Notes under the pieces: model-generated | Databases searched by the model: none | Seen by the model: the letters and a program-made list of their open reading frames with translations, nothing else | What the model was told of the DNA's origin: nothing | Shown here: positions 1 to 64,000 of the stretch, in pieces | Layout: each line of letters opens with the position of its first letter | How positions within the stretch are numbered: position 1 is the stretch's first letter | Made by a program: the position numbers and the translations under genes | Origin: a virus | Taxonomy: Duplodnaviria; Caudoviricetes | Strand: one strand, 5' to 3' | IMG/VR virus record: IMGVR_UViG_3300028549_001457 | Coordinates: 1-64,000 of that record | DNA length: 64,000 bases

Positions 1-93
1 CTTTACTTCCTTAGGCTTTACTTCCTTAGGCTTTACTTCCTTAGGCTTTACTTCCTTAGGCTTTACTTCCTTAGGCTTTACTTCCTTAGGCTT
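1..93. repeat. Perfect 15-bp tandem repeat (ctttacttccttagg) x6+, encoding PKEVK on the - strand
   Basis: Directly visible; continues off the left edge. Confidence 0.95.
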
Positions 94-432
94 TGGTGTT
101 TGGGCTGGGATTGGGATAAGGTCAATATCATCAAAATCAGTCTGGTTCTGTGCTGCTTTTAGGTTCGCCCGTCCGATGAGAAGGTTAATGTTGCTACAGG
201 AGGCTTCCCAGGATTGGTATGCGTCACTATATGCAGAGTATACATCAAAGGATGAGTCAAACCTGGACCCACACTCAAACACGGGCTTCAACTCCAAACA
301 TTGATAAAGCTTGGCCTGCAACTCAGGGAGGGTAAGTTCCTTCATATCGGCAACCGAAAACCCTATAAAGGGGGCTACCACATGAACCCGGTTAGCTCGT
401 TTTGCAACAAAACTTGATTGACTATTACTCAT
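1..432 (-). CDS. Hypothetical protein, 3'-truncated by the window edge, ending in PKEVK repeats (not in ORF track)
   Basis: Manual translation: ATG at 432, GAGG-type RBS upstream, open to position 1 (MSNSQSSFVAKRANRVHVV...PAQTPKPKEVKPKEVK...). Confidence 0.75.
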   Translation of the reverse strand, partial: MSNSQSSFVAKRANRVHVVAPFIGFSVADMKELTLPELQAKLYQCLELKPVFECGSRFDSSFDVYSAYSDAYQSWEASCSNINLLIGRANLKAAQNQTDFDDIDLIPIPAQTPKPKEVKPKEVKPKEVKPKEVKPKEVKPKEVK

Positions 433-448
433 GGATACCTCGCTCCAT

Positions 449-478
449 AAGATACGAGGGATTTTTTGGGGAACTCCA
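449..478 (-). promoter_or_regulatory. Class-E promoter-like motif (TGGAGT-N18-TATCTT)
   Basis: Same spacing as seven + strand copies; lies just upstream of the ATG at 432. Confidence 0.55.
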
Positions 479-608
479 GCTTAGTTTATGAATGGACTGA
501 AATATACCTGTTGTATCATTAGGCTAGAAAGGAATACCCATCAGCAGCCATGCTTTTTCTAGCTACTTGTGGAAATAGAATTTGTGTTTAATAGTAGGCG
601 GGAGATCT

Positions 609-938
609 ATGAAAACGGAACGCAAGTTTGTTGGGTCTATAGCAGTTATACAGCTAACTGGAAAGCTGAATTTTGAGGTCACAGCCGATCTTAGAGATAC
701 TCTTCGAGAGACAATCTCCCAAAAACCATCTAAAATAGTCATTAACTTATCTGGCTTAAACCACATAGACTCTTCCGGAATGGGTCTACTTATTGCTACA
801 CGGAACACGGGGGATAAGAATGAGATCTCCTTAGCACTTTGTGAGGCCCCTTCCGTCATTAAAAAAGCATTGAGTCAGACCAATCTATTGAGTTATTTTA
901 ACATTTTTGAAACAGAAAGTGAGGCCCTAGCCTCCTAA
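609..938 (+). CDS. STAS-domain anti-sigma-factor antagonist (RsbV/SpoIIAA-like)
   Basis: IAVIQLTGKL...IVINLSGLNHIDSSGMGLL motif with the phosphorylatable Ser; GGAG RBS before ATG 609. Confidence 0.9.
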   Translation: MKTERKFVGSIAVIQLTGKLNFEVTADLRDTLRETISQKPSKIVINLSGLNHIDSSGMGLLIATRNTGDKNEISLALCEAPSVIKKALSQTNLLSYFNIFETESEALAS

Positions 939-1014
939 CTTGATATTTAAAATTCATTAAAAGAAAATGAAGTTCTGTCAAAGAGCTTCATTTTCTTTTT
1001 GTGAGGATTTTTAT

Positions 1015-2328
1015 ATGCTTAGAGTATCCAGATTGCTACAGGCATCTACTACACACCTTCAAGTGTGGTTAGACCCTGCGGGTGGTATCCACAAGGTCGA
1101 GGGTCAATCTCACCACGCATGGGCGGCATCACACTTAAACATGGAAGACGAAGAGCAAGCTCACGATGAACTCATAGACGCTAATTGGATACGTATAGGT
1201 AAGATGGGCTTTGGGAAATACCTCTCAACGTATGCTGAATCTGGGAATTGGTCCCAAAAAACGTTAACGCGAGTTCAGCATTTTTTAATGACCAACCAGG
1301 AGTTTTACAGTGACACGATGTATGTAGAGAACGGGGACACCTGCATAGACTTAAATATGTCCGAATTCCTTAGCTTTAACAAGGTGTCAGATCTTCTGAG
1401 GTCCCATGTGGCGGGGTATTATGACCCCTCAGGAAACGCTCACGGGGAACTACTATCTAAGACGAATAAGGACCCTAAAGTTATAATATTTCGAGCTGTC
1501 CCAAAGGGGACCGAGACAATTAATACAAAGGACTATGTAACACTATCGAGGCGCTTTGCCGAAGAACACGCAGCCACATCAGCGGTTTACGAAGAAGATC
1601 CCTTTGTAGTATTAAAGAGTTATGTTGCCACTAACCTAGTTGCAGAGGCATACAACCCAGGCGAGTATTTCTATATAGGACCCCCTATCCCAGGAAAAAT
1701 CGTATCTATAGCTAATGACGATGGGCACCTTCGTAAAGTTGCAGATGTGGCACCCTACCAGATACCTATGGATGAAGCTATTAAGGAGCATACAAGGCTT
1801 GTTAAAGTACTCAAGAGCCCCAGCCATAAGGATGACCTTATTGAGGCCGAAGAGCAGGCTGAGGAGCTTGCGGGAATGTACAAAAAAGCTGGGGGGTATG
1901 TATTAACGCCGCCTAAAAAATCAAAGAACCCTCTATATATCAGAGGATGGATACTCCCAGATGGGTCCTTTGAAGAGATCACTCACGAACATGGTGTCGA
2001 TGCATATTACCGACTAGGCGAGGGCAACGAGCACTCCCTCATGAAGCAGGGGTGGATTCGAGTGTATGCCTCTTTGGAGTATCATGAGATTGGGGCGGAA
2101 GCCCATGGGTGGGCTTCCCAAAAATTTAGGAATTTCCAGATGTTCCTAATGAGGAACTCCAGTAAATTTGAGGGATGTCAAGTCTGGATAGAGGGGGGTG
2201 CCATTAAAAATGCACATTCCTTTGAGGACATACTTGCAGCAAATAGCATAACAGACCTAAGAGGCCTTCGCTATGCGGGAAACTCCCTTAGGAACCCACG
2301 TAGCCTTCGGGCAACTCAGGCTCACTAG
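1015..2328 (+). CDS. Multidomain putative virion cargo protein: duplicated WxxPxG...H...WIR domain flanking an ADP-ribosyltransferase-like domain
   Basis: N-terminal LRVSRLL motif; IFRAVPKG...DYVTLSRRFAEEH...EYFY core; internal duplication; GAGG RBS before ATG 1015. Confidence 0.55.
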   Translation: MLRVSRLLQASTTHLQVWLDPAGGIHKVEGQSHHAWAASHLNMEDEEQAHDELIDANWIRIGKMGFGKYLSTYAESGNWSQKTLTRVQHFLMTNQEFYSDTMYVENGDTCIDLNMSEFLSFNKVSDLLRSHVAGYYDPSGNAHGELLSKTNKDPKVIIFRAVPKGTETINTKDYVTLSRRFAEEHAATSAVYEEDPFVVLKSYVATNLVAEAYNPGEYFYIGPPIPGKIVSIANDDGHLRKVADVAPYQIPMDEAIKEHTRLVKVLKSPSHKDDLIEAEEQAEELAGMYKKAGGYVLTPPKKSKNPLYIRGWILPDGSFEEITHEHGVDAYYRLGEGNEHSLMKQGWIRVYASLEYHEIGAEAHGWASQKFRNFQMFLMRNSSKFEGCQVWIEGGAIKNAHSFEDILAANSITDLRGLRYAGNSLRNPRSLRATQAH

Positions 2329-2833
2329 ACCTAACCCACTCAGAATCCAACTCATAGTTATTATATTCGAGTCCCTGGTAGGTCTCGCTAGAAACTTGGG
2401 CCTTTTCCTCAATCCAAACACTAAACAAGGTGTCCTCGGATTTAATGTGGTCCACAAGCCAACTATGCACAAATCTAAGGGTAGTTTCGGTTATTCGAAC
2501 GGGGTCTCTATCAAATCTAATTAAAAAATCATTGAGATCTCTTTTAAGTCTATTATGTATCTCTTTGTGATGGTTGAGACGAGGATACCCCTTAGCCCTC
2601 ATAAGGGCCTCCTCACTGGTAAAATGATGGGATGTGGCAGTAAGAAGTCCTTTTAAATACCAATGGAGCGTTTTTGGGGACGCATGCTCTTTAACGGCTT
2701 CCAAGAACTCATTATGCAGGATGATTAGGCGTTTATGCTCTTCATCGATCCCTGCTATCCCAATTTTTATTTTCTCGGTCCACTCAAATTTTTTCATTTG
2801 AATCCTAAGGATGCAGCCATCTTTATAATACAA
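2288..2833 (-). CDS. Bacteriohemerythrin (non-heme di-iron O2-binding protein); start may be ATG 2797
   Basis: W...IDEEHK...HHFTSEEALM...YP..HHKEIH...WLVDHIKSED: full hemerythrin ligand set. Confidence 0.92.
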   Translation of the reverse strand: MYYKDGCILRIQMKKFEWTEKIKIGIAGIDEEHKRLIILHNEFLEAVKEHASPKTLHWYLKGLLTATSHHFTSEEALMRAKGYPRLNHHKEIHNRLKRDLNDFLIRFDRDPVRITETTLRFVHSWLVDHIKSEDTLFSVWIEEKAQVSSETYQGLEYNNYELDSEWVRSSEPELPEGYVGS

Positions 2834-2872
2834 AAATTAGTTTTGGTGTAGTATATACTTTAGGAGGCCTCC

Positions 2873-3178
2873 ATGCAGTATACCCCTAAGTTAATCGCAA
2901 GTCGGCTATTAGAACTGGCGCATAAATCATCAGATTATTACCAGATTACCGATAGCCTTCCTAACGACTGCACCCTTGATTTTAAAGCACCAGACAGTAT
3001 GCGGGTCATTGTCAATGGGAAAACCAAAGGGTATATATCACCCTGTGAACCTCTTGTTAGCCCATTAGATTCATTTGTGGCGGTCCCGGCAGCTTCTTGG
3101 AAATATATTGACTCGGAAGGAACCCGCATGGGGCTTAGATCCGATGCAAAACATGCCTCCCCTGGGGATTTTGCCTGA
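2873..3178 (+). CDS. Hypothetical protein
   Basis: 101-aa ORF with GGAGG RBS; KLIASRLL near the N-terminus. Confidence 0.7.
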   Translation: MQYTPKLIASRLLELAHKSSDYYQITDSLPNDCTLDFKAPDSMRVIVNGKTKGYISPCEPLVSPLDSFVAVPAASWKYIDSEGTRMGLRSDAKHASPGDFA

Positions 3179-3218
3179 CAGAGTCTCCCTTCTCTTTTAG
3201 AGAAGGCAGGAGGGATTC

Positions 3219-4031
3219 ATGGCAACTAATTGGGAACCCATTGTATACTTAGACCCTAGTCAATACCCCGCAATTGTATCGCACCAAATTTGGTCCCCTG
3301 ACCTATTTAATCATGAAGCCCCTACCTCAGCTCTTGGGAGCCAGATATACAACACCGCAAATGCTAGCGGAACAAATATTTCGCAGCAAATTAACCCCTC
3401 AACGGGATACCCATGGTTTGACACTCCCAGTAACGGTGCTATTAGATACCCATCTGGCCCCGTGCAATACTTTGCAGGGGCTCGATTGGCTGTAAATCTC
3501 AGCCACCCTTTTACGGTGACCACTGGTGAAGATTTGTTGGCCCTGGTATCCCCGCCTCTTGGGTCCCCTTACACGCCTACACCCCAAAAGTTTACAAAAG
3601 AATCCTCATTATGGGCCACTGGGAAATTCTCGTATGCCGCTGGGATCTCTCGTGAAGCTTACACGGGAAGCGTCAACGGATATGGACAGGATGTCTATGA
3701 CATATCACTGCCGGGTCTGCTCCCCTTAATAGATGGGGTTGGAGGAGACCCATATGCCCACGCTACGGGCGTGTATATAGACGGTACGATCTATAAGATT
3801 GACTTTAGTGTTCTAGTAGATTTTGTTTCCGGACTACCAGGAGAGGGTTCCCCGAGTAGCTATCAATATTTTGGGCTATGGGATACCTCCATTGAGGGCT
3901 ACTGGACAACCGGAACTTGGACTGAGCCGAATTGCACACTCTGGTGGGCCTACCCCATGGCGCTCCCTCTTATAGGTTCCCCAGACCTTAGCTCTGTGCT
4001 TTCGATTGGAAAAACTATCTACTGGGTTTAA
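3219..4031 (+). CDS. Hypothetical, possibly virion/tail-fibre-associated protein
   Basis: 270-aa ORF with GGAGG RBS; N-terminal module shared with the 7203-8708 protein. Confidence 0.6.
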   Translation: MATNWEPIVYLDPSQYPAIVSHQIWSPDLFNHEAPTSALGSQIYNTANASGTNISQQINPSTGYPWFDTPSNGAIRYPSGPVQYFAGARLAVNLSHPFTVTTGEDLLALVSPPLGSPYTPTPQKFTKESSLWATGKFSYAAGISREAYTGSVNGYGQDVYDISLPGLLPLIDGVGGDPYAHATGVYIDGTIYKIDFSVLVDFVSGLPGEGSPSSYQYFGLWDTSIEGYWTTGTWTEPNCTLWWAYPMALPLIGSPDLSSVLSIGKTIYWV

Positions 4032-4042
4032 AAAGTTTTTGT

Positions 4043-4072
4043 TGGATTTTTTTAGATAGCCTGCCGTATCTT
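4043..4072 (+). promoter_or_regulatory. Class-E promoter-like motif (TGGATT-N18-TATCTT, CCG before -10)
   Basis: Recurrent motif upstream of the Kelch lipoprotein gene. Confidence 0.6.
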
Positions 4073-4106
4073 ACAGCATGGACTGTGTCCTCTCTGGAGA
4101 TTCGCC

Positions 4107-5675
4107 ATGACCCCCAAACTCATTGCCTCTGTTGCTCTGCTCTTCCTCCTGGCCTGTTCTGGAGGCTCTCCCACGGCAACGACATCCCCCACGGCCCCAG
4201 AAGGTGCCCCCACCAGCATGGGCGTCTTTAGGGCTCTCAAGGCGACAGCCGCCCCCCAGCAGGGGGTCATGGCCGCATCTTCAAACGAATCGGTTGCTAT
4301 GACCCGCGCTCGGAAGACGCATCGTGGAATTCTTCTCAAAAACGGGAAAGTTCTCGTGCTTGGCGGGGAATACGACGCAGACGGATTGTGGGCAACCATT
4401 CCAAGCACGGGGGAACTGTTTGACCCCCAGACGGAACGTTTTACCGCATCAAACGCAAACTTTAAGTATCGGTATGAACGCAACCGGACCACAACATCCT
4501 TTGATTTTGTGACCCTTCCCGATGGCCGCGTTCTGATTGCGGGGGGTCTCACCCCTGGGGCGTATGTTGGGACAACTTCCCTGATGGTCTATGACCCCCA
4601 CACGGACAGTGCCACTGAACTCACCGGGGTATTCCCAGGCGAGGTTCTGAGTGTCGAACACGGATTCTACCTGGACGGAAATAAGGTCCTGTTTACAGGC
4701 CTCCGAAACCCTTTGGACCTCTTGAAAAACAAGTGGGAGTTCTATGATTACGCAATCATCTACGATGTATCCAAGCATACCTCGGAAATGATTCCACATC
4801 CCTATAACTACATGGACTCCGCTGTTTGCGAAGACGCCAATAATATCTACTTTATTGGCGGCTGCACCCCCGACACTGGGTGGAATAACCCCAATAGAGA
4901 TAGTTTTGCAGATGTGGTTAAGTTTGACCGCCATGATAAGGTCTTCACGAAGGTGGGTAGCCTACTCTCCCCTAAGCATGGTATGGGACTTGTTAAGCTT
5001 GAGCATGACCGCGTGGGTGTCTATGGCGGGGTCTCCTGGCACGGAGTCCCTTCTTTGGGCGAAATCACTCGATTGAAGGAAGTTGAAGTTGTAGACCTTA
5101 AGCAAAATACCGCCACTTTTAAGGCCCCCCTACTCTCAGCGGTTGCTTGGATGGACTCAATTGCCCTGCAGGGGACTCCCTATACGCTTCATGCGGGTGG
5201 GGTTGATCATGAAGGTCTTACCGCAAAGAATCAATATGTCCATAATGCGGATGCCAACCTCTCGGGGTCCACGGGAACCCTAGTGGAAGCTCGTAGACTC
5301 CATGCCGTAATTGCCCTCAATAATGGTCTGGTTCTGATTACAGGCGGCGAAAATGAACAGATGCATTCCACCAAGGCTACTGCTGAAATTTATGACGCTC
5401 AGTCAAAAATGTTCGTCAACTTCGTAACGGACCAGATCCAGGCTGGCGAGATCATTAACTTCACCTGCACCAAGGACGTCACCTGGAGCGTGGCCCCTGA
5501 AGATACTGCTATTACAGAAGGGTTTGGGAGCATTGATAGCTCTACGGGTGTTTATACCTCAGATACCTCGAACCCTGTAACACTCATTGTCATGGTAACG
5601 GCAACCCTCAAGAGCGACCCCACCGTCCAGGTAAGTGTTCGTGTTAAGGTCTTTGGAGTGGTCCCTACAACCTAG
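4107..5675 (+). CDS. Lipoprotein with Kelch/galactose-oxidase-type beta-propeller and C-terminal Ig-like domain
   Basis: Lipobox LLLAC; repeats such as RKTHRGILLKNGKVLVLGG and RRLHAVIALNNGLVLITGG; VTWSV...GVYT...VTAT tail. Confidence 0.85.
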   Translation: MTPKLIASVALLFLLACSGGSPTATTSPTAPEGAPTSMGVFRALKATAAPQQGVMAASSNESVAMTRARKTHRGILLKNGKVLVLGGEYDADGLWATIPSTGELFDPQTERFTASNANFKYRYERNRTTTSFDFVTLPDGRVLIAGGLTPGAYVGTTSLMVYDPHTDSATELTGVFPGEVLSVEHGFYLDGNKVLFTGLRNPLDLLKNKWEFYDYAIIYDVSKHTSEMIPHPYNYMDSAVCEDANNIYFIGGCTPDTGWNNPNRDSFADVVKFDRHDKVFTKVGSLLSPKHGMGLVKLEHDRVGVYGGVSWHGVPSLGEITRLKEVEVVDLKQNTATFKAPLLSAVAWMDSIALQGTPYTLHAGGVDHEGLTAKNQYVHNADANLSGSTGTLVEARRLHAVIALNNGLVLITGGENEQMHSTKATAEIYDAQSKMFVNFVTDQIQAGEIINFTCTKDVTWSVAPEDTAITEGFGSIDSSTGVYTSDTSNPVTLIVMVTATLKSDPTVQVSVRVKVFGVVPTT

Positions 5676-5682
5676 ATCCCCC

Positions 5683-5718
5683 AAGATAGAGCCCTCTCAT
5701 GGGGGCTCTATCTTTTTT
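5683..5718 (+). terminator. Intrinsic terminator
   Basis: AAGATAGAGCCC / GGGCTCTATCTT stem followed by a T-tract. Confidence 0.85.
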
Positions 5719-5725
5719 AAAAATA

Positions 5726-5756
5726 TGTATTTTTTCTCTGAATGCCACCGTATTTA
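5726..5756 (+). promoter_or_regulatory. Class-E promoter-like motif (TGTATT-N19-TATTTA)
   Basis: Variant of the recurrent motif, upstream of the NHL lipoprotein gene. Confidence 0.5.
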
Positions 5757-5793
5757 GAGCATGGACCGCTGGTCCTATCTCACAGGAGTCCAC

Positions 5794-7086
5794 ATGAACC
5801 TCAAGTCTCTTGCAACCCCCGCCCTTCTCTCCCTCTTCATCGCTTGCGGCGGTGGCGGTGGCTCTGATAAGCCTGCCCCTCCCGCGCCTGTGGTTGCACC
5901 TGTCATTAGCACCTTTACGGCTTCCGCTACCACGGTGGAATACGGCCAGCCCGTCACCCTTAGCTGGACGCTGGGCGGCGATGCGGCTACCTCCGTGACC
6001 CTCACCAATGCCGATGGGTCTGCTATGACTTGCACCCCTGCGGTGACCAGCACCAGCACTTCTACGGTAGTCACCCCCCGGAAGCGTCAGACCGTCCGTC
6101 TCACTGCCACCAATAGCGCCGGGACCGTCACCAGAGACATCAACCTCGTCAGCCTTGGGGTGGATACTTACTCCAGCACCCTATTCAGCACTGTGGGACA
6201 GTTGGCTAAGGACCCTAGCGGTAACATTTATATGGTGGACCACACTAATTTCTCGCATATCTGGAAGATCACCCCCAGCGGCGTGGTATGGAACTTCGTG
6301 GGACTCAATGTTCTTACTTATCCTGGAGCCATTGCTTGGTCCGTCAAGGACAATGCTTTCCTTGTGACTGTCCAGGGCGGAATGAAGAAGGTCGATCTGG
6401 CCGGGACCATCACGGACCTCCCTGGATATCCTTATTTTAGCTACATAACCGTAGCCAAGGATGGCACCATCTATGGGACTCCTCAGGGCATTGGACATAC
6501 CATCACCAAGATTGACCCCAATGGAACCTTCTCCAGCATCACAGGTGGCGATGAATTCTACCCCGGTAGCTTGGTCCTGGATGCTACTGAAACCAATCTC
6601 TATGTCATGGGTGGTGCTTCCGGTTCGGAAACCGTGGAGGTAGATGGGATGGCTGCGGTACGGTTTAGCTATAGCAACACCATTTCTAAGGTGGACCTCT
6701 CCAATAACTCCATCACGGTGGTTGCGGGTCAGTTTGAAGTCGGGGGCCATGCCGATGGCATCGGAACGGCGGCTACTTTCCAGGTAATTGGCGGTGCTAC
6801 ACTTAGTAACGATGGAACGGCCATTTACCTCACCGATGCTCGGAATGGCCTCATTCGGAAGCTGGATCTTGCTACCGCCACCGTCAGCACGGTAGTCGGG
6901 ACGCTTTCTCCTCAGCCCTACACTGGTGCCACCCCCTTTCAGGCTGGGAGCCTTACTTCTGCGGAGTTCACCCCCGTGGGTCTTGTTCAGAACACGGCTG
7001 GTGATTTGGTCGTTGGCGCTGCCATGCCCAGCATCAACGGAATTATTACAGCCAATAGCCCTGTCTGTGTCGTGACCTTGCCCTAA
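5794..7086 (+). CDS. Lipoprotein with Ig-like domain and NHL/SMP-30-type beta-propeller
   Basis: Lipobox LFIAC-GGGGG; PVISTFTAS...TLTATN Ig-like module; NHL-type repeats (GHADGIGTAATF, IYLTDARNGLIRKLD); AGGAG RBS before ATG 5794. Confidence 0.85.
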   Translation: MNLKSLATPALLSLFIACGGGGGSDKPAPPAPVVAPVISTFTASATTVEYGQPVTLSWTLGGDAATSVTLTNADGSAMTCTPAVTSTSTSTVVTPRKRQTVRLTATNSAGTVTRDINLVSLGVDTYSSTLFSTVGQLAKDPSGNIYMVDHTNFSHIWKITPSGVVWNFVGLNVLTYPGAIAWSVKDNAFLVTVQGGMKKVDLAGTITDLPGYPYFSYITVAKDGTIYGTPQGIGHTITKIDPNGTFSSITGGDEFYPGSLVLDATETNLYVMGGASGSETVEVDGMAAVRFSYSNTISKVDLSNNSITVVAGQFEVGGHADGIGTAATFQVIGGATLSNDGTAIYLTDARNGLIRKLDLATATVSTVVGTLSPQPYTGATPFQAGSLTSAEFTPVGLVQNTAGDLVVGAAMPSINGIITANSPVCVVTLP

Positions 7087-7104
7087 AAGATGGATGATTC
7101 AAAA

Positions 7105-7135
7105 AGAAGGGACTCTCTTTGGAGGGTCCCTTTCT
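7105..7135 (+). terminator. Intrinsic terminator
   Basis: AGAAGGGACTCTC / GAGGGTCCCTTTCT stem. Confidence 0.75.
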
Positions 7136-7202
7136 GTATTTATGATGTATCTTTTTATGTGTGGATCTGTTAACGAATCACTGGCACTGAAGAGCGTGAA
7201 AA

Positions 7203-8708
7203 ATGGCACAATACCATAGTTGGACCGCAGGCACAGGTGAATTTTATAGGCCTGATAGGGCGTTTGATTTAAGTGTAGGGGATACTACAACCTATGCGGA
7301 TGGCGTGTCATTTGGGGGATCACTTCCAACTGGAGACAATACATTTCCCAGTAGCGTCATACTTACACAATCATGGTATTGTTCTGCAAATGTAACAAAC
7401 CTCCCGTTAGCGGGGACCCGTCTAAAGATAATTAGAACGTATTCTATCCCACCACCACCTTACTACGGCACGGGAGAAATGGGGGGTAGGCTAAGGATAA
7501 CAGTCTATAGTGGCCTTAATATGGTGGGGGCCTTTGACATGCTTGAAGGAGACCTCTCACCGGGGTATCCGGAAGTAACTAAAGTAAATCATGATATAGA
7601 AGAATGCACACTAACCATCCCTAATAGTTCTTTTAACTTAAATACACTTCGGGTTGAGGTAACGTGTATTTCCTCGCAGGTTGACCGAGGGACTATTGAA
7701 AGTGAGTGGGCTTTTGGTCAAACCACATGTCAAATTTTAGACATGTGGATAGAAACCACAGCGACTACATATGAACCTATTTTATATGGAGACCCATCAA
7801 CGCAAGGGGGTATTATCACTGAGCACAAGGTATATTCCAGGGACCTATTTAATGTGGCGGATGGGTCCTACAATATTGGAAATGCCTTGGGGCAACCTGT
7901 TAGATACTTTAAACCCTTTCAGTATTATAAGGGGTCACAATTAGGAGCCCCCGCTCAATACTGGCCAACCGAAATGACGGGGAATACAAGAACTGTATCA
8001 AATAACATCACATCTGGGGGTGATGGCACAAGTGCTACCATAAACTATGGGGTTCCGTTTAATGCAACTACCCAAGGTTTAACGGATCTCAGGACAAATA
8101 CAACTAATACTATTGAAGTTACTGCCACGGGCTCATCAGCTCAGTTTAATACCACTCAAATTATAGAGGATGCGTATAGAGGTGATAAATGGAAATACGA
8201 AACTAGGTATTTTAAGTTTGGCTCAAGTATCCCGGCGAATACAAATGTAAGTGTTACATTAGGTATTTCGGCACATGGATCAATAAATGTAGGAGAATAT
8301 CTGGTATCCTATGAAGACCCTAACAACCCTTTGTATATATTATCCAGAACAGAATTTTTAATGGCTAATGGGGGGGCTACGATTGAGTATACGTTGGATG
8401 GTTCCATTTGGCATCTCTTAGATGGGGTCACGCTTGCATGGGATGGTGGCTACGTCAATGGAGAGGTAGGTAAAACCCCAGGAACGGCAATTACATCCCC
8501 CGACCCCCAGGTTGACACCCTAACTCCTATAATTAATATTACAAATAGCTCTACGTTTGCCATAAGAATATCAGCTAGTGCTGAGTATGTAGCACGGAAT
8601 TATTGGGTTAATTCTACAAATAACCCAATAACAACCTATGAAGCGGCACTCACCAGTGCTGGGAGTAGCTTTTCTATTTTGGGCCTGTATTTGACGCCAG
8701 TAACTTAA
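7203..8708 (+). CDS. Hypothetical Thr/Gly-rich, beta-rich protein, possibly virion structural/adhesin
   Basis: 501-aa ORF; composition; internal module similar to the N-terminus of 3219-4031. Confidence 0.55.
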   Translation: MAQYHSWTAGTGEFYRPDRAFDLSVGDTTTYADGVSFGGSLPTGDNTFPSSVILTQSWYCSANVTNLPLAGTRLKIIRTYSIPPPPYYGTGEMGGRLRITVYSGLNMVGAFDMLEGDLSPGYPEVTKVNHDIEECTLTIPNSSFNLNTLRVEVTCISSQVDRGTIESEWAFGQTTCQILDMWIETTATTYEPILYGDPSTQGGIITEHKVYSRDLFNVADGSYNIGNALGQPVRYFKPFQYYKGSQLGAPAQYWPTEMTGNTRTVSNNITSGGDGTSATINYGVPFNATTQGLTDLRTNTTNTIEVTATGSSAQFNTTQIIEDAYRGDKWKYETRYFKFGSSIPANTNVSVTLGISAHGSINVGEYLVSYEDPNNPLYILSRTEFLMANGGATIEYTLDGSIWHLLDGVTLAWDGGYVNGEVGKTPGTAITSPDPQVDTLTPIINITNSSTFAIRISASAEYVARNYWVNSTNNPITTYEAALTSAGSSFSILGLYLTPVT

Positions 8709-8729
8709 AACGGGCACTGGGAGATCATC

Positions 8730-9071
8730 TTGGAATTTGATGTAGGCCCAAATAACATGCTCCCCTCAGATTTAAAAGGGGTCCCCCTTGAACCATTAAA
8801 TTTACACTGGTTTGAGGGGGGCCTCACTATTAATATGGTGGGGGTCAATATCAGAGCAGCAGTGCTCCTAGATTTTGGGTTGGATACCTACACCCTCTTC
8901 ACAGCATCAGCGTTTCCCCCTGAGTATGGGGTTTATGGAACGTCTACAGGCCCTTGGTTAGACGCCTCTGGCGTGGACCTAGGGCTAGAGGCAGGGTCTC
9001 TAGGGAGGCACTTCCAGACTACCGAGGACGGTCTGGAGACAGCATATTCTGATGAGAGTCAATATTTGTAG
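8730..9071 (+). CDS. Hypothetical protein
   Basis: 113-aa ORF, TTG start with GGGAG RBS, co-oriented with upstream gene. Confidence 0.6.
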   Translation: MEFDVGPNNMLPSDLKGVPLEPLNLHWFEGGLTINMVGVNIRAAVLLDFGLDTYTLFTASAFPPEYGVYGTSTGPWLDASGVDLGLEAGSLGRHFQTTEDGLETAYSDESQYL

Positions 9072-9174
9072 TCTGTATATTTTTTAGGTGAGGATCTTCC
9101 TCTTCTATACCAGCTTTACACAGCCGCTAGCTGGTCGGCTTTAATGGGCTCACAAAGCCCCCATAGGAGATGTT

Positions 9175-9456
9175 ATGATGCACGGGCATACCGCGATAAA
9201 AGAAATTCTAAAGCAAACTCCCATCTTTGGAGAGCTGGAAGAAATTGATCAACTTAGAAAAGAGTTGAATAACTCAATTAGCGATCTTGAAAAAACTTTT
9301 ACTTCTATTCTAAATCCACCGGAAGAAGCTGAAGCTGAACAACAACAGCCTGAAATTTGTCAGACAATGGTTCTTAGCCGTCTACAAGAAATCAAGCAGA
9401 CTTTCAGATTAGCTATACGCAAGATTAAATTAATTCAGAATCGCAGCCACGTTTAA
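9175..9456 (+). CDS. Hypothetical coiled-coil protein
   Basis: 93-aa ORF with AGGAG RBS; heptad-like L/I spacing. Confidence 0.7.
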   Translation: MMHGHTAIKEILKQTPIFGELEEIDQLRKELNNSISDLEKTFTSILNPPEEAEAEQQQPEICQTMVLSRLQEIKQTFRLAIRKIKLIQNRSHV

Positions 9457-9560
9457 AAATTCCAGCTTCTGTAAAGGGTTAGCTAAGCTAACCCTGAGAC
9501 CGCTAAATTCTGTACAGAATGTGGAGCTAGATTTATTAGATAACCCATAAATTCGTTGAA

Positions 9561-9600
9561 AAGAAAAGAGGACCCCCTTCTTGGGGTCCTCTTTTCTTTT
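9561..9600. terminator. Bidirectional-type intrinsic terminator
   Basis: AAGAAAAGAGGACCCC / GGGGTCCTCTTTTCTT 16-bp stem. Confidence 0.85.
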
Positions 9601-9614
9601 ATATGAGGTTAGTT

Positions 9615-10481
9615 ATGCTAAGAATTTCCAGACTCTTGAGTGGGATGGCTCGTCTGACTAGAGAGCAGAAGCAGGACCGAGAAGATATGCTAGACCCAGG
9701 TGTTGCAAGTAATACACGCATTGAGTTATTTAAGAAAATATTTGGGAACACTATTGACTTCAATGCGGGGGGAGGTCACTGGCTGTGGACTGGTGCTGCT
9801 GAAAACTCTAAAGGTAAGACGGGCACATATGGCAAAGTAACCATGCTTGGCAAGAGTGGGCTAAGAATTCACAAACTTGCATATGAAGTAGCCAATGGCC
9901 CGGTTATTCAGCGCGATGGGATTAAACCAAACGACCCCATGTATCTGGAAGTAGATCATAAATGTAGAGTCCCTCTTTGCTGCAATCCGGACCATTTGCA
10001 GGTTATTGAAAAACACCTCAACAGTAAATTAGTGACTGAAAGGGCCAATGAGGATAAGATGGAGCATGGCAGGCGTCCCGACGAGGATTATATTGGGAAG
10101 CTTCGCCAGGAGAATGATGCTCTTGCATATCGAGTTTTTTCAGCCTGGAAGAAACAAAAATATTTACCCGATTTTTGGTATTATCTAAATGAATTTAAGA
10201 ATTTTTATGAAGAATGGTTAGAGGAGCTTAGGCTTTCAGCGGATGAGTCTACTGCAGTAGAGGCGTGTTGGCACCTAGCTAATAAAATACAGGTTACCGA
10301 GAAGAAGGGTAACCCGGCCCAAACCCACGCAGACCTAAAGCGACTCACCAAAAAAGGCCCCAAGGAGGAAGAGGACCCCAACGAAGACGTCTCAGATGCG
10401 TATGTAGAAAACGCCGAGGACATTAACTTGGATAACTTCTTCGAGGGTATCGAAGACCCTGAGTTGGTTGGGGCAAAATAA
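9615..10481 (+). CDS. HNH (His-Me finger) endonuclease with C-terminal helical/acidic extension
   Basis: WLWTGA...YGK...RIHKLAYEVANGP...EVDHKCRVPLCCNPDHL; N-terminal LRISRLL; GAGG RBS before ATG 9615. Confidence 0.85.
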   Translation: MLRISRLLSGMARLTREQKQDREDMLDPGVASNTRIELFKKIFGNTIDFNAGGGHWLWTGAAENSKGKTGTYGKVTMLGKSGLRIHKLAYEVANGPVIQRDGIKPNDPMYLEVDHKCRVPLCCNPDHLQVIEKHLNSKLVTERANEDKMEHGRRPDEDYIGKLRQENDALAYRVFSAWKKQKYLPDFWYYLNEFKNFYEEWLEELRLSADESTAVEACWHLANKIQVTEKKGNPAQTHADLKRLTKKGPKEEEDPNEDVSDAYVENAEDINLDNFFEGIEDPELVGAK

Positions 10482-10531
10482 TAGCATAGAATCACCACTT
10501 TTCTAGATTGTATCTAGTTGGTGGAGGATCT

Positions 10532-11380
10532 ATGGACGCATTGATGACGTTTAAAGTAGATGAAGGGGGTTTCCTGGACTCCTATGCCCCTGTTCGAACA
10601 ATTCTAAAAGACGATGGAACTGTTTGGTTTGTGGCAAGGGATGTTGCGGATGCTCTTTCCTATAAATGGAAGGGATCCTCGACCATTAAACACGTTCCAG
10701 TAGACTGGAGAGGTCTCTATACCTACCAGACCACCTCAGGACCACAGGAAATGGCTATTCTGTCTGAGCATGGTCTTTACTTTTTCTTAAATAGGTCGGA
10801 TAAGCCTGGAGCGCTCCCTTTCCAAACTTGGGTTAATGGCACAGTTTTACCGCAATTGCGTCAGCAAAGTCTGCCTGTGCAGATTACACCTCCAGTTCAG
10901 CAACCCCCAATGACCCAGCTTCAGCTCTTACAGGCCACCATTTCCGCACTGGTCGCACAGGAGCAGCAGCAAGCTATTCAGAGTGAGAAAATTGCAAGTC
11001 TCGAACAAAAAATGGACACTTTTGAGGTTACTCGCCAGCAGTCTATTAAAGTGCTCTCGGAATTACCTGAACCTTCTGTGGATGTTCCGGACCCATCACT
11101 CCGAATTCTCACCAGTAGAGTTGTGCGAGAATATGCAAAGGCCAATGGGATTAAGGATTATTCGATCCTCTGGAATAAACTTTATATGGAATATCGGGAT
11201 GCATTCCATATTGACTTGAAAGTCATTGCGGAAAACCGGGGCATCCATGTGCTAGATCTGGCCGAAGAACGGGAGTACCTTCCGCAATTATACGCATTGG
11301 CGGTCAAGCTTTTTAAGCATCGGCTAGTTTCACCTACGGGTGGGATTCAGTGGTCAGAATCCTGGATAGACCCTCAGTAA
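10532..11380 (+). CDS. BRO-N domain protein (phage antirepressor-like)
   Basis: VWFVARDVADAL...SEHGLYFFLNRSDKPGALPFQTWV...VLPQLR; coiled-coil middle; GGAGG RBS. Confidence 0.88.
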   Translation: MDALMTFKVDEGGFLDSYAPVRTILKDDGTVWFVARDVADALSYKWKGSSTIKHVPVDWRGLYTYQTTSGPQEMAILSEHGLYFFLNRSDKPGALPFQTWVNGTVLPQLRQQSLPVQITPPVQQPPMTQLQLLQATISALVAQEQQQAIQSEKIASLEQKMDTFEVTRQQSIKVLSELPEPSVDVPDPSLRILTSRVVREYAKANGIKDYSILWNKLYMEYRDAFHIDLKVIAENRGIHVLDLAEEREYLPQLYALAVKLFKHRLVSPTGGIQWSESWIDPQ

Positions 11381-11386
11381 GAGATT

Positions 11387-11416
11387 TGGATTTTTTGAGA
11401 AAACCTCCCGTATCTT
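11387..11416 (+). promoter_or_regulatory. Class-E promoter-like motif (TGGATT-N18-TATCTT)
   Basis: Recurrent motif upstream of the 11433 operon. Confidence 0.6.
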
Positions 11417-11432
11417 GTAGCGGGAGGTTTTT

Positions 11433-11798
11433 ATGAATATGGAGAAAGAGATTTTCTATAAATTCCGGGCAGATGTCGGATTCTGTCTTATTTTCACGCT
11501 CCCCTTTAGCTTTCTCTTCATGTGGTTTGACAGAAACGCCATTGGAACTATGGCCCTCCACTTGATTATCACGTTTATTGGAGGCATGGCTCTTTTCTGG
11601 AACCCAAGTCCCTTGGAGAAGTGCGCTAGTTACGGCCTATCTATTAAACGGGAGCCTCAGCAACCCTTTTATATTATTAAATTTCCGCTCTGGGTCAAGG
11701 GGATTGTGGCAGCAGCCCTTTGGTGGGGCTTGAGATACATCATGGCCCCTTCTAGCACGGTTGATCTGGCAATGACGCTCACAAAGGGATGGCGATGA
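11433..11798 (+). CDS. Hypothetical membrane protein
   Basis: Three hydrophobic stretches; GGAGG RBS. Confidence 0.7.
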   Translation: MNMEKEIFYKFRADVGFCLIFTLPFSFLFMWFDRNAIGTMALHLIITFIGGMALFWNPSPLEKCASYGLSIKREPQQPFYIIKFPLWVKGIVAAALWWGLRYIMAPSSTVDLAMTLTKGWR

Positions 11799-11959
11799 AT
11801 TACGAAAATTTAGATCTTGTGGGTATCCTCAATAGACTTGTTACGTCTGACTATTTGGGTAAAGCCGATAAACGGGCCTGTCTCACAGAACTTTTAGTGA
11901 GAATCCAGGCGGGAACCCTCACGGTTGAGGGTGTTGTAGCTAAGATTGGAGAACCATGA
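11795..11959 (+). CDS. Small hypothetical protein (54 aa, below track cutoff)
   Basis: MNYENLDLVGILNRL...KIGEP; ATGA overlaps with both neighbours. Confidence 0.65.
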   Translation: MNYENLDLVGILNRLVTSDYLGKADKRACLTELLVRIQAGTLTVEGVVAKIGEP

Positions 11960-12279
11960 GCCTAGACGTAACTCTAACTGCGACACGAAAAGTGGAAGTA
12001 TTTACTCAAAATATAACGCATAATTTGGGACGTATGGCTCAAGAGGCTGGGATCTATCAAGCCCTGTGGCATCCTGAAGAACTTGGGATCACCCACGCAG
12101 CCGAAATGGTTGGCCCACTTAAAGCTGGTCTGGAGTTAATGAAAGCCGACCCAAAAAGGTTTGAAGCACTCAACCCTGGAAACAACTGGGGATCCTATGA
12201 AGTCTTTGTACCATGGATTGAAGACTATTTAGAGGCTTGCATCAGAAACCCTGATGCAGAAGTGTCAACAGATACGTAG
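11956..12279 (+). CDS. Conserved phage hypothetical protein
   Basis: NITHNLGRMAQEAGIY..LW.PEE...NP.NNWGSYE pattern recalled from other phage proteins. Confidence 0.7.
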   Translation: MSLDVTLTATRKVEVFTQNITHNLGRMAQEAGIYQALWHPEELGITHAAEMVGPLKAGLELMKADPKRFEALNPGNNWGSYEVFVPWIEDYLEACIRNPDAEVSTDT

Positions 12280-12287
12280 GAGGACCA

Positions 12288-12488
12288 ATGAAAGACGCAA
12301 CCCTGAACTACCAAGAGTGTTTGGCTTGGAGAACCCTATTTCCAAACCATACATATAGCCCAACCCTAGATGCAATCGTTAGGAAGACGAATGAGATCCA
12401 GGTCCAAGTGAACCCCACAGAACTCGAGTTTCCAAATACGAAGCTGGCGCTAGATCCAACCAGAATTTATAGAACAGTCCTCCAGTAA
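12288..12488 (+). CDS. Hypothetical protein
   Basis: 66-aa ORF with GGAGG RBS. Confidence 0.65.
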   Translation: MKDATLNYQECLAWRTLFPNHTYSPTLDAIVRKTNEIQVQVNPTELEFPNTKLALDPTRIYRTVLQ

Positions 12489-12502
12489 ACATACGTGGAT
12501 CA

Positions 12503-12543
12503 ATAATAATAAAAGCACCCATAGGGGGTGCTTTTATTATTAT
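12503..12543. terminator. Bidirectional-type intrinsic terminator
   Basis: ATAATAATAAAAGCACCC / GGGTGCTTTTATTATTAT 18-bp stem. Confidence 0.85.
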
Positions 12544-12666
12544 ACGCAAAATTTTTCTATTTGTATGAATCTAGATGGGTACCAGTTCTCTGCATTTTCC
12601 TTTTGTGAAGTGGGGCTACATTACACCAGTAGACCATGACGCCTAAAACTAGCTAAAGGACTCAAA

Positions 12667-14793
12667 ATGAGTGTTCCACACCGTAGTAGAACCGAACTAG
12701 CACAAGTCCTCGCAGAAAAAAATGAACGGGTTCGTCTTCTAGAAGCTGATTGTAAACGCCTTCAGAAAGAGGCGCTTGACGCAAGAGTAATTCGAAGAGA
12801 AATATTCAAGTTGGCGGATGCCAAACCAGAACTCCCTGGTTGGATGTTGGACTCCAGCAAGGCTCCTTCAAAGGGGCCTGGAATCCCCGTGGCAGTAGCT
12901 AGCGACTGGCATTGGGGTGAAAGGATCTCTCCAGAACAGATTGGTGGCGTCAACAAATATAATATTGAAATCGCACATGCGAGAGCAAAGGCTTTCTTCA
13001 GCGGAATAATTACTCTGCTGAAGAACTATATGGTGAAACCCGAGTATGAAGGCATTGTTCTCTGCTTGGGAGGGGATATGCTTTCAGGAAATATTCATGA
13101 AGAATTAGCCCAAACTAATGAGCTTCAAACCATGCCTGCTATGTTGGACCTCTATGGCGTTTTGGTTGAAGGCATTGACAGTCTTCTAAAAGAATTCGGA
13201 AGTGTTGTTATACCTTGTGTTACGGGTAACCATGGAAGAAATACCCTGAAGATGCAAGCTAAAGAACGTTGCTATACGTCATTTGACTGGCTTCTATATC
13301 AAATGCTTGAAAAGCATTATGAGAAGAATAAAAAAGTTCGGTTCTTAATCTCAGGTGGCGTGGACCAACTATTTAAGGTATACAACCACCGCTTCTTGCT
13401 AACTCACGGAGACAGCTTGGGCAAAGGCGGCGATGGAATCATCGGATGCCTAGGCCCTGTTATTCGAGGTGACAGCAAGACCAGATCACGAAACGGCCAA
13501 ATTGGCCAGGAATACGACACAATGCTCATTGGACATTATCATCAGTTGATGTTCCTTTCTAAGGTTATTATTAATGGATGTTTCCCGGCGGGAAGTCTTG
13601 TAACATGTGGACACTCGCATAAGCCTATTGAAGAAGTCAATGTGGGAGACACTGTGTTATCCCATGATGGCACGTGGAACACAGTTACTAATAAACTTCA
13701 AAAAATGTCAGATGAAGGGCTAATACACCTGAAAATCAGAGGTCTTGCTAAGCCTCTAACATGCACCCCAAATCACATGCTTTGGGCCATTAAAGGCCAG
13801 ACCAAGAAGTGTGCGGCTATAGGGGTTAAATGGGATGCTTTGCAGGGAGATGGGGACAAACCTCAATGGATCCCGGCAGATTACATCTCTCCCGAAGATT
13901 TTGTATCCATACCAGTGTTCAACGGAGGTGGTGCGACTCCCATAACACCTGACTTGGCGTGGGCATATGGGCTATATATAGCGGAGGGACATGCGCTTGT
14001 CAGAGGGGGGGCCAAAGGCCTGCACAATCGCGTGGCTTTAACAATGCACGACAGAGAACTTCCGGTGTTGGAGAAATTTGCGAAGATTATGGCAGAAAAC
14101 CACCCTGAATTGGTAGATTATCGCGTGTATACTCGAACCAGATCCAATGGCGGATTAACATCCGAGTATGTGTGCTCGGGTAAAAATATCGCGGCTTGGT
14201 TCAGAGATCAATTTGGGCACCTTGCCATAGGGAAGCAGCTACCAGAATGGATGCTGGATATGACGCCAGAACTTAAACGATGTGTTGTTCAAGGTTGGAT
14301 TGACGGTGATGGGCACACTTCAAAACGTGATTCCGCTATAAGTGTTACGACAATCTCCCCCGTATTAGCTCATCAAATGTTTGATATGGCTATGTCTTGT
14401 GGATTAAACCCGTCCCTAATGACGTTAGCTAAGGGTGGCCCCCGAAAAAATGACTCATACAGTATATGGTTTAGGCAGGGTCAAGAATCAATCGTTGTAG
14501 ATGGTGTGGTTTTCAACCGGGTCAACGCTCGCTACAGAGATACTCAAGTGGTCCCAGTGTATGATCTTGAGGTGTCGGGACCCCACACATACACTGTAAA
14601 CCACTGTGGAGTCCACAACTCTCTTTGCGGTTATAACGAATTTGCCTCAAACATGTTGAGAGCGCCCTTCGAGGTACCCAGACAGGCGCTGTTCTGTGTG
14701 CATCCTGAGCACGGAATAACCTACCAAATGCCCATATTGGTTGAGCCCCACAAGGTAGATAAGGTTCAGAAGTGGGTTTCCTGGACAGAATAA
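12667..14793 (+). CDS. Calcineurin-like metallophosphoesterase interrupted by an intein
   Basis: SDWHWGE, LGGDMLSG, GNHGR, THGD, GHYH motifs; extein junction IING|SLCGYNEF. Confidence 0.88.
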   Translation: MSVPHRSRTELAQVLAEKNERVRLLEADCKRLQKEALDARVIRREIFKLADAKPELPGWMLDSSKAPSKGPGIPVAVASDWHWGERISPEQIGGVNKYNIEIAHARAKAFFSGIITLLKNYMVKPEYEGIVLCLGGDMLSGNIHEELAQTNELQTMPAMLDLYGVLVEGIDSLLKEFGSVVIPCVTGNHGRNTLKMQAKERCYTSFDWLLYQMLEKHYEKNKKVRFLISGGVDQLFKVYNHRFLLTHGDSLGKGGDGIIGCLGPVIRGDSKTRSRNGQIGQEYDTMLIGHYHQLMFLSKVIINGCFPAGSLVTCGHSHKPIEEVNVGDTVLSHDGTWNTVTNKLQKMSDEGLIHLKIRGLAKPLTCTPNHMLWAIKGQTKKCAAIGVKWDALQGDGDKPQWIPADYISPEDFVSIPVFNGGGATPITPDLAWAYGLYIAEGHALVRGGAKGLHNRVALTMHDRELPVLEKFAKIMAENHPELVDYRVYTRTRSNGGLTSEYVCSGKNIAAWFRDQFGHLAIGKQLPEWMLDMTPELKRCVVQGWIDGDGHTSKRDSAISVTTISPVLAHQMFDMAMSCGLNPSLMTLAKGGPRKNDSYSIWFRQGQESIVVDGVVFNRVNARYRDTQVVPVYDLEVSGPHTYTVNHCGVHNSLCGYNEFASNMLRAPFEVPRQALFCVHPEHGITYQMPILVEPHKVDKVQKWVSWTE
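13579..14619 (+). mobile_element. Intein (347 aa) with LAGLIDADG homing endonuclease domain
   Basis: Starts CFPAGSLV...IEEVNVGDTVLSHDG; AYGLYIAEG and VQGWIDGDG motifs; ends VYDLEV...TYTVNHCGVHN followed by Ser. Confidence 0.93.
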
Positions 14794-14805
14794 TGGGTTC
14801 TTGAA

Positions 14806-14854
14806 GACTATCCGGGTGAGAGGCAGGATAGTCCCGGTGACATTCTTGCCTCTC
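14806..14854. ncRNA. Candidate H-type pseudoknot in intergenic region
   Basis: GACTATCC(14806-13)/GGATAGTC(14826-33) and GAGAGGCA(14818-25)/TGCCTCTC(14847-54), two interlocked perfect 8-bp stems. Confidence 0.45.
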
Positions 14855-14894
14855 CAGCAAACCCCTTAAGTCCCTTTAGGTGTGGGGGGCTTAA

Positions 14895-15530
14895 ATGACA
14901 ATTATCGCTGCTTACCGGGGGCCTGATGGTGTTTATATGGCCGGTGATTCTATGGCCGCAGATGCGAATGACACTATCTATGTATGTGACCCCAAAGTGT
15001 TTGCGTTTAGTGGGTTCACCATTGGGTATGCTGGGAGTTTCCGTTTAGGGCAGATCTTAAACCATTGTTTTAACCCCCCACCACACAACCCCATCCTAGA
15101 TGACTCTACATATATGTTCTCCGTTTGGCTTGAGAATCTTCGGGAAACGTTAGATTCTTATGGGCTGCTTAAAACTGAGAACGGTGTGGATGGCGTGGGT
15201 GAAGATGGATCTGCCCTAGTAGCTTATAGAGATAATTTGTATCATATTCAAGAAGATTTATCTATTCTAAAGGTATCCCAACCTTTTTCCGCAATAGGGG
15301 TTGGAATGAGCTACGCTATTGGAGCGATGCATGCACTCCATGGCACCCCAGGGATGTCAAGCGAGGATATTTTGTCGAAAGCTATGAGTGCCGCTGTAAA
15401 CCACTGCCCACGTTGTGGAGGCACCATAACCATGATTAAACACGAACCCTCCGCAGAGGTGCGCTGGAGAAGGCCTAGGTCGGCCAACAAGAAGAAACCT
15501 AAAATAGTTGAATCAGCGAAGAAAATCTAA
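14895..15530 (+). CDS. Ntn-hydrolase (HslV/proteasome-beta-like) peptidase
   Basis: Thr2 nucleophile (MTIIAA), AGDS, PKVF, GYAGSFR, SAIGVG motifs. Confidence 0.75.
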   Translation: MTIIAAYRGPDGVYMAGDSMAADANDTIYVCDPKVFAFSGFTIGYAGSFRLGQILNHCFNPPPHNPILDDSTYMFSVWLENLRETLDSYGLLKTENGVDGVGEDGSALVAYRDNLYHIQEDLSILKVSQPFSAIGVGMSYAIGAMHALHGTPGMSSEDILSKAMSAAVNHCPRCGGTITMIKHEPSAEVRWRRPRSANKKKPKIVESAKKI

Positions 15531-15577
15531 TATATGATGTAAAAATGGGGTGTATATAGAGTTGGAGGACCACTCTA

Positions 15578-15817
15578 ATGAACCCCAAACCTAAATATTC
15601 TGTGGAAGTACGTCAGCGTGGGGCGCACCAAGATGATATCTTGCTGCAAACAGATGCTTTTCGGGATGCGTTGGCAGAATACGAGCGATTAACCACAAAA
15701 TTGGCAGAAACCCTTAACACATGCTCGTATGATATTGTAGCATTCTATGTAAGAGACACAGGAAATTATATTCCTGTGGTAATGTCATCTGTTGAAACAA
15801 AACTCATGGAGTATTAA
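15578..15817 (+). CDS. Hypothetical protein
   Basis: 79-aa ORF with GGAGG RBS. Confidence 0.65.
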   Translation: MNPKPKYSVEVRQRGAHQDDILLQTDAFRDALAEYERLTTKLAETLNTCSYDIVAFYVRDTGNYIPVVMSSVETKLMEY

Positions 15818-15850
15818 CTCCTACCTAAAATCCTATGAACAGGAGCACTC

Positions 15851-16429
15851 GTGGAAACACTTAAGGTAAAAATCAAGGCGCTTCCAGATACGGCAATGCT
15901 TCACCACAACATTCGTCTAGCAAACCCCATGGATGAAGGCTCCCTTAAAATGAAGAGCCTCACATCTGTTAGAAAAAAAACTGAGGAAGTTTATATGGGG
16001 ATTGCAGATGTAGAGTTTGAATATGGGATGTATTATGATGCCCGTATTGGGCCATATATCCCAGGTATTTGGCTAGATGCAACGCTGATTGAAGGCGGTA
16101 AGCTCCAGAAAAACGGGAGTAAGATCAAACGTAGCACACTTGTTGTGGACACCATCATCCCTCTGGAGTATGATGGTCCAAGAGATATGGAGGCTTTAAA
16201 GGCGGATATGCGGTTTCGAGATATCCGTGCTGTGACCATTGGGACCTCTAAGAATATGCGATGCCGACCCAGGTTTACAGACTGGAAAGCCCAATTTACA
16301 ATTCAGTATAATCCGGACCTTATTAATAAGGATGAGTTAGTTGTTGCCCTAAAGACAGCGGGTGCTTGTATTGGTCTGGGTGATTATCGCCCCCGTTTTG
16401 GTCGATTTGAAGTTGAATCTGTGAGGTAA
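15851..16429 (+). CDS. RAMP/Cas7-like RRM-fold protein, not in a cas operon
   Basis: GPYIPG; RCRPRFTDWKAQFTIQY; C-terminal G-rich loop AGACIGLGDYRPRFGRFEV; AGGAG RBS, GTG start. Confidence 0.7.
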   Translation: METLKVKIKALPDTAMLHHNIRLANPMDEGSLKMKSLTSVRKKTEEVYMGIADVEFEYGMYYDARIGPYIPGIWLDATLIEGGKLQKNGSKIKRSTLVVDTIIPLEYDGPRDMEALKADMRFRDIRAVTIGTSKNMRCRPRFTDWKAQFTIQYNPDLINKDELVVALKTAGACIGLGDYRPRFGRFEVESVR

Positions 16430-16431
16430 TT

Positions 16432-16884
16432 ATGGCGAGTCCAGCGTTAATTTGGAGAGCCGCGCTACTTGAGTTCTTAGATGAGAACCATGTCCCTGGG
16501 GACATTATTGAACACAAGTGGTTCTTGGACCATTTTAAGATGGAAGTCCCTGAGACTATGTCGAAGCATGAATGGGGTAAGTGGAGCCTAAAATTTCTAA
16601 GCTACTTTATGCCATTTAGAGAGCACCTACTTAAAGACCACTTCATTGACTTACAATCTATTGGGGGGGATAACTTTCAAATTATTCCCCCAGAGGAACA
16701 AACCAGAAGTGCAGTGCTAGAATTAGGTGGCAACTATAAAAGAATTCATAGAAGGTGCTCAAATAGGCTACGGTATGTTAATAAAGATAAACTTACTCAG
16801 CAACAGCTCCAGGAGAATGCGGATGCATTAGCAAAGGTAGCTCAACTCAAAGCTATGGCGCAACCTATCTGGAAAGTTGAGTAA
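16432..16884 (+). CDS. Partner of the RAMP-like gene; possible winged-helix N-terminus and helical C-terminus
   Basis: 2-bp gap after the RAMP-like gene; LQSIGGDNFQIIPPEEQ resembles a wHTH wing. Confidence 0.6.
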   Translation: MASPALIWRAALLEFLDENHVPGDIIEHKWFLDHFKMEVPETMSKHEWGKWSLKFLSYFMPFREHLLKDHFIDLQSIGGDNFQIIPPEEQTRSAVLELGGNYKRIHRRCSNRLRYVNKDKLTQQQLQENADALAKVAQLKAMAQPIWKVE

Positions 16885-16919
16885 CCTAACTTAGCAAGAA
16901 GACTTTAAAGTAGAAACCT

Positions 16920-16955
16920 AAGAAGAAGACTCCACACAAGGGGTCTTCTTCTTTT
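16920..16955. terminator. Intrinsic terminator closing the RAMP-like operon
   Basis: AAGAAGAAGACTCC / GGGGTCTTCTTCTT stem plus T-tract. Confidence 0.8.
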
Positions 16956-16957
16956 AT

Positions 16958-18139
16958 ATGAGGTTTCGAATGATCCATTCCGCTAGAATTCTGTGCGCGG
17001 CTAGATATGTCCACATAGCTAATAAACTGAGTCATGTAATTGCTGCTGCGTGTAAACAAGCCTCGGGAGGGAGTGCAAACGCTCTCATGAATAAGTTGGC
17101 GGGGGAGAAATGGAAGATAAATGGGAGGTTGCAATATGCCCCTATAGTTCCTGGGGTAACCCCTTGGGATGTTGAGGGCGATACTACTAAGCGATACGAC
17201 TATGATGAGTATATGGACGGGGCGATCCATTCTGAAGCAATTAAATATAGAATTTCAGATCCGGAACAAATATACGAGATAACCCAGGAGTTCCTTACAC
17301 AGTTTATACCCAAGCTACGTGAGTATATCCAAAAAAGGCTTGATGAACACGATATAACAACTCCAGAAGGGCTTAGATCTTTTCAAGAAAAATTAAGGAA
17401 TAATTTTAGTACATCTGCTAGCAACTATGTAATTTCGTTAATGAGGGACCAAAAGAACAGGTTGGAAAGGGAGTCTGATAGCGGGGACTTCGCTACAAGC
17501 GGAGGTCCTTCGGTATTTGAGAGAACCCCAGGAAACCATGAGGATGCTGACACACGGTATTTGCGCGATGCCGCTCAAAACGCACGTTTCTTGAAGGATC
17601 TGAAAGAGTATGCAGATGGTGTGTCTGTAAAGACATCAAAAGCCATTCGAACCCTGGTAAACCTCATGCGTGATGGGTACCTTAAGGGAGACGTTAGCCC
17701 AGATTTGCGAGATCAAATCCAGGGGGCCATTAAGCGAGTTATCCCTGGATTTTTAAAAAGAAACCCGGTTTATGAAGACAATCTAGTCTCGTTTTTAAAA
17801 CAGTATGCACGGGATGTCAAGAAAACAAACCAGGAAGACCCATTTAAGGGAAATGTGTCGTTAAGCCTAAGGAATCAAGAGCAGAAAAACGCCTGGGAGT
17901 TCTTAAAGCGTTTAGAGGAAGGTCCCCTAGAGGGCCGTACATGGCGAAAATCGTATGGAGACTACTCACTAGATGTTCTGGTAGAAACCCTAAATAAATG
18001 GGGATACACAGTAGATGTTGCGTGGCTTCCTAACCTATCCGAGGAAGAGATTTCAGACATACGTAATAATTCTGGGACAGCGTTCAGATCTAAAATATAC
18101 ACACTTGTAAAAAAACCTTTAAGGTCGCAAATAGCTTAA
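16958..18139 (+). CDS. Hypothetical, paralog of 18168-19763; possible divergent sigma70-like region
   Basis: Shared C-terminal blocks with the downstream gene; N-terminal IHSARIL motif. Confidence 0.55.
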   Translation: MRFRMIHSARILCAARYVHIANKLSHVIAAACKQASGGSANALMNKLAGEKWKINGRLQYAPIVPGVTPWDVEGDTTKRYDYDEYMDGAIHSEAIKYRISDPEQIYEITQEFLTQFIPKLREYIQKRLDEHDITTPEGLRSFQEKLRNNFSTSASNYVISLMRDQKNRLERESDSGDFATSGGPSVFERTPGNHEDADTRYLRDAAQNARFLKDLKEYADGVSVKTSKAIRTLVNLMRDGYLKGDVSPDLRDQIQGAIKRVIPGFLKRNPVYEDNLVSFLKQYARDVKKTNQEDPFKGNVSLSLRNQEQKNAWEFLKRLEEGPLEGRTWRKSYGDYSLDVLVETLNKWGYTVDVAWLPNLSEEEISDIRNNSGTAFRSKIYTLVKKPLRSQIA

Positions 18140-18167
18140 GTGATTTGCTTTTAGTGAGGACTTTCAA

Positions 18168-19763
18168 ATGATACATGTATCGAGACTCTTAATAGCAAGA
18201 AATATAATTGCTACAATTAAACGAATTATTGTAGCTGCTGCGGGGGAAGCTGAGGTAGATCGGGTTAGCCTTGAGACTATGGGCTCAGCCATTAGGGACC
18301 TCATAAAATTATGGAGTGAAACCCCCATTGAGTTCAATGGCGAGATGACATACCCACCAATTAATATTGATGGGATGCCAAACCCCGAGGCATGGTTATA
18401 TTATAAAGCTAAACCGCGTGTGGTGAACTCAAATGTTCCCCTATCCGAGTTAGCTACAGCTATTATTGACAGCATGACTGCTCTGGATAATCCAGCTACC
18501 AAAACCATGCAGAGGGGTGTTACTAAAGCTAGATCAATCAAGGACTGGATGCATATCTGGATGCAGGTTGTTTACAATGGATCGGCTCCGGGGTCCGCAT
18601 ATACAGGCCCGGCATACGGAACCTTAAAGAGCCCCGAGGCTATTGCGGCATTTAACCAGCTATTTTGGGGAGGTTTGCAGGTAAGAGTCCAAAAAATGGC
18701 GTCTGATATGGTGAAATCTAGAGGAAATGGGTCTACAGTATCTCTCTCGGGAGAGTCTGCACCTCAACTAGCGGATACTACGTCTGATTTCAGAATTGAT
18801 GATAAGTTCCTCCCTGATTTAGCCGCATATGTGTCAAACTTGGAGCCTAGTCTAGCGAACCCTCTAAAACTCATGATGAGATTTATGAACGGATCCCTAA
18901 ATGAGGAAGTTTCGGAGACACAAAAAGAGGAGATTCGTCAGGCGGTGCTAGCGGTAATCCCAGAATTTAGGGAGGAATACCCAGAGTATGACGCAGACTT
19001 CATCTCCTATTTTAGAAAATTCTCTAAAGAGATCAATGAATACGTCCCTCAGAAAGCATATAAGCAAGAAAAGCAATTCAGCCCAAAACAAGCTTTCCTG
19101 GATGCAATGGAATCTGGAATGATTATTAGAGGGAATGTCCAGAAGGGCTCAGGGTATACACCCCCAACACCCCCAGCTAAGCATGGCACCTGCTTTAAAA
19201 ATCCAGGTAGTGTAGACGGACAAGCATGGAGACAGGCGGGGTTCACAGAGTCTTTGGATAGGCTGACTGCAAATTTACGTAAAGAGGGTTATGATATCTC
19301 TGTGCAGACCAAGCCAGGGGCTGAGAGCCTCCCTGGATGGGCGGAAGCTAAGGCGCGGGGGTCTGTCTGGAGATACAGGATCTATACTCTAATCAGCGCA
19401 CCCCAAAAAGAGCGTATAGCTTCATACAGAACTTCATCAACCAAGATGGACGCTAAGACGGTGAAACGTATTAAGGCCCTCTTATGGTCTGTGGGACAAT
19501 CCCCTGTAGCAGATATTCCTTTAGAAAGTATTCAGAAAATTTTAAAAGAAGGTGGGTATACACTTACTCAGGAGGATGGAACCCCATGGGAAGGGTTTAT
19601 ATTCGCACCAACAGAAAGCCAGCAAAGAGAACTTTTTGAGATTGGCAAGCTTCCCAAGACAGATAATCCCTTGGAAGTCTGTGAGCCAATAGACACAAAG
19701 CTCCTGCTTACATGGTATAAATTTCAGACGGGGAAATACGAGGTAGTTGGCTACTTAAATTAG
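18168..19763 (+). CDS. Hypothetical, paralog of 16958-18139 with an extra C-terminal domain
   Basis: N-terminal IHVSRLLIA; VIPEF..YPEY...F.SY; SLDRLTANLRKEGY; YRIYTL; tail IPLESI...QEDGTPWEG...WYKFQTGKYEVVGYL. Confidence 0.55.
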   Translation: MIHVSRLLIARNIIATIKRIIVAAAGEAEVDRVSLETMGSAIRDLIKLWSETPIEFNGEMTYPPINIDGMPNPEAWLYYKAKPRVVNSNVPLSELATAIIDSMTALDNPATKTMQRGVTKARSIKDWMHIWMQVVYNGSAPGSAYTGPAYGTLKSPEAIAAFNQLFWGGLQVRVQKMASDMVKSRGNGSTVSLSGESAPQLADTTSDFRIDDKFLPDLAAYVSNLEPSLANPLKLMMRFMNGSLNEEVSETQKEEIRQAVLAVIPEFREEYPEYDADFISYFRKFSKEINEYVPQKAYKQEKQFSPKQAFLDAMESGMIIRGNVQKGSGYTPPTPPAKHGTCFKNPGSVDGQAWRQAGFTESLDRLTANLRKEGYDISVQTKPGAESLPGWAEAKARGSVWRYRIYTLISAPQKERIASYRTSSTKMDAKTVKRIKALLWSVGQSPVADIPLESIQKILKEGGYTLTQEDGTPWEGFIFAPTESQQRELFEIGKLPKTDNPLEVCEPIDTKLLLTWYKFQTGKYEVVGYLN

Positions 19764-20001
19764 GCGTGAGACTAGCTTTTAGCAGAAAAGTTAGGTGGTA
19801 TTAATGGTGTCGTTCCTTGCTGAACTCCACGGGGGGCAACCAGACCTTAGATCAACCCTTACACTTGCCAATAACTTTTTTATTTTTCAACGACGAAAAA
19901 GGAAGATTTTGGATTTCGTGTAGCGATTGTGTCGAAACTAAGGATCCCATAAGGCCAATATCTTTTCGGAGAAATTGCTGGTTAGGTGCGACAAAACTTT
20001 T

Positions 20002-20028
20002 AAAAGGACCTTCAGAGGTCCTTTTTTT
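20002..20028 (+). terminator. Intrinsic terminator
   Basis: AAAAGGACC / GGTCCTTTT stem plus T-tract. Confidence 0.8.
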
Positions 20029-20059
20029 ATTTTGGTGAAAAATTTTTCCCGGTATATAA

Positions 20060-20215
20060 GGTCATCAGAACTCTCACCCCGCCGCCGCTCATACTAATCC
20101 CGCCACTCTCGAAGTTCCCGCCGCTGCTCCCAATAATCTCCCAGACAATCTCCTTAATAATAATCTCAATCTCATCCTTCTCCTTAATACCCTTAATGCT
20201 AAGAAAACAAAATGA
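20060..20215. other. Low-complexity, C-rich/G-poor, triplet-periodic segment with no start codon
   Basis: Runs of CCG/GCC, AAT, CTC, CTT; the open frames on both strands lack an upstream in-frame ATG. Confidence 0.6.
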
Positions 20216-20279
20216 ACGTAGTGAATGTGTGATTAGGTTCTTTGAAAATTAGTAACACACTATATTACATAGGAGACCT

Positions 20280-20555
20280 ATGAGAAGACCTATTGACACA
20301 TTATCACCTAGCTTACAAGCTTCACACCGTCATGCTGTAATCAAGGAAGATCCTAACACCTTAACCATAGAGGGTCGTTGTCCTATCACCAAACGGTCCT
20401 GGACCCTCACAGTGGATAAGAAAGGCTATATAGCCTGGATGGGTGGCTCCCTAATTCAGAAAGCCCTTCCTGGTCTTTCTGATGAGGAACGAGAACTCAT
20501 TCTTAGTGGAGTTTCTTCTGAAGGTTGGAATACCCTATTTGGTTCTGAGGGATGA
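20280..20555 (+). CDS. Conserved phage hypothetical protein
   Basis: AGGAG RBS; GSLIQKALPGLSDEERELILSG pattern. Confidence 0.75.
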   Translation: MRRPIDTLSPSLQASHRHAVIKEDPNTLTIEGRCPITKRSWTLTVDKKGYIAWMGGSLIQKALPGLSDEERELILSGVSSEGWNTLFGSEG

Positions 20556-20773
20556 CTCCCCGGAATCTGGATTGGGTAGATGCTTCACCTGTTAAGAGCA
20601 TCCTTAGAAGCGTCTATTGGGCTTTGCCCGTTGCGTATCTCAGCCAACCCAGCTTTGATTTACTTGTTGAAGCCCATCCCAAGTTATTCGAACACCCTAT
20701 ACACCCCTCTCTAGCTCAAGTGGGTGTCCTAGGGGTTCTGTTTGGGAAACTTATTTTCCTTAAAAAGATCTAG
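20552..20773 (+). CDS. Hypothetical protein, possibly membrane-associated
   Basis: ATGA overlap with upstream gene; hydrophobic C-terminus. Confidence 0.55.
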   Translation: MTPRNLDWVDASPVKSILRSVYWALPVAYLSQPSFDLLVEAHPKLFEHPIHPSLAQVGVLGVLFGKLIFLKKI

Positions 20774-20787
20774 TGGCACGAAACTTC

Positions 20788-20817
20788 TGGATTTTTTACG
20801 TGAAGTCAGCGTATTAT
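20788..20817 (+). promoter_or_regulatory. Class-E promoter-like motif (TGGATT-N18-TATTAT)
   Basis: Recurrent motif upstream of the phosphoesterase/nucleotidyltransferase operon. Confidence 0.6.
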
Positions 20818-20839
20818 ACTCCATGGAGTGCTTTACCCG

Positions 20840-21442
20840 ATGATCTACTTTACCTCTGATCTGCATTATAATCATATTCGCGCACTGGAACTTATGCCTT
20901 TGCGCCCTTGGGCGACCTTGGAGGATATGAACGAGGGCCTCATTGAGAACCATAATAATGTCGTGAAACCCACCGATACTGTCATCATCCTAGGTGACTT
21001 TATTATGGGGCTCAAGTCCGAGACAGTTCCCAAGATAGTTCCTCGTCTTAATGGTGAGTTGCATCTCATTGTGGGCAACCATGATGCAGGGTGGGGAGAC
21101 CCTTCATCACCAAAAATTCAGGTCTACCTGGATAACGGTGTTAAGTCGGTTTGGCATGGGTTGGTTAGATTTGATGCCCTCCTTCGTGGGATTAATCATA
21201 TGATCCCATACACCTGCCCAACTCTGAATCTTTGCCATCTACCTTATAAGGGTGTGGCAGACCATACTGATTTGGATAGGTATGCCAACATTAAGCCTGA
21301 AAGTTCTCCAATAATGCTACTTCACGGGCACACCCACTCGTCTAGTCGGAAGACTTCGTCAAATATGATCCATATTGGTGTTGATTCATGGGATTGGTTC
21401 CCCGTTTCGTATAACCAAATTGTTGAAATGCTGGGGAGCTAA
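20840..21442 (+). CDS. Calcineurin-like metallophosphoesterase
   Basis: FTSDLHY, ILGDF, VGNHD, LCHLP, LHGHTH, IGVD motifs. Confidence 0.9.
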   Translation: MIYFTSDLHYNHIRALELMPLRPWATLEDMNEGLIENHNNVVKPTDTVIILGDFIMGLKSETVPKIVPRLNGELHLIVGNHDAGWGDPSSPKIQVYLDNGVKSVWHGLVRFDALLRGINHMIPYTCPTLNLCHLPYKGVADHTDLDRYANIKPESSPIMLLHGHTHSSSRKTSSNMIHIGVDSWDWFPVSYNQIVEMLGS

Positions 21443-21445
21443 CAC

Positions 21446-22366
21446 ATGGAAACCGTTTTTACAACTCTATATGGTTCCCATCTATTTGGGTGTGCAGTCG
21501 CATCTAGTGATGAGGATTATAAAAGTATCCATCTAGAAAGTCTTCAGGACATTCTTTTTAAAGACACCCATGCTCTGCAATCCAAAAATGAGTCTGGCCC
21601 GGTTAAGATTGAAGGCGAATCATATAGTCTTCGATTTTACCTAGATCGCTTAGCGTCTGGTAATGTCATTGCTATGGATATGTTTTTTGCACCGAAGTCC
21701 TTCTGGAGAGGTCCCCATAATACCGCTCTATGGGAAGACCTTCAGGAACTCGCCCCCCATATTTTGACGAGCAACATCAAGCCTTTTTGTGGTTATGCTC
21801 GTAATCAGGCTCTAAAATATGGCAACAAGGGTCTTAAGCTCCTCACTGTGCAAAAGGCTATTAAACTTCTAAATGCAAATGCTCCCTTTGAGGAGTTGCA
21901 GGTAGAACTGCGTGGTCTTGAAGGCATTAAGTTTACAACCGAACATGCCGCAGGTGGTGATATTCGCCATCTTAACATTTGTGGTAAGAGTTTTGGGGAG
22001 ACTACTGCCTACTCCCTATGGCTTCCGCCCCTTATTGAGCTAGAGGCTCAATATGGTGAACGTGCGAGATTAAGTCAGACCGGGTTGGACCTAAAGGCTC
22101 AGTATCATGCTGTTAGGATCTGCGCTGAGGCTATCGAGTTTTTGACTACTGGCCGCATCACATTTCCTCGTCCAGAAGCCCAGCTTCTCCTAAAGATTCG
22201 TTCAGGGTCATATGGCGAGGAGTCTTTACGTGACTTAGTTGATGCTATGATCTTTGAGTTGGATACCTGTAAGCCGCTTCCGACTCTTAGAAAAACACCC
22301 GACTGGGATGTTATTAATGGCTTCATTTATGATACTGAAAGGTCTTTCATTAAAAAACTCATCTAG
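21446..22366 (+). CDS. DNA polymerase beta-superfamily nucleotidyltransferase (T4 NrdC.11/RlaP-like)
   Basis: LYGSHLFG...SDEDYK catalytic motif; KAQYHAVRI...FPRPEA...IR.G tail. Confidence 0.82.
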   Translation: METVFTTLYGSHLFGCAVASSDEDYKSIHLESLQDILFKDTHALQSKNESGPVKIEGESYSLRFYLDRLASGNVIAMDMFFAPKSFWRGPHNTALWEDLQELAPHILTSNIKPFCGYARNQALKYGNKGLKLLTVQKAIKLLNANAPFEELQVELRGLEGIKFTTEHAAGGDIRHLNICGKSFGETTAYSLWLPPLIELEAQYGERARLSQTGLDLKAQYHAVRICAEAIEFLTTGRITFPRPEAQLLLKIRSGSYGEESLRDLVDAMIFELDTCKPLPTLRKTPDWDVINGFIYDTERSFIKKLI

Positions 22367-22409
22367 TATTCTACATACGTCTACGTCCCACTCCCCTAAA
22401 CAGTAGTAA

Positions 22410-23372
22410 GTGGATTTAAAAAAAACAACTATGTCACCTAAAGTCACCCTAACACTAGACTCAACCTGTTTTATGCTTAATAGCCTAGCTATGGGGGATG
22501 TCCTTGCAGCAGTCCCTGTCGTTAAATACATGGTTGAAGAGTATTATTCAGATCCAACCATGTATATGGTTGTGGCTAAGGAAATGTTTAAGCCCTTCTT
22601 CCACTTTATTCCTGAGGATCGTTTTCATTCTTTCGAGGATAAGGCTAATGATTGGGGTATTCCTCTTCATTTTGCCATTTCAGCTTTAAATCAAACAAAA
22701 GTGAAGTCTATTACTAGGAATACCCCCAGACACATGCACTTAGGGCAGTTTGCGTCTATTCGGCTTGCTAATAGAATCCTGGACCCAGGTTTCCTTAAAT
22801 ATGTCCCCTTGAAGCAGGTTGATATTTCACGTTATGGGGTTGATTTCTCCAAATCGGTTATCCTTGTAACCTCATATAGAGATGCAACAAGAGCTTGGTC
22901 AGCAGACTCTATTCTTGAGACTGCTGAATATATTCAGCAACGAGGGTTTATCCCTGTGTTTGTGGGTAAAACAGATATGAATGTTGAGCTTAATCTGAGC
23001 CCAAAAACAAGCCTGCCAGAGAAACTTACCCTTGGGGTTGACCTCAGAAATAATACGTCTATTGAAGAATTAGCATCCATCATGGGTTTATCTAAGGCTG
23101 TGTGTGGTCTAGATAGTGGCCCCATACACTTAGCTGGTACCACATCTGTCCCTATTATTTGTGGGTATACATCAATCCTCCCCGAGTATAGGATCCCCTA
23201 CAGAGACAAGGGGGCTACCTACTCAATTCTTCCAGATATCCCCTGTATTGGGTGTGAATCTAGGTGGCAATCCCATTTCTGGAATTGGGAGAAGTGTTAT
23301 CTTGGACATATTGACTGTTGTAAGTCGATGACCTCCGATAAATTTATCCACTACCTGCAGGATATCCTGTAA
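22410..23372 (+). CDS. Glycosyltransferase family 9 (heptosyltransferase-like)
   Basis: AMGDVLAAVP; SIEELASIM..SKAVCGLDSGPIHLAG..VP. Confidence 0.85.
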   Translation: MDLKKTTMSPKVTLTLDSTCFMLNSLAMGDVLAAVPVVKYMVEEYYSDPTMYMVVAKEMFKPFFHFIPEDRFHSFEDKANDWGIPLHFAISALNQTKVKSITRNTPRHMHLGQFASIRLANRILDPGFLKYVPLKQVDISRYGVDFSKSVILVTSYRDATRAWSADSILETAEYIQQRGFIPVFVGKTDMNVELNLSPKTSLPEKLTLGVDLRNNTSIEELASIMGLSKAVCGLDSGPIHLAGTTSVPIICGYTSILPEYRIPYRDKGATYSILPDIPCIGCESRWQSHFWNWEKCYLGHIDCCKSMTSDKFIHYLQDIL

Positions 23373-23381
23373 GGAGGCTTT

Positions 23382-23705
23382 ATGTATTCCAAGTATCACA
23401 CTCTCATGTATACTAAGTTGAATAGCTTTGCGTTAGTTTCAGAACTAGGGACTTCAGTGTCCCCTACTTTAGGATCTATACAATCTGCAGTCTTCATGGA
23501 TCTATTTGAGGACACCTCCTATTTCAGGGTTGATACGCTTCATCGCAACCCCTTGTTTCCAAAGGACCCTTTTGTCACACTTATTTGGGAATGCAACTCA
23601 GAGGGGGTTCGGAGATATACGAAAGAGGGTCCCGTGATTACAGGGGTTGGAGCTTCCCGTGATGAAGCTCTTCAAATGCTCGAAGATACCTACCCAATCA
23701 GCTAG
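23382..23705 (+). CDS. Hypothetical protein
   Basis: 107-aa ORF with AGGAGG RBS. Confidence 0.65.
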   Translation: MYSKYHTLMYTKLNSFALVSELGTSVSPTLGSIQSAVFMDLFEDTSYFRVDTLHRNPLFPKDPFVTLIWECNSEGVRRYTKEGPVITGVGASRDEALQMLEDTYPIS

Positions 23706-23732
23706 ATTTTTTCAGGTTTAGTGGCGTATTTT
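23703..23732 (+). promoter_or_regulatory. Class-E promoter-like motif (TAGATT-N18-TATTTT)
   Basis: Recurrent motif upstream of the 23767 operon. Confidence 0.55.
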
Positions 23733-23766
23733 ATGTAACCCTCTCCGGAGGGGTGGAGCCAAATTT

Positions 23767-24438
23767 ATGCCGCGCATTGTTTTTATTGCAGATACCCATC
23801 TTAGGCACAATTTTAAGGTGCCAAATGGGGATATCCTTGTCCACGCTGGGGATCTAACAGGGCGTGGAACTATTCATAATAATGAAGTGGATATGGCGTT
23901 GCAGTGGATTGCCGATCTCCCCCACACCCACAAGGTGGTTATCGCTGGCAATCATGATATTCTTTTCGAGACGCATTCCACCCTCGCTAAGGATCTTGTC
24001 CCAGAAGGTGTTCACTATCTACAAGATACTGAAGTCACACTCATGGGCCTCCGCTTCTATGGAGCCCCATGGACCCCTGCATTTTGTAATTGGGCGTTTA
24101 ATGTCTATGAGCAAGAGGAGTTAGCTGAAAAGTGGGCACTTATCCCTGAGGGGGTTGACGTTCTTATAACGCACGGACCCCCCTTTGGCATTTTGGATAA
24201 AACAGTTGACCATTATGAGCGTCTGGGGCAGCATGTGGGGTGTCAGGAATTACGAGCCCGTGTCCGTCACATCAAGCCCAAGGTCCATGTTTTTGGGCAT
24301 ATCCATAATCAATATGGGCTTGCAACGGTGGAGGGGACTACATTTATCAATGCCTCGGTGTGTAATGAGAAGTATCAACCTGTGCATGAGCCCATTTGTA
24401 TTTATGTTGATGCTCCTGGGGATGGTGGTAATGTCTGA
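23767..24438 (+). CDS. Metallophosphoesterase (MPPED-like)
   Basis: IADTH, HAGDLT, AGNHD, LITHGPP, FGHIH, INAS motifs. Confidence 0.9.
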   Translation: MPRIVFIADTHLRHNFKVPNGDILVHAGDLTGRGTIHNNEVDMALQWIADLPHTHKVVIAGNHDILFETHSTLAKDLVPEGVHYLQDTEVTLMGLRFYGAPWTPAFCNWAFNVYEQEELAEKWALIPEGVDVLITHGPPFGILDKTVDHYERLGQHVGCQELRARVRHIKPKVHVFGHIHNQYGLATVEGTTFINASVCNEKYQPVHEPICIYVDAPGDGGNV

Positions 24439-24658
24439 TCCAACTAAAGATCTAGAGGCTCTTCGATCCTGCTTGTCTGAAGTTGAGGACCTTCAGACCA
24501 TTTTGCATAGTAATGACTACTGGTGGACAAAATATTCTAAAGAAGTCTCCGAAAGGGTTCGTTTACAGGAAGCTCTTCAGACCATCGCAAATCACGAATT
24601 AGGTGGGCCTGAAGAGCATTTGGTTCTCTTCGCACGAAAAACACTCAGTAAGCTGTAG
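24431..24658 (+). CDS. Hypothetical protein (75 aa; true start within track ORF 24185-24658)
   Basis: ATG 24431 overlapping the upstream stop region. Confidence 0.6.
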   Translation: MSDPTKDLEALRSCLSEVEDLQTILHSNDYWWTKYSKEVSERVRLQEALQTIANHELGGPEEHLVLFARKTLSKL

Positions 24659-24665
24659 GGGTTTT

Positions 24666-25046
24666 ATGGCTAGAGTCTTTGTATTTGGGTCAAATAGGGC
24701 AGGGAGGCACGGAGCTGGTGCGGCTAAGTTTGCTCTAAAAAATCACGGAGCTATATGGGGGTGTGGGGTTGGGCTACAAGGGGGCTCCTATGGGATTCCA
24801 ACTAAGGACTCTTTGCTTGAAGTTTTACCTATATTCTCTATTAAGGTCTATGTTGTAGATTTCTTGATATTTGCTCTGGATAACCCAACCTTAGAGTTTG
24901 ATGTTACTAGAATAGGTTGTGGATTAGCTGGGTTTCGGGACGAGCAGATTGCACCCATGTTTTCGTCAGCACCAAGTAACTGTTATTTCCCCACCGAATG
25001 GGCTCCCTATCTAGGGCCTTCCTGTAAATATCACGACCTTCATTAA
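24666..25046 (+). CDS. Macro-domain-like (ADP-ribose-related) phage protein
   Basis: VFVFGSNRAGRHGAGAA...SYGIPTK...VTRIGCGLAG. Confidence 0.7.
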   Translation: MARVFVFGSNRAGRHGAGAAKFALKNHGAIWGCGVGLQGGSYGIPTKDSLLEVLPIFSIKVYVVDFLIFALDNPTLEFDVTRIGCGLAGFRDEQIAPMFSSAPSNCYFPTEWAPYLGPSCKYHDLH

Positions 25047-25057
25047 TAGGAGTTTAA

Positions 25058-25903
25058 GTGAGCCATTTTAGTGTTATGGTTATTGGGACTTCTGAGTTAG
25101 AGGATATCTCGGAAATTCTATACCCCTACCAGGAGTCCTCTGACAACCCAGCTAGCGACTCGCGGTTTATTTTTGAGGACCATACGGATTCTGTCTTCAA
25201 GAAATATAATAATATGGATACATCTCTAAGAGCCTCCTGGAGTGATGTTAGAAATAAAAATAATTTAGAGCATAATTTAATTAACTTTGGAAAATGGTAT
25301 GGAGGGTATTCCGTAGTTAATGGTAGACTTGGGGTCTACAGTAATCCTAACAGTCAATGGGATTGGTGGGAGGTAGGTGGACGCTGGACCGACTTTTTTA
25401 AACATAAGGATGGGTCTTTTGCAGATTCCATCACCTTGGAAGAGTGGGATTTTAAGGGGCAGATGCGAGAGGCCGAGATTTCCGCAGGACGAGATTGGGA
25501 TATCGCGCAGGGCCTAATTAGCAAGGCACCACCTTTTAAAACTTGGAAACACTTTGTTGATCTCATTGACAGTAAGGCTATTTCCCTAGACGAAGCACAA
25601 TCCTTGTATAACGCTCAGGATATCTTTTCCGTGTGGCGCTCCAACGAAAATCCCACGCTAAATTATTGCTCAGTGGATGCTTTTTGTGTCTCAAGGGACT
25701 CATATGTGTCCGAAAAGGCCCTTCGGTCTACCCTCCCCTTCGCGTATATTCTAGACAAACATTGGGTTGAGAGGGGTAGTATGGGGTGGTTTGCCCTTGT
25801 TTCCGGTGAGATTGATATTCACTCATGGGCCACCACTTTTTTCAAAATGTTGGAAACCCTGGACCCTAGAACTAAGCTCACTATCGTAGATTGCCATATT
25901 TAG
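25058..25903 (+). CDS. Conserved phage hypothetical protein
   Basis: SHFSVMVIG...NPNSQWDWWEVGGRW...W.ERG.MGWF...DCHI. Confidence 0.75.
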   Translation: MSHFSVMVIGTSELEDISEILYPYQESSDNPASDSRFIFEDHTDSVFKKYNNMDTSLRASWSDVRNKNNLEHNLINFGKWYGGYSVVNGRLGVYSNPNSQWDWWEVGGRWTDFFKHKDGSFADSITLEEWDFKGQMREAEISAGRDWDIAQGLISKAPPFKTWKHFVDLIDSKAISLDEAQSLYNAQDIFSVWRSNENPTLNYCSVDAFCVSRDSYVSEKALRSTLPFAYILDKHWVERGSMGWFALVSGEIDIHSWATTFFKMLETLDPRTKLTIVDCHI

Positions 25904-25951
25904 CTTTTATATACAAAGACCGTGGGTCTTTTAATCTAAAATGGGGCTAAT

Positions 25952-26140
25952 ATGAACTTGGCAACGTTAGAAATAAATCGTAAGTCGGTTCCCGAGCGCA
26001 AAATTATAGCCCTTCTGGAGGAAGCCTTCATTTGCCGTAGTAATCAAATTCCCATGAGTATTGAGCCCGATGTCCTTTTAACCCTTCTTTATTCCTATGA
26101 GATGGCTATTAACTCAGCTTCTCATAAGGCCCGTAGGTGA
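25952..26140 (+). CDS. Hypothetical protein
   Basis: 62-aa ORF, co-oriented. Confidence 0.6.
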   Translation: MNLATLEINRKSVPERKIIALLEEAFICRSNQIPMSIEPDVLLTLLYSYEMAINSASHKARR

Positions 26141-26143
26141 TTC

Positions 26144-26314
26144 ATGGAAGATAACACAGCCCTCTTGAAAGCCTCCTATCGGGCAATGGTAGCTCTTCCA
26201 GAGGTTATGCGGGAGCGAGACGCTCTTCGTGATCTGCTGCGACAGGCGCTTCCATTTGTGGAAGCCTCGGATAACTTAAATTTGTTAGCCGCCATCAAAA
26301 ACTCACTGCAGTAG
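26144..26314 (+). CDS. Small hypothetical protein (56 aa, below track cutoff)
   Basis: MEDNTALLKASYRAMVALPEVMRERDALRDLLRQALPFV...; AGGTG RBS. Confidence 0.6.
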   Translation: MEDNTALLKASYRAMVALPEVMRERDALRDLLRQALPFVEASDNLNLLAAIKNSLQ

Positions 26315-26344
26315 TGTATTTTTTGATGTAAGCCGCCGTATCTT
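26315..26344 (+). promoter_or_regulatory. Class-E promoter-like motif (TGTATT-N18-TATCTT)
   Basis: Recurrent motif upstream of 26388. Confidence 0.6.
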
Positions 26345-26387
26345 GTATAGACCCATTCAAGGGTCACTCTCTTTAGGGAGGTCTTAA

Positions 26388-26813
26388 ATGACTATCAACG
26401 AACTTGTCTACGAAGAAATTCATAAGTCCTTGACAGGGATTACATCTTCAAAGATCTGTGATATGCACCCCGAAATCCCTCGCGGAACCATTACGTCTGC
26501 CGTGGCAAAGCTTCGGCACAAGGGTCGGGTTGTCAGCGAGGTAGTGGGTAAAGAAGCACTACTCTTCTCAGATAAGGTTCACGCAATGCGTATGGCTATC
26601 CCCCCTGAGTATAATCAGAGGAAGCGTCTTGATAAGGATGTTCGGACTACTCTCAAGCCCTTTGCAGAGTTTGCTCGTTTGATGCTTAAGAACTCACCTA
26701 CCGGGAATTCTTCAGTTTGGCTTTCGGCAACCACGCAGACTCCTACAGTTCAGCTTGCAGAGGGTAAGTGGTTCCTAGACGCCCTGGAACTCTTCAATAC
26801 GCTTGAAGGTTAA
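26388..26813 (+). CDS. Putative winged-helix DNA-binding protein
   Basis: ITSSKICDMHPEIPRGTITSAVAKLRHKGRV; GGAGG RBS. Confidence 0.55.
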   Translation: MTINELVYEEIHKSLTGITSSKICDMHPEIPRGTITSAVAKLRHKGRVVSEVVGKEALLFSDKVHAMRMAIPPEYNQRKRLDKDVRTTLKPFAEFARLMLKNSPTGNSSVWLSATTQTPTVQLAEGKWFLDALELFNTLEG

Positions 26814-26869
26814 TCTGGATACAACTAAACGGAACACCTACTTTTTCTTTTGGGGAGGTAGGTATTCCC

Positions 26870-27484
26870 ATGCTTAAAACCGCTTTAAAGGTATTCGACA
26901 AAGACCTAACCAGCAAGGGTAGGGATCTCCCGGATCTTAAAATCCATAAAGATCCTAAGGAACGTGCGCCTAGGTTAGATAAGCGGAAGCATACCCTTGA
27001 AGAAGCTAAGCCCAAAAAAGTTATCAATAAAGAAGAAGAGCCCAATCTTCGCAAGACCGTGCTAAAAAAGAGCGCCCTAGGATCGAGGGATGTGGTTTTG
27101 GAACATTGGAAGCGTAGGGTTCCAGTTGGACCTCCCAACATTGATGATATCCAGCTCATTGATGAAATCTCGGTATCCCCCAGGGGTGAAGAGCTTCATT
27201 ACTTCTTAGTCCGCACAGAGCCTGATATTTTAACCAATGCTTCCTTTGAAAAGCAATTTGAAGCAAAGGCTTATCTAAACCATCTTAAAGATAACAATGG
27301 AAACACAGGGCAATTTGTAAGAGTAGCTACAGCATCTAACCATGTGGCGTTGCCTAATCCCGCACAGGATGCTACAGAAGATAAGGATATGGCAGTGCGT
27401 GATCAGGCTATCTCCGACCTAGATTCATGGCTTATTACTATGGGTGAGGGCCAGCGAGATTTTGAAGATCTATCCGGAATGTAG
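26870..27484 (+). CDS. Hypothetical protein
   Basis: 204-aa ORF with GGAGG RBS; basic N-terminal half. Confidence 0.7.
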   Translation: MLKTALKVFDKDLTSKGRDLPDLKIHKDPKERAPRLDKRKHTLEEAKPKKVINKEEEPNLRKTVLKKSALGSRDVVLEHWKRRVPVGPPNIDDIQLIDEISVSPRGEELHYFLVRTEPDILTNASFEKQFEAKAYLNHLKDNNGNTGQFVRVATASNHVALPNPAQDATEDKDMAVRDQAISDLDSWLITMGEGQRDFEDLSGM

Positions 27485-27553
27485 CTATTTTTGCCCGAGA
27501 CAGTGGTGCGTGGATTTTAATGTTGTATATTCTACATACGCGCTATGTAAGCG

Positions 27554-27967
27554 TTGGGTGGGTATATGGTATTTAGATCTTTAGTTATTGCGCTATTTAT
27601 TAGCGTTTTTGGGTTCTCGGGGGAGCTTCCCGTGAATATCCAAGTGAAGTTTATAAAAATTATTGCCGGAAGTGTTGGCATCCCATCAGTAGCCTGTAAG
27701 GATTCTTCTATGGCCACTGAGCTTAGGGCTATCGGAATTTCCGTGGATAATTCCTCTAAAGTGGTATATGTATCCACGGATTCTGAGCTTGCCCAGGTAA
27801 AGGGCAAGTTTGTTATTGTTACAAGACTTGAACTGCTTCCTAAAGGGGGTGCTATAGCTATTGTTGAAGAGGGTGGTAAACCTGCAATTTATCTCCATAT
27901 GGGGAATATCGCAGCTAGTGGTGTAACTTTATCAGATACAATTCTTAAAATTGGAAAGAGGCTTTAA
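27554..27967 (+). CDS. Secreted YfiR/HmsC-like protein (start may be ATG 27566)
   Basis: Signal peptide; ELP...Q.KFIKII...GAIAIVEEGGKPAIYL....IAASGVTLSDTILKIG. Confidence 0.72.
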   Translation: MGGYMVFRSLVIALFISVFGFSGELPVNIQVKFIKIIAGSVGIPSVACKDSSMATELRAIGISVDNSSKVVYVSTDSELAQVKGKFVIVTRLELLPKGGAIAIVEEGGKPAIYLHMGNIAASGVTLSDTILKIGKRL

Positions 27968-27968
27968 T

Positions 27969-29828
27969 ATGACTAGAACAGCTCTTTTTTCACTCCTAGT
28001 GGGTGCTTCTCTTACCGCTCAGGACCCTACTTCTGAAGCTGAGTTAATGGCTCTCTTGAATACTCCCGTCACCGTGGCTTCCAGTCGCGCAATGAGTCTT
28101 AGAGAGAGCCCTGGGGTCATCAGCTATATCACCCGAGACGAGATCCAGGCCAGCGGTGCCAGGAATGTTGTGGACATGCTCCGATTGATTCCAGGGTTTC
28201 AGATCGCCTATGATACCCAGGGCTCTTTGGGTCTTTCCACTAGAGGCTTCTGGAGTTATGACGGGAAATGTCTGGTTCTTTGGAACGATATTGAGCTAAA
28301 TGAGCTTCTATATGGGACCGTCACCATGGCGGATGCCTATCCCATTGATCAAGTTAAGCGCATTGAAATTATTCGTGGTCCTGGGTCCGCTCTTTATGGT
28401 GGGTTCGCTGAGTTGGCTGTGATTCGCTTCGTCTCCGTGGATCAGCAGGAAGTTAAGCCCGTTGCTGGCAGTATCGCGTATGGCCGCACAAAAGATGGAG
28501 ATATGGAGCGTCAGCTTGCCGCAGTTTTCTCCCAAGCTGCTAATGGCGTGAACTACACTGTTGGATCTGGTTATTCCAAGAATGATTATGGGTCCTCCTC
28601 AACCACCACCTACTTGAATGCCATGAATGACAATCTAACGTTTAATGGCTTCGTGTCAAATCAAACCATTAAAAACCCAGAGTATCCTTTTGTTTCGGAG
28701 ATTGCTCAGACCAAGTGGATGCAGCAGAGCTTCGCGTTCAAGTATAAGTTCAACCTAGATTGGCTGACGATCACACCCTACGCTAAATATTCTAGCTCAA
28801 CCCCTTGGGTTAGCGATGCTGATTCTGGATACTCTCGTAGAACTGTGGAGCGATCTAAGTTTGGGGTTACCACCCTCGCCACAATCTCCAAGAATTGGGC
28901 CTTTGGCTTTGGCGTTGAGCGTTATCTGGACGCAGCTTGGACATCCTCGCAGGACACCACGGGCTCTACCCTCACTACAAGTGGCGCAACCTCAATTACC
29001 TATAGCAACAATGCAGCCTATGGCGAGGTTGAATACGCTGGCTTGGTCAATGTGACCTTGGGTGGGCGATATGAACATCATAGCTATGCAGGTGAAAAGT
29101 TTGTCCCTAGAGTGGCCGTGACTAAGGCGTTTGAAACATGGCATGTAAAGTTGCTTTATGCTGAAGCTTTCAGAACCCCTAGCGTTCTAAATATTGGGGC
29201 ACCTTCTATTACGAATACCTCCCCAATTGAGCCTGAGACAACCACTACCTATGAGGTGGAACTCGGCAAACAGTTTGGAAAGCACTTCCTAACGCTTAAT
29301 GCCTATAGATCCGAGCTAGAGAAACCTCTCGTCTGGCGCAAGACCAGCATGGATGATTATGGCGGTTATTATAATGGCCCCTCCGTTGAGTCTAAGGGTC
29401 TTGAATTTGACTATAAAGTCAGGGGAAGCTGGGGTTTTGTGAATGCTGCATTTTCCAAAATCTTCCAGACAAACAATGTCCCAGATTGGCAGGTTCCTGG
29501 GGATGACTCCCGCAGCCTAGGCCTCGCCAGCGACACTGGTAAGATTGTTGCTAATTTTGTAGCATCCCCTAATTTTGAGTTTGGGGGGTCTGTTATTTAC
29601 TCGGGAAATAAATTTGCATATAATATTTTTGGAGAGGTTGAGAAGTTTAGCCCAAAGACTTTTGTTAATCTAAACGCGACCTATCACTTTAAATCTATGT
29701 CTGCTGTTGTTGGGGTCTATGACCTTTTAGATCAGAAAGAACTCTTCCTCCAGTCTTATGCAGGTGGGGTTCCAGCTATGGAAGGTAGAGGCACTGAGTA
29801 TTACATTAAACTTAAATACGGTTTCTAA
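27969..29828 (+). CDS. TonB-dependent outer-membrane receptor
   Basis: Signal peptide; plug LLNTPVTVAS...ESPG...ITRDEI...LR..PG...IEIIRGPGSALYG; barrel LEPE-like motif; C-terminal YYIKLKYGF. Confidence 0.93.
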   Translation: MTRTALFSLLVGASLTAQDPTSEAELMALLNTPVTVASSRAMSLRESPGVISYITRDEIQASGARNVVDMLRLIPGFQIAYDTQGSLGLSTRGFWSYDGKCLVLWNDIELNELLYGTVTMADAYPIDQVKRIEIIRGPGSALYGGFAELAVIRFVSVDQQEVKPVAGSIAYGRTKDGDMERQLAAVFSQAANGVNYTVGSGYSKNDYGSSSTTTYLNAMNDNLTFNGFVSNQTIKNPEYPFVSEIAQTKWMQQSFAFKYKFNLDWLTITPYAKYSSSTPWVSDADSGYSRRTVERSKFGVTTLATISKNWAFGFGVERYLDAAWTSSQDTTGSTLTTSGATSITYSNNAAYGEVEYAGLVNVTLGGRYEHHSYAGEKFVPRVAVTKAFETWHVKLLYAEAFRTPSVLNIGAPSITNTSPIEPETTTTYEVELGKQFGKHFLTLNAYRSELEKPLVWRKTSMDDYGGYYNGPSVESKGLEFDYKVRGSWGFVNAAFSKIFQTNNVPDWQVPGDDSRSLGLASDTGKIVANFVASPNFEFGGSVIYSGNKFAYNIFGEVEKFSPKTFVNLNATYHFKSMSAVVGVYDLLDQKELFLQSYAGGVPAMEGRGTEYYIKLKYGF

Positions 29829-29842
29829 GTTTAATACCCCCC

Positions 29843-29874
29843 AAAAAAGCCACCCTTTAATGGGTGGCTTTTTT
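29843..29874. terminator. Bidirectional-type intrinsic terminator
   Basis: AAAAAAGCCACCC / GGGTGGCTTTTTT. Confidence 0.85.
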
Positions 29875-29909
29875 AGTAGGCTCTTTTTCTTTATTCAAAG
29901 GGGTCTGCT

Positions 29910-31115
29910 TTGCTTAAGACGCTCGTTAATCCAGCTATCTCCCATGGGTCCGCAGCGGCTCTCTCTAATGTAGGGGGGCTGCATACTGCATCTACATTAG
30001 ATTTAAGCCAGTATTTGCTCAGCCAATCAACTATTGTGTGCTCCGTGGCTCCCGAGTTGATTTCTCCACGCGGGGAGTCTCCCTATAACCTAATTGATGA
30101 GTCCTGCACCCACCTAGTTAATCAGAACGGAGATGCGTGGCTTAATCAGGTTATTTTGGAGACGTATAGGACTTTCCAGGGTGCATTTAACTTTGTTGAG
30201 CATAATCAAGTCCTGTCAGAAAATAAGGGGCGCATTCTAGACGCAGTTGCCCGTAAGATCCTCCTAATGAAACCAGATGCTCAGCATGTTACTGAGCAAG
30301 AAGAGATTGGGTTCAGCTCAGGGGTTGCCCCCTCTGCCTCTGAATTCCTCATGTCTCTTCAACCCTCCATGCCCACCCCCAAGCCAAAAGTCCCCCAAAA
30401 ACTTCATACAAATCAAGCTCAGTTCGTTCTAGATAAGTCTGGGCAACCCAAATATGTATACTATATAGATATTCTAGTGGCAACATCCCTTAAGTTTACA
30501 AGACTCATTGAACAGATTCTCGATGGTGAATTTAATGCTATGTCTATGGGGTGTGTGGTAACAGGCTCCACCTGCTCATATTGCGGCCACCAAATTCGGG
30601 AACCTTACCCCTCGTTTTGTCCATGTCTCCTAAATGATCGTGGGACACTTAAAAAACACCCCCATACAGATAGGCTGGTTGCCGTAGCTGAATTATGTGG
30701 TATCCCCGGTGAGCCCGAGACAAATCAGTTTATTGAGGCTAGTTGGGTTGCCGACCCCGCCTTTATTGGTGCTCGTAAGGCGTATATTATTGACTTACCT
30801 GAGGGCTACTCTAGAAAGACCTACTCAATACCCGCTGTTCCCGAGTTAAAAAATATCCCTAAAGCAGCAGCCAACCTAAAAGCAGCTTCCGCTGAGCCTC
30901 ACAAAGCTTTGATTATGGACTATCAAACTCTGCGTAATACCGCAATTGCTTTTAGCCATAACCCCACACTTAGAAACCAGTTAAATCGCTATTTGCAGCT
31001 ATACGGTTTTGAGATTGGGCCTCTCCCCGGTAGGACCCCTCACGTTATTCAAAAAAATGATATGGAGGAGTTTCAGCGGGTGCAGAAGCAGTTTAAAGCT
31101 CTCGGGCTTCGATAA
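29910..31115 (+). CDS. Prohead (capsid maturation) protease
   Basis: NQNGDAW...TF.G..NFVEH...KGRILDA...SMGC...CSYCG...FIEASWVADPAF; first gene of the head module. Confidence 0.75.
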   Translation: MLKTLVNPAISHGSAAALSNVGGLHTASTLDLSQYLLSQSTIVCSVAPELISPRGESPYNLIDESCTHLVNQNGDAWLNQVILETYRTFQGAFNFVEHNQVLSENKGRILDAVARKILLMKPDAQHVTEQEEIGFSSGVAPSASEFLMSLQPSMPTPKPKVPQKLHTNQAQFVLDKSGQPKYVYYIDILVATSLKFTRLIEQILDGEFNAMSMGCVVTGSTCSYCGHQIREPYPSFCPCLLNDRGTLKKHPHTDRLVAVAELCGIPGEPETNQFIEASWVADPAFIGARKAYIIDLPEGYSRKTYSIPAVPELKNIPKAAANLKAASAEPHKALIMDYQTLRNTAIAFSHNPTLRNQLNRYLQLYGFEIGPLPGRTPHVIQKNDMEEFQRVQKQFKALGLR

Positions 31116-31215
31116 TCGATAACACGCACAGTCCCGCTATACATTTTTGTCAGATTATTATTTTTTCTTTATGTGTGCGGCACATCTTACATTTCAGTCT
31201 CACTTTAGGAGCTTT

Positions 31216-32553
31216 ATGAAGGCATTCCGAGAATCCGACTTTAAGGGACCCGGCCATTGTCAGCACGGGTGTCCTTATAATGACGGACCTTGTCCTGAGT
31301 GTGCCTCTGATATTGAAGCTCTCAAGCAAGGAATCCCCTATGGGAGCGCACAAAGTCTTCATAAGAAGGCTTCTGCTAAAACCGCTAAATTCCAGTGTCA
31401 AGAATGTGGGAAAATCCTTCCCGAGTCAGCCCGTAAGTGCTCTAGGTGCGGGAGTGATGACCTTGACCTTTTTGTAGGAAAACAAGCTGCGATTTCCGCA
31501 GTCATTAAAGAGGTTACTATGCAACACACAGCCAAGAACGTGGAGGCTCAGGTTAAATCTGCTGCCCCTGAACTCACCAAGCTTGCCAAGCACCGTGTTG
31601 CTTTGGCCTACGCAATGGCTTGCAGCAACAAGACTGCTTCCACTACTACCGCCCGTAGGCGGATGGTTGAGGCTTTCTTAACAATGCCTACCTTTGCTCT
31701 CCAGTCTCTGTATGATATGCACTCTGCATCTTCTCATACTGCTGGCCCCGATGATTTGCCTCCTCCAGAGGAAGAAGCTGCTCCAGCTCCTGAGGGCGAT
31801 ATTGCCCCAGAGGGTGCAGACATGCCCCTTGAAGGTGGTGATGACCTCGGTATGGAGGGTGGAGACCTGGGCGGCGGCATGGATTTGGGTCTTGGCGGCG
31901 GTATGGGAGGTGGGGCTGAAATGGCTCCCGCAGAAGATACTGGCCTCGCAGCTCTTAAATCTGAGAACGAGGCTCTAGTTGGTGATATTCAACAGCTAGA
32001 ACAGGACTTCGCTAGACTTCAGGAAACCCTTCCCGAAGGTGGCGCTCTCGATCTTTCTTCTATCCTGTCCGAAGAAGCCATGGATGAGAAGGCTGAGCAG
32101 CTCCCTGAGGGTGGCGAAGGTGAAGACCCAGCGTTGAACTTCATGCCCGAGGGTGATGACTCAGGGGAGCATAAGTCCGCCAGTATTGCGGCTGAGGATG
32201 TCGATGATGGATCCTTTGAGCGCGATCTACTCGGTTCGCTCCAGGGGGTTGATTGTGCAGATCAGGCTTCAGACCCAGCCCTGCCTGAAGAAGTTGACCC
32301 TCTTCTGAATCAGGTCGATATTGATGAACCTGACTATGCAGACATCCCCTATGACATCTTAGGCGCACTGGCACCCGCTGCTGGCGCACCCAGCAATGTT
32401 TCCGCTGCTCCCAAAATGGCTGGGACTTCTAAGGTTGCTTCTGCGCCTAAGACTGCTGGAGCACGATTTGTCCCCTCAGGTGCCATGGCCCCTGCCTCTC
32501 AGGACGATCAGCAGGTAACTCGCCTTTCCGCCCTGCTCAAAGATTTCAGCTAA
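31216..32553 (+). CDS. Scaffold-like protein with N-terminal Cys/Zn modules and acidic low-complexity body
   Basis: Between protease and capsid genes; AGGAG RBS before ATG 31216; acidic/Gly-rich, coiled coil; many K-x-A sites. Confidence 0.65.
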   Translation: MKAFRESDFKGPGHCQHGCPYNDGPCPECASDIEALKQGIPYGSAQSLHKKASAKTAKFQCQECGKILPESARKCSRCGSDDLDLFVGKQAAISAVIKEVTMQHTAKNVEAQVKSAAPELTKLAKHRVALAYAMACSNKTASTTTARRRMVEAFLTMPTFALQSLYDMHSASSHTAGPDDLPPPEEEAAPAPEGDIAPEGADMPLEGGDDLGMEGGDLGGGMDLGLGGGMGGGAEMAPAEDTGLAALKSENEALVGDIQQLEQDFARLQETLPEGGALDLSSILSEEAMDEKAEQLPEGGEGEDPALNFMPEGDDSGEHKSASIAAEDVDDGSFERDLLGSLQGVDCADQASDPALPEEVDPLLNQVDIDEPDYADIPYDILGALAPAAGAPSNVSAAPKMAGTSKVASAPKTAGARFVPSGAMAPASQDDQQVTRLSALLKDFS

Positions 32554-32563
32554 GTTCTATAAA

Positions 32564-32594
32564 AACCTCAGGGAGTTATAAGCTCCCTGAGGTT
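32564..32594. terminator. Hairpin/terminator after the scaffold gene
   Basis: AACCTCAGGGAG / CTCCCTGAGGTT stem. Confidence 0.65.
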
Positions 32595-32763
32595 AATCAT
32601 TGAAACATGTTTTTTTCTTTATATGTAATTCTCGTGAAATTTAGGTTTCCGAGGTTAGCTCTTGACACATTCTAAAATTGATAAATCGAGCGGTCCTCAT
32701 GCCAACGGGCATCCTTGAGGGACTCGACATCTACCATCCGTTTAATTCCCAGAAGGAACTATT

Positions 32764-33234
32764 ATGACGGATTTCTATACCCACCAGCTTGTAATCTTGC
32801 TGCCTGGTACCAAGAATGGTTTCGTTAAGCCTAACGTAAACTTTACTGGTGACACGGAAGCAGATCGGCTCCTCATGGCTCCCTACATTTCGGGAAGTCC
32901 TGTTACCATGACGGGCGATCTAACCATCGGTATCGCAAACGCGACAGACAAAGTCATTGGTCTGCTCGTCTATGACGGTGCTGGAACCTCCCCCCTCGAT
33001 GGCATGGGCGGCGGCGATCAGAGCGGAGTCCTGACCTATGTTTATGGTCTGGCCACCGTTAAGGTCCCCTCTCGCGTTCTAGCGAGTGGTATCACTTTCG
33101 CTGTTAACGATGAAGTTTGTGCGACTGCCACTGGCAAGCTCACGAACGTTGTTGGCACCGGAACCGTTATCGGAACGGTAATTTCTGCTGTTGATCAGGC
33201 CACCGATGGCCTAGTCGTTCAGATGTCCATCTAA
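32764..33234 (+). CDS. Capsid decoration/cement-like protein
   Basis: Directly upstream of the MCP; small beta-rich protein (LTYVYG...VKV...FAVNDEV..TATGKLT...VIGTVI). Confidence 0.65.
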   Translation: MTDFYTHQLVILLPGTKNGFVKPNVNFTGDTEADRLLMAPYISGSPVTMTGDLTIGIANATDKVIGLLVYDGAGTSPLDGMGGGDQSGVLTYVYGLATVKVPSRVLASGITFAVNDEVCATATGKLTNVVGTGTVIGTVISAVDQATDGLVVQMSI

Positions 33235-33245
33235 GGGAGCGAGAT

Positions 33246-34121
33246 ATGGCTGGTCTATCTAGTAACGCCGAACTCAACACCCTGATCGGGCAGTTGATTC
33301 AAACCAAACAGGGCCGTGCAAAGATTGCTGCTGCAATCGGCCCCGAACTCCGCAGACGCCGCGACTACCTCGCAGTGGGCCGCAAGGCTTTCCACGTTGA
33401 TGAGCTTCCTCCTGGAACCAACGCCATTTATGATTTCGACGTTGATGTTAAGGGATGGCTGATCTCCGAAGAAGGTCAGGCTCCTGAAGAGCAACAGCGC
33501 CCCAAGCGCGTCCTGGTCAAGACCCAGGAAATCGTTTCTCGTCCGAAGGTCTCCTTCGCTCAGATCCGTGAACGCCGCTATGATATCGTCAACCGTGTCA
33601 TCGAGAAGGCCAAGTCTGAAGTGCTAGCCGCTGAAGATTCTCGCATCTTCTCTCTTATGGCCAAGGCTGGCGAAGCTGTCACAGTTGACAGTGAGTACTA
33701 CAATGCTGCCGTGCCCGTCACTGGTGGTGTGCTCAATCAGGCTTCCCTGTCCACCGCTCTCGGCAAGATCGTTCGTCATGATCTGCCCCAGGGCTTCATC
33801 TTCGTCAATCCTCAGCGTCAGGTAGATTTCACCACCTGGACTGATGGCACCTTTGACCGTCAGACCCAGCGCGAAGTGCTGACCTCTGGCGTCCTCGGCT
33901 ATGTGTATAACATGGCAGTGGTTCAGTCCCGCCTCGTTCCCGTGAACAAGGTTTGGGTAACTGGCGTCAAGGAATTTACAGGTATCATGCCTGAGAAGCA
34001 GGCCCTCACCACTCTGTCCAGCGACACCGTCACTGACCTGAGCGTGGGCTTCGTAATCTTTGAAGACATTGGATTTTACCTCTGGAATTCGGCTTCGGTA
34101 GTTGAACTGGATTTCGCGTAA
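33246..34121 (+). CDS. Major capsid protein (HK97 fold)
   Basis: GRAKIAAAI...LRRRRDY..VGRKAF.VDELP.G...YD.D...EI.S.P...I..RRYDI..R....AK.E....ED; strongly biased codons; strong terminator downstream. Confidence 0.85.
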   Translation: MAGLSSNAELNTLIGQLIQTKQGRAKIAAAIGPELRRRRDYLAVGRKAFHVDELPPGTNAIYDFDVDVKGWLISEEGQAPEEQQRPKRVLVKTQEIVSRPKVSFAQIRERRYDIVNRVIEKAKSEVLAAEDSRIFSLMAKAGEAVTVDSEYYNAAVPVTGGVLNQASLSTALGKIVRHDLPQGFIFVNPQRQVDFTTWTDGTFDRQTQREVLTSGVLGYVYNMAVVQSRLVPVNKVWVTGVKEFTGIMPEKQALTTLSSDTVTDLSVGFVIFEDIGFYLWNSASVVELDFA

Positions 34122-34142
34122 GTTTTAACTTCTTTAGAGCTT

Positions 34143-34166
34143 GGGGGCTTCGGCCCCCATTCTTTT
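34143..34166 (+). terminator. Intrinsic terminator after MCP
   Basis: GGGGGC-TTCG-GCCCCC followed by T-rich tail. Confidence 0.85.
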
Positions 34167-34208
34167 ATTCTTAAAATGGTTTTGTATCTATATCTGGAGG
34201 TTTAGGCC

Positions 34209-34301
34209 GTGTCGGATCTTTGTCCCTGTGGAAATACGTCACTCACCAAGGTCCCTTTCTGTGAATCTTGTGCTGCGGAGGCCTTAAATGTCCATGCCTA
34301 A
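34209..34301 (+). CDS. Putative 30-aa Cys4 microprotein (below track cutoff)
   Basis: GGAGG RBS 8 nt before GTG; CPCG...CESC; overlaps the start of the LAGLIDADG gene. Confidence 0.45.
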   Translation: MSDLCPCGNTSLTKVPFCESCAAEALNVHA

Positions 34302-35514
34302 GTTAGACCCCAAGAATGTCACCTGGAATGATCACTTCTTTGATGACCCCCTTACACCCAAAGCTGCGTATCTCTTAGGTCTTCTAGCATCCGATGGGAA
34401 TATCTACAGGGGTCGCGCTTCTCATACAGGAGCTACCACTCTCGGTTTAATAGATAAAGAACATATGGAGCTTATAGCTCATATGCTGGGTTCTACCAGA
34501 CCACTATACTGTAACGTTAAAGGTAGATTTAAACTATGGGTTCTAAAACTTCCATCTGATCACGCCTATAATAGGCTTCTAGAGCTTGGGATGACTGAGA
34601 ATAAAACGTATGGTCTCAAGGTTGTTATTCCAAGTGATCATTTCTGGGAGTTTTTACGTGGCTTTACCGATGGGGATGGTTCAATCGATACACCAAAGCC
34701 CAATGGGACTCAAGCTCTACGGTGGAGGATATTTTCTCATTCAAACAATAGAGCGTGGTTAGAATTGATCCTAAGTCAGATTCAGTCAAAGCTCTCTAGT
34801 GTTTCTGGTGCCCTCGATGAAAAATCAACACAAAATCTCACAACCCTAAATATTGCAGGTAGCTTACAAGCTCTTCAAGTATTATGTGAAATATACCGGA
34901 ACTCAGAGGTCCCCCGGCTGGAAAGGAAGTTTGAGAAATTTGAAAGCTATCTTCGACATATCATGTCCAATTATGGTTCAGCAACCCGCCTATGGCTTCT
35001 TCAAAATAAGTCAGCCACACCCGAGTTCGTTCAAGATTTAGTGGGGGGTATCATTCATACTACCACGACATCCGTAGATTTAATCCAAGGGCTAACCTAC
35101 CTAACCCTTCCTGGGGGTCTTCCTCAATCTGTAATATACTTCAACCTAAGTTCGGGGTTTTATGATCAAGCTCTCTCTGAGAGAGTGTCTCTTAGGACCA
35201 TGGCCAGACATTTTAGTCTTGATCAATCAAAAGCGATGATTCTAAAAATAACCGCACAGCTTTCATCACGCGCAAAAAGAAGGGGCTTTAGTAGATCAAA
35301 TAGATCTCTAGCTGTTGTTAGGTTGGTGGAGGAGATTAAGCTTGGGGTGTATGATTCTGATTTGGAGAGCTGTACGTCAGTTTCAAAGTTTCTAAAGTTT
35401 AAGTTGGCCGAATACGGTGAGCCAGAGGCTGACGCCTCCTACCCCGAAAACGAAGCCTACACACGCAGAAAACAACTTTTACTGGACAAAACTTCTCAAG
35501 CCTCCGTATCTTAA
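34288..35514 (+). mobile_element. Free-standing LAGLIDADG homing endonuclease with long C-terminal extension
   Basis: YLLGLLASDGNI and FLRGFTDGDGSI motifs. Confidence 0.88.
35483..35512 (+). promoter_or_regulatory. Class-E promoter-like motif (TGGACA-N18-TATCTT) inside the 3' end of the endonuclease gene
   Basis: Recurrent motif upstream of the GNAT-IbrAB cassette. Confidence 0.55.
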
Positions 35515-35530
35515 ATCATGGGGGTTTGGG

Positions 35531-35947
35531 ATGCCGCTTCAAGTCTACTTTGATCACGAGGGCGATTTTTACTCCAGAATGGGTCCGTTCTTCGCCACAC
35601 GAGCCCACGTAAGGGAGATGGGTGGTTGGCAATTCTACACCCTTCCAGGGGCTATGTGGCTTGTAATCTCCTCTGATAGTAATCAGATCCAAGGCTTCTG
35701 TTCCCTAGTGCCCAAAAAGGGGTATCTTCTACTGGATAATCTCTTTATTCTCCCTGAATATCGTGGGCTAAAACTATCAAATCGACTATTGGATTCTGTG
35801 CTTGCAGAGGGGTTTCAGCAAGAGATTAGATGTATCACGAACAACCCCCACCAGTTGGCAAAATTTATCCGCCTTGGTTTTGAGTCCGTGGGGGTTCGGG
35901 GAGGTTTTACCCGGTTAGCTCGAAAACCCCGGAGTGTATCTATTTAG
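35531..35947 (+). CDS. GNAT-family acetyltransferase
   Basis: GFCSL...LLLDNLFILPEYRGLKLSNRLL...F.RLGF. Confidence 0.82.
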   Translation: MPLQVYFDHEGDFYSRMGPFFATRAHVREMGGWQFYTLPGAMWLVISSDSNQIQGFCSLVPKKGYLLLDNLFILPEYRGLKLSNRLLDSVLAEGFQQEIRCITNNPHQLAKFIRLGFESVGVRGGFTRLARKPRSVSI

Positions 35948-35962
35948 TGGGGGTTATCTAAA

Positions 35963-37207
35963 GTGTCAACAAAAGTCTATCTGGACATGGATGTCCTGCA
36001 AGCAGCTCAGGGGCGGATTTCATTTATTTTTGATAAATTCGAAAATATTTGTGTTTCTTTTTCAGCCGGAAAAGATAGCACCGTAATGCTCCATTTGGTT
36101 ATGGATGAAGCAAAAAGGCGACAACGCAAGGTCTCAGTCCTTTTTATTGACTGGGAGGCTCAGTTTAACCTTACAATAGACCACTGTAAAGCCTGTTTTG
36201 ATCTATATGCTGAGTGGGTCATCCCTTATTGGGTGTGTCTTCCGCTTAAGACTACAAATGCTTGTAGTATGTATGAGCCCGAGTGGACATGCTGGGAGGT
36301 CGCCAAGAAGCCGCTTTGGGTGCGAGATATCCCCGAATGGGCTATCTCAGATCACACATACTTCCCGTTCTTTTACGAGGCCATGTCTTTTGAAGAGTTT
36401 GTCCCTCTATTTGGAGAGTGGGTGGCGAGTGGCACCCCCACTGCAGTCTTGGTTGGGATTAGAACCGCAGAGAGTCTAAATAGATGGAGAACACTATTCT
36501 CGGAAAGTAAAACGTGTTTTGAAGGTCACCAGTGGACTACCAAACTATCTAATAATGTTTTCAATATGTATCCCATTTATGATTGGAAAACTGAGGATAT
36601 TTGGGTATACCATTCCACAACGGGCTTTCCCTATAATGGGCTATATGACTGTATGTTTCAGGCAGGGCTTTCCGTGTCTCAGATGAGAATCTGTGAACCC
36701 TTTGGTGATGAACAACGCAAGGGTTTATGGTTATATCATGTGGTAGAGCCCGAAACGTGGGCAAAGCTTTTGAGTCGCGTGGGCGGAGTTAACACAGGGT
36801 CCTTATATGCGGGTCAGCATAAAGGGATGCTTGGTGATGGCGCTATTGTAAAGCCCGAGGGATTTACCTGGAAAGATTTTGCCAAGCATCTTTTGGATTC
36901 CATGCCCACCCCTACCGCAGAGCATTATAAGAATAAGATCACGGTTTGGTTGAAGTGGTATCAGGATCATGGTTTTAAAGGATTCTTCCCAGTAGGATCT
37001 AACGATATTCTTGATGAACTTCCGGGGGATACTGGGGCGAAAGATACCCCCACCTGGAGGCGGGTGTGTAAAATGCTTCTTAAGAATGACTATTGGTGTA
37101 AAACCTTGGTTTTTTCACCCACTAAACAATCGTCGTTTGAGAAGTATTTGAAATTAATGCATAAGCGAAGAAAGACTTGGGGGATCTTTGATGATGTCTC
37201 TGAGTAA
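35963..37207 (+). CDS. ibrA: IbrA/YbdN-like PAPS-reductase-family protein (DUF3440)
   Basis: SFSAGKDS PP-loop; FIDWEAQ; YWVCLP; GIRTAESLNR; YPIYDW..EDIW; MRICEPFG; LLKNDY. Confidence 0.9.
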   Translation: MSTKVYLDMDVLQAAQGRISFIFDKFENICVSFSAGKDSTVMLHLVMDEAKRRQRKVSVLFIDWEAQFNLTIDHCKACFDLYAEWVIPYWVCLPLKTTNACSMYEPEWTCWEVAKKPLWVRDIPEWAISDHTYFPFFYEAMSFEEFVPLFGEWVASGTPTAVLVGIRTAESLNRWRTLFSESKTCFEGHQWTTKLSNNVFNMYPIYDWKTEDIWVYHSTTGFPYNGLYDCMFQAGLSVSQMRICEPFGDEQRKGLWLYHVVEPETWAKLLSRVGGVNTGSLYAGQHKGMLGDGAIVKPEGFTWKDFAKHLLDSMPTPTAEHYKNKITVWLKWYQDHGFKGFFPVGSNDILDELPGDTGAKDTPTWRRVCKMLLKNDYWCKTLVFSPTKQSSFEKYLKLMHKRRKTWGIFDDVSE

Positions 37208-37244
37208 TCGTCCCGCTAAGATATCTTCTAAGAAAAGGCTATAA

Positions 37245-37868
37245 ATGTTATCTAAAATAATTGACCTTCTGAATGACTCCGAAAAGCTCCCCCTAGATGA
37301 GCGGGTTGATTTCCTAAATGCTGTTAAAGTAGCTGCCCATGCGGTTAGTCCTTTTAAAGCACATCCCGTGGATTGTGTTTTATGGGCCAAGTGCGACTCT
37401 GTTGTTGCGAATGATTACAATCCCAATGTAGTAGCCCCCCCTGAGCTGGCTCTGTTAGAGCTTTCAATTATTTCCGATGGCTACACTCAGCCCATCGTCT
37501 CTTGGAGAAATGGGGACGCGCTTGAGGTTATTGATGGTTTCCATAGAAATCGGGTAGGGAAGGAAAGCCCCCTCGTTAAGGAAAAACTCCTCGGGTATCT
37601 TCCCGTGGTTATTGCTAATGCTGACCGAGTTAATTCTGGTGATCGAATGGCTTCTACCATTAGACACAATCGCGCTAGAGGTAAACATAAAATTACGGCA
37701 ATGTCTGAAATTGTAAGGTCTCTAGCCAAACGCAATTGGTCAAATGAAAAAATCGGGAAAGAACTCGGTATGGACCCCGATGAGGTTCTACGGTTTCGTC
37801 AGATTGGTGGGCTAGCTGAGGTTTTTGGGGATACTCAATTTTCCCAAGCCTGGGACGTTGAGCCCTAA
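37245..37868 (+). CDS. ibrB: IbrB/YbdM-like ParB/Srx-fold protein
   Basis: HPVDCVLW...ANDYNPN.VAPPEL.LL..SI..DGYTQPIV...IDGFHR...STIRHNRARGKH. Confidence 0.9.
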   Translation: MLSKIIDLLNDSEKLPLDERVDFLNAVKVAAHAVSPFKAHPVDCVLWAKCDSVVANDYNPNVVAPPELALLELSIISDGYTQPIVSWRNGDALEVIDGFHRNRVGKESPLVKEKLLGYLPVVIANADRVNSGDRMASTIRHNRARGKHKITAMSEIVRSLAKRNWSNEKIGKELGMDPDEVLRFRQIGGLAEVFGDTQFSQAWDVEP

Positions 37869-37888
37869 CCAGAACCATTTATGTGTTC

Positions 37889-37914
37889 AAAAGGCCTCTT
37901 CGGGGGCCTTTTTT
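37889..37914 (+). terminator. Intrinsic terminator closing the IbrAB cassette
   Basis: AAAAGGCCTC-TTCG-GGGGCCTTTT. Confidence 0.85.
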
Positions 37915-38116
37915 GTTTTTACTGTTCATAACAAAGGAAAGTGATGGTTTTTTGAGGGTATTCTAGATTTTGGCTCCAACATGTACATTTAATATGGTTA
38001 TGGGATTTTTTCCAGTTGTATTTACTCTATAATGGGGGGTGAATCAATCATTTTTTATGTGGTTGTTCACAAAAACATTTTTTTCTTTTAAATGAGCACT
38101 ATAAGGAGCCTCAAAT

Positions 38117-38740
38117 ATGTCAGAACAGACGCACATCTTAAATCGCATGGTGATTTTCACTGAAATCCCTGGAAGCCCACGGCTTCCGCAGGGGACATGC
38201 ATCACCTCCAAAAAGGTTGAGGGGTCTATTGAGTATGACGTTATCGCTCTTACTCCCTCCGGTCAGAGGTATGAGTTCAAGTCCACGCACATTGAAAACC
38301 TAATCAAAACACCCTGGGTTGATTGTGCTGTAGCCCCAACAGTTGAGAAGGTGCCTGCCTCCAAGCCTCCTGTGGAGGTTCCCAATCCTTTCACTCTAGG
38401 GGATGTTGCTTCGGTTGAGCACGGCCTCATGAATGATGCCCTTCCTACTGTGGATGTCACAGGGTCCAGCGCTAGTGAGACTTTTGGGGTGCAAGTAGCT
38501 CCTGAAGTTGAAGTAGCTCCTGAAGTTCCTGAAGTTGAAGTAGCTCCTGAAGTTCCTGAAGTTGAAGTAGCTCCTGAAGTTCCTGAAGTTGAAGTAGCTC
38601 CTGAAGTTCCTGAAGTTGAAGTAGCTCCTGAAGTTGAAGTAGCTCCTGAAGTTGAAGTAGCTCCTGAAGTTGAAGTAGCTCCTGAAGTTGAAGTAGCTCC
38701 TGAAGCCCCCGTAAAATCTCGTAAACCTAAAAAGGGTTAA
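38117..38740 (+). CDS. Hypothetical protein with acidic VAPEV(PEV)E repeat tail
   Basis: AAGGAG RBS; repeat region; basic C-terminus SRKPKKG. Confidence 0.75.
38495..38704. repeat. In-frame tandem array of 18-bp and 27-bp units ([15 protein letters not shown] x4, VAPEVE x4)
   Basis: gtagctcctgaagttgaa and gtagctcctgaagttcctgaagttgaa units. Confidence 0.95.
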
Positions 38741-38742
38741 CA

Positions 38743-39369
38743 TTGAAATTAACTCTACGAGAGTTAAGATCCGCTAGTGTCCTAGGGCCGCTAGCGGATC
38801 TTTTACATACAGGTACCACTCTCAAGGAGTTGATTCACTCGTCCCCAAATAGGTCCTATGAGGGTCCTGGGAAAGCCTGCTCTGTCACATATAAAAGTTT
38901 CAATAAATCGGGAGGGGCTTGGTTTGTAACCTACCAAGTTTTTGGTACAAAATCCGAGTCTGACCCCAGAGGGTGGAAGGTTAGGGTTCGCTTCTTTCCT
39001 GAAGCTCACGTTGCCGACCCGTTAGATCTTGACGTTGACGTTAGTTGTGATTGCCCTGCATTTTTATACTGGGGTGCCCAGTGGAATACCCATCAAAAAG
39101 ATGCCCTTGAGCGGCAGCGTCCCGAGTTAGTGGCCCCTCACCCAGTTGGAGTTGAGTTTATAGATAAGCGAGGGAACCCCAGAAAGCATAATGTCCCTCG
39201 TGATTATGTTATCTGTAAACATATTAAGGCTGTTTCCGAGCGGGTTGGCGGGTTATTAGAACGTCACCTCAAGAAACACACCGAGGATTCTGATTTCCAA
39301 GACAAAATATATCAGCAATCTCTTGAAAAAGTTAAGGCAAAAAGCTCCCCCGAGCCAACTCAGAGCTAG
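38743..39369 (+). CDS. SWIM-type zinc-finger protein
   Basis: VSCDCPAFLYWG...ICKHIKAV. Confidence 0.7.
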   Translation: MKLTLRELRSASVLGPLADLLHTGTTLKELIHSSPNRSYEGPGKACSVTYKSFNKSGGAWFVTYQVFGTKSESDPRGWKVRVRFFPEAHVADPLDLDVDVSCDCPAFLYWGAQWNTHQKDALERQRPELVAPHPVGVEFIDKRGNPRKHNVPRDYVICKHIKAVSERVGGLLERHLKKHTEDSDFQDKIYQQSLEKVKAKSSPEPTQS

Positions 39370-39412
39370 ACTTCATAGATCCCTTTTTGTGTATTGCGGG
39401 TGGGGGGTTTAG

Positions 39413-40378
39413 TTGGAAGCCTATTGTTTTGGGCCACAGGGGTTTGAGCTAGAGTTATCGCCTGAGTTTACCGGGCCGATAGAGTTGATATCTTTTCAGG
39501 GGGTTCAAGTTCTACTAAATGGGGTTGCTATACTCCCTACGTCAATATATACGTCTGGAACCCATGCTGTTTTTATCCTCAATCAGACTATTCGGCCAGC
39601 GGATGCCCTTAAGGTTAAGCTTCTGGGGGTTGACGTTGACGCCTCCCAAAAGCCTCTGCTTAGTTCGTTAATCCCTGTTGCAAACACGCTTCTGGACTAC
39701 AGTAGGTCCATCTCCTCACGTGCCTTTCATAAATCTACCGAAGTTTCACCCTTGTCAGGCGAAGGTTCCTATCGACCCTACTTATCAAATGCTTCCATTA
39801 AGGACTCCCTCACCACGACTCCTTGGACTAGAACTCCATTCACGCATACCAATTTTTTAGGTCAGATTAGTGACCATACTCGAATATTTATTGATAATAG
39901 TGGTAGTAAGATTTCTTCTGATATTTTGGTTGATTCTAACCCTGGTAGAATGGGGGAGACTATAACCTGCTCTGTTCAGATGAAGACTCCTCAGGGCGTT
40001 GGGGCGGTTATTGAGATCATAGGGTCCTCAATAGCTACATCTTCCGTGTTTACTTCAGATGATTGGGTTCAGCATAGTCTGAGTTATACGCTCCCTCAGG
40101 TTTCCCCCCTTTCAGTAAGTCTCTCAGCAACTCGTATTGGGTTGTCCGAAAAGCCTTATGCATGCTTTAGAAATTTAGAGGTTTCTTCAGATTGGAGAGG
40201 AATCCTTTTTCAGGACCCCCTTAAATCAGCAACCCAATGGGTTGTTTCTGGGTCGGCTATCCCAGGCTCAGATGCTTTTGATATAGCTACTTGGAGGGAG
40301 TTATTTCTTCCAGGCCAGTTGAGCGCCTCCTGCGCTATTCTTTCAAATGACCGCCTAACTATCACACCCCTCCCATGA
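39413..40378 (+). CDS. Hypothetical virion-associated protein
   Basis: 321-aa beta-rich ORF in the structural module. Confidence 0.55.
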   Translation: MEAYCFGPQGFELELSPEFTGPIELISFQGVQVLLNGVAILPTSIYTSGTHAVFILNQTIRPADALKVKLLGVDVDASQKPLLSSLIPVANTLLDYSRSISSRAFHKSTEVSPLSGEGSYRPYLSNASIKDSLTTTPWTRTPFTHTNFLGQISDHTRIFIDNSGSKISSDILVDSNPGRMGETITCSVQMKTPQGVGAVIEIIGSSIATSSVFTSDDWVQHSLSYTLPQVSPLSVSLSATRIGLSEKPYACFRNLEVSSDWRGILFQDPLKSATQWVVSGSAIPGSDAFDIATWRELFLPGQLSASCAILSNDRLTITPLP

Positions 40379-43300
40379 CCGTAAAAAAGCTTACAAAGGT
40401 GTCTGAACACCCTACTCAGATGAGTAGCTGTGATCGTTTATGCTTCACATCTGCTTCTGGTGGCGTCCTATTTTGGGTTGCGTATATTGTTGAAGGGGGT
40501 CATTTAACCCTCTCCAAGTATTCTTTAGATGATCTAGCTAATTCTGCGAATCCAACCCCCCTTGGGACCCATAGAATTTTGTCTAAAGTTGCTCGTTGGG
40601 CAAACCCAACACTCATTAAGTTAAATGACTCTCTGTTATATCTCATATATGAGTCCTCGACAGTCTACACAGCCCCTCGCAATCTATTTTATATTTCAAT
40701 TACGCTGTCTAATGGTATCCCCACGTTTGGGGAGCCTATTCAGATCGCTCAGAATCCAGGGTATTCTTTCCAGTATGACTGGTACTTAGATGCACAAGTT
40801 CATTTGGTGGTTGCCAACTTTTCGGGTGTCACCCATGATTGCCCCACGCTTCAGCATATTATTCTTGAAGGGTCCTCTTCAGATTTAATAACTTTGCCAC
40901 CGTCTACAAGTGTTTGTGGGTTAACATTTGCGTGTGATTCCTCCGGTTTGGCGACTCATATCATCTACGGGGCGGTTCAAAATTACTCGCAAAGCTATAT
41001 TTACCAACATTCGTTTTCGGGGACTTCTTTTGGACCTCAGGAGACGCTCACTAGCTCTACGCTCGAATTGGTTAATGATCTAACTTCCGTATCTATTGCA
41101 GGAACCCCCCTTATAATCTACAGCGCACTAACTTCAGGTAATCAGATAACCCCGCAGTTATATTATATCTTTGGGGGTGTTCACGCACCGCTAAAATTTA
41201 ATAGCGCTGAATCTGCAACTAATTTAAACCTCTTCCATGAGGATTCGTCTGGAAATTGTCTGTTTTATTTTGTAACCCATAATGTCTCTAGCCATCCACG
41301 GTCTTTATTCTATTGTAATGTCTCCTGTGATGGGGCTACTGTAGTTTTTTCTGATATTGAGTATAGACAGCCTTTTAATTCTAAAGTTTTAGGAGTGGCC
41401 TTTGGGGAGCCCATAGACTCAGTCTGGGCCGACCATACTAGGGCTGGAACCCTCCTACTTGACTATGACGCTTCAACCTCTCAGCTATGCTATTTTGATC
41501 CTCTTAAGGAAGGGGTTACTCTTTCAACATACCCCTTACTTGTCTCAGGCCATCCTCGTGGGTCTAGCTTCTTGATATCCTGCACAGAGGTTAACCCAGA
41601 AGGTCTTCATCTAGATTACTCCTGGGTTGTTGTTGAATCTGATGGGTCTCCGTGGTCTTTTGGGGACCCTGGGGTTTCCTTTGGATCTCCAAGTGCAGCA
41701 CAGACTCAAGTCTTCGTTGCCTCGGATGCCCCCGCCAACGTATATATCAAGCTTATCGCAAAAACAGGCTCTCACCAGTTTAGCTCCAATATTGTTACTA
41801 TCTCTATGGAGGCGCACAATCCACCTAGCATATCTGTCTTGGATGCCTCTACCGAGTGGCACACCCCCGTTAACCTAGATATATCTGTAACACACGCTCC
41901 GGATTACCCTGTTTCACTTACTGTTGATGGGTCTGGGATTCCATTTAAAGTGGCTCTTGGCGAGATTACTAGCAGATCCTTGTCACATACAGAAACTGTT
42001 TTTACGGTTCCCCTTACCCCCATACACCCTGATATCAATGGTGAGACTTTAACCTTTGTTGCCACCGCAAAGGAGTCTGTTGCTACTTCCACGATGTCTT
42101 TTCAGTTATCTATAGGGGCGCTACCCATATCCCTTCTAGGCTCAAAAACTCTCGTAAGATCGACCTACAACGGCACCCTCCGAACTGGAAATTATGGCCT
42201 AGGTTACTCCCTTAAAAATGCTACTGCACTGCCTTCGGACTTTACTAATGTGGTGCGATGCGTTCTGCCTTCAGGGGACTTCGCCTGGGCGTTTATGGGT
42301 TCTCATACTGTTCTTTGGGTTCTGGACTGGGACTCGGAGGAACACTGTTACTTAGTTAGTTACAAGGACATTCGTGATGTCGCCATAAACTCCTCAGGGT
42401 ATACAGGGGTTCTTACGGATGACTCTTTTATGGTATTTAACACCCGTGCGGGTATTACGGCTGATGATAGTCCAGATTCGTCTCTCTTCCCGATAAATTT
42501 CACATATCAAGATGTTCCAGACACTACTTATACTCTCGTAGCTCCTGCTTTAAATGCTGGGCTAAGGGTTTTTGCAACGGGAAACCCTCTAGTTTGGGTT
42601 ATAGCAACCTCCACGGCCCTCATATTTATATCAGTGGACCAGATGTCTTCTGAATTAATTGACCTAACCGATTTAGGGTGTGGGGAGGGCTCTCAGTTTA
42701 AGCACGTGGTCCCCCATAAGGTCGGTGGTCTTAGGGAGGGGGGTTTTCTAGTGGTAGTTCAGAACCCCTCTGGGGACGCTACGTGTATGCTTGTAGATTT
42801 GGCTACTAGGTCTACAAGTAAGGTTTGGCAGGGTCCTGAGCTTACTTCAAGTTACCTAACAACGGCAACTTTATTTGATTCTCCAGATCCCATAACCCCC
42901 ACACCTCCAGATCCTCCAGATCCTCCAGATCCTCCAGATCCACCGGACCCCGAAACATTATTTACTCTAGGAATCTGGGGTAATCTGCCCGACCAGTATC
43001 CCGGCTTAATGATTATCGAATTAGCCACACAGACGGGTGACGTAGCTCCACCAGTCACCATTGAATTGTATGTCAATCGTCCCTATAATTATGACAAACC
43101 TGTAACAATTGAACTCCCATTTGAGAATATTGAACAATCTGGAATTTCAATCTTTATTAATAGTCCAATTGCCGAAGAAGCCGGGGAGAATACAGGATAC
43201 TATGTAAACGAAGTTTATCAGGCTCTAGGAGATCCTAAAGCAGTTGTGATTCTAGGTCCAGAGGATTTTTCGATTCGAATGACTTTCAGAGATATTTATT

Positions 43301-43722
43301 CTCCGGATAGCTTTATTACTCATCTAGCTCCTATTTTATCATTTACGGGAATTGCAGGAGATCCGGGCGAAGAGATTGAACAGTCTACCTTTGTAGAGTG
43401 GATAATTCTAGATAATCCGCGTTATCTCTACCAAGGTACGAATCTAGCGGATTTCAAAGTAGTCTCAAATTTTGGTTCAGAACCTATTTGGTCAGTAGAT
43501 TTCAGAGCAGATGGAATTGGTTCTGAAATTGGAGACCCAGAAAACTATGATCAGTGGTTTGTTTTAACTTCCACCGTTGGAGAAGTAGTTACAGCCGATT
43601 ACAATTTTGGAGGTGGTTTAGATGGAACAGTTATCCAACTAACAGCTCAAAAATCCGGTAGTTGGTCGCATCCAGATGTAACTTACTCTTTCCCAATTAA
43701 CTGCGATATCATGTATGGGTAA
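40375..43722 (+). CDS. Large hypothetical structural protein (1115 aa) with a PPD-repeat linker
   Basis: Beta-rich; TPTPPDPPDPPDPPDP linker near 42900-42950 precedes a compositionally distinct C-terminal domain. Confidence 0.6.
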   Translation: MTVKKLTKVSEHPTQMSSCDRLCFTSASGGVLFWVAYIVEGGHLTLSKYSLDDLANSANPTPLGTHRILSKVARWANPTLIKLNDSLLYLIYESSTVYTAPRNLFYISITLSNGIPTFGEPIQIAQNPGYSFQYDWYLDAQVHLVVANFSGVTHDCPTLQHIILEGSSSDLITLPPSTSVCGLTFACDSSGLATHIIYGAVQNYSQSYIYQHSFSGTSFGPQETLTSSTLELVNDLTSVSIAGTPLIIYSALTSGNQITPQLYYIFGGVHAPLKFNSAESATNLNLFHEDSSGNCLFYFVTHNVSSHPRSLFYCNVSCDGATVVFSDIEYRQPFNSKVLGVAFGEPIDSVWADHTRAGTLLLDYDASTSQLCYFDPLKEGVTLSTYPLLVSGHPRGSSFLISCTEVNPEGLHLDYSWVVVESDGSPWSFGDPGVSFGSPSAAQTQVFVASDAPANVYIKLIAKTGSHQFSSNIVTISMEAHNPPSISVLDASTEWHTPVNLDISVTHAPDYPVSLTVDGSGIPFKVALGEITSRSLSHTETVFTVPLTPIHPDINGETLTFVATAKESVATSTMSFQLSIGALPISLLGSKTLVRSTYNGTLRTGNYGLGYSLKNATALPSDFTNVVRCVLPSGDFAWAFMGSHTVLWVLDWDSEEHCYLVSYKDIRDVAINSSGYTGVLTDDSFMVFNTRAGITADDSPDSSLFPINFTYQDVPDTTYTLVAPALNAGLRVFATGNPLVWVIATSTALIFISVDQMSSELIDLTDLGCGEGSQFKHVVPHKVGGLREGGFLVVVQNPSGDATCMLVDLATRSTSKVWQGPELTSSYLTTATLFDSPDPITPTPPDPPDPPDPPDPPDPETLFTLGIWGNLPDQYPGLMIIELATQTGDVAPPVTIELYVNRPYNYDKPVTIELPFENIEQSGISIFINSPIAEEAGENTGYYVNEVYQALGDPKAVVILGPEDFSIRMTFRDIYSPDSFITHLAPILSFTGIAGDPGEEIEQSTFVEWIILDNPRYLYQGTNLADFKVVSNFGSEPIWSVDFRADGIGSEIGDPENYDQWFVLTSTVGEVVTADYNFGGGLDGTVIQLTAQKSGSWSHPDVTYSFPINCDIMYG

Positions 43723-43785
43723 TGGGTTTTAAGTAATGCGATCATATCTCTACATAGTTCTTTTAATAGATAGACGGAGATCCTC

Positions 43786-44013
43786 GTGCCTCTTTACTCT
43801 CTAGTTTGCACAACTTGCCACGCTAAGGTTTGTAGGGTGTCTACTCCAACCAAGGAGTTCCCGCCCTGTAAAGTGTGTGGGGGGTCTCTAGAATCCGAGA
43901 TTCCCGTGGAGTCTTTAGTCGAGACCCCTGGGAATATGGGTCGTAAATTAGCCCGTCAGTTTGGGCAAAAGAATAAGCAGTTAACCCATAAACATAACAT
44001 TAGGACCACTTAA
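43786..44013 (+). CDS. Small zinc-ribbon protein (FmdB-like)
   Basis: MPLYSLVCTTC...CKVCG. Confidence 0.7.
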   Translation: MPLYSLVCTTCHAKVCRVSTPTKEFPPCKVCGGSLESEIPVESLVETPGNMGRKLARQFGQKNKQLTHKHNIRTT

Positions 44014-44880
44014 ATGTCGCTAACTTTTACTAGAAACGCTCAAATGGGTCCACAGTCTATGTTTATTACTGTGGTGGTTCCTAATGGGTTGTCGGATAGG
44101 CCCACTGCCGCCGCCGTTCAGAGTGTTTCATATACAGTCTACCAAGGCACCGCTCCTAACTTAACGACCTACTCTGAGTATAACCTAGAGGCCCAGCTAT
44201 CCCCCGATAAGGCAGGAACTTACTACGCCCCTTATACGGTTCCTATGGATGCCCCTTTCGGGCCATACACGCTCACCTGGAAAATCAACCTCGTGAATGG
44301 GGATACACACTTTGTAGATCAGCTTTTTTATATAGAAGATGTTAAGGCTTTTCAGTCTGAAGGGGCTTCCGCCCTTGTTGTGCTTGATGGTGTTACCGTT
44401 AACGCTAGAGTTATGCGCCTCATTAAACATCTGCGTGTTGCCCTACGAGATAACCAACCCGATAGGAACTACCATGCAGTTCCCCCCAGGTCTTCCCGCG
44501 AGGTCCAGGCTTTCAGCAACCGTGTGGGTTTCATCTGGACGGATGAAGAGTTGCTCTCCTACCTGCAGCTATCTCTTTCTGAACTCAATTCAAACAACCC
44601 TAAGACAAGTAGGACATTTCAGTTAACGGATTTCCCCGATTTCTGGTTGGCAGTGGTTGTGGACATCGCCTGTGTTCGAGCTATTATGGCCCTGGCAATT
44701 AACTGGGTTCAAGATGAATTCGGGTATAGTATCTCAGGATTATCCCTTGACCTTTCAAAAGCTGATAAATTAAGTGCCCTTCGATCAGCTATTGAAGGAA
44801 CCCTCAAGGACAAGAAAGATAACGCCACGGCCTGTCGCCCCATCTCACGGGGTGTCGCTCCCGCAAGGTGGAATATCTAA
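44014..44880 (+). CDS. Putative head-tail connector/neck protein
   Basis: LRVALRDNQPD..Y...GFIWTDEELL..L..SL...N..P; synteny. Confidence 0.6.
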   Translation: MSLTFTRNAQMGPQSMFITVVVPNGLSDRPTAAAVQSVSYTVYQGTAPNLTTYSEYNLEAQLSPDKAGTYYAPYTVPMDAPFGPYTLTWKINLVNGDTHFVDQLFYIEDVKAFQSEGASALVVLDGVTVNARVMRLIKHLRVALRDNQPDRNYHAVPPRSSREVQAFSNRVGFIWTDEELLSYLQLSLSELNSNNPKTSRTFQLTDFPDFWLAVVVDIACVRAIMALAINWVQDEFGYSISGLSLDLSKADKLSALRSAIEGTLKDKKDNATACRPISRGVAPARWNI

Positions 44881-44933
44881 ATTGAAGGCCCTCACAAAAC
44901 TCATCCTGTATCCTCTTTATAGGGGGAGAGTTT

Positions 44934-46203
44934 GTGTGGGATTTGCCTAAAATTCGCCATGAGCTTCTTCTTTTTAAGAAGAAACCTCAGCAGGCTGTTC
45001 TATCTCGGGACTTCCCTGAGTTACACGCGGCTATTTTAGCGATTACCTCGCATTTCCCAGAATGTGTGTCTTTTTCTCATAGGCTCCGACTAATTTTGGC
45101 AGGGGATATTGAGATTCCGGTTTGCCCCTTGTGTGGGGCTTTAACCTCATGGGTGCAGGGGCGCGAATGGTCCACATATTGTTCAAGGGTGTGTTCAATT
45201 AGGGCAAAATATGGAGTTGATAACTACTCTCAAGTTCCGGCTTTTAAGGAAAAACGAATTAAAACCAATCTATCCCGGTATGGCGTAAGCAATATATCGC
45301 AATTAAGGGTTACCCAAGACAAAATCAGACAAACATCTCTAAACACATTTGGGGTGCCACACCACCTTATGGCCTTTCAGTAAGATAATTAGCCTGGACT
45401 CTTCACTTCAGACGTCCGAACATTCAAGGATGCACCTAGATATGTATATACCTTCTCGGAGACTAGCTTTTGAGTATAATGGCCTTTACTGGCATTCTTC
45501 TCTTCAAGAGTGTATGTATCCTGGGTATCACCTTGATAAGACGCTTGAGGCCGAGCGCCTAGGGATTCGCCTAGTCCATATTTGGTCAGACGATTGGATC
45601 CTTAAACCAGAGATCATGCAGGCTAAAATAAGGTCACTCTTAAATATAAAACCCCCCTCCACGGTGTATGCTAGAAATTGTGCTGTAATGGTTCCGACTG
45701 CATTGCAGAAACAGGAGTTCTATCAGAAGAATCATATCAAAGGGGATGGCGCTGGGAGGGTCTCATATGCGCTTCAAGCCTCTGACATGTCTATTGTAGC
45801 CATGGCTACGTTTAAGGTTCTCGGTGAAGGTGTCTTTGATTTAAATCGTTTTGCGGTGGACATTTCAACACACGTACCTGGGGCCTTTAGTAAGCTTTTA
45901 GCTCATTTTAAACGAAATAACGACTGGACCTCCATAACAACCTATGCAGACAGGTCCTGGTCGCAAGGAAATGTCTACAAAGTTTCAGGCTTTACCTTGG
46001 CTCACACTACTCCTCCAGCATTCCATGGTCTTGAGTATGGGTTTTCCCAACGTGTATCTCGTAGGGCCTACACTCATGCACGACTAGCCAGCAGGTTTCC
46101 CCAGTCATATGACCCCACAAAAACGCAGCTAGAGAATATGGATTTGGCAGGGGTCCCCGTGATATATGATTGTGGCAATTATGCTTTCACTTTAAGTAGG
46201 TAG
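44934..46203 (+). pseudogene. Split homing-endonuclease-like gene: N-terminal Zn/KYGV repeats (44934-45383), then Vsr-like nuclease plus Mom/GNAT-like domain (45349-46203) in a different frame
   Basis: CPLCG..YCSRVC, KYGVDN.SQ repeats; LDMYIP..AFEYNGLYWHS; YARNC..LNRFA..GAFSKLL..YADRSWSQG..IYDCG. Confidence 0.65.
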
Positions 46204-46210
46204 GTATTCT

Positions 46211-47545
46211 TTGGATATATTCACTCCAAATCCTTTAAGTCTACAGCTCATTCCCGCATGGGATAGCCAAGCTGTAGATTTAGTTTGGAAGGTTAGTAAA
46301 GATCCACTAGTAGTGGGCTATCATGTTTGGAGAGCGCAAAATGCGCCTTCCAACTTCGTAAAAATTACAGATATCCCCCTTCAGACACCTTTCTTTAGGG
46401 ATGTTACCAGGATTCTCCCTGCAACGGATGTTCCCACCCAATGGGTGAGCCCACCCAATTCAGGCAATGGCGTTATAGCTGTTCGTGCCAGCAAAGTCCC
46501 TTTAGTGCGCCCCTCATTGGATTCTGCCAATAAACCTATGCTAGCCTCGGCAATGGACGTCCGTGTGTTTGAGGCAGGTTCCCCAGGTTCCCCCTATCAG
46601 ATTGAGAGAGTCGATCCTCATTCAGGTTTAATTATGTTTGGCAGTCGCTCGATACTCAATGAGTCCTGCGATTTTAGAGAGGCGGTTCCCACCCCTGTAA
46701 GCCTAGGAGAGCTAACCATTAATTACTTTTACGTAGATAGGTTCACTGACTCAATGTTTGGGCGTGATCTTTACTACAAAGTGGTCGAGGTTTTTGCAGA
46801 TGGGTCCGAGGGAGATCTGAGCGCCTACCCTCCGATATCCAATTTAAGCCTCGATCCAGGCGATATTTTCTGGCGTGAGGCTATGCGTAGAAATCGTTTT
46901 ATCTTTGAACAGGTTGGTGAGCCTGCATACGTGCTTCTGCGAAAATCAACTGGAAAGTTATGCTCTTGCGTGGATACGGACACCTTGAAACCCCGAACTA
47001 CATGTATGGCTTGTTGGGGGGTTGGGTATGAAGGTGGGTATGACGGGCCGTATCCCATTACGTTTACTCCTCCAAATGCAGCATCCCATACCAAACAAGG
47101 GCCAGATGGTCGATTTAAGACACGGTCTGCCCAGTCTTTTATTGGACCCTCTCCCATATTATCTTCTGGCGACCTCCTGTTTAGATTTACGGGGGAGCGG
47201 CTAGTCGTTCTAGATGTGGAACGAACTTCCGTTAGGGGTACCACCCTCCAGCAAACTTACACAGCGGATTTAATTAATCCCGCTGATTTTAGGAATAAAA
47301 TTCAAATAACTAATAAAAACTACCCAATTATTGCTATAAGTACGGATAGACCGGCCCCTAGAAATACGGATAACTCATTCGAAGACCCCATTCCCGCGAA
47401 TATTTCTTTACTTGAGGGTGTTTCTTCTATAGAAGTCTCTGATCCAGCGCTCGATTCTACACAAATTGAAAATCAAATACCTGGGAATCTTAGAGAGAAT
47501 ACCCTTCCTTCCGTGTCCCCCGTGTTTGAAAATTGGTCTTTTTGA
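46211..47545 (+). CDS. Putative neck/head-closure protein
   Basis: N-terminal FN3-like strand (LVW...GYHVWRA); R.N.FIFEQVGE...LRK..G..CSC...C..CWG.GY.GGY.GP. Confidence 0.6.
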   Translation: MDIFTPNPLSLQLIPAWDSQAVDLVWKVSKDPLVVGYHVWRAQNAPSNFVKITDIPLQTPFFRDVTRILPATDVPTQWVSPPNSGNGVIAVRASKVPLVRPSLDSANKPMLASAMDVRVFEAGSPGSPYQIERVDPHSGLIMFGSRSILNESCDFREAVPTPVSLGELTINYFYVDRFTDSMFGRDLYYKVVEVFADGSEGDLSAYPPISNLSLDPGDIFWREAMRRNRFIFEQVGEPAYVLLRKSTGKLCSCVDTDTLKPRTTCMACWGVGYEGGYDGPYPITFTPPNAASHTKQGPDGRFKTRSAQSFIGPSPILSSGDLLFRFTGERLVVLDVERTSVRGTTLQQTYTADLINPADFRNKIQITNKNYPIIAISTDRPAPRNTDNSFEDPIPANISLLEGVSSIEVSDPALDSTQIENQIPGNLRENTLPSVSPVFENWSF

Positions 47546-47552
47546 GGTTCCC

Positions 47553-48638
47553 ATGACTTACTTTGACGAAGATGCTCTTTATGAAGCTCGTCAGACAGCT
47601 TATGATTGGCACGGGGGGCAGTGGTCCCCCTTGTATTCATTTGCCTCTAGTGGCACAATCACATCCAAGGGCTCTCTCTTAGGTGAGATTGATAGTTGTA
47701 TTGCTTCGGCTACAATGCGTCCAGAACACTTTGATTCTAACGAACTCATAAAATTGCAGGAGTTACGGGCTTTTGTTGAATCGTCCCCCGAGACAGATGA
47801 GGATTCAGATGAGAGCGCCCCATCAAAGTCTGTTACAGGGTCCCTTCATGATGCTGAGGTTTCTGTTCCAGTAGTTTCAAAAGCTCTCACCATTTTAAGT
47901 GATGAAGTTCTCCCAGCGCTGCAGACAAATCCTACTTTTAGTAAGTATATGCCAAGGCTTACTACTCTTAAAAATAGACTCGCGCTGGCGTTATCTGTTG
48001 TTTCTGAAAACGAGGACGTTTTCACCCCCGAGGAGCAACGTTCTTTTGAGCCACTTGTAGAGGCTGTTCTAATATTAAGGCAGGCCCTCCGAGCCAAACA
48101 AAAACCCACTTCGCCCATGGTGGAGGATGTCATTCATGGCTTTCATGACGTCTACGTGGCTGCTGTCCGTCGATTACAGGCTTCCTTACCCACCCCCGAG
48201 CGATTTAGAACGGCTTCTAAAAAGGTTTCTATGAATCAGGAAGATTTCATCCAAGATACTCCCAAGATCCTGGGTACGCCAGGGAAGGACCCAGACACTA
48301 CTAATTTCTTTGATGATCGTGAACTCTTTAGAAAATTTTATTCTCAATTTTATGAGGGAGCTGTCCTGATTGCCGATGACGGGACCTATTATCAAGTGCT
48401 AGAGCTAGTGACTACTTCGGGTAACTTTGTTGCAATGATGCAGGATGTTCTTCACCCTCAAATTGTATTTACCATTAGCGTTAATGATCTAGTCGCCCAC
48501 ACCTGGAAGTGGGTATCTCCTTTTGATGTGGTGGTTAACCCAGATCTAGCTCCCAGTCAGGTTTCTTCTATTGCTGATCTTGTGTCCGTAGGCGATCTTG
48601 AGAAACCAGAAATTCCAGAACGCTGGCTATCCTATTAG
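47553..48638 (+). CDS. Modular hypothetical protein, putative internal head protein
   Basis: AYDWHGGQWSPLYSFASSG module; RTASKK linker; GAGG RBS before ATG 47553. Confidence 0.55.
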   Translation: MTYFDEDALYEARQTAYDWHGGQWSPLYSFASSGTITSKGSLLGEIDSCIASATMRPEHFDSNELIKLQELRAFVESSPETDEDSDESAPSKSVTGSLHDAEVSVPVVSKALTILSDEVLPALQTNPTFSKYMPRLTTLKNRLALALSVVSENEDVFTPEEQRSFEPLVEAVLILRQALRAKQKPTSPMVEDVIHGFHDVYVAAVRRLQASLPTPERFRTASKKVSMNQEDFIQDTPKILGTPGKDPDTTNFFDDRELFRKFYSQFYEGAVLIADDGTYYQVLELVTTSGNFVAMMQDVLHPQIVFTISVNDLVAHTWKWVSPFDVVVNPDLAPSQVSSIADLVSVGDLEKPEIPERWLSY

Positions 48639-48654
48639 TATTTATTTAACAATG

Positions 48655-48687
48655 AAAAGTGGCTCTCTTTTAAAGGGGGCCACTTTT
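48655..48687. terminator. Intrinsic terminator
   Basis: AAAAGTGGCTCTC / GGGGGCCACTTTT. Confidence 0.75.
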
Positions 48688-48758
48688 ATTTTTGTATCTA
48701 TTTAAGGGTTCTTTAATGGTATATCCCAGAAGTTGTTCCGTTTTTTGTTTTTGATAGT

Positions 48759-49856
48759 ATGTCCAACCTATTCATCCTTGACTCTTCGACTATGCCCGTA
48801 GCATTGTTGGGGGGCTTACAGAAGGGAATCAATATGTCTTCAAATTTTAAACAGGGTCGCGGCCTAGATGTAGGGACTGGGCTTATTATTGCTGCTTCTG
48901 GCAACCCTCAGGGGATCGCCTACCGCGAGTTTAGAAATGCCTATGTAGCCATTCCCGACGAGAATAGGGCGATGCTTGAATTGACAGGGACCCCCTTTAT
49001 TGAAGTTGGGGATCAGGTTTTTGCTGTAGGGGATGATGCAGTTGATTTGGCTTTCAATACCCACGCTGAAATCCATCGACCCATGGCCAAGGGGCTAATT
49101 CACCCTAGCGATATAAAAGCCAAGCCTGTGCTAACAGCTATCTTCGACGCACTTCTTGGAGCCCCCGTTAAATCTGGAGAACCTGTATTCTTCTCAACTC
49201 CAGCAGATCCTGAGGGGTCCTCTGGGGCTAATATTTATCACTCTAAATTAATTAGTGAGATTCTTCTGAATATGGGTTTTGACCCCAAGCCTGTTATTGA
49301 GGGGGTGGCTGTTTGTTATGCAGAAGGCCGAGAGGATAAGTTTACTGCGCTAACTATCAGTTGGGGGGCAGGCATGTGCAACGTTGCCCTTTGCTACAAA
49401 TCCCTCCCCGTCTTTACACTTTCTGTTGCTCAAGGTGGTGACTGGATTGATGCTCAGTCTGCCAAAGCTTCTGGAGTTCCCACTCAGGATATCACTGTTT
49501 TGAAAGAACAGGGTGTCATAGATGTTTCAACAGGCCTGTGCTTGAGTGATCTAACAGATCAACAGAAACGGGAAGCTGAGGCAATCAGTACCCACTATGA
49601 ACATCTCGTAAGAACCGTAATTCAGACCATTAAGGTTTTTATTGAGTCTAATCCCACACGCCGTGTTAATATCCCTGAAGTTCCTATTATTCTTTCTGGT
49701 GGGACCGCCAAAGCTGTGAACTTTCAAAAGTTGTTCGAGCGTGTTTGGGCAGAATGTAATATGCCTTTAAATGCAAAGTCCTTTAGACTGGCTGAGCCCG
49801 TTCAACATGCTGTTGCAAAGGGACTCTTTCTATATAGCCAGTTGCAGAAACGATAA
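48759..49856 (+). CDS. Actin-fold (MreB/ParM/FtsA-superfamily) ATPase; start may be ATG 48834
   Basis: GLDVGTG (phosphate 1), EGVA (connect 1), SWGAGMCN (phosphate 2), GGDWID, ILSGGTA (adenosine), AVAKG (connect 2). Confidence 0.85.
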   Translation: MSNLFILDSSTMPVALLGGLQKGINMSSNFKQGRGLDVGTGLIIAASGNPQGIAYREFRNAYVAIPDENRAMLELTGTPFIEVGDQVFAVGDDAVDLAFNTHAEIHRPMAKGLIHPSDIKAKPVLTAIFDALLGAPVKSGEPVFFSTPADPEGSSGANIYHSKLISEILLNMGFDPKPVIEGVAVCYAEGREDKFTALTISWGAGMCNVALCYKSLPVFTLSVAQGGDWIDAQSAKASGVPTQDITVLKEQGVIDVSTGLCLSDLTDQQKREAEAISTHYEHLVRTVIQTIKVFIESNPTRRVNIPEVPIILSGGTAKAVNFQKLFERVWAECNMPLNAKSFRLAEPVQHAVAKGLFLYSQLQKR

Positions 49857-49873
49857 CCAATTTGATTATCTAG

Positions 49874-49906
49874 AAAAAGCACCCCTTTTTACAGGGGTGC
49901 TTTTTT
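49874..49906. terminator. Intrinsic terminator
   Basis: AAAAAGCACCCC / GGGGTGCTTTTT. Confidence 0.85.
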
Positions 49907-49970
49907 CTGTAGTCCCTGCAACCCACGTAGCCCCACCTACGGTAGAAAACCCTTTATGTAGGAGTCCTTC

Positions 49971-51551
49971 GTGCCCATTTTTTTGGATCAAACGCTTAGA
50001 AAAGCATTATTATCTAAAATACGAGACTCTTTTGGTCGAGACGAAGGTTTGGCAGGTAGGGTTCGTGTATTGGATCAGGAAACCTTTCTCCCAGAAGCCG
50101 AGAATCAAGTTATTATGACGGATCTTCAGGTTGCAAATGAGTCCCTCGACGCTTCCAATAGAGTTACTGAGCTATCTGGCAGAGTTACCTTTGCCCCTCT
50201 TACCCGGCCAGACACATCGTTTCTTTTCTGGGCTCAAGAAAACCCAGAAGAACCCCAAATTATGGATCACGGGTTTTATGAGTTAACCCTTCATAAGGTG
50301 GCTTTACAGACACCCTCCCCCTCTGCCCCAGACACTTCCTGGGAACTTCAGGTAGAGGCAATTAAGCGAGTTACCGAAAAGCGTCAGCCGTGGTCAGGTC
50401 TTAGGATAGTGTTAGGACCCTCCGTAGATCTATCTACAGTGTCTATGTCCGATTTAACTATTCGTCAAAGTGTCATCACCCTGGAACCTCACACGGATTT
50501 TTCCCTGGTCTCTGACACCCTGTATCTAAAACGATATGACCCACATACGTATATTTTATACAAGGGTGTTGATATTACAGATGAGTGCAGCTTTCTTGAA
50601 CTGGTATCTAACGAGTTGACATTTACCACAATAGCTCCTCCCATACAGTTGCCCGAGGGCGTTTGTTTAGAATCCGTTTCCGTGTTCAATCTTACTCTTA
50701 ACAGGCCCCTCTCTAAGGGCTGGAGTGTTACTCAAAGCGGTAAGCTTATTTGGGATCTCCCCACACATAGAGGAACCTCTGTTCTCATCCAATATTACCA
50801 GAAAACCCCTCTTAGAATGTGGGATTTGCCCAAAGAATTTCAGTTTCCATTAGAGTCCACCCCACTAACCTATTCCACAGGTAAGTCTTCTCTTCTAGTT
50901 GTCTCCAATTTGCGCGGTGCCCTGGATCCTTCCACCTACGAGATCCGCAACCTAGTATTGCGTATTTTAGAACCTCTTCCTAATGAAGCACTTACTGTAG
51001 ATTATAGATTCCATTTTAAATCTCTAGGTCAGTTCCGGGTGGATCCAGCTAGCATTACCTGTCAGATAATCCCTGGCATCAGCCTAACGTTTACGGACAA
51101 CTTTTCTGATGGCGACAGAGCCGTTGTAATTAAACATGATCAGGTAAAAAACATAGGGCAAGAGAATGGTGGGACCAATAAGGTTGAGCTATCTCTAAAA
51201 TTGAGGTCCGCTGATGACCTAACACTTGAGAGAATGACCGCCAGGGTTTTCTTTTTATTTACAGACCAAATAAGTTTATTTGAGTTAACTAACCAAGGGG
51301 TTAGTCTAGAGAACTCAGTTTCCTACGCACGTTCTTATGAAGAGCGTGATGGCAACGCTGATAAGTGGGCTGTAAATACCTTTAGGTTGACCATTCATCA
51401 TACTTGGAGATATCTCATCCCCTATGTTTCAGATTTAAACACCCTAGATTTAGCCACAGGTTTCATTGAAGTTTCCGGGGATACTGGTGCTCCAACCTTT
51501 AGGGAGTTAATTGTTTCAACCACAAAAGATTCATGGATTCAGGCTTACTAG
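49971..51551 (+). CDS. Putative tail-completion/terminator-like structural protein
   Basis: Position before the sheath gene; beta-rich insertions. Confidence 0.45.
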   Translation: MPIFLDQTLRKALLSKIRDSFGRDEGLAGRVRVLDQETFLPEAENQVIMTDLQVANESLDASNRVTELSGRVTFAPLTRPDTSFLFWAQENPEEPQIMDHGFYELTLHKVALQTPSPSAPDTSWELQVEAIKRVTEKRQPWSGLRIVLGPSVDLSTVSMSDLTIRQSVITLEPHTDFSLVSDTLYLKRYDPHTYILYKGVDITDECSFLELVSNELTFTTIAPPIQLPEGVCLESVSVFNLTLNRPLSKGWSVTQSGKLIWDLPTHRGTSVLIQYYQKTPLRMWDLPKEFQFPLESTPLTYSTGKSSLLVVSNLRGALDPSTYEIRNLVLRILEPLPNEALTVDYRFHFKSLGQFRVDPASITCQIIPGISLTFTDNFSDGDRAVVIKHDQVKNIGQENGGTNKVELSLKLRSADDLTLERMTARVFFLFTDQISLFELTNQGVSLENSVSYARSYEERDGNADKWAVNTFRLTIHHTWRYLIPYVSDLNTLDLATGFIEVSGDTGAPTFRELIVSTTKDSWIQAY

Positions 51552-51560
51552 GAGGACACC

Positions 51561-51926
51561 TTGCCCCTGATCGAATTCATTTGCCCTCAATGTAGTCTAG
51601 CTTGGGCTCATAGGTCCCCAACTATTTCTAGTGAACATAATACCCAGGTTTGCAAAAGGTGTGGAGCTACTGTAGCAAGACAGGGGCTTCCTTCCTCTCT
51701 TGCTATTCAAAGGGCCGGGACAGCATCTGCTACTACGGACCATATTGTTGGACAAGATGCCGCTCAACGCTGGGATGAGTTCCATGGGAAAAAAGAGGCT
51801 AGGGACTCCATCCGTAAAGAACTAGGGACACAGGCACTCTCCCAGACCTCTGATGGGACGTTTACGGCTGCTTCCCAAGAGCGTCTACAAACGCGCAAGC
51901 AAGCATATAAATTCCTAAATGAATAA
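51561..51926 (+). CDS. Zinc-ribbon protein (FmdB-like)
   Basis: MPLIEFICPQC...CKRCG; GGAGG RBS. Confidence 0.7.
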   Translation: MPLIEFICPQCSLAWAHRSPTISSEHNTQVCKRCGATVARQGLPSSLAIQRAGTASATTDHIVGQDAAQRWDEFHGKKEARDSIRKELGTQALSQTSDGTFTAASQERLQTRKQAYKFLNE

Positions 51927-51996
51927 TTTTCCTTTATTAGAATGACTCGATGAGTCTGAGTGCCCCGCCCTCTATCTTAACTTTAGGAGCTTTAAT

Positions 51997-54900
51997 ATGG
52001 CCAGTAACCTACCTGCAGGGTATAATCCTCCAAGTGTCTTCACACAGACCTCCATTGATTTTGCCCAGCCCATTGTCTACGGAAACAACAAGACCGTAAC
52101 TATCATTGGTGTGGCTGATGAGACTAAGTCAGCGGTTGCTGTTGAAATGATTCGTGGATCGAGTTCCACCCTTGACAACCCCATTTATGGTTATGATGTG
52201 TCCTCGGATGTTACTGGGACCAACGCAACGTTCCAAGTCAGACCCTTCCCTATCGTGGATGGAACTGGGGTTGGGAGAGTCACCAAGGATCCTACGTCAG
52301 TTACTGTGTATGTTAATGGTGAGATCGCTAATGTAGTGTCCGTAGATGGTGCGATGGGTCTTATCACCCTCCAGACACCTCCCATGCTGAATGACATTGT
52401 AACCATTAATTACTACTTCAAGAAGAAGGATACCTTTATTTCTGGTGAGGATCTTTCTTCAGCGGTTCCTGTGTCAGCCAAGCTAACCCAGGCTCTTACA
52501 TCAGGCGCAAACCCCACTACGCTACACCTCTCCCTGACTAACCCCGGCCCCATGAGTAATTATATTTCATCAACCGGGAAGGGTGTCTCAATTCTCTTTA
52601 GGAATACCAGCGTTGGGTCTGGGGTTAACAACGCCGTGCAGGGTAATGGTACGGACACCCTTACTATTGATGTGCGTAATGCCCCGGTAGCCCCCGCCAC
52701 TGAAGGGACCATTCGTACAGCTAGCGAGTTAGTTGCATTAATCAATACTTATGCCTTTACCCTTTCTGGGGGTCAGGTTATCGCTTCTTATACTGGGAGC
52801 AACCTCCAGGTTGATCCTGCGGTTCTAAGCGCTACTGCGGTTGGGTTTGCTGGCGGTATCGGCCAGTCTTCCGCTAAGGTCTTCCAGGTAGAAAACCTCC
52901 CCATAGTTGATGGCACCAACGGGGGTATCACTACTACTACCGCAGCTCACATTAGCGCCTATGTAAACTCACATCAGGTGGTTGTAAAATCCGTAGATGG
53001 CATTACTGGCCTCTTCACGCTAGAAAACCCAGTCCCTGAGGGTGCCACTCTGACCGTGGATTATTACACCAATACTTACCGAGATACAGCAGATACACTC
53101 CCCTATAAGGATGCCATCAGTGTGCAGCAGTGTGGTTTTAGCGCACGAGGTATTGATTTCATTGCTGATTCTGATTTTGTGTTAGCAAATGATACGATTC
53201 ATTGGGGTAACTCTGCGGTAGTTTCTTCGGTATCTACAACCTCTACCTACACACCCTTTGGACCTAAGATCACCACTCAGGTATACGATAACAAAGTTTA
53301 CCTCGTTAAAACGTCCCAGGGTGCTTGTGATGGTCAGAATATCGTCTTCACACTACCCTCTCCCCCCATGGACGGGGCTGGTAATGGCATCGTAACCGAT
53401 GACCCCGAGAAGATCGTTGCGTATGTTGGTGTTGATGCCTACCATGCGTATCAGAATGGCCCCGTGGCTGTTATTCGGGTTACCGGAGCTACCTCGCAGT
53501 TTATGCTGCAGAGCGCACCTCCTGCAAATACCAACGTGTATGTAACCTACTACGAGTCTCTGATCAATGATGCTACTATCACGCTCACTTGCGTGGCATC
53601 AGGTCCTGCCCAAATCGGAACCTACACCGCAGTCTCCTCTAAGGGGGCCGTGCTTGGGTATTCCATCGACCAGAACGTTTCTAATGCCGATTTTGGACTT
53701 TCCTCATTGATTTTCCCAAACTCTGGCCGTGCTGATCTCATGGGTGTTCCAGGATACTCTCCTCAGGAGGTCATTACGCTGACCTTCACGGATTCCTTCA
53801 ACTACACCGTGACATCTGATCTTGGTGCGGCAGGGACCCACGGGACAGGTTGCCTGAACCAGACTTATATTGATGCCCTTACAGGTGTTCGCTTCACCCT
53901 CTTAGATCCTTCTTCGGGTGCCGATCTAACCGCCTTTGGTTGGACAAGCCCTGTTAGCAGCCCCTATGTCTTTGCAGCGGGTGACACCATTACTCTAACC
54001 GGGGTATCTTCTTTCACCACGGGTAATTTTGAGCGGCTCTTCATCCCTGGCGTTAAGATGGTTGTGAGTGATGCGTTGGGTGTGGCTTCTGGGGATACCG
54101 CACAAGTGGCCACTTACAATAAGGCTGGTAATGAGCCTAATATTGGTGACGTATACTATGTGACGTATACATATGCTAAGCCAGCTTCGGCTTATGACCT
54201 CCAAGTATACTTTAGTACTCAGGAGGAGAACGTCTACGCGGATTATGGCTACCCCAGCCCCTCAAACAAGCTTGCTTTAGCCGCTTGGGTGGCATTCCGT
54301 AATGGTGCTAAGGTTGTGGGCCTTCTACAGGTTACCAAGGATTATGGCCTTACAGATGCCAGCGACTCTAAGTATTATGCCGCTTTAACCAAGCTCCAGA
54401 CGCTTTACCCTGGGATGTCCCGCAAGCCTCAGATTATTGTTCCTCTGAATACTTCCCAGAGTTTTATCCCTTACCTCAAGAAGCATGTGGAAACTCAGTC
54501 TTCCATTAAAATGCGTGGGGAGTGCGTTGGGTTCTTTGGCTTCGCTAATAACACAAACCCCTCCACGGTTATCTCTCTTTGTCAGGCAAATAGCTCTGAG
54601 CGCATGGTTGCTGTTTATCCTGATGGTGGTATTATCACTATCACCGATAATTACGGCAATAGTCGTGATGTGGTTGTGGATGGTAGCTTTGTGGCAGTTG
54701 CTGTGGCTTCTCTGTATGGGGATCCTCAGTGGGATGTTGCAACTCCTCGCACCCGTAAGCCCCTGTATGGCTTTAAGAGGCTCTTCCGCCGCCTTGATCC
54801 CAATGTCCTCAATTCAGTGGCTCAGGCAGGTTGCACCCTAGTGGAACAGGTTGGCGTGACTACTCGTGTTCGTCATGCTATCACCACGGACCCCAGCAAT

Positions 54901-55203
54901 GTGCTTTCCGTGCAGCCTAGTGTGACCTTCCTCAAGGACGAAATTCAGGCTGACCTTCGTGATCTCCTTGATCCTTTTGTCGGGAAGAAGTTCCTCAACT
55001 CGGTTCTTACTGATATGAAGTCCAAGATTGTTTCCTACCTTAAATCCAAGATTGACTCCGAGATTATCCAGACCTACGGAACCATCACCGTGTCTCGTGA
55101 TGAGTCTGATTCTCGTATTGCTCGTGTGCAGGCGTCCTACATTCCTGTAGGTGAGCTTACTTATGTCATGTGCGACCTGTTAATAAGGTCCCGTGCAGAG
55201 TAA
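51997..55203 (+). CDS. Tail sheath protein
   Basis: N-terminal YNPPSVFT; C-terminal sheath core (SERMVAVYP...ATP.TRK...GF...AGCTLVE...RVRH.ITTD...F.GKK...YIP). Confidence 0.88.
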   Translation: MASNLPAGYNPPSVFTQTSIDFAQPIVYGNNKTVTIIGVADETKSAVAVEMIRGSSSTLDNPIYGYDVSSDVTGTNATFQVRPFPIVDGTGVGRVTKDPTSVTVYVNGEIANVVSVDGAMGLITLQTPPMLNDIVTINYYFKKKDTFISGEDLSSAVPVSAKLTQALTSGANPTTLHLSLTNPGPMSNYISSTGKGVSILFRNTSVGSGVNNAVQGNGTDTLTIDVRNAPVAPATEGTIRTASELVALINTYAFTLSGGQVIASYTGSNLQVDPAVLSATAVGFAGGIGQSSAKVFQVENLPIVDGTNGGITTTTAAHISAYVNSHQVVVKSVDGITGLFTLENPVPEGATLTVDYYTNTYRDTADTLPYKDAISVQQCGFSARGIDFIADSDFVLANDTIHWGNSAVVSSVSTTSTYTPFGPKITTQVYDNKVYLVKTSQGACDGQNIVFTLPSPPMDGAGNGIVTDDPEKIVAYVGVDAYHAYQNGPVAVIRVTGATSQFMLQSAPPANTNVYVTYYESLINDATITLTCVASGPAQIGTYTAVSSKGAVLGYSIDQNVSNADFGLSSLIFPNSGRADLMGVPGYSPQEVITLTFTDSFNYTVTSDLGAAGTHGTGCLNQTYIDALTGVRFTLLDPSSGADLTAFGWTSPVSSPYVFAAGDTITLTGVSSFTTGNFERLFIPGVKMVVSDALGVASGDTAQVATYNKAGNEPNIGDVYYVTYTYAKPASAYDLQVYFSTQEENVYADYGYPSPSNKLALAAWVAFRNGAKVVGLLQVTKDYGLTDASDSKYYAALTKLQTLYPGMSRKPQIIVPLNTSQSFIPYLKKHVETQSSIKMRGECVGFFGFANNTNPSTVISLCQANSSERMVAVYPDGGIITITDNYGNSRDVVVDGSFVAVAVASLYGDPQWDVATPRTRKPLYGFKRLFRRLDPNVLNSVAQAGCTLVEQVGVTTRVRHAITTDPSNVLSVQPSVTFLKDEIQADLRDLLDPFVGKKFLNSVLTDMKSKIVSYLKSKIDSEIIQTYGTITVSRDESDSRIARVQASYIPVGELTYVMCDLLIRSRAE

Positions 55204-55221
55204 CTAGGTAGTCAATTTTTC

Positions 55222-55255
55222 AATACAAAAGGCCTCAGAAGAGGCCTTTTGTATT
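55222..55255. terminator. Intrinsic terminator after sheath
   Basis: AATACAAAAGGCCTC / GAGGCCTTTTGTATT. Confidence 0.85.
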
Positions 55256-55341
55256 TAGTATTCCCACCAGAGGCTTTAATGCTCACGAAAGTTATTTAAT
55301 TCCTTTCTTTGAATGGGCTGTTTTTCTAGGGGTTCATAAAC

Positions 55342-56745
55342 ATGCGTGATTATTTAGAATTAGACACGACACCTATCGATGAGCCCTGTGCTCAAGTTGG
55401 ATCTGAGGACTACTCTAAAAATGCACGATTAGAGTGTAAAGCTCTGGCCGCACAACTAATTCGCGTCTTTGGGGAGCCCCCTGCGGGAACCTCTTATACG
55501 GTTCGCTCCAATCCGCATGACTTTGGGACCTACCTAGAGCTTGCTATTCGTTTTGATGACGAAGATGAGGTTGGGTCTAACTATGCCTATGAGGTTGAGG
55601 GCAACTTACCTCAGGTCTGGGATGCTGAAGCTAAATCCTTTCTGGCATCTGGGGGCTACTCCGTTAAAGGTGAGTTGGATTCCACGGACTCGCGTTGGGC
55701 GTCTCGAATGGTTCGAAAAGAAGCCTCTCGTATGTCTAGCTATAAGTTAGCAGATTTTGTTGAAGATTTAGGTGATGAAGATCCCTCTGAGTCAGAATAC
55801 ATTGTTTCTAAGACATACGAGGTTGTTACACAAGAATCTGCCGAAGAGGGTGACTTTGCAGATTCGGGGTTTGTTTTTCAAGATGAGCCTATGGATCGCT
55901 CTGATGTGGTGCGTGAGCTTAGGCGTGAGGGATACATCTCTCCTAGTGCTTCCTTCCTAGGGGGGCTGCGCTGGGTGTCAACGGAGCCCGAGCAAGACTA
56001 TTCCGATGGGAGCTACACCACATACTCCCTGCACATTAAAGATATTTCCGGAGACGAATGGAAGTCGCTTCTGGTAGAAGCGGGTCTTTTTAGAAGTATG
56101 GGCATTACTGGGGGATCCAAACGATCTGTCTATGATGACCCCGACCCTATTGAAGAACCCTATAATTATGATACTGACCCTGGACCCTCCTATCCGGGTA
56201 GTAATGTGCAGGCATCTGTGAAGAAGGCTTACGGAGATGATGATGGGTTTAGTGACTATAATGATTATCTAGACGGGGATGACCTGGAGAACCTGGGTCA
56301 ACAGGAATCCTGGGAGCATTCTAGAGCTGAGATGGCAGATGATGACCATGACGAGGAAGTGGAAGAAGATTCTGAGATCCGGGTAGATACGTGGTTTGAA
56401 CGTGATCGCGCTAGTATTGTTGTTTATAAGGGAGATACCGAAATTGCAGAATGGTGGGATGATGACGTTCGCCAGATGTTCGAGGACGGTTTCTTCAACA
56501 ATAGAAATCTAGAGAAATCTGTTATTGATTATTGTAAGTCTGTTGGTATTATTCGAGAACCCAGGAGGTTTGATGAAACCTCGCATTATCGTTCATCATC
56601 CAGATTAGTTTATGAGGATTGTGGGGTCCCTCCAAATACTTCAACAGCTACTATGGACCACAATTCGGAGCTTAGGGCTTTAGCCGCTCAGATCCAATCT
56701 ATGAGTGGAACTTCTTTTAACCCCAATAGTCCTCTCAAGGATTAG
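55342..56745 (+). CDS. Acidic modular protein, putative internal head protein
   Basis: Modules separated by RKEASR, VKKAY, RSSSRL; C-terminal tag shared with next gene. Confidence 0.6.
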   Translation: MRDYLELDTTPIDEPCAQVGSEDYSKNARLECKALAAQLIRVFGEPPAGTSYTVRSNPHDFGTYLELAIRFDDEDEVGSNYAYEVEGNLPQVWDAEAKSFLASGGYSVKGELDSTDSRWASRMVRKEASRMSSYKLADFVEDLGDEDPSESEYIVSKTYEVVTQESAEEGDFADSGFVFQDEPMDRSDVVRELRREGYISPSASFLGGLRWVSTEPEQDYSDGSYTTYSLHIKDISGDEWKSLLVEAGLFRSMGITGGSKRSVYDDPDPIEEPYNYDTDPGPSYPGSNVQASVKKAYGDDDGFSDYNDYLDGDDLENLGQQESWEHSRAEMADDDHDEEVEEDSEIRVDTWFERDRASIVVYKGDTEIAEWWDDDVRQMFEDGFFNNRNLEKSVIDYCKSVGIIREPRRFDETSHYRSSSRLVYEDCGVPPNTSTATMDHNSELRALAAQIQSMSGTSFNPNSPLKD

Positions 56746-56773
56746 ATTTCTTCTTTGGTATAAGGAGCATATT

Positions 56774-57544
56774 ATGCTTAAAATTGCCGCCGCCGATAAA
56801 TCTTGGCTACAGCACCTCGTCTTGGCAGAACGCCGCCGCCTTGCTAGCCTTCACCACGCTGCGCTTATCGCTAACACTGAAACCGCTATTCAGGATCATG
56901 AAGGTGATGCTGGCTACGAGGCCGCGTTATCCGATAAGAAGCAGGCTCCTAAGACAGCCGCATTTGGTGGCCCCAATAACCCAAGGGTTGGTCAGAATGA
57001 CCTTGAGACTTTCAATGTTGCTTGTGAGCATGTGGAAGATCAGCATCCAGAAATGGACCCAGCCAAGGTGTTTAATATCCTAAATGCCGTGATGGAGCCC
57101 GGTCTTTCTATTACCGAGCTTCTCACTAAGGCTGATCCCATGCTTCGCACGGCTTCTAAGACTAAGAAAGCTGATGCCGAGAAGGACAACACCGATACAG
57201 CTATTGAAGATCACAAGGGGGACCCCATTTATGAGAACGCACTGGATCCCAAGGTTGGGGGCCGTAAGCGTTCAGGTTTGGTTGATGACGCCAAAGAATT
57301 TGAACAGAATCCAGCAGCCTGGAGGCAGAAGAACCCAGGTCAGTTAGACCCTCCCCCTTCTGAACTAAAATTTTCATCAAAAAAGACCTCCGCTGACCTC
57401 AAGGTGGATGATTCTGGTAATCCCCCCAACACCTCAAAGGCTACCCAGGATCATGACTTTGAACTGAAGGCTCTCGCAGCTCAGGTTCAGAGTATGCTAA
57501 GTGGTAAAACAGCATTTGATCCCAACGATCCCCTTAAGGATTAA
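56774..57544 (+). CDS. Putative internal head protein with NTxTAxxDH repeats
   Basis: AAGGAG RBS before ATG 56774; repeats; C-terminal tag shared with upstream gene. Confidence 0.6.
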   Translation: MLKIAAADKSWLQHLVLAERRRLASLHHAALIANTETAIQDHEGDAGYEAALSDKKQAPKTAAFGGPNNPRVGQNDLETFNVACEHVEDQHPEMDPAKVFNILNAVMEPGLSITELLTKADPMLRTASKTKKADAEKDNTDTAIEDHKGDPIYENALDPKVGGRKRSGLVDDAKEFEQNPAAWRQKNPGQLDPPPSELKFSSKKTSADLKVDDSGNPPNTSKATQDHDFELKALAAQVQSMLSGKTAFDPNDPLKD

Positions 57545-57550
57545 TAAGTC

Positions 57551-57589
57551 TATATTAAAAAGCCCCACTAAGTGGGGCTTTTTAATATA
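57551..57589. terminator. Bidirectional-type intrinsic terminator
   Basis: TATATTAAAAAGCCCCAC / GTGGGGCTTTTTAATATA. Confidence 0.85.
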
Positions 57590-57645
57590 TATAGTTTTCC
57601 TTTTAATGGAGTTTTCATTTTTAACTCCAAGAAAGGAGTTCAGTT

Positions 57646-57846
57646 ATGCAGGTTCTACGATTAGATACAGATATGATTAGAGTTACTGTAAAAGATAACA
57701 CATTTGAGTTGACTCAGGATGAATTAGATCTCCTGTTAGGGCTGTTCATCCCCCTAGCAACACCCAAGGAACGTCATATATTCTCTCTTTTTCAGCGTCT
57801 TTCTCCAGAGGGCATGGAAAGCATGGGTATGCTGTTAAAGCCATGA
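57646..57846 (+). CDS. Hypothetical protein
   Basis: 66-aa ORF with AAGGAG RBS. Confidence 0.6.
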   Translation: MQVLRLDTDMIRVTVKDNTFELTQDELDLLLGLFIPLATPKERHIFSLFQRLSPEGMESMGMLLKP

Positions 57847-57859
57847 CTCCTTTTATTAG

Positions 57860-58246
57860 ATGGGGGACTTTCTAATGGCTTCAATTTTACATGTTAACCA
57901 GATTCCTGATCAGGGCATTATGCGGGTTCGTTTTCGCTGGGATGCTATTGACCCAACTGATGCTGTGCTCACACGTAAACTAGGGGAGCCCAGGGTAGCT
58001 ACTGGTGGGGTTTTTACGGACCCAACTGATTCTACATTTACTTGGCAAGAGCCTGATGGCTATACTCCTTTATTTTCCTTTGGAGCAGCCTTCCTGGAAA
58101 ATGGATATGATTCAACCAAAGACCCGCTAGCCCAAAGACGGGCAACTGTTTGGGGAACTGTTATGAAGGCTAGGTTAGAGGCCTCTCTTCTTAAACTAAG
58201 AGCTGCTGGGGATACATTTTCTCTTGATACCTCTGTTAACATCTAA
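57860..58246 (+). CDS. Hypothetical protein
   Basis: 128-aa ORF; start may be ATG 57875. Confidence 0.65.
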   Translation: MGDFLMASILHVNQIPDQGIMRVRFRWDAIDPTDAVLTRKLGEPRVATGGVFTDPTDSTFTWQEPDGYTPLFSFGAAFLENGYDSTKDPLAQRRATVWGTVMKARLEASLLKLRAAGDTFSLDTSVNI

Positions 58247-58360
58247 TTTGCCTTTAATGTGTGACAGGTTTTTAAAACCTGTAATTACTTCCAATGGCGT
58301 ACCCGCCGACTAAAATTTTTAAATTTGAATCTTTCTTTTAGTTAGGACAGGAGCTTTAAT

Positions 58361-59041
58361 ATGCCACTGGATACTGGATATCTATTCCGCCAAGGGGCAA
58401 ACGGCCAAACCAAAACCGTGACCTCGCAGCGCAACCGAATTTACTCCCCTCACGTTGGACAAACTGGTCTTAGGATTATTGGCGTCCTAGGTGACTTTAA
58501 GGTTAATGAGAGCCGTAAGATTGATACTGTTCGTGGTATTGGTTTTGGGGATCAGATTGCCGAGTTGGTTCCCGGAAACACGGATGCCACCAAGATCTCA
58601 GTTACTCGTACGGCCCTGTATCTCCAGAACCTCATGCAGACTTTTGGGTATAAGGCAGGCTCCTCGGGCCTTGTTCGCTCTCTTAAACATCACAAGTGGC
58701 CCTTTGACATCCGTCAGGAAATTGTTTTCTCCGAGATTGCTTCTGAGGCACAGGATGCTGGGCAGTCCCAAAGGTGGGCTCCTGAGAACCCTGAGGGTGG
58801 TTTAAATAACACGGGTGATACAGGTGATATCCGTGCGATTTTCACGATCTTTGAGGGATGCTGGATGGATTCTTATGACTACACATTTAATAATGAAAAC
58901 GTGGTTGTCACTGAGAATTGCGGCATTCAGGTCAGTGACATCTTTGATGGTAATGACTCTGTCTATGGCATGTTCCTAGACAGCGGAAACAATAAATCTG
59001 ATGCAACAGGTCGTTCCATGAGATTCTCCGGGAATAACTAA
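58361..59041 (+). CDS. Tail tube protein
   Basis: IGVLGDF...ESR....RGIG...I.ELVPG...ISV.RTALY...SLKH...PFDIRQE...FEGCW...Y; AGGAG RBS; terminator after. Confidence 0.78.
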   Translation: MPLDTGYLFRQGANGQTKTVTSQRNRIYSPHVGQTGLRIIGVLGDFKVNESRKIDTVRGIGFGDQIAELVPGNTDATKISVTRTALYLQNLMQTFGYKAGSSGLVRSLKHHKWPFDIRQEIVFSEIASEAQDAGQSQRWAPENPEGGLNNTGDTGDIRAIFTIFEGCWMDSYDYTFNNENVVVTENCGIQVSDIFDGNDSVYGMFLDSGNNKSDATGRSMRFSGNN

Positions 59042-59061
59042 GTCTAACGTAATGTTTCATA

Positions 59062-59089
59062 AAAAAGAGGGGCTTAGGCCCCTCTTTTT
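59062..59089. terminator. Intrinsic terminator after tail tube
   Basis: AAAAAGAGGGGC / GCCCCTCTTTTT. Confidence 0.85.
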
Positions 59090-59109
59090 ATCTTAGGTAG
59101 GGGGTTTTT

Positions 59110-59469
59110 ATGACTGTCAAGACTTTATGCTCTTCCGTGGTAGGGCTTTTAGGGGCTATCCTGGATGTCTTCAAGAAACTAGTTTCTCTTAGGCCCATTG
59201 AATACTTTAAGGGTCTCACTAATAAGAACAACCCTCATTCATCCCATCGATTTGTAAATCTCATTTGGGGGTGTGGTTCCTTCTTTATGTTTTGGGCAAT
59301 TAGCTTTATCCAGGTTACCCGAGACGTAGCTTTTAGATTTGGGGCTTTAGAGTATACCTTTATTGGTGCAATGGCTGGTATTAGCACCATATCTGCGATT
59401 GTGTCCAAGAAGAAGGATCAACCCAAAACCCCTTGTTCAGATACTGTTGCTTCTGAGGATGACAAGTAA
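59110..59469 (+). CDS. Small membrane protein, possible holin
   Basis: Two to three hydrophobic segments, SSHRF motif, charged C-terminus. Confidence 0.45.
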   Translation: MTVKTLCSSVVGLLGAILDVFKKLVSLRPIEYFKGLTNKNNPHSSHRFVNLIWGCGSFFMFWAISFIQVTRDVAFRFGALEYTFIGAMAGISTISAIVSKKKDQPKTPCSDTVASEDDK

Positions 59470-61222
59470 TTTTTTCGGTATATTGATAGAGAGGTTGTTT
59501 AACTTGTTCATACAGCCAGAGTGTCAAGAGTTATCTTTTGAGACAGCAGGACTCACTTGGTATCTAAAAAACCGTCCCTTTTTTGAGACAGCAACCTTTT
59601 TAGCTGATCATCAAGGTGATCTAATACTGAGTAAAATAGCGGCTAAGGTCTCGGGGGTGTCTGGTGGGTCCTCCAGACATCAGCTTTCTCCAGAACAAGC
59701 TCGGTTGGTTATTTCTAAGCTAACAGCACCTCAGCTCATGGAACTGGATTTAAAATTTAAAAAAGCCGTTACTAAATTCATAAAGAGAGATCTTTCGTTT
59801 GTTGTACCGGCTCCATTAGGGCTTCCTCATTGGAAGCAGCCTCTGGCCGCTAAGGATCGCCTTTCTTCCGAGAACAGAGGTCTTCTGGATCATGCCATAC
59901 AGAAGGCTCATCATGAGCTACGCAACCCCGATCTAGCTAAATCTAGAGCACTATCTAACTTTGAGACTGTACAGCGAGGTTTAGTTAAAGCAAAGCAAGA
60001 GGAGGCAGATCGCCAAGAGGATCCAACACGGGCGTATGGAGATCTCTACCCAATGAGTGATCAATCTTCGCCTTCGCCCCTTAAGCACACCCAGGAGGTT
60101 AAAGAGCGTTTGTTCGTGTTATCGGATACACTTCAGCTTCTCTGGCCGATTATTTCCAGTAATCTCTTAACACTTCATGGGACCTGGGCGGGGAACTCTG
60201 TTGCGCTACGCTATGTGAGCAAGAAGGAAATTCTAGCTTTAAACCAAATGGTTTCTACGCAGTCTGTTAGGGAGCGGTTATTTTGTGCAATGTCTATTGT
60301 TTCCATAAATGATACGTGGTGTCTATCATCATCTACTCATGTAAACCCTCTGGCACTCAGCGTGGTAGATAGCTGGGCTGAGGAAGACCTATCAAGATTT
60401 TATGATATCTTTTCAGGTATTCGATCCTTCGCAGAATCTCTAATGCCCTATATTGAAGCTCTGCCCTTTACTAAGCTTTTTAGAGATTTCTGGGACCTTA
60501 ATCGTGGTAGGGATAGGTGGTGGCAAGAATGCTACACAGGTGTCCCAGGGACAGGGACACTTCCCCCCTCTGAGCACATTGATCTTTTCTCCCAGGAATG
60601 TCTCCTTGATGAAACAGCGGTTGGGAAGATTGAGGCCGATGATACTCTTTCTTTCCAAGTAGCTGGTATGAGTCATGAATTAGCTCAGGGGATTCAGAAG
60701 AAAAACACTGAGTTAGTTGAGGCCAGAGGCCTGCAGATTAATTATATGTTGTTCAATGAGGTGCCTGAAATTAAGGAAACGCAGGAGGGCGTCCTAGCTC
60801 TTCCCGGAGAGACCAGTAGGGATGAGATCATCTCCGTTGCTCAGGATATGCTTCAGGGTAAGATGGATTTCCACGATACTATGTTAGCTGTTATGCGCCA
60901 GCGCAAGGAGGCCATGCAAACAACCTCCTTCGCGCCCCCTGAGCCCCTTCCAGCCCCTGCAAGTGATGCTGACGCCTACGAGGGTGGGTCCCATTATGCA
61001 ACGTCTCAGGAAATCCAGGAGATGCATCGAGCTTCCACTGCACATAGGGTGGCTGTGGATAACATCACTCTGGCGTTCTCTCAGGATGTTGTTGAAAATA
61101 TTGCTAAGGCTAGGAAACGAAGCCTTCTCATCCAGGGCGTAGATCCCTACCACGAAAGGGACGAATCTGAGGACCTTGGGAGGGCCTCGTTGATTAGTAG
61201 GGATAAGTCCTATAGAGAATGA
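59459..61222 (+). CDS. Hypothetical, possibly tail-assembly-chaperone-related
   Basis: GAGG RBS before ATG 59459; position between tube and tape measure genes. Confidence 0.5.
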   Translation: MTSNFFGILIERLFNLFIQPECQELSFETAGLTWYLKNRPFFETATFLADHQGDLILSKIAAKVSGVSGGSSRHQLSPEQARLVISKLTAPQLMELDLKFKKAVTKFIKRDLSFVVPAPLGLPHWKQPLAAKDRLSSENRGLLDHAIQKAHHELRNPDLAKSRALSNFETVQRGLVKAKQEEADRQEDPTRAYGDLYPMSDQSSPSPLKHTQEVKERLFVLSDTLQLLWPIISSNLLTLHGTWAGNSVALRYVSKKEILALNQMVSTQSVRERLFCAMSIVSINDTWCLSSSTHVNPLALSVVDSWAEEDLSRFYDIFSGIRSFAESLMPYIEALPFTKLFRDFWDLNRGRDRWWQECYTGVPGTGTLPPSEHIDLFSQECLLDETAVGKIEADDTLSFQVAGMSHELAQGIQKKNTELVEARGLQINYMLFNEVPEIKETQEGVLALPGETSRDEIISVAQDMLQGKMDFHDTMLAVMRQRKEAMQTTSFAPPEPLPAPASDADAYEGGSHYATSQEIQEMHRASTAHRVAVDNITLAFSQDVVENIAKARKRSLLIQGVDPYHERDESEDLGRASLISRDKSYRE

Positions 61223-61258
61223 ATTCCTTAACCGCCTTTTTACAGGGAGACTACTTAA

Positions 61259-61927
61259 ATGGATCGCACCGTTTCTTTGCCCATGGATCTTTTGGAGACC
61301 TTGGAACAGCATTTACACGCAGGTATGGATTCCACCAAGCTCTTTGAGGTGGCCCCTGGATTTTCTGTAGCATTTAGAACCCTTACAGGGGAGGAAGAGA
61401 TTGAGTGCAGAACTTCCGCCGCTGAATTTAGGGGACCCGCGTATATTTACACGTATAAGACAAAAGTCCTCTCCAATGTTCTTTGCCAGCTTAACGATAT
61501 TAAGCTACCCCCAAGTGCTACAATTAAGATGCCCAAGAAGCGCACAGATGATCTAGGTAGGGTGGAGGAGATTCTTACAGACGTCCCCCTAGCATCTCAT
61601 CTAGAGGGGATCATTCTCACCTGGAGTAAGGGCCTCATTGACATTTGCTTTAAGCTTTGGTCAAAGCATCAAGAAGAGCAGCTCTATAAGTATATCGCTC
61701 CGTTTAACCAGGATGATCTCTTTACGGTTGAAGAGAAAATGCTAGCTAAAGAATATGAACAACTTCTAAATGAGAATAACTCTGCAACGGCTGCTATGAC
61801 ACCCTCTGAATTAGTGGTTGCTGTTCAGAACACGACCCCCGGCTCAGACCTCGTTAAAATTGGGGCTCAGGTAACCAAGCATGTAGACCCTCATATTGAT
61901 TTTAGTGAAGAGGCTGAAGAGAAATAG
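61259..61927 (+). CDS. Putative tail assembly chaperone
   Basis: FRTLTGEEE...Y...K..VLS..L..LN..L; directly upstream of tape measure. Confidence 0.55.
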   Translation: MDRTVSLPMDLLETLEQHLHAGMDSTKLFEVAPGFSVAFRTLTGEEEIECRTSAAEFRGPAYIYTYKTKVLSNVLCQLNDIKLPPSATIKMPKKRTDDLGRVEEILTDVPLASHLEGIILTWSKGLIDICFKLWSKHQEEQLYKYIAPFNQDDLFTVEEKMLAKEYEQLLNENNSATAAMTPSELVVAVQNTTPGSDLVKIGAQVTKHVDPHIDFSEEAEEK

Positions 61928-61968
61928 TCAGCACGGCATAAATTTAACACCTTTATTGGGATTTAGCT

Positions 61969-64000
61969 GTGGCTGATGGACCTGATATTACTAGAGTTAC
62001 AAGCGATGTGGCCTCTCTTTCGACAGCGGTAGGAGGGGTTATATCGCAATTGGGTCTCTTAGAGGCTCAGATGTCTGCAATTGCAGGGTCTTTCACTAAA
62101 TTTTCAACGACTACTGAAAATGCTTTCAAAACTATTGGGAAAATGTCCAAGGGGCTTACGGGGGTCGGCACCGAGTCCAAAAAGACTAAGAAGGTCTTAG
62201 AGCAAACCTGGGTTGATATTATTGATGATGACATCGTTAAAGCTCTAGACAAACAGCTCAAAGCCATCGACAGGCTTACGGTAGGGACCAAGGAATTTAG
62301 TGAAAATCTAGAGACTATCTCAAAGCAGGGCTCAGAGTTTGAAATTATTGACTCAGCAGATTTAAACCAGCAATTAAATGCTTTACAAGCCATTGATAAA
62401 AAGCTCAATCAAGTTGCTGGCAATATTAATAAAATGGCTTCATCTAAGATCGGCCTATCTATCCAAGATAGCGGGGCTGCTGTTAAAGAAATCAACTCAA
62501 TCATGGGTCAAATGGAGGCCCTTAAACTCCAGGCGGGTGTTGCACGTAGGTCCCTGGAGAGTTCGTTTGATATTGACACGGATCCATTTGTTAAAAAATT
62601 GAAAGAACTTAATCCGGCATTCTCAGCAGAATTCACCAAAATTAGAGACAGTGCTGCTACAAACGCGGCTGAGTTGCGGAAGCTCTATGCGACCAGTATG
62701 GTCCCAGAGTTAAGCGCCGAAGACGTTCATAAACTTTCGGGTGGGAGCAACATTGACCCCAAACATTATCAGCAAGCTCTGCAGGCTCAGGTAGCTGCTG
62801 GGGGTGCTGATGATGTATCCGCCCAACTACAGAAAGCAGGCAAGAGCCTCACAACAGTGTTTGACCCCTCCGCTACTGAGGAGCAAAAGAAACAGATTCA
62901 AGCCTGCCTGGAGTTAATGGAGCTTGAAAATACTAGTCTAGAGCAAGCTATCGCGTCCCAAATGCTACTCAATTCAGCTACAAGTAAGCTTCCCGAGATT
63001 CATGAGCGTTCTGTAAAAGCCATGACGCAGGAGAAGAAGCTAGCTTCCGATATTGCTAAAGCCAAGATAGAGCAGGCCGGGAAAGGTGGCATAGGTGCTA
63101 TATTAGGAGGGTTCAGCGAGGGTGGTTTCCGAGGCGGGATGTCCGCTATGGCACACTCGGTTGAAAATAAACGAAGGGCCATCTTATCCTCCGGGCTTAG
63201 TACCGATGAGAAATCTGCCGAGATGCGGAAAGCTGGGTATAAAGTAACCACGAATGATAGGGGTGAAACGTCCTACAAAGCAAATTTCATGACTTCCATG
63301 AAACAGGGCATTTCTCAGTTAGCGAATAGGGGTGCGGGGAGTCTTATCAAAGGTGAGGGTGCCGAGGCATTCAGTGGCCTTATAAGGGGCGCTCAGGGCG
63401 CGGAGGCTGGTTTAGGGGCTGTTGGTGGTGCTGCAGAAGGGGCTGGCCTTGCAGCCGAAGGAGCCGGTGCTGGAATGAGTGGAGCTGGCGCTGCAGTGGG
63501 TACTTTTGGCGCTGTGCTTGGTGTTGCGGCTGGAGCTGTTGTAGGTATTATTGCTATATTTAAAATTTTTGCGGCTGTAATGGACCATGCCGCTAAGAAT
63601 TACAGAGAAGTTAAACAAGTTGGAGGTGTCTCCGGGATGTTAGGTCGAAGGGATCTAGGAGGAGCCATAAATTTAAAAGAAGATGCTGCAGCATTTAGGA
63701 AAAATTTAGTTAAGGGTGGTGGGAGTGCTCTACAGCCTTCATTATCACAAGATGGTTTCTACATGCTTGTTGAGAAGAAACTAGAGGTTTTGGGTGCTGC
63801 CCAACAAGCTGGCCTTAGTGGGGCAACCTTTCAGGAAGATGTTAATAGGAAAAACAAGAAGGGTGACTTCGGAAGTATTGATGCTGAAGAGTATAGTGTG
63901 ACCGCTAAATACCTACAGACTGCTGCAGAAGCCGCAGAGTTGCTTGGTAAGGACCTAAAAGAAGCTGCAAATGAAGTTGCAACTCTTCACGAAGAGCTGT
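61969..64000 (+). CDS. Tape measure protein, 5' part (runs off the window; not in ORF track)
   Basis: Manual translation from GTG 61969 (MADGPDITRVTSDVASL...) stays open to the edge; Ala/Gly-rich, helical, one hydrophobic segment. Confidence 0.8.
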   Translation, partial: MADGPDITRVTSDVASLSTAVGGVISQLGLLEAQMSAIAGSFTKFSTTTENAFKTIGKMSKGLTGVGTESKKTKKVLEQTWVDIIDDDIVKALDKQLKAIDRLTVGTKEFSENLETISKQGSEFEIIDSADLNQQLNALQAIDKKLNQVAGNINKMASSKIGLSIQDSGAAVKEINSIMGQMEALKLQAGVARRSLESSFDIDTDPFVKKLKELNPAFSAEFTKIRDSAATNAAELRKLYATSMVPELSAEDVHKLSGGSNIDPKHYQQALQAQVAAGGADDVSAQLQKAGKSLTTVFDPSATEEQKKQIQACLELMELENTSLEQAIASQMLLNSATSKLPEIHERSVKAMTQEKKLASDIAKAKIEQAGKGGIGAILGGFSEGGFRGGMSAMAHSVENKRRAILSSGLSTDEKSAEMRKAGYKVTTNDRGETSYKANFMTSMKQGISQLANRGAGSLIKGEGAEAFSGLIRGAQGAEAGLGAVGGAAEGAGLAAEGAGAGMSGAGAAVGTFGAVLGVAAGAVVGIIAIFKIFAAVMDHAAKNYREVKQVGGVSGMLGRRDLGGAINLKEDAAAFRKNLVKGGGSALQPSLSQDGFYMLVEKKLEVLGAAQQAGLSGATFQEDVNRKNKKGDFGSIDAEEYSVTAKYLQTAAEAAELLGKDLKEAANEVATLHEEL

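Follow-up and report, generated by a model that had tools for sequence, protein, structure and literature searches.

Why should otherwise unrelated proteins of one phage open with nearly the same amino acids? The question is raised by a 64,000-nt stretch (the window) of the 278,785-bp genome of an uncultured phage, in which an initial annotation noticed almost identical N-termini and proposed a capsid-loading signal analogous to that of phage T4. The peptides are present as described, and the phenomenon is larger than was noted: about 14 otherwise unrelated accessory proteins of this 279-kb genome open with the same 8-10 amino acids. The signal had been called undescribed, and we found no published account of it in the literature. 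Our best reading, to which we give a probability of about 45%, is that the tag loads accessory enzymes into the prohead.

Tagged genes of the window

The motif M-[LI]-[RH]-[VIS]-[SA]-R-[LI]-L opens four genes of the window, and another ten genes elsewhere in the genome are likewise tagged. The window features that bear on the tag are as follows.

995..1006, + strand: upstream motif CTTTTTG-N-GAGG (T-run plus Shine-Dalgarno) of g002, from the sequence
1015..2328, + strand: g002, tagged, 437 aa; tag MLRVSRLLQA at 1015-1044
1375..1404, + strand: decayed internal tag copy FNKVSDLLRS, residues 121-130 of g002, at a module border; PSSM score 10.3
2873..3178, + strand: g004, 101 aa, doubtful divergent tag member; K-L-I-A-S-R-L-L at residues 6-13 (2888-2911)
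9615..10481, + strand: g011, tagged, HNH endonuclease, 288 aa; tag MLRISRLLSG at 9615-9644
16970..18139, + strand: g020, tagged, 389 aa, no assigned function; tag MIHSARILCA at 16970-16999
18168..19763, + strand: g021, tagged, 531 aa, no assigned function; tag MIHVSRLLIA at 18168-18197

The bodies of the tagged proteins come from different families. g002 has a WLxPxG-type module (residues 11-120), a widespread domain of ~100 aa (residues 132-245) and a second WLxPxG-type copy (residues 306-420). It had been labelled ART-like; that label lacks support, as a Pfam search gave no match and its PHROG match is to phrog_2579, 'ParB C-terminal domain' (E = 3.9e-10). The middle domain has 247 homologs, some within proteins of 1000-1800 aa, and three homologs of the N-terminal module start with the tag. 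The HNH label of g011, a near-orphan in homolog searches, is confirmed by Pfam HNH_3 (E = 3.5e-7, residues 85-134), and the protein also matches phrog_1872 (E = 1.3e-19).

g020 and g021 are paralogous (BLASTP E = 2e-14) and together make one independent case; the description of the tagged proteins as unrelated holds across families overall but not for this pair. Both had been called sigma-like, for which we found weak, low-confidence structural look-alikes only: g020 has weak sigma-factor look-alikes in the ESM Atlas (model pLDDT 0.47), and for the near-orphan g021 the Atlas gave no usable match and the homolog search returned only the protein itself. The KLIASRLL peptide listed for the gene at 2873 exists, but it is internal and scores below the PSSM threshold, which leaves g004 a possible divergent member only. 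It resembles both the tag of this genome and the I-A-S-R-V tag of relatives, and the predicted proteome has just two occurrences of [IVL]A[SA]R[IVL][LIVA]. Pfam and PHROG searches gave no family match for g004.

Occurrence in the genome and codon usage

The genome-wide consensus is M-[LI]-[KRH]-[VIS]-[SA]-R-[LIV]-L-x-[small]. A strict pattern, M[LIVM][RHK].[SA]R[LIVM][LIVM], matched 10 times in six frames of the whole genome, each time at the ATG start of an ORF (99-531 aa), and a PSSM gave four looser members, at 183892(-), 187439, 193861 and 219700. An enrichment check over all N-termini had been suggested, and when run it bore the motif out. The tag was the sole real N-terminal peptide cluster (13 members) found by unbiased clustering of all N-termini of the genome, and its 5-residue core has 11 of 23 occurrences within the first 12 residues, which hold 4.2% of residues (p = 6e-10).

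Nucleotide identity over tag codons 2-8 is 0.52 at codon position 1, 0.83 at position 2 and 0.35 at position 3, and about 0.27 beyond the tag (codons 11-20). Third positions are thus at background identity while the amino acids are kept. Ser5 is encoded by six codons including AGC and Arg6 by AGA, AGG and CGA, and since synonymous codons vary so freely, it is as a peptide that the tag is conserved. Ser5, Arg6 and Leu8 are nearly invariant within this genome; conservation ends after residue 10, which is small (A, G or S) in 11 of the 14. The tagged proteins show no charge trend, with pI 4.0-8.7 against a proteome median of 5.7. These data support selection at the protein level on a portable peptide that sits at the N-terminus of unrelated proteins.

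Start sites and upstream motif

The starts of the tagged window genes at 1015, 9615, 16970 and 18168 are backed by a Shine-Dalgarno (SD) sequence, with GAGG 7-8 nt upstream of each; alternative ATGs further upstream (967, 9603 and 16958) fall within or 5' of the SD, for example tatATGAGGttagttATG. CTTTTA..GAGG precedes g011 (9596-9608, with a hairpin and T-run), g020 (16951-16963) and g021 (18148-18159). The motif CTTTT(T)[AG]..GAGG is found upstream of 10 of 14 tagged genes and 39 of 248 others (p = 1.3e-5), leaving four tagged genes without it. The initial annotation had pointed to such a T-rich motif, CTTT(T)..GAGG, and described it as shared with structural genes; the enrichment before tagged genes stands, but the comparison is only partly right, because the motif is not present 5' of the capsid, scaffold and portal genes. 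Sigma-70-like sites before tagged genes occur at shuffle level (36 versus 31.9 +/- 5.8).

Pairing of the T-run with the Shine-Dalgarno was considered and rejected: the SD window has a pairing probability of 0.49 in tagged genes against 0.54 in the others (p = 0.31).

Cargo and fused modules

Tagged proteins of this genome include an ART-PolyVal enzyme, g160 (PF18760, E = 9e-15), an RNA ligase, a CCA-adding enzyme and the HNH nuclease. A SAM lyase is tagged in a relative, and a ParB-like nuclease, a NUDIX protein and a ferritin-like protein are tagged in phage G. A polyvalent-type InPase protein, g207, is untagged and adjoins the tagged RNA ligase and the terminase gene. Cargo of this sort is known, or has been predicted, to be carried in virions; ART and ParB-like domains have been linked to virion packaging (Iyer et al. 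2017, PMC5512222).

The CCA-adding enzyme is free-standing with its tag in this genome, and in a relative it follows a second tagged module and keeps its own tag, there internal, intact. Inner tags at other module borders are partly decayed: FNKVSDLLRS (g002), SIKVSKSYKL (the same relative) and MNVASRILTA (a polyprotein). Such decay agrees with a signal that needs a free N-terminus to act.

Relatives and phage G

A clade of relatives of 200-440 kb that share the capsid protein has a distinct tag, M-[DN]-[FL]-x-[RK]-I-A-[SA]-R-[VI]-A, whose pattern matched 26 times in 10 relatives and not at all in controls or in this genome. Conversely, the tag of this genome, searched as a DNA pattern, matched nine times here and was absent from 21 relatives and from the own-genome control. 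In the cultured Bacillus phage G, 21 genes open with M-[KR]-R-L-x-[KR], in most cases as MKRLxKK[AS], and every such start that was checked is an annotated CDS start; Arg is encoded there by AGA and CGN, and the start codon is ATG, TTG or GTG. Three sequence-distinct tags are therefore spread across phages with the phage-G-type capsid, a single capsid-protein family being common to all the tagged phages. The tag is uniform inside each genome and changes as a block between lineages, as would be expected for a co-evolving, phage-encoded receptor; that relatives including phage G tag proteins with their own versions makes it look like a sorting label.

Tunturiibacter phage Tunturi_5, of the same capsid family, showed no tag cluster, and none of the 18 mapped tagged genes of phage G is labelled 'virion structural protein' in RefSeq. 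One tagged phage G protein, gp346, is reported among those detected in particle proteomics, in a study that also gives detection of 55% of nucleic-acid-metabolism ORFs (PMC12484599); as so permissive a particle proteome makes the detection weak evidence, we give it little weight. Relatives sought via single tagged proteins were not found, and the matches listed for the tag DNA pattern in IMG/VR and metagenomes were almost all chance ones, lying in short or out-of-frame ORFs.

Head genes

The following head genes also lie in the window.

29910..31115, + strand: g036, prohead (head maturation) protease; phrog_18299 'head maturation protease', E = 5e-11
31216..32553, + strand: g037, putative scaffold, 445 aa, acidic, low complexity; from its position between protease and capsid genes and its composition
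32764..33234, + strand: g038, 156 aa, likely capsid decoration protein; same place as phage G gp26 'capsid decoration', immediately 5' of the capsid gene
33246..34121, + strand: g039, major capsid protein, 291 aa, phage-G type; from tblastn

The protease is kept in 51 related contigs, its gene order matches that of the annotated protease of Tunturi_5, and it may be the enzyme that processes tagged cargo. The capsid protein, whose family was found in 49 of 51 related contigs, matches the Tunturi_5 major head protein at 39.8% identity (E = 9e-56) and gp27 of Bacillus phage G at 36.7% (E = 2e-52); its identity rests on these tblastn matches, its AlphaFold2 model (pLDDT 49.8) being too poor for structure search. 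Pfam capsid and protease families had no matches in this genome, among them the T4-type PF03420 and PF07068, for which the controls were likewise silent. By analogy with the T4 prohead core, g037 is a candidate tag receptor; no similarity to the scaffolds of relatives is detectable. A complex prediction of capsid protein, scaffold and residues 1-36 of the HNH protein scored 0.00, with a partner pLDDT of 33, and weighs on neither side of the question of binding.

We also considered and rejected the tag as a copy of the scaffold C-terminal tail (QQVTRLSALLKDFS) or of the protease tail, PSSM scores across the head module being at background in this genome and two relatives. The scaffold tail of the relatives, LExLWDRP, is unlike their tag.

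Proposed role and alternatives

We propose that the tag acts as a portable N-terminal address label read by a phage-encoded partner, which genes would acquire, retain, and lose after fusion. The likeliest partner would be the inside of the assembling prohead, either the scaffold core or the inner face of the capsid. Nucleases, an ADP-ribosyltransferase, RNA-repair enzymes and proteins without assigned function would be enclosed in the head and delivered along with the DNA, and the prohead protease at 29910-31115 may afterwards trim the tag. What we infer is that tagged proteins go to the capsid, that they are ejected together with the DNA and that the tag is cleaved. A conserved protease-type site after the tag was not seen in the 14 tagged genes of this genome, which have no (L/I)-x-E and no T4-like Glu there; the proposed analogy to the T4 capsid-targeting sequence (CTS) holds for the 10-residue length and hydrophobic positions 4, 7 and 8, and does not extend to a T4-type (L/I)-x-E site. 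More tentatively, the phages with a phage-G-type capsid, from phage G itself to the uncultured phages of 200-440 kb, may share an old cargo-loading system, in which each lineage has one tag (MKRLxKK[AS], M[DN][FL]x[RK]IA[SA]R[VI]A or M[LI]KVSRLLxA) co-evolving with a receptor in the head interior and a gene becomes an injected effector by gaining ten codons.

The data themselves show only a specific, co-evolving recognition peptide, and it could also dock onto another phage-encoded partner, such as a chaperone or adaptor, a leader-recognising modifying enzyme, or a replication or assembly site, with the capsid not involved. This genome does encode a radical-SAM enzyme, but the tag contains neither Cys nor any other residue on which the chemistry of radical-SAM leaders typically relies, the tagged proteins are folded enzymes of full size and not peptides, and the tubulin of nucleus-forming phages is missing from the genome; with cargo types and the common capsid family pointing toward the virion, we think docking elsewhere unlikely. 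Import into a phage nucleus, by a signal as in chimalli-phages, was rejected as a separate candidate, there being no PhuZ-type tubulin and the capsid being of phage-G type, not a phiKZ-type head. An N-terminal degron, through which an AAA+ protease such as ClpXP would destroy the accessory proteins at a set time, either directly or via a phage adaptor, is less probable again. ClpX N-terminal recognition motifs reportedly resemble basic-hydrophobic N-termini such as these, and phage G has a ClpP-like gp257 and a ClpX-like gp258; however, PF00574 (ClpP) was not found in this genome while 13 of 14 control genomes had matches to it, three unrelated, genome-uniform tags in one capsid family would be left unexplained by a host protease, and we know of no precedent for a degron common to about 14-21 phage proteins.

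The tag is short, basic and amphipathic, its hydrophobic residues falling at i, i+3 and i+4, and could be a generic helix that anchors proteins to the inner membrane. Such helices tolerate wide variation, whereas here Ser5, Arg6 and Leu8 hardly vary and the motif changes as a block between lineages; 8-10 residues are also short for stable membrane binding, and this explanation has little chance of being right. Sec and Tat signals have a basic N-region followed by a hydrophobic core of 7-15 residues, with a twin-Arg in Tat; the tagged proteins have no such core for export, residues 9-25 being polar and variable in all of them. Very improbable is a mere expression cassette, that is, a promoter or ribosome-binding site copied between genes, along with the first codons, for efficient translation, the peptide having no role. 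The enriched upstream motif speaks for copying, as do two convergent genes at 266-267 kb with a longer identical upstream stretch in common. It is countered by third codon positions at background, by Ser from both TCN and AGC and Arg from three codons, by the variable start codon of the phage G tag, by the four tagged genes that lack the motif, and by SD-region pairing no different from that of other genes.

Significance

If the tag does load the capsid, these huge phages would inject a changeable kit of at least a dozen enzymes with their DNA, among them nucleases, an ADP-ribosyltransferase, tRNA-repair enzymes and a SAM lyase, far beyond the few internal proteins of T4, and the view of early infection and counter-defence in large phages would change. 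A shared old loading system, if true, would explain how ready-made anti-defence, RNA-repair and takeover enzymes are delivered before phage gene expression. Capsid loading would also turn a tag of 8-10 residues into an easy means of putting proteins of choice into phage particles. Wherever the tag leads, three distinct tags in one capsid family are a natural co-variation data set for a receptor search, and as phage G is cultured and its particle proteomics published, the question is directly answerable at the bench. New here are the distinct tag of the relatives, the 21 tagged genes of phage G and the decayed tags at module borders of fused proteins.

Comparison with known systems

In secondary accounts, the T4 CTS, MKTYQEFIAE, is reported to target the internal proteins IPI-III and Alt to the capsid (Mullaney and Black 1996, via PMC7411985, 10.1101/2021.01.19.427310). 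Like it, the present tag has ~10 residues at the extreme N-terminus of unrelated, fast-changing accessory proteins, hydrophobic positions 4, 7 and 8 and a small position 9, and its cargo includes an ADP-ribosyltransferase and is encoded in variable clusters. The two have no sequence similarity, with no residue identity beyond Met1; the tag is net basic and the CTS acidic, and the tag lacks the Glu site that the gp21 protease cuts. The capsid protein is of phage-G type and not gp23 type, the tagged genes are more numerous (14 here and 21 in phage G), and the tagged proteins (pI 4.0-8.7) differ from the basic internal proteins of T4.

The N-terminal signal of P1 DarB sends a large anti-restriction protein into the capsid, and will do so for a reporter too; it requires more than 9 residues and as many as 30, with no consensus common to the Dar proteins (PMC9024508). 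The present tag shares the N-terminal location and differs in being one short consensus across many proteins. Polyvalent proteins carry conflict domains in phages and conjugative elements and are predicted to reach the host cell alongside the DNA (Iyer et al. 2017, PMC5512222). The domain repertoire is the same here (ART-PolyVal, ParB-like, NUDIX, HNH, InPase), and tagged modules do fuse into multi-module proteins; ART-PolyVal belongs to g160, which is tagged, and InPase to g207, which is not, and g002 is multi-module and without a Pfam match. Unlike polyvalent proteins, most cargo here is encoded by separate genes, each with its own short tag, and is not one giant polypeptide cut by an embedded peptidase. 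Cargo-loading peptides of encapsulins are usually C-terminal, unlike this N-terminal tag. They too are short peptides on unrelated cargo, ferritin-like proteins included, that is loaded, as the tagged cargo would be here, into a shell of HK97 fold.

Enrichment of the tag and selection on the peptide

The N-terminal peptide M-[LI]-[KRH]-[VIS]-[SA]-R-[LIV]-L-x-[small], here called the tag, opens about 14 genes of the whole genome (G000; source record 278,785 bp, completeness 95% by CheckV, with the window covering its initial 64 kb). Four lines of support place it beyond chance. The strict pattern M[LIVM][RHK].[SA]R[LIVM][LIVM] occurs 10 times in the whole-genome six-frame translation, each time at an ATG opening an ORF of 99-531 aa. 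A PSSM finds four more members: MLKISKILSG (183892, minus strand), MLKVSKLLTS (187439), MLRVSQILVA (193861) and MLRVSRLFLA (219700). The genome-wide comparison of N-termini proposed in the initial annotation bore the tag out, since clustering all candidate N-termini without a supplied motif recovered the tag group as the sole genuine cluster. Of 23 occurrences of the five-residue core, 11 fall inside residues 1-12, against an expected 4% (p = 6e-10).

It is the peptide rather than the DNA that is under selection, because nucleotide identity is high at second and low at third codon positions (pairwise, codons 2-8, 0.83 and 0.35; background for codons 11-20, ~0.27), and because the codons for Ser5 (six, AGC among them) and Arg6 (AGA, AGG and CGA) vary. 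Residue 10 is the last conserved position.

Amid a cluster of tagged genes beyond the window, SLKVSRLLNP lies in a start-less open stretch of 13 codons (G000 183024-183062), probably what is left of a tagged gene that has been lost. Also beyond the window, adjacent genes at G000 229315-230352 and 230454-231155 share an identical upstream sequence and the N-terminus MASPLIPTTVDSRA, a tail-fibre N-terminal module, and a third gene (237936) opens with MATIYIPTTVNSRS; these N-termini were rejected as tags, being paralogous fibre anchors.

Window members, their starts and upstream motif

Nearly all window genes lie on the + strand, and the peptides listed in the initial annotation are found there. 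In three of four cases the longest ORF opens several codons 5′ of the shared peptide (967, 9603 and 16958). As read from the sequence, the true starts are 1015, 9615, 16970 and 18168, because GAGG lies 7-8 nt ahead of exactly the starts that yield the shared peptide, and the upstream ATGs at 9603 and 16958 are part of the ribosome-binding site itself (tatATGAGGtt...ATG). The ORF at 2873 does carry K-L-I-A-S-R-L-L, but internally (residues 6-13); at most it counts as a divergent member.

The 9615 product is confirmed as an HNH endonuclease. The 1015 protein has three modules. The middle one (residues 132-245) matches a PHROG named 'ParB C-terminal domain' and has relatives in 247 proteins, some of which are 1000-1800 aa long; as Pfam gives no match to the protein, its earlier label 'ART-like' is unsupported. 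The 16970 and 18168 genes are paralogs of each other whose products have no informative relatives; for the label 'sigma-like' the sole support is weak structural look-alikes found with a poor model. Tagged proteins elsewhere in the genome include an ART-PolyVal ADP-ribosyltransferase, a CCA-adding enzyme, an RNA ligase and several with no assigned function. The RNA ligase gene adjoins the terminase gene, and a polyvalent-type InPase protein adjoins both. At 240,513, a multi-enzyme protein of 766 aa has the tag-like start MIYSAGLF, and MNVASRILTA ahead of its last module.

Of the 14 tagged genes, 10 have CTTTT(T)[AG] and then GAGG no more than 45 nt away, versus 39 of 248 others (p = 1.3e-5). 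The supposed sharing of this motif with structural genes holds for the protease gene and some fibre genes, but not for the capsid, scaffold or portal genes. Pairing of the motif with the ribosome-binding site is no greater in tagged than in other genes. The tagged genes look like self-contained cassettes, because in several cases the motif forms the T-run of a hairpin resembling a terminator, which ends immediately 5′ of the ribosome-binding site.

Fusion and decay

In a library of 1.8 billion proteins, homologs of the 1015 protein's first module start MIKVSKILKA, MIKSSKILIA or MIRVSKILVA, and their contigs hold further tagged genes. One such contig (36 kb) encodes an ortholog of the ART-like protein (MIKTSRILKA), a ferritin-like protein (MIKSSKLFKG) and an ortholog of the CCA-adding enzyme that keeps its own intact MVKVSRLLKA while preceded, in the same fusion, by another tagged module. 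Decay of inner tags is common: the 1015 protein has FNKVSDLLRS at its first module border, and SIKVSKSYKL occurs in this relative. Since inner tags decay and the CCA-adding enzyme occurs both free and fused, these sequences indicate that tagged genes fuse and split, with strict retention of the tag only at the N-terminus.

A ferritin-family protein (PF00210) bears the tag in a relative (ERZ27245386 k141_616020, 21030-21488), and the ferritin-like gp346 bears the phage G tag described below. Ferritin-like proteins are classic encapsulin cargo.

Tags in related phages

As a DNA pattern the G000 tag gave nine matches in its own genome, none in the own-genome control and none in 21 related records (~5 Mb). 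De novo clustering in two of these relatives found a distinct shared start, M-[DN]-[FL]-x-[RK]-I-A-[SA]-R-[VI]-A, with 26 matches in 10 of the 21 and none in reversed-pattern controls or in G000. The matches open varied ORFs of 81-257 aa, including one SAM lyase. Small genes (81-228 aa), each starting M-[DN]-[FL]-x-[RK]-I-A-S-R-[IV]-A, stand in tandem arrays of six in 3 kb (G015:306001-309000) and four in 4 kb (G004:316001-328000), which is reminiscent of the variable loci for internal proteins in T-even phages. After a one-residue deletion the two tags give a conservative alignment (K-I-A-S-R-I-A against K-V-S-R-L-L), and the 2873 ORF looks like an intermediate between them. Common descent of the two is plausible.

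In Bacillus phage G (NC_023719.1, 497 kb), 21 annotated genes start M-[KR]-R-L-x-[KR], mostly MKRLxKK[AS], which brings the question to a cultured phage. Examples are:

16055, gp17
207449, gp284
244460, gp334
255160, gp346

Every mapped gene is an annotated CDS start. Ribosome-binding sites are strong, start codons differ (ATG, TTG, GTG) and the Arg codons are AGA, CGT, CGA and CGC. Tunturiibacter phage Tunturi_5 has no such N-terminal cluster. The literature searched contained none of the tag strings and no mention of the phage G tag; new here are the window members with corrected starts, the evidence on fusion and decay, a second type of tag in a clade of relatives, and the phage G tag.

Function of the tag

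We take the tag to be a recognition tag for a phage-encoded partner (probability about 0.9), because it is near-identical on unrelated proteins within each genome, changes block-wise between lineages and is kept only N-terminally. The head genes of the window are:

29910-31115, head maturation protease
31216-32553, acidic low-complexity protein in the scaffold position
between scaffold and capsid genes by position, small protein in place of the phage G decoration protein
33246-34121, capsid protein, 291 aa

The capsid protein shares 39.8% identity with the Tunturi_5 major head protein and 36.7% with phage G gp27. Of 51 related IMG/VR contigs, many of them 200-440 kb long, 49 encode it.

That the tag loads cargo into the capsid, by analogy with T4, is a tentative reading that we put a little short of even odds. 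Among known systems the nearest is T4's capsid-targeting sequence MKTYQEFIAE. It binds the prohead core, takes Alt (an ADP-ribosyltransferase) and the internal proteins into the head, and is removed by the head protease (PMC7411985); the G000 tag matches it in length and in which positions are hydrophobic (4, 7, 8). P1 DarB has a comparable N-terminal signal (PMC9024508). Capsid loading is also favoured by the resemblance of the cargo to domains tied to virion delivery by Iyer et al. (PMC5512222), by the placing of the InPase protein, by the one capsid family common to all tag-bearing phages, and by the report of one tagged phage G protein in particles (PMC12484599). Against it, the phage G particle proteome is permissive, the tagged cargo is not basic and none of the mapped phage G tagged genes is labelled 'virion structural protein'; after the tag, no cleavage residue is conserved beyond the small residue at position 10.

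The main rival, which we consider unlikely, would have the tag recognised by a different phage partner, for instance a modifying enzyme, a chaperone or a site within the cell. A degron is distinctly improbable: phage G encodes ClpP-like and ClpX-like genes, but G000 has no ClpP. A generic membrane helix, still less probable, fits poorly with the near-invariant residues, and the codon data contradict a mere expression cassette, to which we give very little weight. Import into a phage nucleus is unlikely, as G000 has no tubulin and its head is not of the phiKZ type.

Neighbouring genes in the window

Directly 5′ of the head protease gene, the product of 27969-29828 (619 aa) carries the plug domain of TonB-dependent receptors (PF07715, E = 1e-17), which is unusual in a phage. 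Immediately 3′ of the capsid gene, which is complete without it, is a free-standing LAGLIDADG endonuclease gene (34288-35514). An SbcD-type exonuclease gene at 12667-14793 (phrog_284, E = 9e-37) is split by a Hint + LAGLIDADG intein. The Kelch-repeat beta-propeller protein at 4107-5675 (522 aa) and its neighbour at 5761-7086 both have signal-peptide-like N-termini.

Follow-up and report, generated by a model that had tools for sequence, protein, structure and literature searches.

Putative type II VIPR genes vipr and vap1 without an adjacent guide array in an uncultivated jumbo phage of microbial mats

Described VIPR systems and the locus in the mat phage

VIPR (Viral Interference Programmable Repeat) is a CRISPR-related mode of RNA-guided DNA silencing in phages (bioRxiv 10.64898/2026.04.26.720920), first described in 2026 preprints (bioRxiv 10.64898/2026.04.26.720920, 10.64898/2026.04.26.720927, 10.64898/2026.10.15.759431). 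A VIPR locus consists of vipr, encoding a minimal RAMP protein, usually one vap gene, and vrRNAs, each built of 9-16 YNNGG pentamers followed by a structured 3' tail (bioRxiv 10.64898/2026.04.26.720920); the published definition of a vrRNA asks for at least 4 YNNGG units (VIPR preprints). Vipr polymerises with one protomer per pentamer (bioRxiv 10.64898/2026.04.26.720920, 10.64898/2026.04.26.720927). The complex binds double-stranded DNA that matches the NN dinucleotides, skipping one base per unit, and silences transcription in rival phages, satellites or prophages (VIPR preprints, bioRxiv 10.64898/2026.04.26.720920). Any GGY-NN RNA is accepted by Vipr, and solo vrRNAs encoded in trans by satellites redirect a phage Vipr in E. 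coli; solo vrRNAs have been documented on phages as well, and SUSP1-like phages in which vipr-vap is deleted and the guides are kept are common (bioRxiv 10.64898/2026.10.15.759431). The pentamer code of the VIPR guide differs from the hexamer code of the Cas7-family type III CRISPR-Cas systems.

Two groups of described loci are informative for comparison. In Escherichia phage SUSP1, a 90-kb Felix O1-like phage with a type II VIPR, vipr (195 aa) and vap1 (146 aa) are 2 bp apart, with an intergenic region of 450 nt before vipr and one of 530 nt after vap1, and these ~450-530-nt flanks hold one and three of its four vrRNAs. The second group comprises the prophage-type type II VIPR loci of Pseudomonas phage LESphi2, the P. 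fulva clade and IMG/VR relatives (L049-L128), which have the same vipr-vap1 order, possess 1-8 GGY-NN arrays in the vipr orientation no more than 3 kb away and reside on contigs of at most 80 kb that are mostly temperate-siphovirus-like.

Here we analyzed a window of 64,000 nucleotides, corresponding to positions 1-64000 of a 278,785-bp virus record with an estimated completeness of 95%. At least two studies have yielded microbial-mat metagenomes that contain the record, and its genome encodes 44 tRNAs and one tmRNA between 172 and 203 kb. No DNA-level match to the locus was found by blastn among 50,697 phage records. What is observed at this locus is homology, fold, conservation of the contact residues and of the gene pairing, purifying selection and a lack of any array in cis; by sequence it is very probably the protein-coding half (vipr and vap1) of a type II VIPR in an uncultivated 279-kb jumbo phage of mats. 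Like the SUSP1 system, it is phage-encoded and comprises a Vipr homologue of similar length sharing the G-loop GDxRPRFGRF and keeping the GG- and backbone-contact residues, with a Vap1 homologue 2 bp downstream. Unlike in SUSP1, the genes are flanked by spacers of only 33 nt upstream of vipr and ~85 nt downstream of vap, neither of which holds a vrRNA, and the host genome is that of a jumbo phage. The highest database identity (40-64%) is with the prophage-type loci, from which the window differs in lacking their nearby arrays.

Gene organization and the encoded proteins

The coordinates of all features are collected in Table 1. The initial annotation had described two open reading frames of 192 and 150 codons' product length separated by 2 bp and closed by a terminator, and this layout was confirmed by the ORF coordinates and by a GC-containing stem of 14 bp (~16921-16953) followed by UUUUAU, with a fold z-score of -3.7. 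Direct reading of the sequence places AGGAG 7 nt before the GTG that starts vipr, whereas the start codon in relatives is ATG. The gene following the terminator spans 16958..18139. Its N-terminus, MIHSARIL, is homologous to MIHVSRLL of the paralogue at 18168, and we therefore place the restart of coding by ~16970; the non-coding DNA downstream of vap is thus too short to accommodate a vrRNA.

Table 1. Coordinates of the features discussed (window positions unless marked as genome) and Vipr residues equivalent to those of SUSP1
Feature	Position	Strand	Description
Intergenic gap	12489..12666	+	Syntenic with the vrRNA-bearing gap of sister lineage L129
Exonuclease with intein	12667-14793	+	Family match; upstream, in the vipr gene block
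HslV-like peptidase	14895-15530	+	Family match; upstream, in the vipr gene block
79-aa ORF	15578-15817	+	Upstream, in the vipr gene block
vipr (putative)	15851..16429	+	192 aa, minimal RAMP (Cas7-like), type II VIPR; GTG start
vap1-like accessory gene	16432..16884	+	150 aa; 2 bp past the vipr stop
Intrinsic terminator	~16921-16959	+	Closes the vipr-vap unit
Candidate vrRNA tract	genome 180,632-180,691	-	105-nt spacer between tRNA-Ile(gat) and tRNA-Ala(ggc); 164 kb from vipr
Equivalent of SUSP1 H17	H19		
Equivalent of SUSP1 K33	K35		
Equivalent of SUSP1 R138	R139		
Equivalent of SUSP1 D177	D178		
Equivalent of SUSP1 W178	Y179		
Equivalent of SUSP1 R179	R180		

The best sequence match of the 192-aa protein in the PDB is the 'SUSP1 Vipr protein' (36pp_D, E 3.6e-32, residues 8-190), and its identity to phiSUSP1 Vipr (ALH47069) is 35%. 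In PHROGs it falls into phrog_4652 (E 5.9e-50), which also contains SUSP1 Vipr and is annotated 'unknown function'; Pfam, NCBIfam and PADLOC returned no match for either Vipr or the Vap1-like protein. Homologues are numerous, with 421 clusters at E <= 1e-3 and 455 IMG/VR stretches. The AlphaFold2 model, built on an alignment of 33 homologues, reached a pLDDT of 94.2. Foldseek with this model, run against a PDB copy older than the Vipr entries, gave 44 matches at E <= 1e-3; the best 50 matches listed were all Cas7-family subunits or effector complexes (Csm3, Cmr4, type III-D and type VII), the top one at E 5.8e-6 with a TM of ~0.5. A RAMP/Cas7-like fold had been proposed from sequence motifs, and both the fold and the motifs were borne out: PYIPG, RCRPRF..W (noted earlier as RPRF..W) and the glycine-rich C-terminal AGACIGLGDYRPRFGRFEV are all present and conserved across the family in the 33-sequence alignment. 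Model, structural matches and alignment agree on the RAMP architecture of a single RRM core, a thumb and a glycine-rich loop.

In the alignment, P71, G72, R137, R139, P140, F142, W145, G171, G175, R180, P181 and G184 show no or almost no variation, and the same is true of the G-loop G171-G175-G177-D178. In the cryo-EM structure of SUSP1, residues H17, K33, R138, D177, W178 and R179 hold G1, G2, Y3 and the target backbone (bioRxiv 10.64898/2026.04.26.720927). Each of their counterparts in the mat phage (Table 1) is invariant or nearly so among the 33 relatives. The residues of the Y3 pocket differ, E71/M72 of SUSP1 being replaced by I73/W74, and the exact repeat consensus could therefore differ too.

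The same structural likeness invites a different explanation, in which the gene encodes a lone Cas7 subunit, the remnant of a class 1 CRISPR-Cas system once carried by a phage. The RRM core, thumb and glycine-rich loop are indeed shared with Csm3 and Cmr4 of type III CRISPR-Cas, but no sequence similarity to those proteins, no partner Cas protein and no CRISPR array could be detected. Across the whole 278,785-bp genome there was no match to Cas1 (PF01867) or to the Pfam RAMP family (PF03787), the window contained no Rfam family, CRISPR repeats included, and no CRISPR-like tandem repeat, in agreement with the initial annotation, and no Cas model of PADLOC or NCBIfam was matched. By sequence, the protein is a clear homologue of the Vipr family and not of any Cas7, which makes a Cas7 relic extremely unlikely. 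The solo phage RAMPs with short-repeat non-CRISPR guides that had been mentioned in the first reading of this DNA correspond to the VIPR systems (bioRxiv 10.64898/2026.04.26.720920), to whose SUSP1 representative the protein is homologous. The suggestion that the system might be of a new kind did not hold, VIPR being already in print in the 2026 preprints.

The 150-aa protein belongs to phrog_5926 (annotated 'unknown function'), as do SUSP1 Vap1 and the LESphi2 neighbour, with which it shares 26% and 28% identity (BLASTP E 1e-7 and 3e-18, respectively). Its coupling to vipr is conserved, as 79 ORFs from 84 related loci are Vap1 homologues lying directly 3' of vipr. The model of this protein (pLDDT 93) has an N-terminal half with the order H-b-H-H-b-b followed by a long C-terminal helical hairpin. 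The winged-helix label proposed earlier for this partner found weak support: Foldseek against the PDB gave no significant match, its weak matches (E >= 0.2) were enriched in winged-helix proteins of the MarR, GntR and PurR types, and VIA-align matched the generic C-terminal hairpin only. These weak matches hint at a winged-helix-like N-terminal half. The model fits, without proving it, the type II 'predicted DNA-binding' Vap of the VIPR papers.

A gene block of exonuclease, HslV-like peptidase, vipr and vap is common to three close lineages (L008, L007/L129), in which Vipr identity is 89% for L008 and 86% for L007/L129. The layout of L008 is compact, as in the window. For L129, an ENA metagenome contig, identities are 69% for the exonuclease, 62% for the peptidase, 86% for vipr and 57% for vap, and its exonuclease lacks the intein present in the window. 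Across three lineages, vipr showed a pN of 0.08-0.10 against a saturated pS of 0.74-0.81 (pN/pS ~0.1), and vap a pN of 0.14-0.30, with pS of vipr/vap saturated at 0.74-0.89. Given this low pN relative to saturated pS between lineages, both genes are kept by purifying selection.

Guide arrays beside the genes and elsewhere in the genome

Arrays of GGY-NN units are a regular companion of vipr. Calling an array with a simple caller at no fewer than 6 of 8 in-phase GGY units, we found between one and eight arrays no more than 3 kb from vipr in 74 of 80 IMG/VR viral relatives, all on the vipr strand. Five of the six array-less relatives are on contigs shorter than 6 kb and the sixth lies close to the end of a longer contig; degenerate arrays (4-5 of 8 units) are present beside the genes in four of the six. 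Over both strands of the 64-kb window, no stretch exceeded 3 of 8 in-phase GGY units, a value that is background and upholds the earlier remark that no guide array adjoins the gene. No array of the GGY-NN, NNNGG, YNNNG or NNNNG form was present in the window. Scans of the window and of the whole genome, which scored the number of GGY units, conservation at any three columns, Fourier power at period 5 and matches to the regular expressions YNNGG, NNNGG, YNNNG and NNNNG, gave nothing near vipr. The vrRNA genes that type II VIPR carries in the intergenic DNA flanking vipr are thus missing here, and this missing cis guide is the one atypical feature of the locus. A perfect 15-nt repeat at window positions 1-94 was rejected as a guide, being unlike GGY and located at the contig end. 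The opposite contig end bears a 9-nt repeat.

The sister lineage L129 has retained a guide. Its single short vrRNA (L129:2243-2320) opens the gene block, 2.1 kb upstream of vipr, and reads GGCTA GGTGT GGTAG GGCCG TGTTC GGTAT GGTGG GGGTG, with 6 of 8 GGY units (~7-8 units long) and one TGY unit. It ends in a SUSP1-like GGGTG-hairpin of 15 bp with a fold z of -6.4. The syntenic gap of the window contains a terminator and a promoter-like TTTGTAT..CTAGAT motif, without a GGY-NN array. As L129 has a vrRNA and the corresponding gap is empty of one, the cis guide was apparently lost or relocated in the window lineage. Targets of the L129 guide in the genome of the window phage were at null level.

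If the guide was simply deleted from this gap, the module would have been recently disarmed or repurposed, with vipr-vap either decaying or acting independently of a guide. The syntenic gap lacking the array of L129 is what such a deletion would leave, and the reverse loss, of vipr-vap with retention of guides, is common in SUSP1-like phages (bioRxiv 10.64898/2026.10.15.759431). However, both open reading frames are intact, the key contact residues are all kept, pN/pS is ~0.1 across lineages, and L008, at 89% identity, is equally compact; we regard disarming as quite unlikely. We infer that Vipr still works with a GGY-NN guide, one that would necessarily be supplied in trans.

The initial annotation had proposed scanning the whole genome for guide-like arrays. 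Two tracts stood out, both non-coding and on the minus strand (180,632-180,691 and 134,959-135,029), and the scan yielded one that fits a vrRNA. The G-rich tract at 134,959-135,029 was rejected: on the minus strand its NN dinucleotides are almost all TG and the register shifts, whereas the plus strand reads as a C/A-rich leader, one of several in this genome, whose end abuts the Shine-Dalgarno sequence preceding the gene at 135,030. The other tract, located in the tRNA island, is the sole one in the genome to resemble a vrRNA and contains the at least 4 YNNGG units of the published definition. Its units are GGCGT GGTGC GGTAA TGCAA GGCGT GGCGT GGTAA GGTAG GGAAT. On the two strands of the genome (2 x 279 kb) there is one run of at least 4 YNNGG units; of five whole-genome shuffles, one produced a single such run and the others produced none. 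Seven of its nine in-phase units are GGY, compared with at most 4 in a shuffle, and in an 8-unit window it scores 7 of 8, the top of the genome by a clear margin. Immediately 3' of it, on the minus strand, come a 10-bp hairpin and a weak T-tract. DNA contigs from two further microbial-mat runs carry the tract unchanged, so they show no variation at NN as opposed to GGY positions.

It is possible, if doubtful, that this tract is a solo vrRNA of the phage's own that loads onto Vipr in trans. It is non-coding, it is the only YNNGG run of the required length and its GGY score exceeds that of shuffles. Its hairpin end resembles the vrRNAs of relatives such as L051, in length and in its one degenerate TGY unit it is like the vrRNA of L129, and solo vrRNAs on phages have precedent (bioRxiv 10.64898/2026.10.15.759431). 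Yet the arrays of the 74 relatives are all adjacent and co-oriented, and this tract lies far from vipr, in the opposite orientation, and runs antisense to the plus-strand tRNA cluster. No promoter was recognised for it. The TTTGTAT..CTAGAT sequence shared by window position 12561 (+) and genome position 180695 (-) was noticed post hoc; an unbiased search with the 36 nt upstream of the candidate ranked the window site about 9th (E 2, not significant), so that the motif is a lead and not evidence. The diversity of NN dinucleotides is low (GT three times, AA three times). Moreover, several pentamer-periodic C-rich leaders in this genome are clearly 5' UTRs, for example at 160,485, and as such leaders arise here without VIPR, confidence in the tract is lowered.

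Target searches with the candidate also speak against this assignment. Targets with a 1-nt skip in the phage's own genome matched at most 13 of 16 positions, equal to the shuffled-guide null, and those in 86 VIPR loci were within the null. The exact target pattern occurred in 36 heterogeneous IMG/VR stretches, mostly lysine-rich low-complexity coding sequence, with no enrichment of any family. Traces of the candidate elsewhere were equally scarce: neither its exact hairpin tail nor its tRNA-Ile ... tRNA-Ala anchor was found in IMG/VR, the 3' end of the tRNA-Ile had no match in JGI metagenomes, and a pattern of scaffold plus tail gave 10 unrelated coding matches in metagenomes, none with vipr.

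Possible guide supply and its meaning for VIPR

A guide could also come from another element, such as a co-resident prophage, a satellite or a co-infecting phage, or Vipr could soak up the guides of rivals. Purifying selection on vipr despite the lack of cis guides would be in line with such borrowing, as would the acceptance of any GGY-NN RNA by Vipr and its redirection by satellite vrRNAs (bioRxiv 10.64898/2026.10.15.759431). On the other hand, L129 encodes its own vrRNA, which makes self-supply the ancestral state of the clade, and we consider a foreign source unlikely. A possible, if less than likely, account is that vipr-vap1, kept by purifying selection with no guide in cis, is served by a guide in trans, which would come either from a single solo vrRNA that has moved into the tRNA island, with transcription antisense to it, or from another mobile element.

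Should the proteins behave as their SUSP1 counterparts do, Vipr protomers would polymerise on a GGY-NN vrRNA, one per pentamer, burying each GGY and presenting the NN dinucleotides. The filament would then bind double-stranded DNA matching NN-x-NN-x, with one base skipped per unit, and shut off transcription, as a rule in a rival phage, satellite or prophage. The effect would be enhanced by Vap1, which is small and probably binds DNA. In the uncoupling of protein and guide parts on a phage genome, the mat phage is similar to the VIPR-null phages (bioRxiv 10.64898/2026.10.15.759431), of which it is the mirror image: they have kept guides and lost vipr-vap1, and it has kept vipr-vap1 with no adjacent guides.

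VIPR was discovered very recently, and the mapping of its natural diversity continues. This locus adds a tRNA-rich jumbo phage of microbial mats to the range of type II VIPR and indicates that a vipr-vap1 pair can endure with no guides beside it. If the guide is neither distant nor borrowed, the locus is one more annotated example of a known family. A trans guide, if it holds true, would make this the first VIPR of a 'split' or guide-scavenging type, mirroring the published VIPR-null phages. With a distant or borrowed guide, a search confined to the ~20 kb surrounding vipr, the range used in the discovery paper, would overlook it, and the 'guns for hire' exchange of guides and effectors would gain its missing reciprocal case.

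Genes flanking vipr and vap

The exonuclease that opens the vipr gene block (exonuclease, HslV-like peptidase, vipr, vap) is interrupted by an intein spanning approximately residues 300-650 and carrying Hint and LAGLIDADG domains. Unlike this protein, the 362-aa homologue encoded in L129, a sister-lineage metagenome contig, lacks the insert, and alignment between the two is broken in two (residues 1-311 and 272-362). On the other side of the block, the tandem paralogues that follow vap have the motif MIH(S/V)(A/S)R(I/L)L at their N-termini and C-terminal blocks in common, and no family matches were found for either. The same pair lies 3' of vap in L008, a relative with 89% Vipr identity.

Features and their locations (window; genome, whole virus record; L129 and L012, own coordinates)
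Feature	Location	Strand	Remark
TTTGTAT-N(0-6)-CTAGAT	window 12561-12581; genome 180,695-180,680	+; -	
phrog_284 exonuclease, metallophosphoesterase type	window 12667-14793	+	intein-interrupted
Two tandem paralogues	window 16958-18139 and 18168-19763	+	common N-terminal motif and C-terminal blocks
Short vrRNA (VIPR guide RNA of GGY-NN units), clear	L129:2243-2320		within sister-lineage gap L129:2113-2483
C/A-rich pentamer-periodic leaders	genome 134,953-135,021 and 160,485-160,505 (outside window; L012:1454-1522)		before plus-strand genes
tRNA island, 44 tRNA genes and tmRNA	genome 172,262-202,818 (outside window)	all +	

Possible guide remnant, promoter-like motif and tRNA island

Just 5' of the vrRNA in L129, a three-unit GGY remnant (GGCGT GGTTG GGTAA) continues into an intrinsic terminator and could represent a second, decayed guide. 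Within the phage itself, the promoter-like motif TTTGTAT-N(0-6)-CTAGAT occurs just twice genome-wide, once ahead of the vipr gene block and once immediately 5' of the candidate vrRNA, the remote GGY tract inside the tRNA island; the match between both sites was without significance in an unbiased search. Several spacers of this island harbor strong hairpins that are terminator-like when read on the minus strand, and its tmRNA encodes the tag AEDTMLLQAA.

Record ends and C-rich leaders

The record begins with 6.3 copies of CTTTACTTCCTTAGG (window 1-94) and finishes with approximately 10 copies of GATTGTTCT (genome 278,690-278,785), both being perfect short tandem repeats. They may be genuine terminal repeats or artefacts arising at the ends of the assembly. 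The pentamer-periodic leaders are built of (CCCAA)n and (CCCAG)n units, with the Shine-Dalgarno sequence of the plus-strand gene directly abutting their 3' end, and many further intergenic leaders of the phage are likewise C-rich and G-poor. Such C-rich leaders may serve as leader elements in translation or transcription.

Follow-up and report, generated by a model that had tools for sequence, protein, structure and literature searches.

A GNAT-like gene accompanies an IbrA–IbrB pair in a giant phage: A candidate system acting on DNA

INTRODUCTION

Biochemically uncharacterised gene pairs for the proteins IbrA and IbrB are widespread among phages, prophages, and bacteria, Escherichia coli K-12 being one, and tend to be given the wrong label of sulfur-metabolism or partition genes. 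In the sole functional report, IbrAB reportedly switch on eib genes of E. coli prophages (Sandt et al., 2002). The searchable literature contains no report of a nucleic acid modification, a target, or an anti-restriction effect for any IbrA/IbrB pair. Several precedents exist for ParB-like proteins that serve DNA chemistry or bind nucleotides. One phage ParB is the activator of a thymine dioxygenase on double-stranded DNA (PMC13229309), the ParB-like ATPase DpdB is required for the insertion of 7-deazaguanine into DNA, and DndB of the Dnd system is itself a member of the ParB superfamily (PMC12839542). Furthermore, GTP binding has been described for a fusion of a ParB-fold protein with an acetyltransferase (PMC12704722).

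Here we describe an IbrA/IbrB pair that is joined by a small GNAT-like gene in the 279-kb genome of an uncultured, lytic giant phage (Caudoviricetes). The window under analysis is a stretch of 64,000 nucleotides, positions 1 to 64,000 of IMG/VR record IMGVR_UViG_3300028549_001457. The original prediction, made from the letters of this window, had taken the trio for a self-contained cassette inserted in the structural module and for a candidate DNA-modification system. What is new is the recurrence of a GNAT-like subunit and of an SNF2 translocase with the pair, the universal PP-loop of IbrA, and the DNA-binding build of its ParB-like partner. Together these features turn the existence of an ATP-driven reaction on DNA into a testable question.

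GENE ORGANIZATION AND BOUNDARIES

The cassette directly follows the capsid gene and comprises three genes, all on the + strand and with reading frames intact under genetic code 11: a small GNAT-fold protein of 138 amino acids (35531–35947), IbrA of 414 amino acids (35963–37207), and IbrB of 207 amino acids (37245–37868). The terminator that had been noticed after IbrB is a convincing one, at 37889–37912 on the + strand, with a 10-bp stem and a T run (−17.9 kcal/mol, z −3.3). The upstream boundary is set by another intrinsic terminator on the same strand (34142–34159), which follows the major capsid gene and consists of a 7-bp stem with six G–C pairs and a T run (−18.2 kcal/mol, z −3.1). Between these two terminators there also lies, on the + strand, a gene for a LAGLIDADG homing endonuclease of 408 amino acids (34288–35514; phrog_4645, 8e-28; Pfam LAGLIDADG_3, 1.7e-5, and LAGLIDADG_1, 8e-4), whose translation displays two LAGLIDADG-type motifs, and no terminator separates it from the GNAT gene. 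Because it sits between the same pair of terminators, the unit probably consists of four genes.

At the junction of the endonuclease and GNAT genes, a predicted RNA hairpin (35494–35533, + strand) spans the endonuclease stop codon and pairs with the Shine-Dalgarno sequence and start codon of the GNAT gene; the fold of positions 35470–35540 is calculated at −20.5 kcal/mol (z −3.4). It is not a terminator, since no T run comes after it, and it may possibly couple the translation of the two genes. The GNAT start codon, ATG at 35531, is preceded by a GGGGG Shine-Dalgarno sequence and agrees with the starts of homologues. It is preferred to the listed GTG at 35417, which overlaps the upstream gene and is an unlikely start. 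The GTG start of IbrA is confirmed by homologues that align from residue 1.

A promoter motif at 35483 (TGGACA, 18 nt, TATCTT; 9 of 12 matches) had been proposed to open the cassette. The sequence exists, but chance alone would place 9.9 such sites in the region, which holds 11, and a motif that is at chance level and inside the end of the upstream gene provides no evidence of a promoter. Nor is the unit entirely self-contained, as the homing endonuclease gene shares it. Palindromic parS-like sites are absent in and near the cassette, apart from the terminators.

A RARE INSERT AFTER THE CAPSID GENE

Of 82 related giant-phage loci, 56 have the gene that lies downstream of the cassette here at 0.6–4.7 kb past the capsid gene, and no IbrA or IbrB intervenes. 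The cassette is thus a rare insert, as its placement in the structural module had suggested, and it occupies a variable slot behind the capsid gene, one that often houses homing endonuclease genes. A single one of the 82 loci has IbrA and IbrB at this position, interrupted by mobile endonuclease genes, and homologues of the GNAT and LAGLIDADG endonuclease genes occur in none of them. The slot is often occupied in related phages by NUMOD3, HNH, or TnpB elements. A single-protein capsid scan recovered no close relatives of the phage, and the nearest IbrA relatives among metagenome and viral matches, at no more than 57% identity, reside in small phages and bacteria.

This scarcity, the traffic of mobile elements through the slot, and the distance to the closest IbrA relatives would all fit a block that the homing endonuclease carries chiefly as selfish cargo, acquired not long ago and of little use to the phage; the endonuclease may indeed account for how the block moved. 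We regard such a reading as improbable, given that all four frames are intact, catalytic motifs are conserved, ribosome-binding sites are present, and the terminator is clean. Moreover, it concerns origin and is compatible with a function. Our preferred, still tentative, interpretation is that the cassette represents an accessory, horizontally acquired, three-gene form of the IbrA/IbrB (YbdN/YbdM) family, equipped with a dedicated GNAT-like subunit and directed at DNA in its chemistry.

IbrA, A PP-LOOP ENZYME

IbrA combines a PP-loop ATP-pyrophosphatase domain of the PAPS-reductase subfamily (PF01507 PAPS_reduct, 5e-17; 62.9 bits, cut-off 22.5) with a C-terminal DUF3440 domain (PF11922, 1.3e-34; 120 bits, cut-off 25). 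It matches phrog_2302 (1.8e-91) and is 45% identical to E. coli K-12 YbdN over residues 4–409 (E 3e-136), so that its original assignment to this family is well founded. The PP-loop, SFSAGKDS at residues 32–39, follows the pattern S-x-S-[GA]-G-K-D-S that is kept in all 163 distinct IbrA homologues. Toward the C-terminus, the cysteine C379 (in NDYWCK) is kept in 159 of the 163, this candidate catalytic residue being missing in four homologues, a Clostridia group among them.

The PAPS_reduct match, the PHROG label "phosphoadenosine phosphosulfate reductase," and virome papers that place the DUF3440 clade under CysH could together suggest an auxiliary sulfur-assimilation gene, that is, a CysH-type PAPS reductase. 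This we consider very improbable. NCBIfam models of CysH and PAPS reductases score IbrA at 27–35 bits against cut-offs of 154–254 (TIGR02057, 32.2 vs. 254.2; TIGR00434, 27.4 vs. 165.1), the C-terminal ECGLH motif is absent from the IbrA translation, and IbrA possesses a full ATP-type PP-loop, an additional DUF3440 domain, and an obligate ParB-like partner.

In the structural model of IbrA, the N domain is closest to the PAPS domain of FAD synthase, APS/PAPS reductases, and CysD (Z 12–14), with further matches to TilS (Z 11.8), NcsA (11.3), ThiI (8.0), and Cap9 (7.3); LarE scores well too. Over the C-terminal part, where model confidence is low, no structural match to the DUF3440 fold was found. 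The fold common to TilS, NcsA, ThiI, and Cap9 invites the alternative that IbrA modifies RNA (tRNA, as the first three do) or protein (as does the QueC-like Cap9), with IbrB as a mere scaffold. It appears a rather slim prospect, as IbrB resembles helix-turn-helix-bearing, DNA-binding ParB proteins, the SNF2 partners described below are double-stranded DNA translocases, and the gene neighbours belong to DNA replication, no RNA-binding domain being seen.

IbrB, A ParB-LIKE PARTNER

IbrB (phrog_2159, 2e-63) is predicted to consist of a ParB-type N-terminal NTP-binding fold followed by a helix-turn-helix, and is 55% identical to E. coli YbdM along its full length. The Pfam ParB_N model recognizes it at an E-value of only 0.16 and has no match anywhere in the phage genome. 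The best matches of the structural model (pLDDT 83) are Noc, ParB, and KorB, over the N domain and helix-turn-helix (TM-score 0.49–0.57), and these are better than the matches to sulfiredoxin or serine kinases. The family match, the identity to YbdM, and the model agree with the ParB/Srx-type fold first proposed for this protein. Its invariant motifs are NxYNPN, DGFHR, and RHNRARG. The C-terminal dimerisation domain of canonical partition ParB is absent, the protein ending soon after the helix-turn-helix, and the third-component domain of long IbrB forms is absent from the phage genome.

A GNAT-LIKE FAMILY DEDICATED TO THE PAIR

The first gene of the cassette is a GNAT as predicted, on the strength of three Pfam models above cut-off (PF13508, 29.7 bits, cut-off 27; PF00583, 27.4, cut-off 20.7; PF13673, 26.8, cut-off 23.6), which are its only Pfam matches and are generic. 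All 18 matches of the family profile to solved structures are GNATs. It is the sole Pfam GNAT in the 279-kb genome. When used as a query, the window GNAT matched seven of 763 ORFs, each abutting IbrA or IbrB, and the family profiles recovered nine further members outside their seeds, all in IbrA/IbrB clusters. Members of the family are thereby found at 14 of 80 bacterial loci and two metagenome loci, 15 of the 16 abutting IbrA or IbrB, and within the sampled loci they occur in IbrA/IbrB gene clusters exclusively. These GNAT–IbrA–IbrB clusters come in two gene orders and are spread across the Bacteroidota, Bacillota, Desulfobacterota, Verrucomicrobiota, Actinomycetota, and Proteobacteria. The GNAT-like protein thus belongs to a distinct family dedicated to IbrA/IbrB clusters. 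Among 51 IMG/VR IbrA loci, neither blastp nor the family profiles found a GNAT partner, and the small genes at its position belong to other families. Apart from the GNAT itself, a word-index homologue search yielded a single relative (79%), on a contig of 551 bp.

The CoA loop of the window GNAT reads R-G-L-K-L-S, compared to R-x-[KN]-G in close family members, and lacks the usual glycine; the CoA-binding loop (R/Q-x-x-G-x-G/A) is absent from about half to most members of the family. Acetyl transfer is therefore not assured. In the ESM Atlas, PanZ/PanM-type regulatory GNATs are among the clusters near the window GNAT.

Both observations bear on a further explanation, in which IbrB serves as a transcription regulator or anti-silencer of the ParB type, akin to KorB and VirB. 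Its ligand would be made or sensed by IbrA and the GNAT-like protein, and the cassette would re-programme gene expression instead of placing a chemical mark on DNA. Transcription-regulating ParB-fold proteins are known, KorB and Noc rank among the top structural matches of IbrB, and in the only published phenotype the IbrAB island reportedly activates eib genes of prophages. We nevertheless think this explanation unlikely, though worth bearing in mind: the obligate partner of IbrB is a PP-loop enzyme whose loop is invariant across the homologues, the usual neighbours encode an SNF2 translocase and functions of replication or recombination, and the phage in question is a lytic giant that has the genes in its late structural region. 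A change in expression could, moreover, be explained by a DNA mark itself.

GENE NEIGHBOURS AND A POSSIBLE MECHANISM

An SNF2-type translocase of ~415 amino acids is encoded upstream of IbrA at no fewer than 21 of 80 bacterial loci and at 5 of 51 viral loci, and at one locus (L194) it is apparently fused to a GNAT-like domain. The neighbours of viral IbrA/IbrB pairs include DnaB, ERF, SSB, NinG, and YqaJ. The predicted fold of IbrB, these SNF2 and replication or recombination neighbours, and the precedents of ParB-like partners support a DNA-directed role for the IbrA/IbrB/GNAT set, and the recurrence of the dedicated GNAT-like family in IbrA/IbrB clusters supports the view that the three genes act as one functional unit. 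This much of the candidate DNA-modification system holds up.

Chemical action on DNA is the most likely role of the set. From the gene content, predicted folds, conserved motifs, and gene linkage observed, we infer a substrate, a chemistry, and a benefit as follows. The helix-turn-helix of IbrB would contact DNA and its ParB-type N domain would bind a nucleoside triphosphate, and IbrB would recruit or activate IbrA on double-stranded DNA, a step suggested by its predicted fold, its invariant motifs, and the published precedents. IbrA, if it follows the general behaviour of PP-loop enzymes, would consume ATP to adenylate a target oxygen, which would then be swapped for sulfur, by way of the near-invariant C-terminal cysteine, or for an amine. 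Least certain is the role of the GNAT-like subunit, which might acylate the new group or act as a CoA-sensing or adaptor subunit. The likely pay-off to a lytic phage would be DNA that is marked post-replication and hence spared by host nucleases. Taken at its most specific, this mechanism would make IbrA, IbrB, and the GNAT-like protein, often with SNF2, an undescribed ATP-dependent system of base or backbone modification of double-stranded DNA for phage anti-restriction, with a chemistry unlike that of Dnd/Ssp, methylation, deazaguanine, or hydroxymethyl-pyrimidine; we put this forward as a possibility on the doubtful side.

Several points weigh against a DNA-modification reading. The substrates of PP-loop enzymes also include tRNA, small molecules, and proteins; IbrB is built without the dimerisation domain that ParB clamps use; the cysteine is missing in some IbrA homologues; and the CoA loop of the window GNAT departs from that of its relatives, most of the family lacking the loop. 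A cysteine desulfurase (Aminotran_5) is missing from the 279-kb phage genome, although the host could supply one. The ybdNM genes are present in E. coli K-12, a strain not known to have any unexplained DNA modification; under laboratory conditions, however, CitR and H-NS repress the operon. Should the proposal be true, a new kind of DNA modification would be added to phage counter-defence. For a test, ybdNM of E. coli and cultured phages with an IbrA/IbrB pair are preferable to the uncultured phage.

COMPARISON WITH KNOWN SYSTEMS

The closest described relatives are IbrA/IbrB of the E. coli ECOR-9 island and YbdN/YbdM of K-12, which constitute the same pair in the same order, IbrA then IbrB (45% and 55% identity to YbdN and YbdM), and have in common with it the PAPS_reduct plus DUF3440 architecture, the PP-loop, and the DGFHR and RHNRARG motifs. 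In contrast to these, the phage copy is located after the capsid gene of a 279-kb lytic phage and is accompanied by a GNAT-like gene and a homing endonuclease, whereas the enterobacterial loci include a LysR regulator (CitR) but lack a GNAT-like gene. Among phages, the pair of Pseudomonas phage Amjad_SA (phrog_2302 plus phrog_2159; 55% identity for IbrA, 58% for IbrB) and the annotated IbrA/IbrB of Streptococcus phages are of the same family. These, however, lie among replication genes and adjoin an SF2 or SNF2 helicase, and their third gene encodes a small non-GNAT protein akin to the C-terminal domain of long IbrB forms.

The Dnd and Ssp systems (DndC/SspD with DndB) and BrxP of BREX type 4 likewise couple a PAPS-reductase-family PP-loop enzyme with a partner of the ParB/Srx superfamily, in a context of DNA modification. 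The specific link to phosphorothioation that had been drawn from the likeness to PAPS reductases is nonetheless weak: the sequence matches of IbrA to DndC and BrxP are far below the family cut-offs (DndC TIGR03183, 28.4 bits vs. 290.4; PADLOC DndC, 30 bits with partial coverage), and the phage brings no cysteine desulfurase of its own. DndC has a cysteine cluster as opposed to the one near-invariant cysteine in the IbrA alignment, and DUF3440 is specific to IbrA.

A parallel of another kind is offered by 5mYOX176 with ParB176 and by DpdA with DpdB, in which a DNA-modifying enzyme similarly requires a dedicated ParB-like partner on double-stranded DNA. There the enzyme is an Fe/2-oxoglutarate dioxygenase or a transglycosylase, compared to a PP-loop enzyme here. 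The partners also differ in build, ParB176 having kept the dimerisation domain with no obvious DNA-binding domain, and IbrB presenting the reverse.

Transcription unit and its boundaries

The complete virus record spans 278,785 bp, and the window is its first 64 kb. Two strong intrinsic terminators, one directly 3′ of the major capsid gene (34142-34159) and the other closing the block (37889-37912), bracket four genes on the + strand: a two-motif LAGLIDADG homing endonuclease (34288-35514), a GNAT-fold protein of 138 aa (35531-35947), IbrA (35963-37207; PAPS_reduct and DUF3440), and IbrB (37245-37868; phrog_2159 match, 2e-63). A GGGGG ribosome-binding site precedes the GNAT ATG at 35531 and the IbrA GTG at 35963, both of which agree with the start positions of homologues.

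The original prediction envisaged a self-contained unit of three genes with a promoter and terminator of its own. The trio and the strong terminator after IbrB (37889-37912) stand, whereas the self-containment is not complete, as the homing endonuclease gene probably shares the unit, with no terminator between it and the GNAT gene. The proposed promoter at 35483 is a 9/12 match inside the endonuclease 3′ end, and 11 such sites occur in the region against a chance expectation of 9.9. Within 35470-35540, a predicted stable hairpin (z -3.4, -20.5 kcal/mol) joins the final codons of the endonuclease gene to the Shine-Dalgarno sequence and start codon of the GNAT gene, with the endonuclease stop codon in its loop. 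Translation of the endonuclease gene may be needed for GNAT translation. The missing terminator and this hairpin, which joins the end of one gene to the start of the next, therefore make a four-gene unit more likely than a three-gene unit. A rival explanation is that the cassette is mainly selfish cargo of the homing endonuclease.

Insertion site after the capsid gene

By its capsid protein, the phage falls alongside Bacillus phage G and Tunturiibacter phage Tunturi_5, together with numerous giant phages not in culture. Among 82 loci related in this way, 56 carry a homologue of the window gene at 38743-39369 (a 208-aa product with a weak SWIM zinc-finger match) 0.6-4.7 kb past the capsid gene, and in these 56 IbrA and IbrB are absent from the intervening gap. 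The distance in the window is 4.6 kb, and the 38743-39369 gene marks the far edge of a variable slot. The contents of the gap vary among loci, NUMOD3-type homing endonucleases being frequent, and the window's LAGLIDADG endonuclease and GNAT are found in none of the 82. A single locus, L127 (region 10888-20459 of a 174-kb contig from a related giant phage), has both IbrA (561 aa, 35% identity) and IbrB (49%) past the capsid gene, with a TnpB gene and two endonuclease genes of HNH/NUMOD type lying between them. These comparisons uphold the predicted insertion in the structural module and show the cassette to be a rare, accessory insert whose slot is frequently occupied by mobile endonuclease genes. 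The IbrA relatives closest to it reach at most 57% identity and come from small phages and bacteria.

Two further features of these regions deserve record. In L127, REase-like and NUMOD3 genes lie 5′ of the IbrA/IbrB region and a UDP-glucose dehydrogenase gene lies 3′. In the window, the product of the gene directly after the cassette (38117-38740) is 207 aa long and consists of PEVEVA-type repeats throughout its second half; neither Pfam nor PHROG gives a match to it, and the 82 related phage loci contain no homologue.

A dedicated GNAT-like partner

As sole query, the window GNAT matches 7 of 763 ORFs from bacterial loci, all seven abutting IbrA or IbrB. Family profiles built from these relatives add nine members absent from the seeds (sampled loci L211, L212, L207, L177, L140, L142, L180, L219, and L220). 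The GNAT-like family is carried by 14 of 80 bacterial loci and two metagenome loci, the latter being those with the two closest metagenome IbrA relatives. The GNAT-like gene either comes first (GNAT-IbrA-IbrB, the window's order) or stands in the middle (IbrA-GNAT-IbrB), and it abuts IbrA or IbrB in 15 of the 16 loci; the exception, L140, has it 1.3 kb upstream with two genes intervening. No member was found outside IbrA/IbrB clusters among ~10,600 ORFs scanned, and therefore the trio is a real, recurrent module. In 51 viral IbrA loci no relative of the window GNAT was found, and the small genes in its position belong to other families, one of which corresponds to the C-terminal domain of long IbrB forms.

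Against solved structures, the family profile matches GNATs only, and the window copy is the sole Pfam GNAT in the phage genome. The CoA-binding loop reads R-x-[KN]-G in relatives of the window copy versus R-G-L-K in the window, and about half of the family is without it. These departures urge caution over acetyl transfer; to judge from sequence, the common role may instead be binding or adaptation.

Other genes in these loci offer additional clues. An ectoine-synthase-like cupin (PF06339) lies between IbrA and IbrB in two IMG/VR phage contigs (L050:1663-2034, 3.7e-34; L052:6359-6859, 9e-42), occupying the place of the GNAT-like gene elsewhere. In the ectoine pathway, the GNAT EctA acts one step ahead of ectoine synthase, and by this analogy the exchange hints at an amine-bearing substrate. 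At least 21 of 80 bacterial loci and at least 5 of 51 viral loci encode an SNF2-type translocase of ~415 aa close upstream. At a contig edge in a Bacilli genome, a GNAT-like ORF upstream of IbrA (L194:22-636) opens with SNF2 motif VI (QAEDRVHRIGQ), which suggests an SNF2-GNAT-like fusion protein. Viral neighbors of IbrA/IbrB are replication and recombination genes.

IbrB itself varies in architecture. Long forms of 374-404 aa (L012:3874-4998 and similar) bear a conserved C-terminal domain (SCEHYLTN...MNRIAWLGQA), which is also a stand-alone small gene (L010:3826-4326; L003:4613-5011) just 5′ of IbrA in other phages, Pseudomonas phage Amjad_SA among them. Pfam gives no match for the domain, and the window's phage lacks it. 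A 334-aa IbrB (L051:6253-7257) has an N-terminal extension that, judged by eye in the alignment, looks like an HNH-endonuclease motif, and it may have arisen by fusion or by absorbing a homing endonuclease.

IbrA and IbrB as members of a known family

The predicted identities of IbrA and IbrB are upheld by similarity to E. coli K-12 YbdN (45% identity, full length) and YbdM (55%), and the pair is an already known family, for which a profile scan with one genome per prokaryote species gives at least 293 relatives across numerous phyla. The closest cultured-phage match is Amjad_SA (IbrA 55%, IbrB 58%). No report of IbrA/IbrB biochemistry was found in the literature searched. Scored as DndC, CysH, CysD, or BrxP, IbrA falls far under every family cut-off; it belongs to the PAPS-reductase superfamily but is, by these profiles, none of the four enzymes. 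The CysH score speaks against the rival in which IbrA is a mislabelled sulfur-assimilation gene.

In the IbrA model, pLDDT exceeds 90 over about the first 100 residues and is 70-95 at most positions up to residue 240, dropping around residue 175. The N domain, thus confidently predicted, has structural matches at Z 12-14 to the FAD synthase PAPS domain, APS/PAPS reductases, and CysD, and also matches TilS, NcsA, and LarE; a further rival takes IbrA for an RNA- or protein-modifying enzyme. An ATP-type PP-loop is present in 163/163 distinct full-length homologues. The candidate catalytic cysteine, C379 (NDYWCK) in a flexible C-terminal stretch, is not universal (159/163), its equivalent being missing from a Clostridia group and one other sequence. 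Over the NTP-binding N domain and helix-turn-helix, the IbrB model (pLDDT 83) fits Noc, ParB, and KorB more closely than it fits sulfiredoxin or serine kinases; each of the three nucleotide-binding boxes of ParB has an invariant equivalent in IbrB, and the C-terminal dimerisation domain is absent.

Proposed mechanism and relation to known systems

In the literature searched, the sole published phenotype of IbrA/IbrB is reportedly the activation of prophage eib genes, which favors a rival reading of the cassette as regulatory or anti-silencing. In E. coli K-12, CitR represses the YbdN/YbdM operon.

The best-supported view, which we hold tentatively, is an ATP-driven reaction on DNA, in which IbrB would direct or activate IbrA, IbrA would adenylate a target oxygen for substitution, and the GNAT-like subunit would assist by adding to, sensing, or scaffolding the IbrA step. 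Precedents include a phage thymine dioxygenase with a dedicated ParB-like partner (PMC13229309), the ParB-like partners of DNA-modifying enzymes exemplified by DpdA/DpdB and DndB (PMC12839542), and a GTP-binding ParB-fold protein fused to an acetyltransferase (PMC12704722).

The original prediction is accordingly sound as an observation and partly right as an interpretation. Three elements are new, none being found in the literature searched: the location of the cassette next to the capsid gene of a giant lytic phage, accompanied by a homing endonuclease; the evidence placing the GNAT in a dedicated partner family; and the recurrent SNF2 link to IbrA/IbrB. The suggested tie to Dnd-type phosphorothioation is not sustained, as IbrA scores far below the DndC cut-off and no cysteine desulfurase was found in the phage genome. 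The gene order of the pair is shared with E. coli K-12, where the YbdM gene adjoins the YbdN gene just as IbrB follows IbrA in the window.
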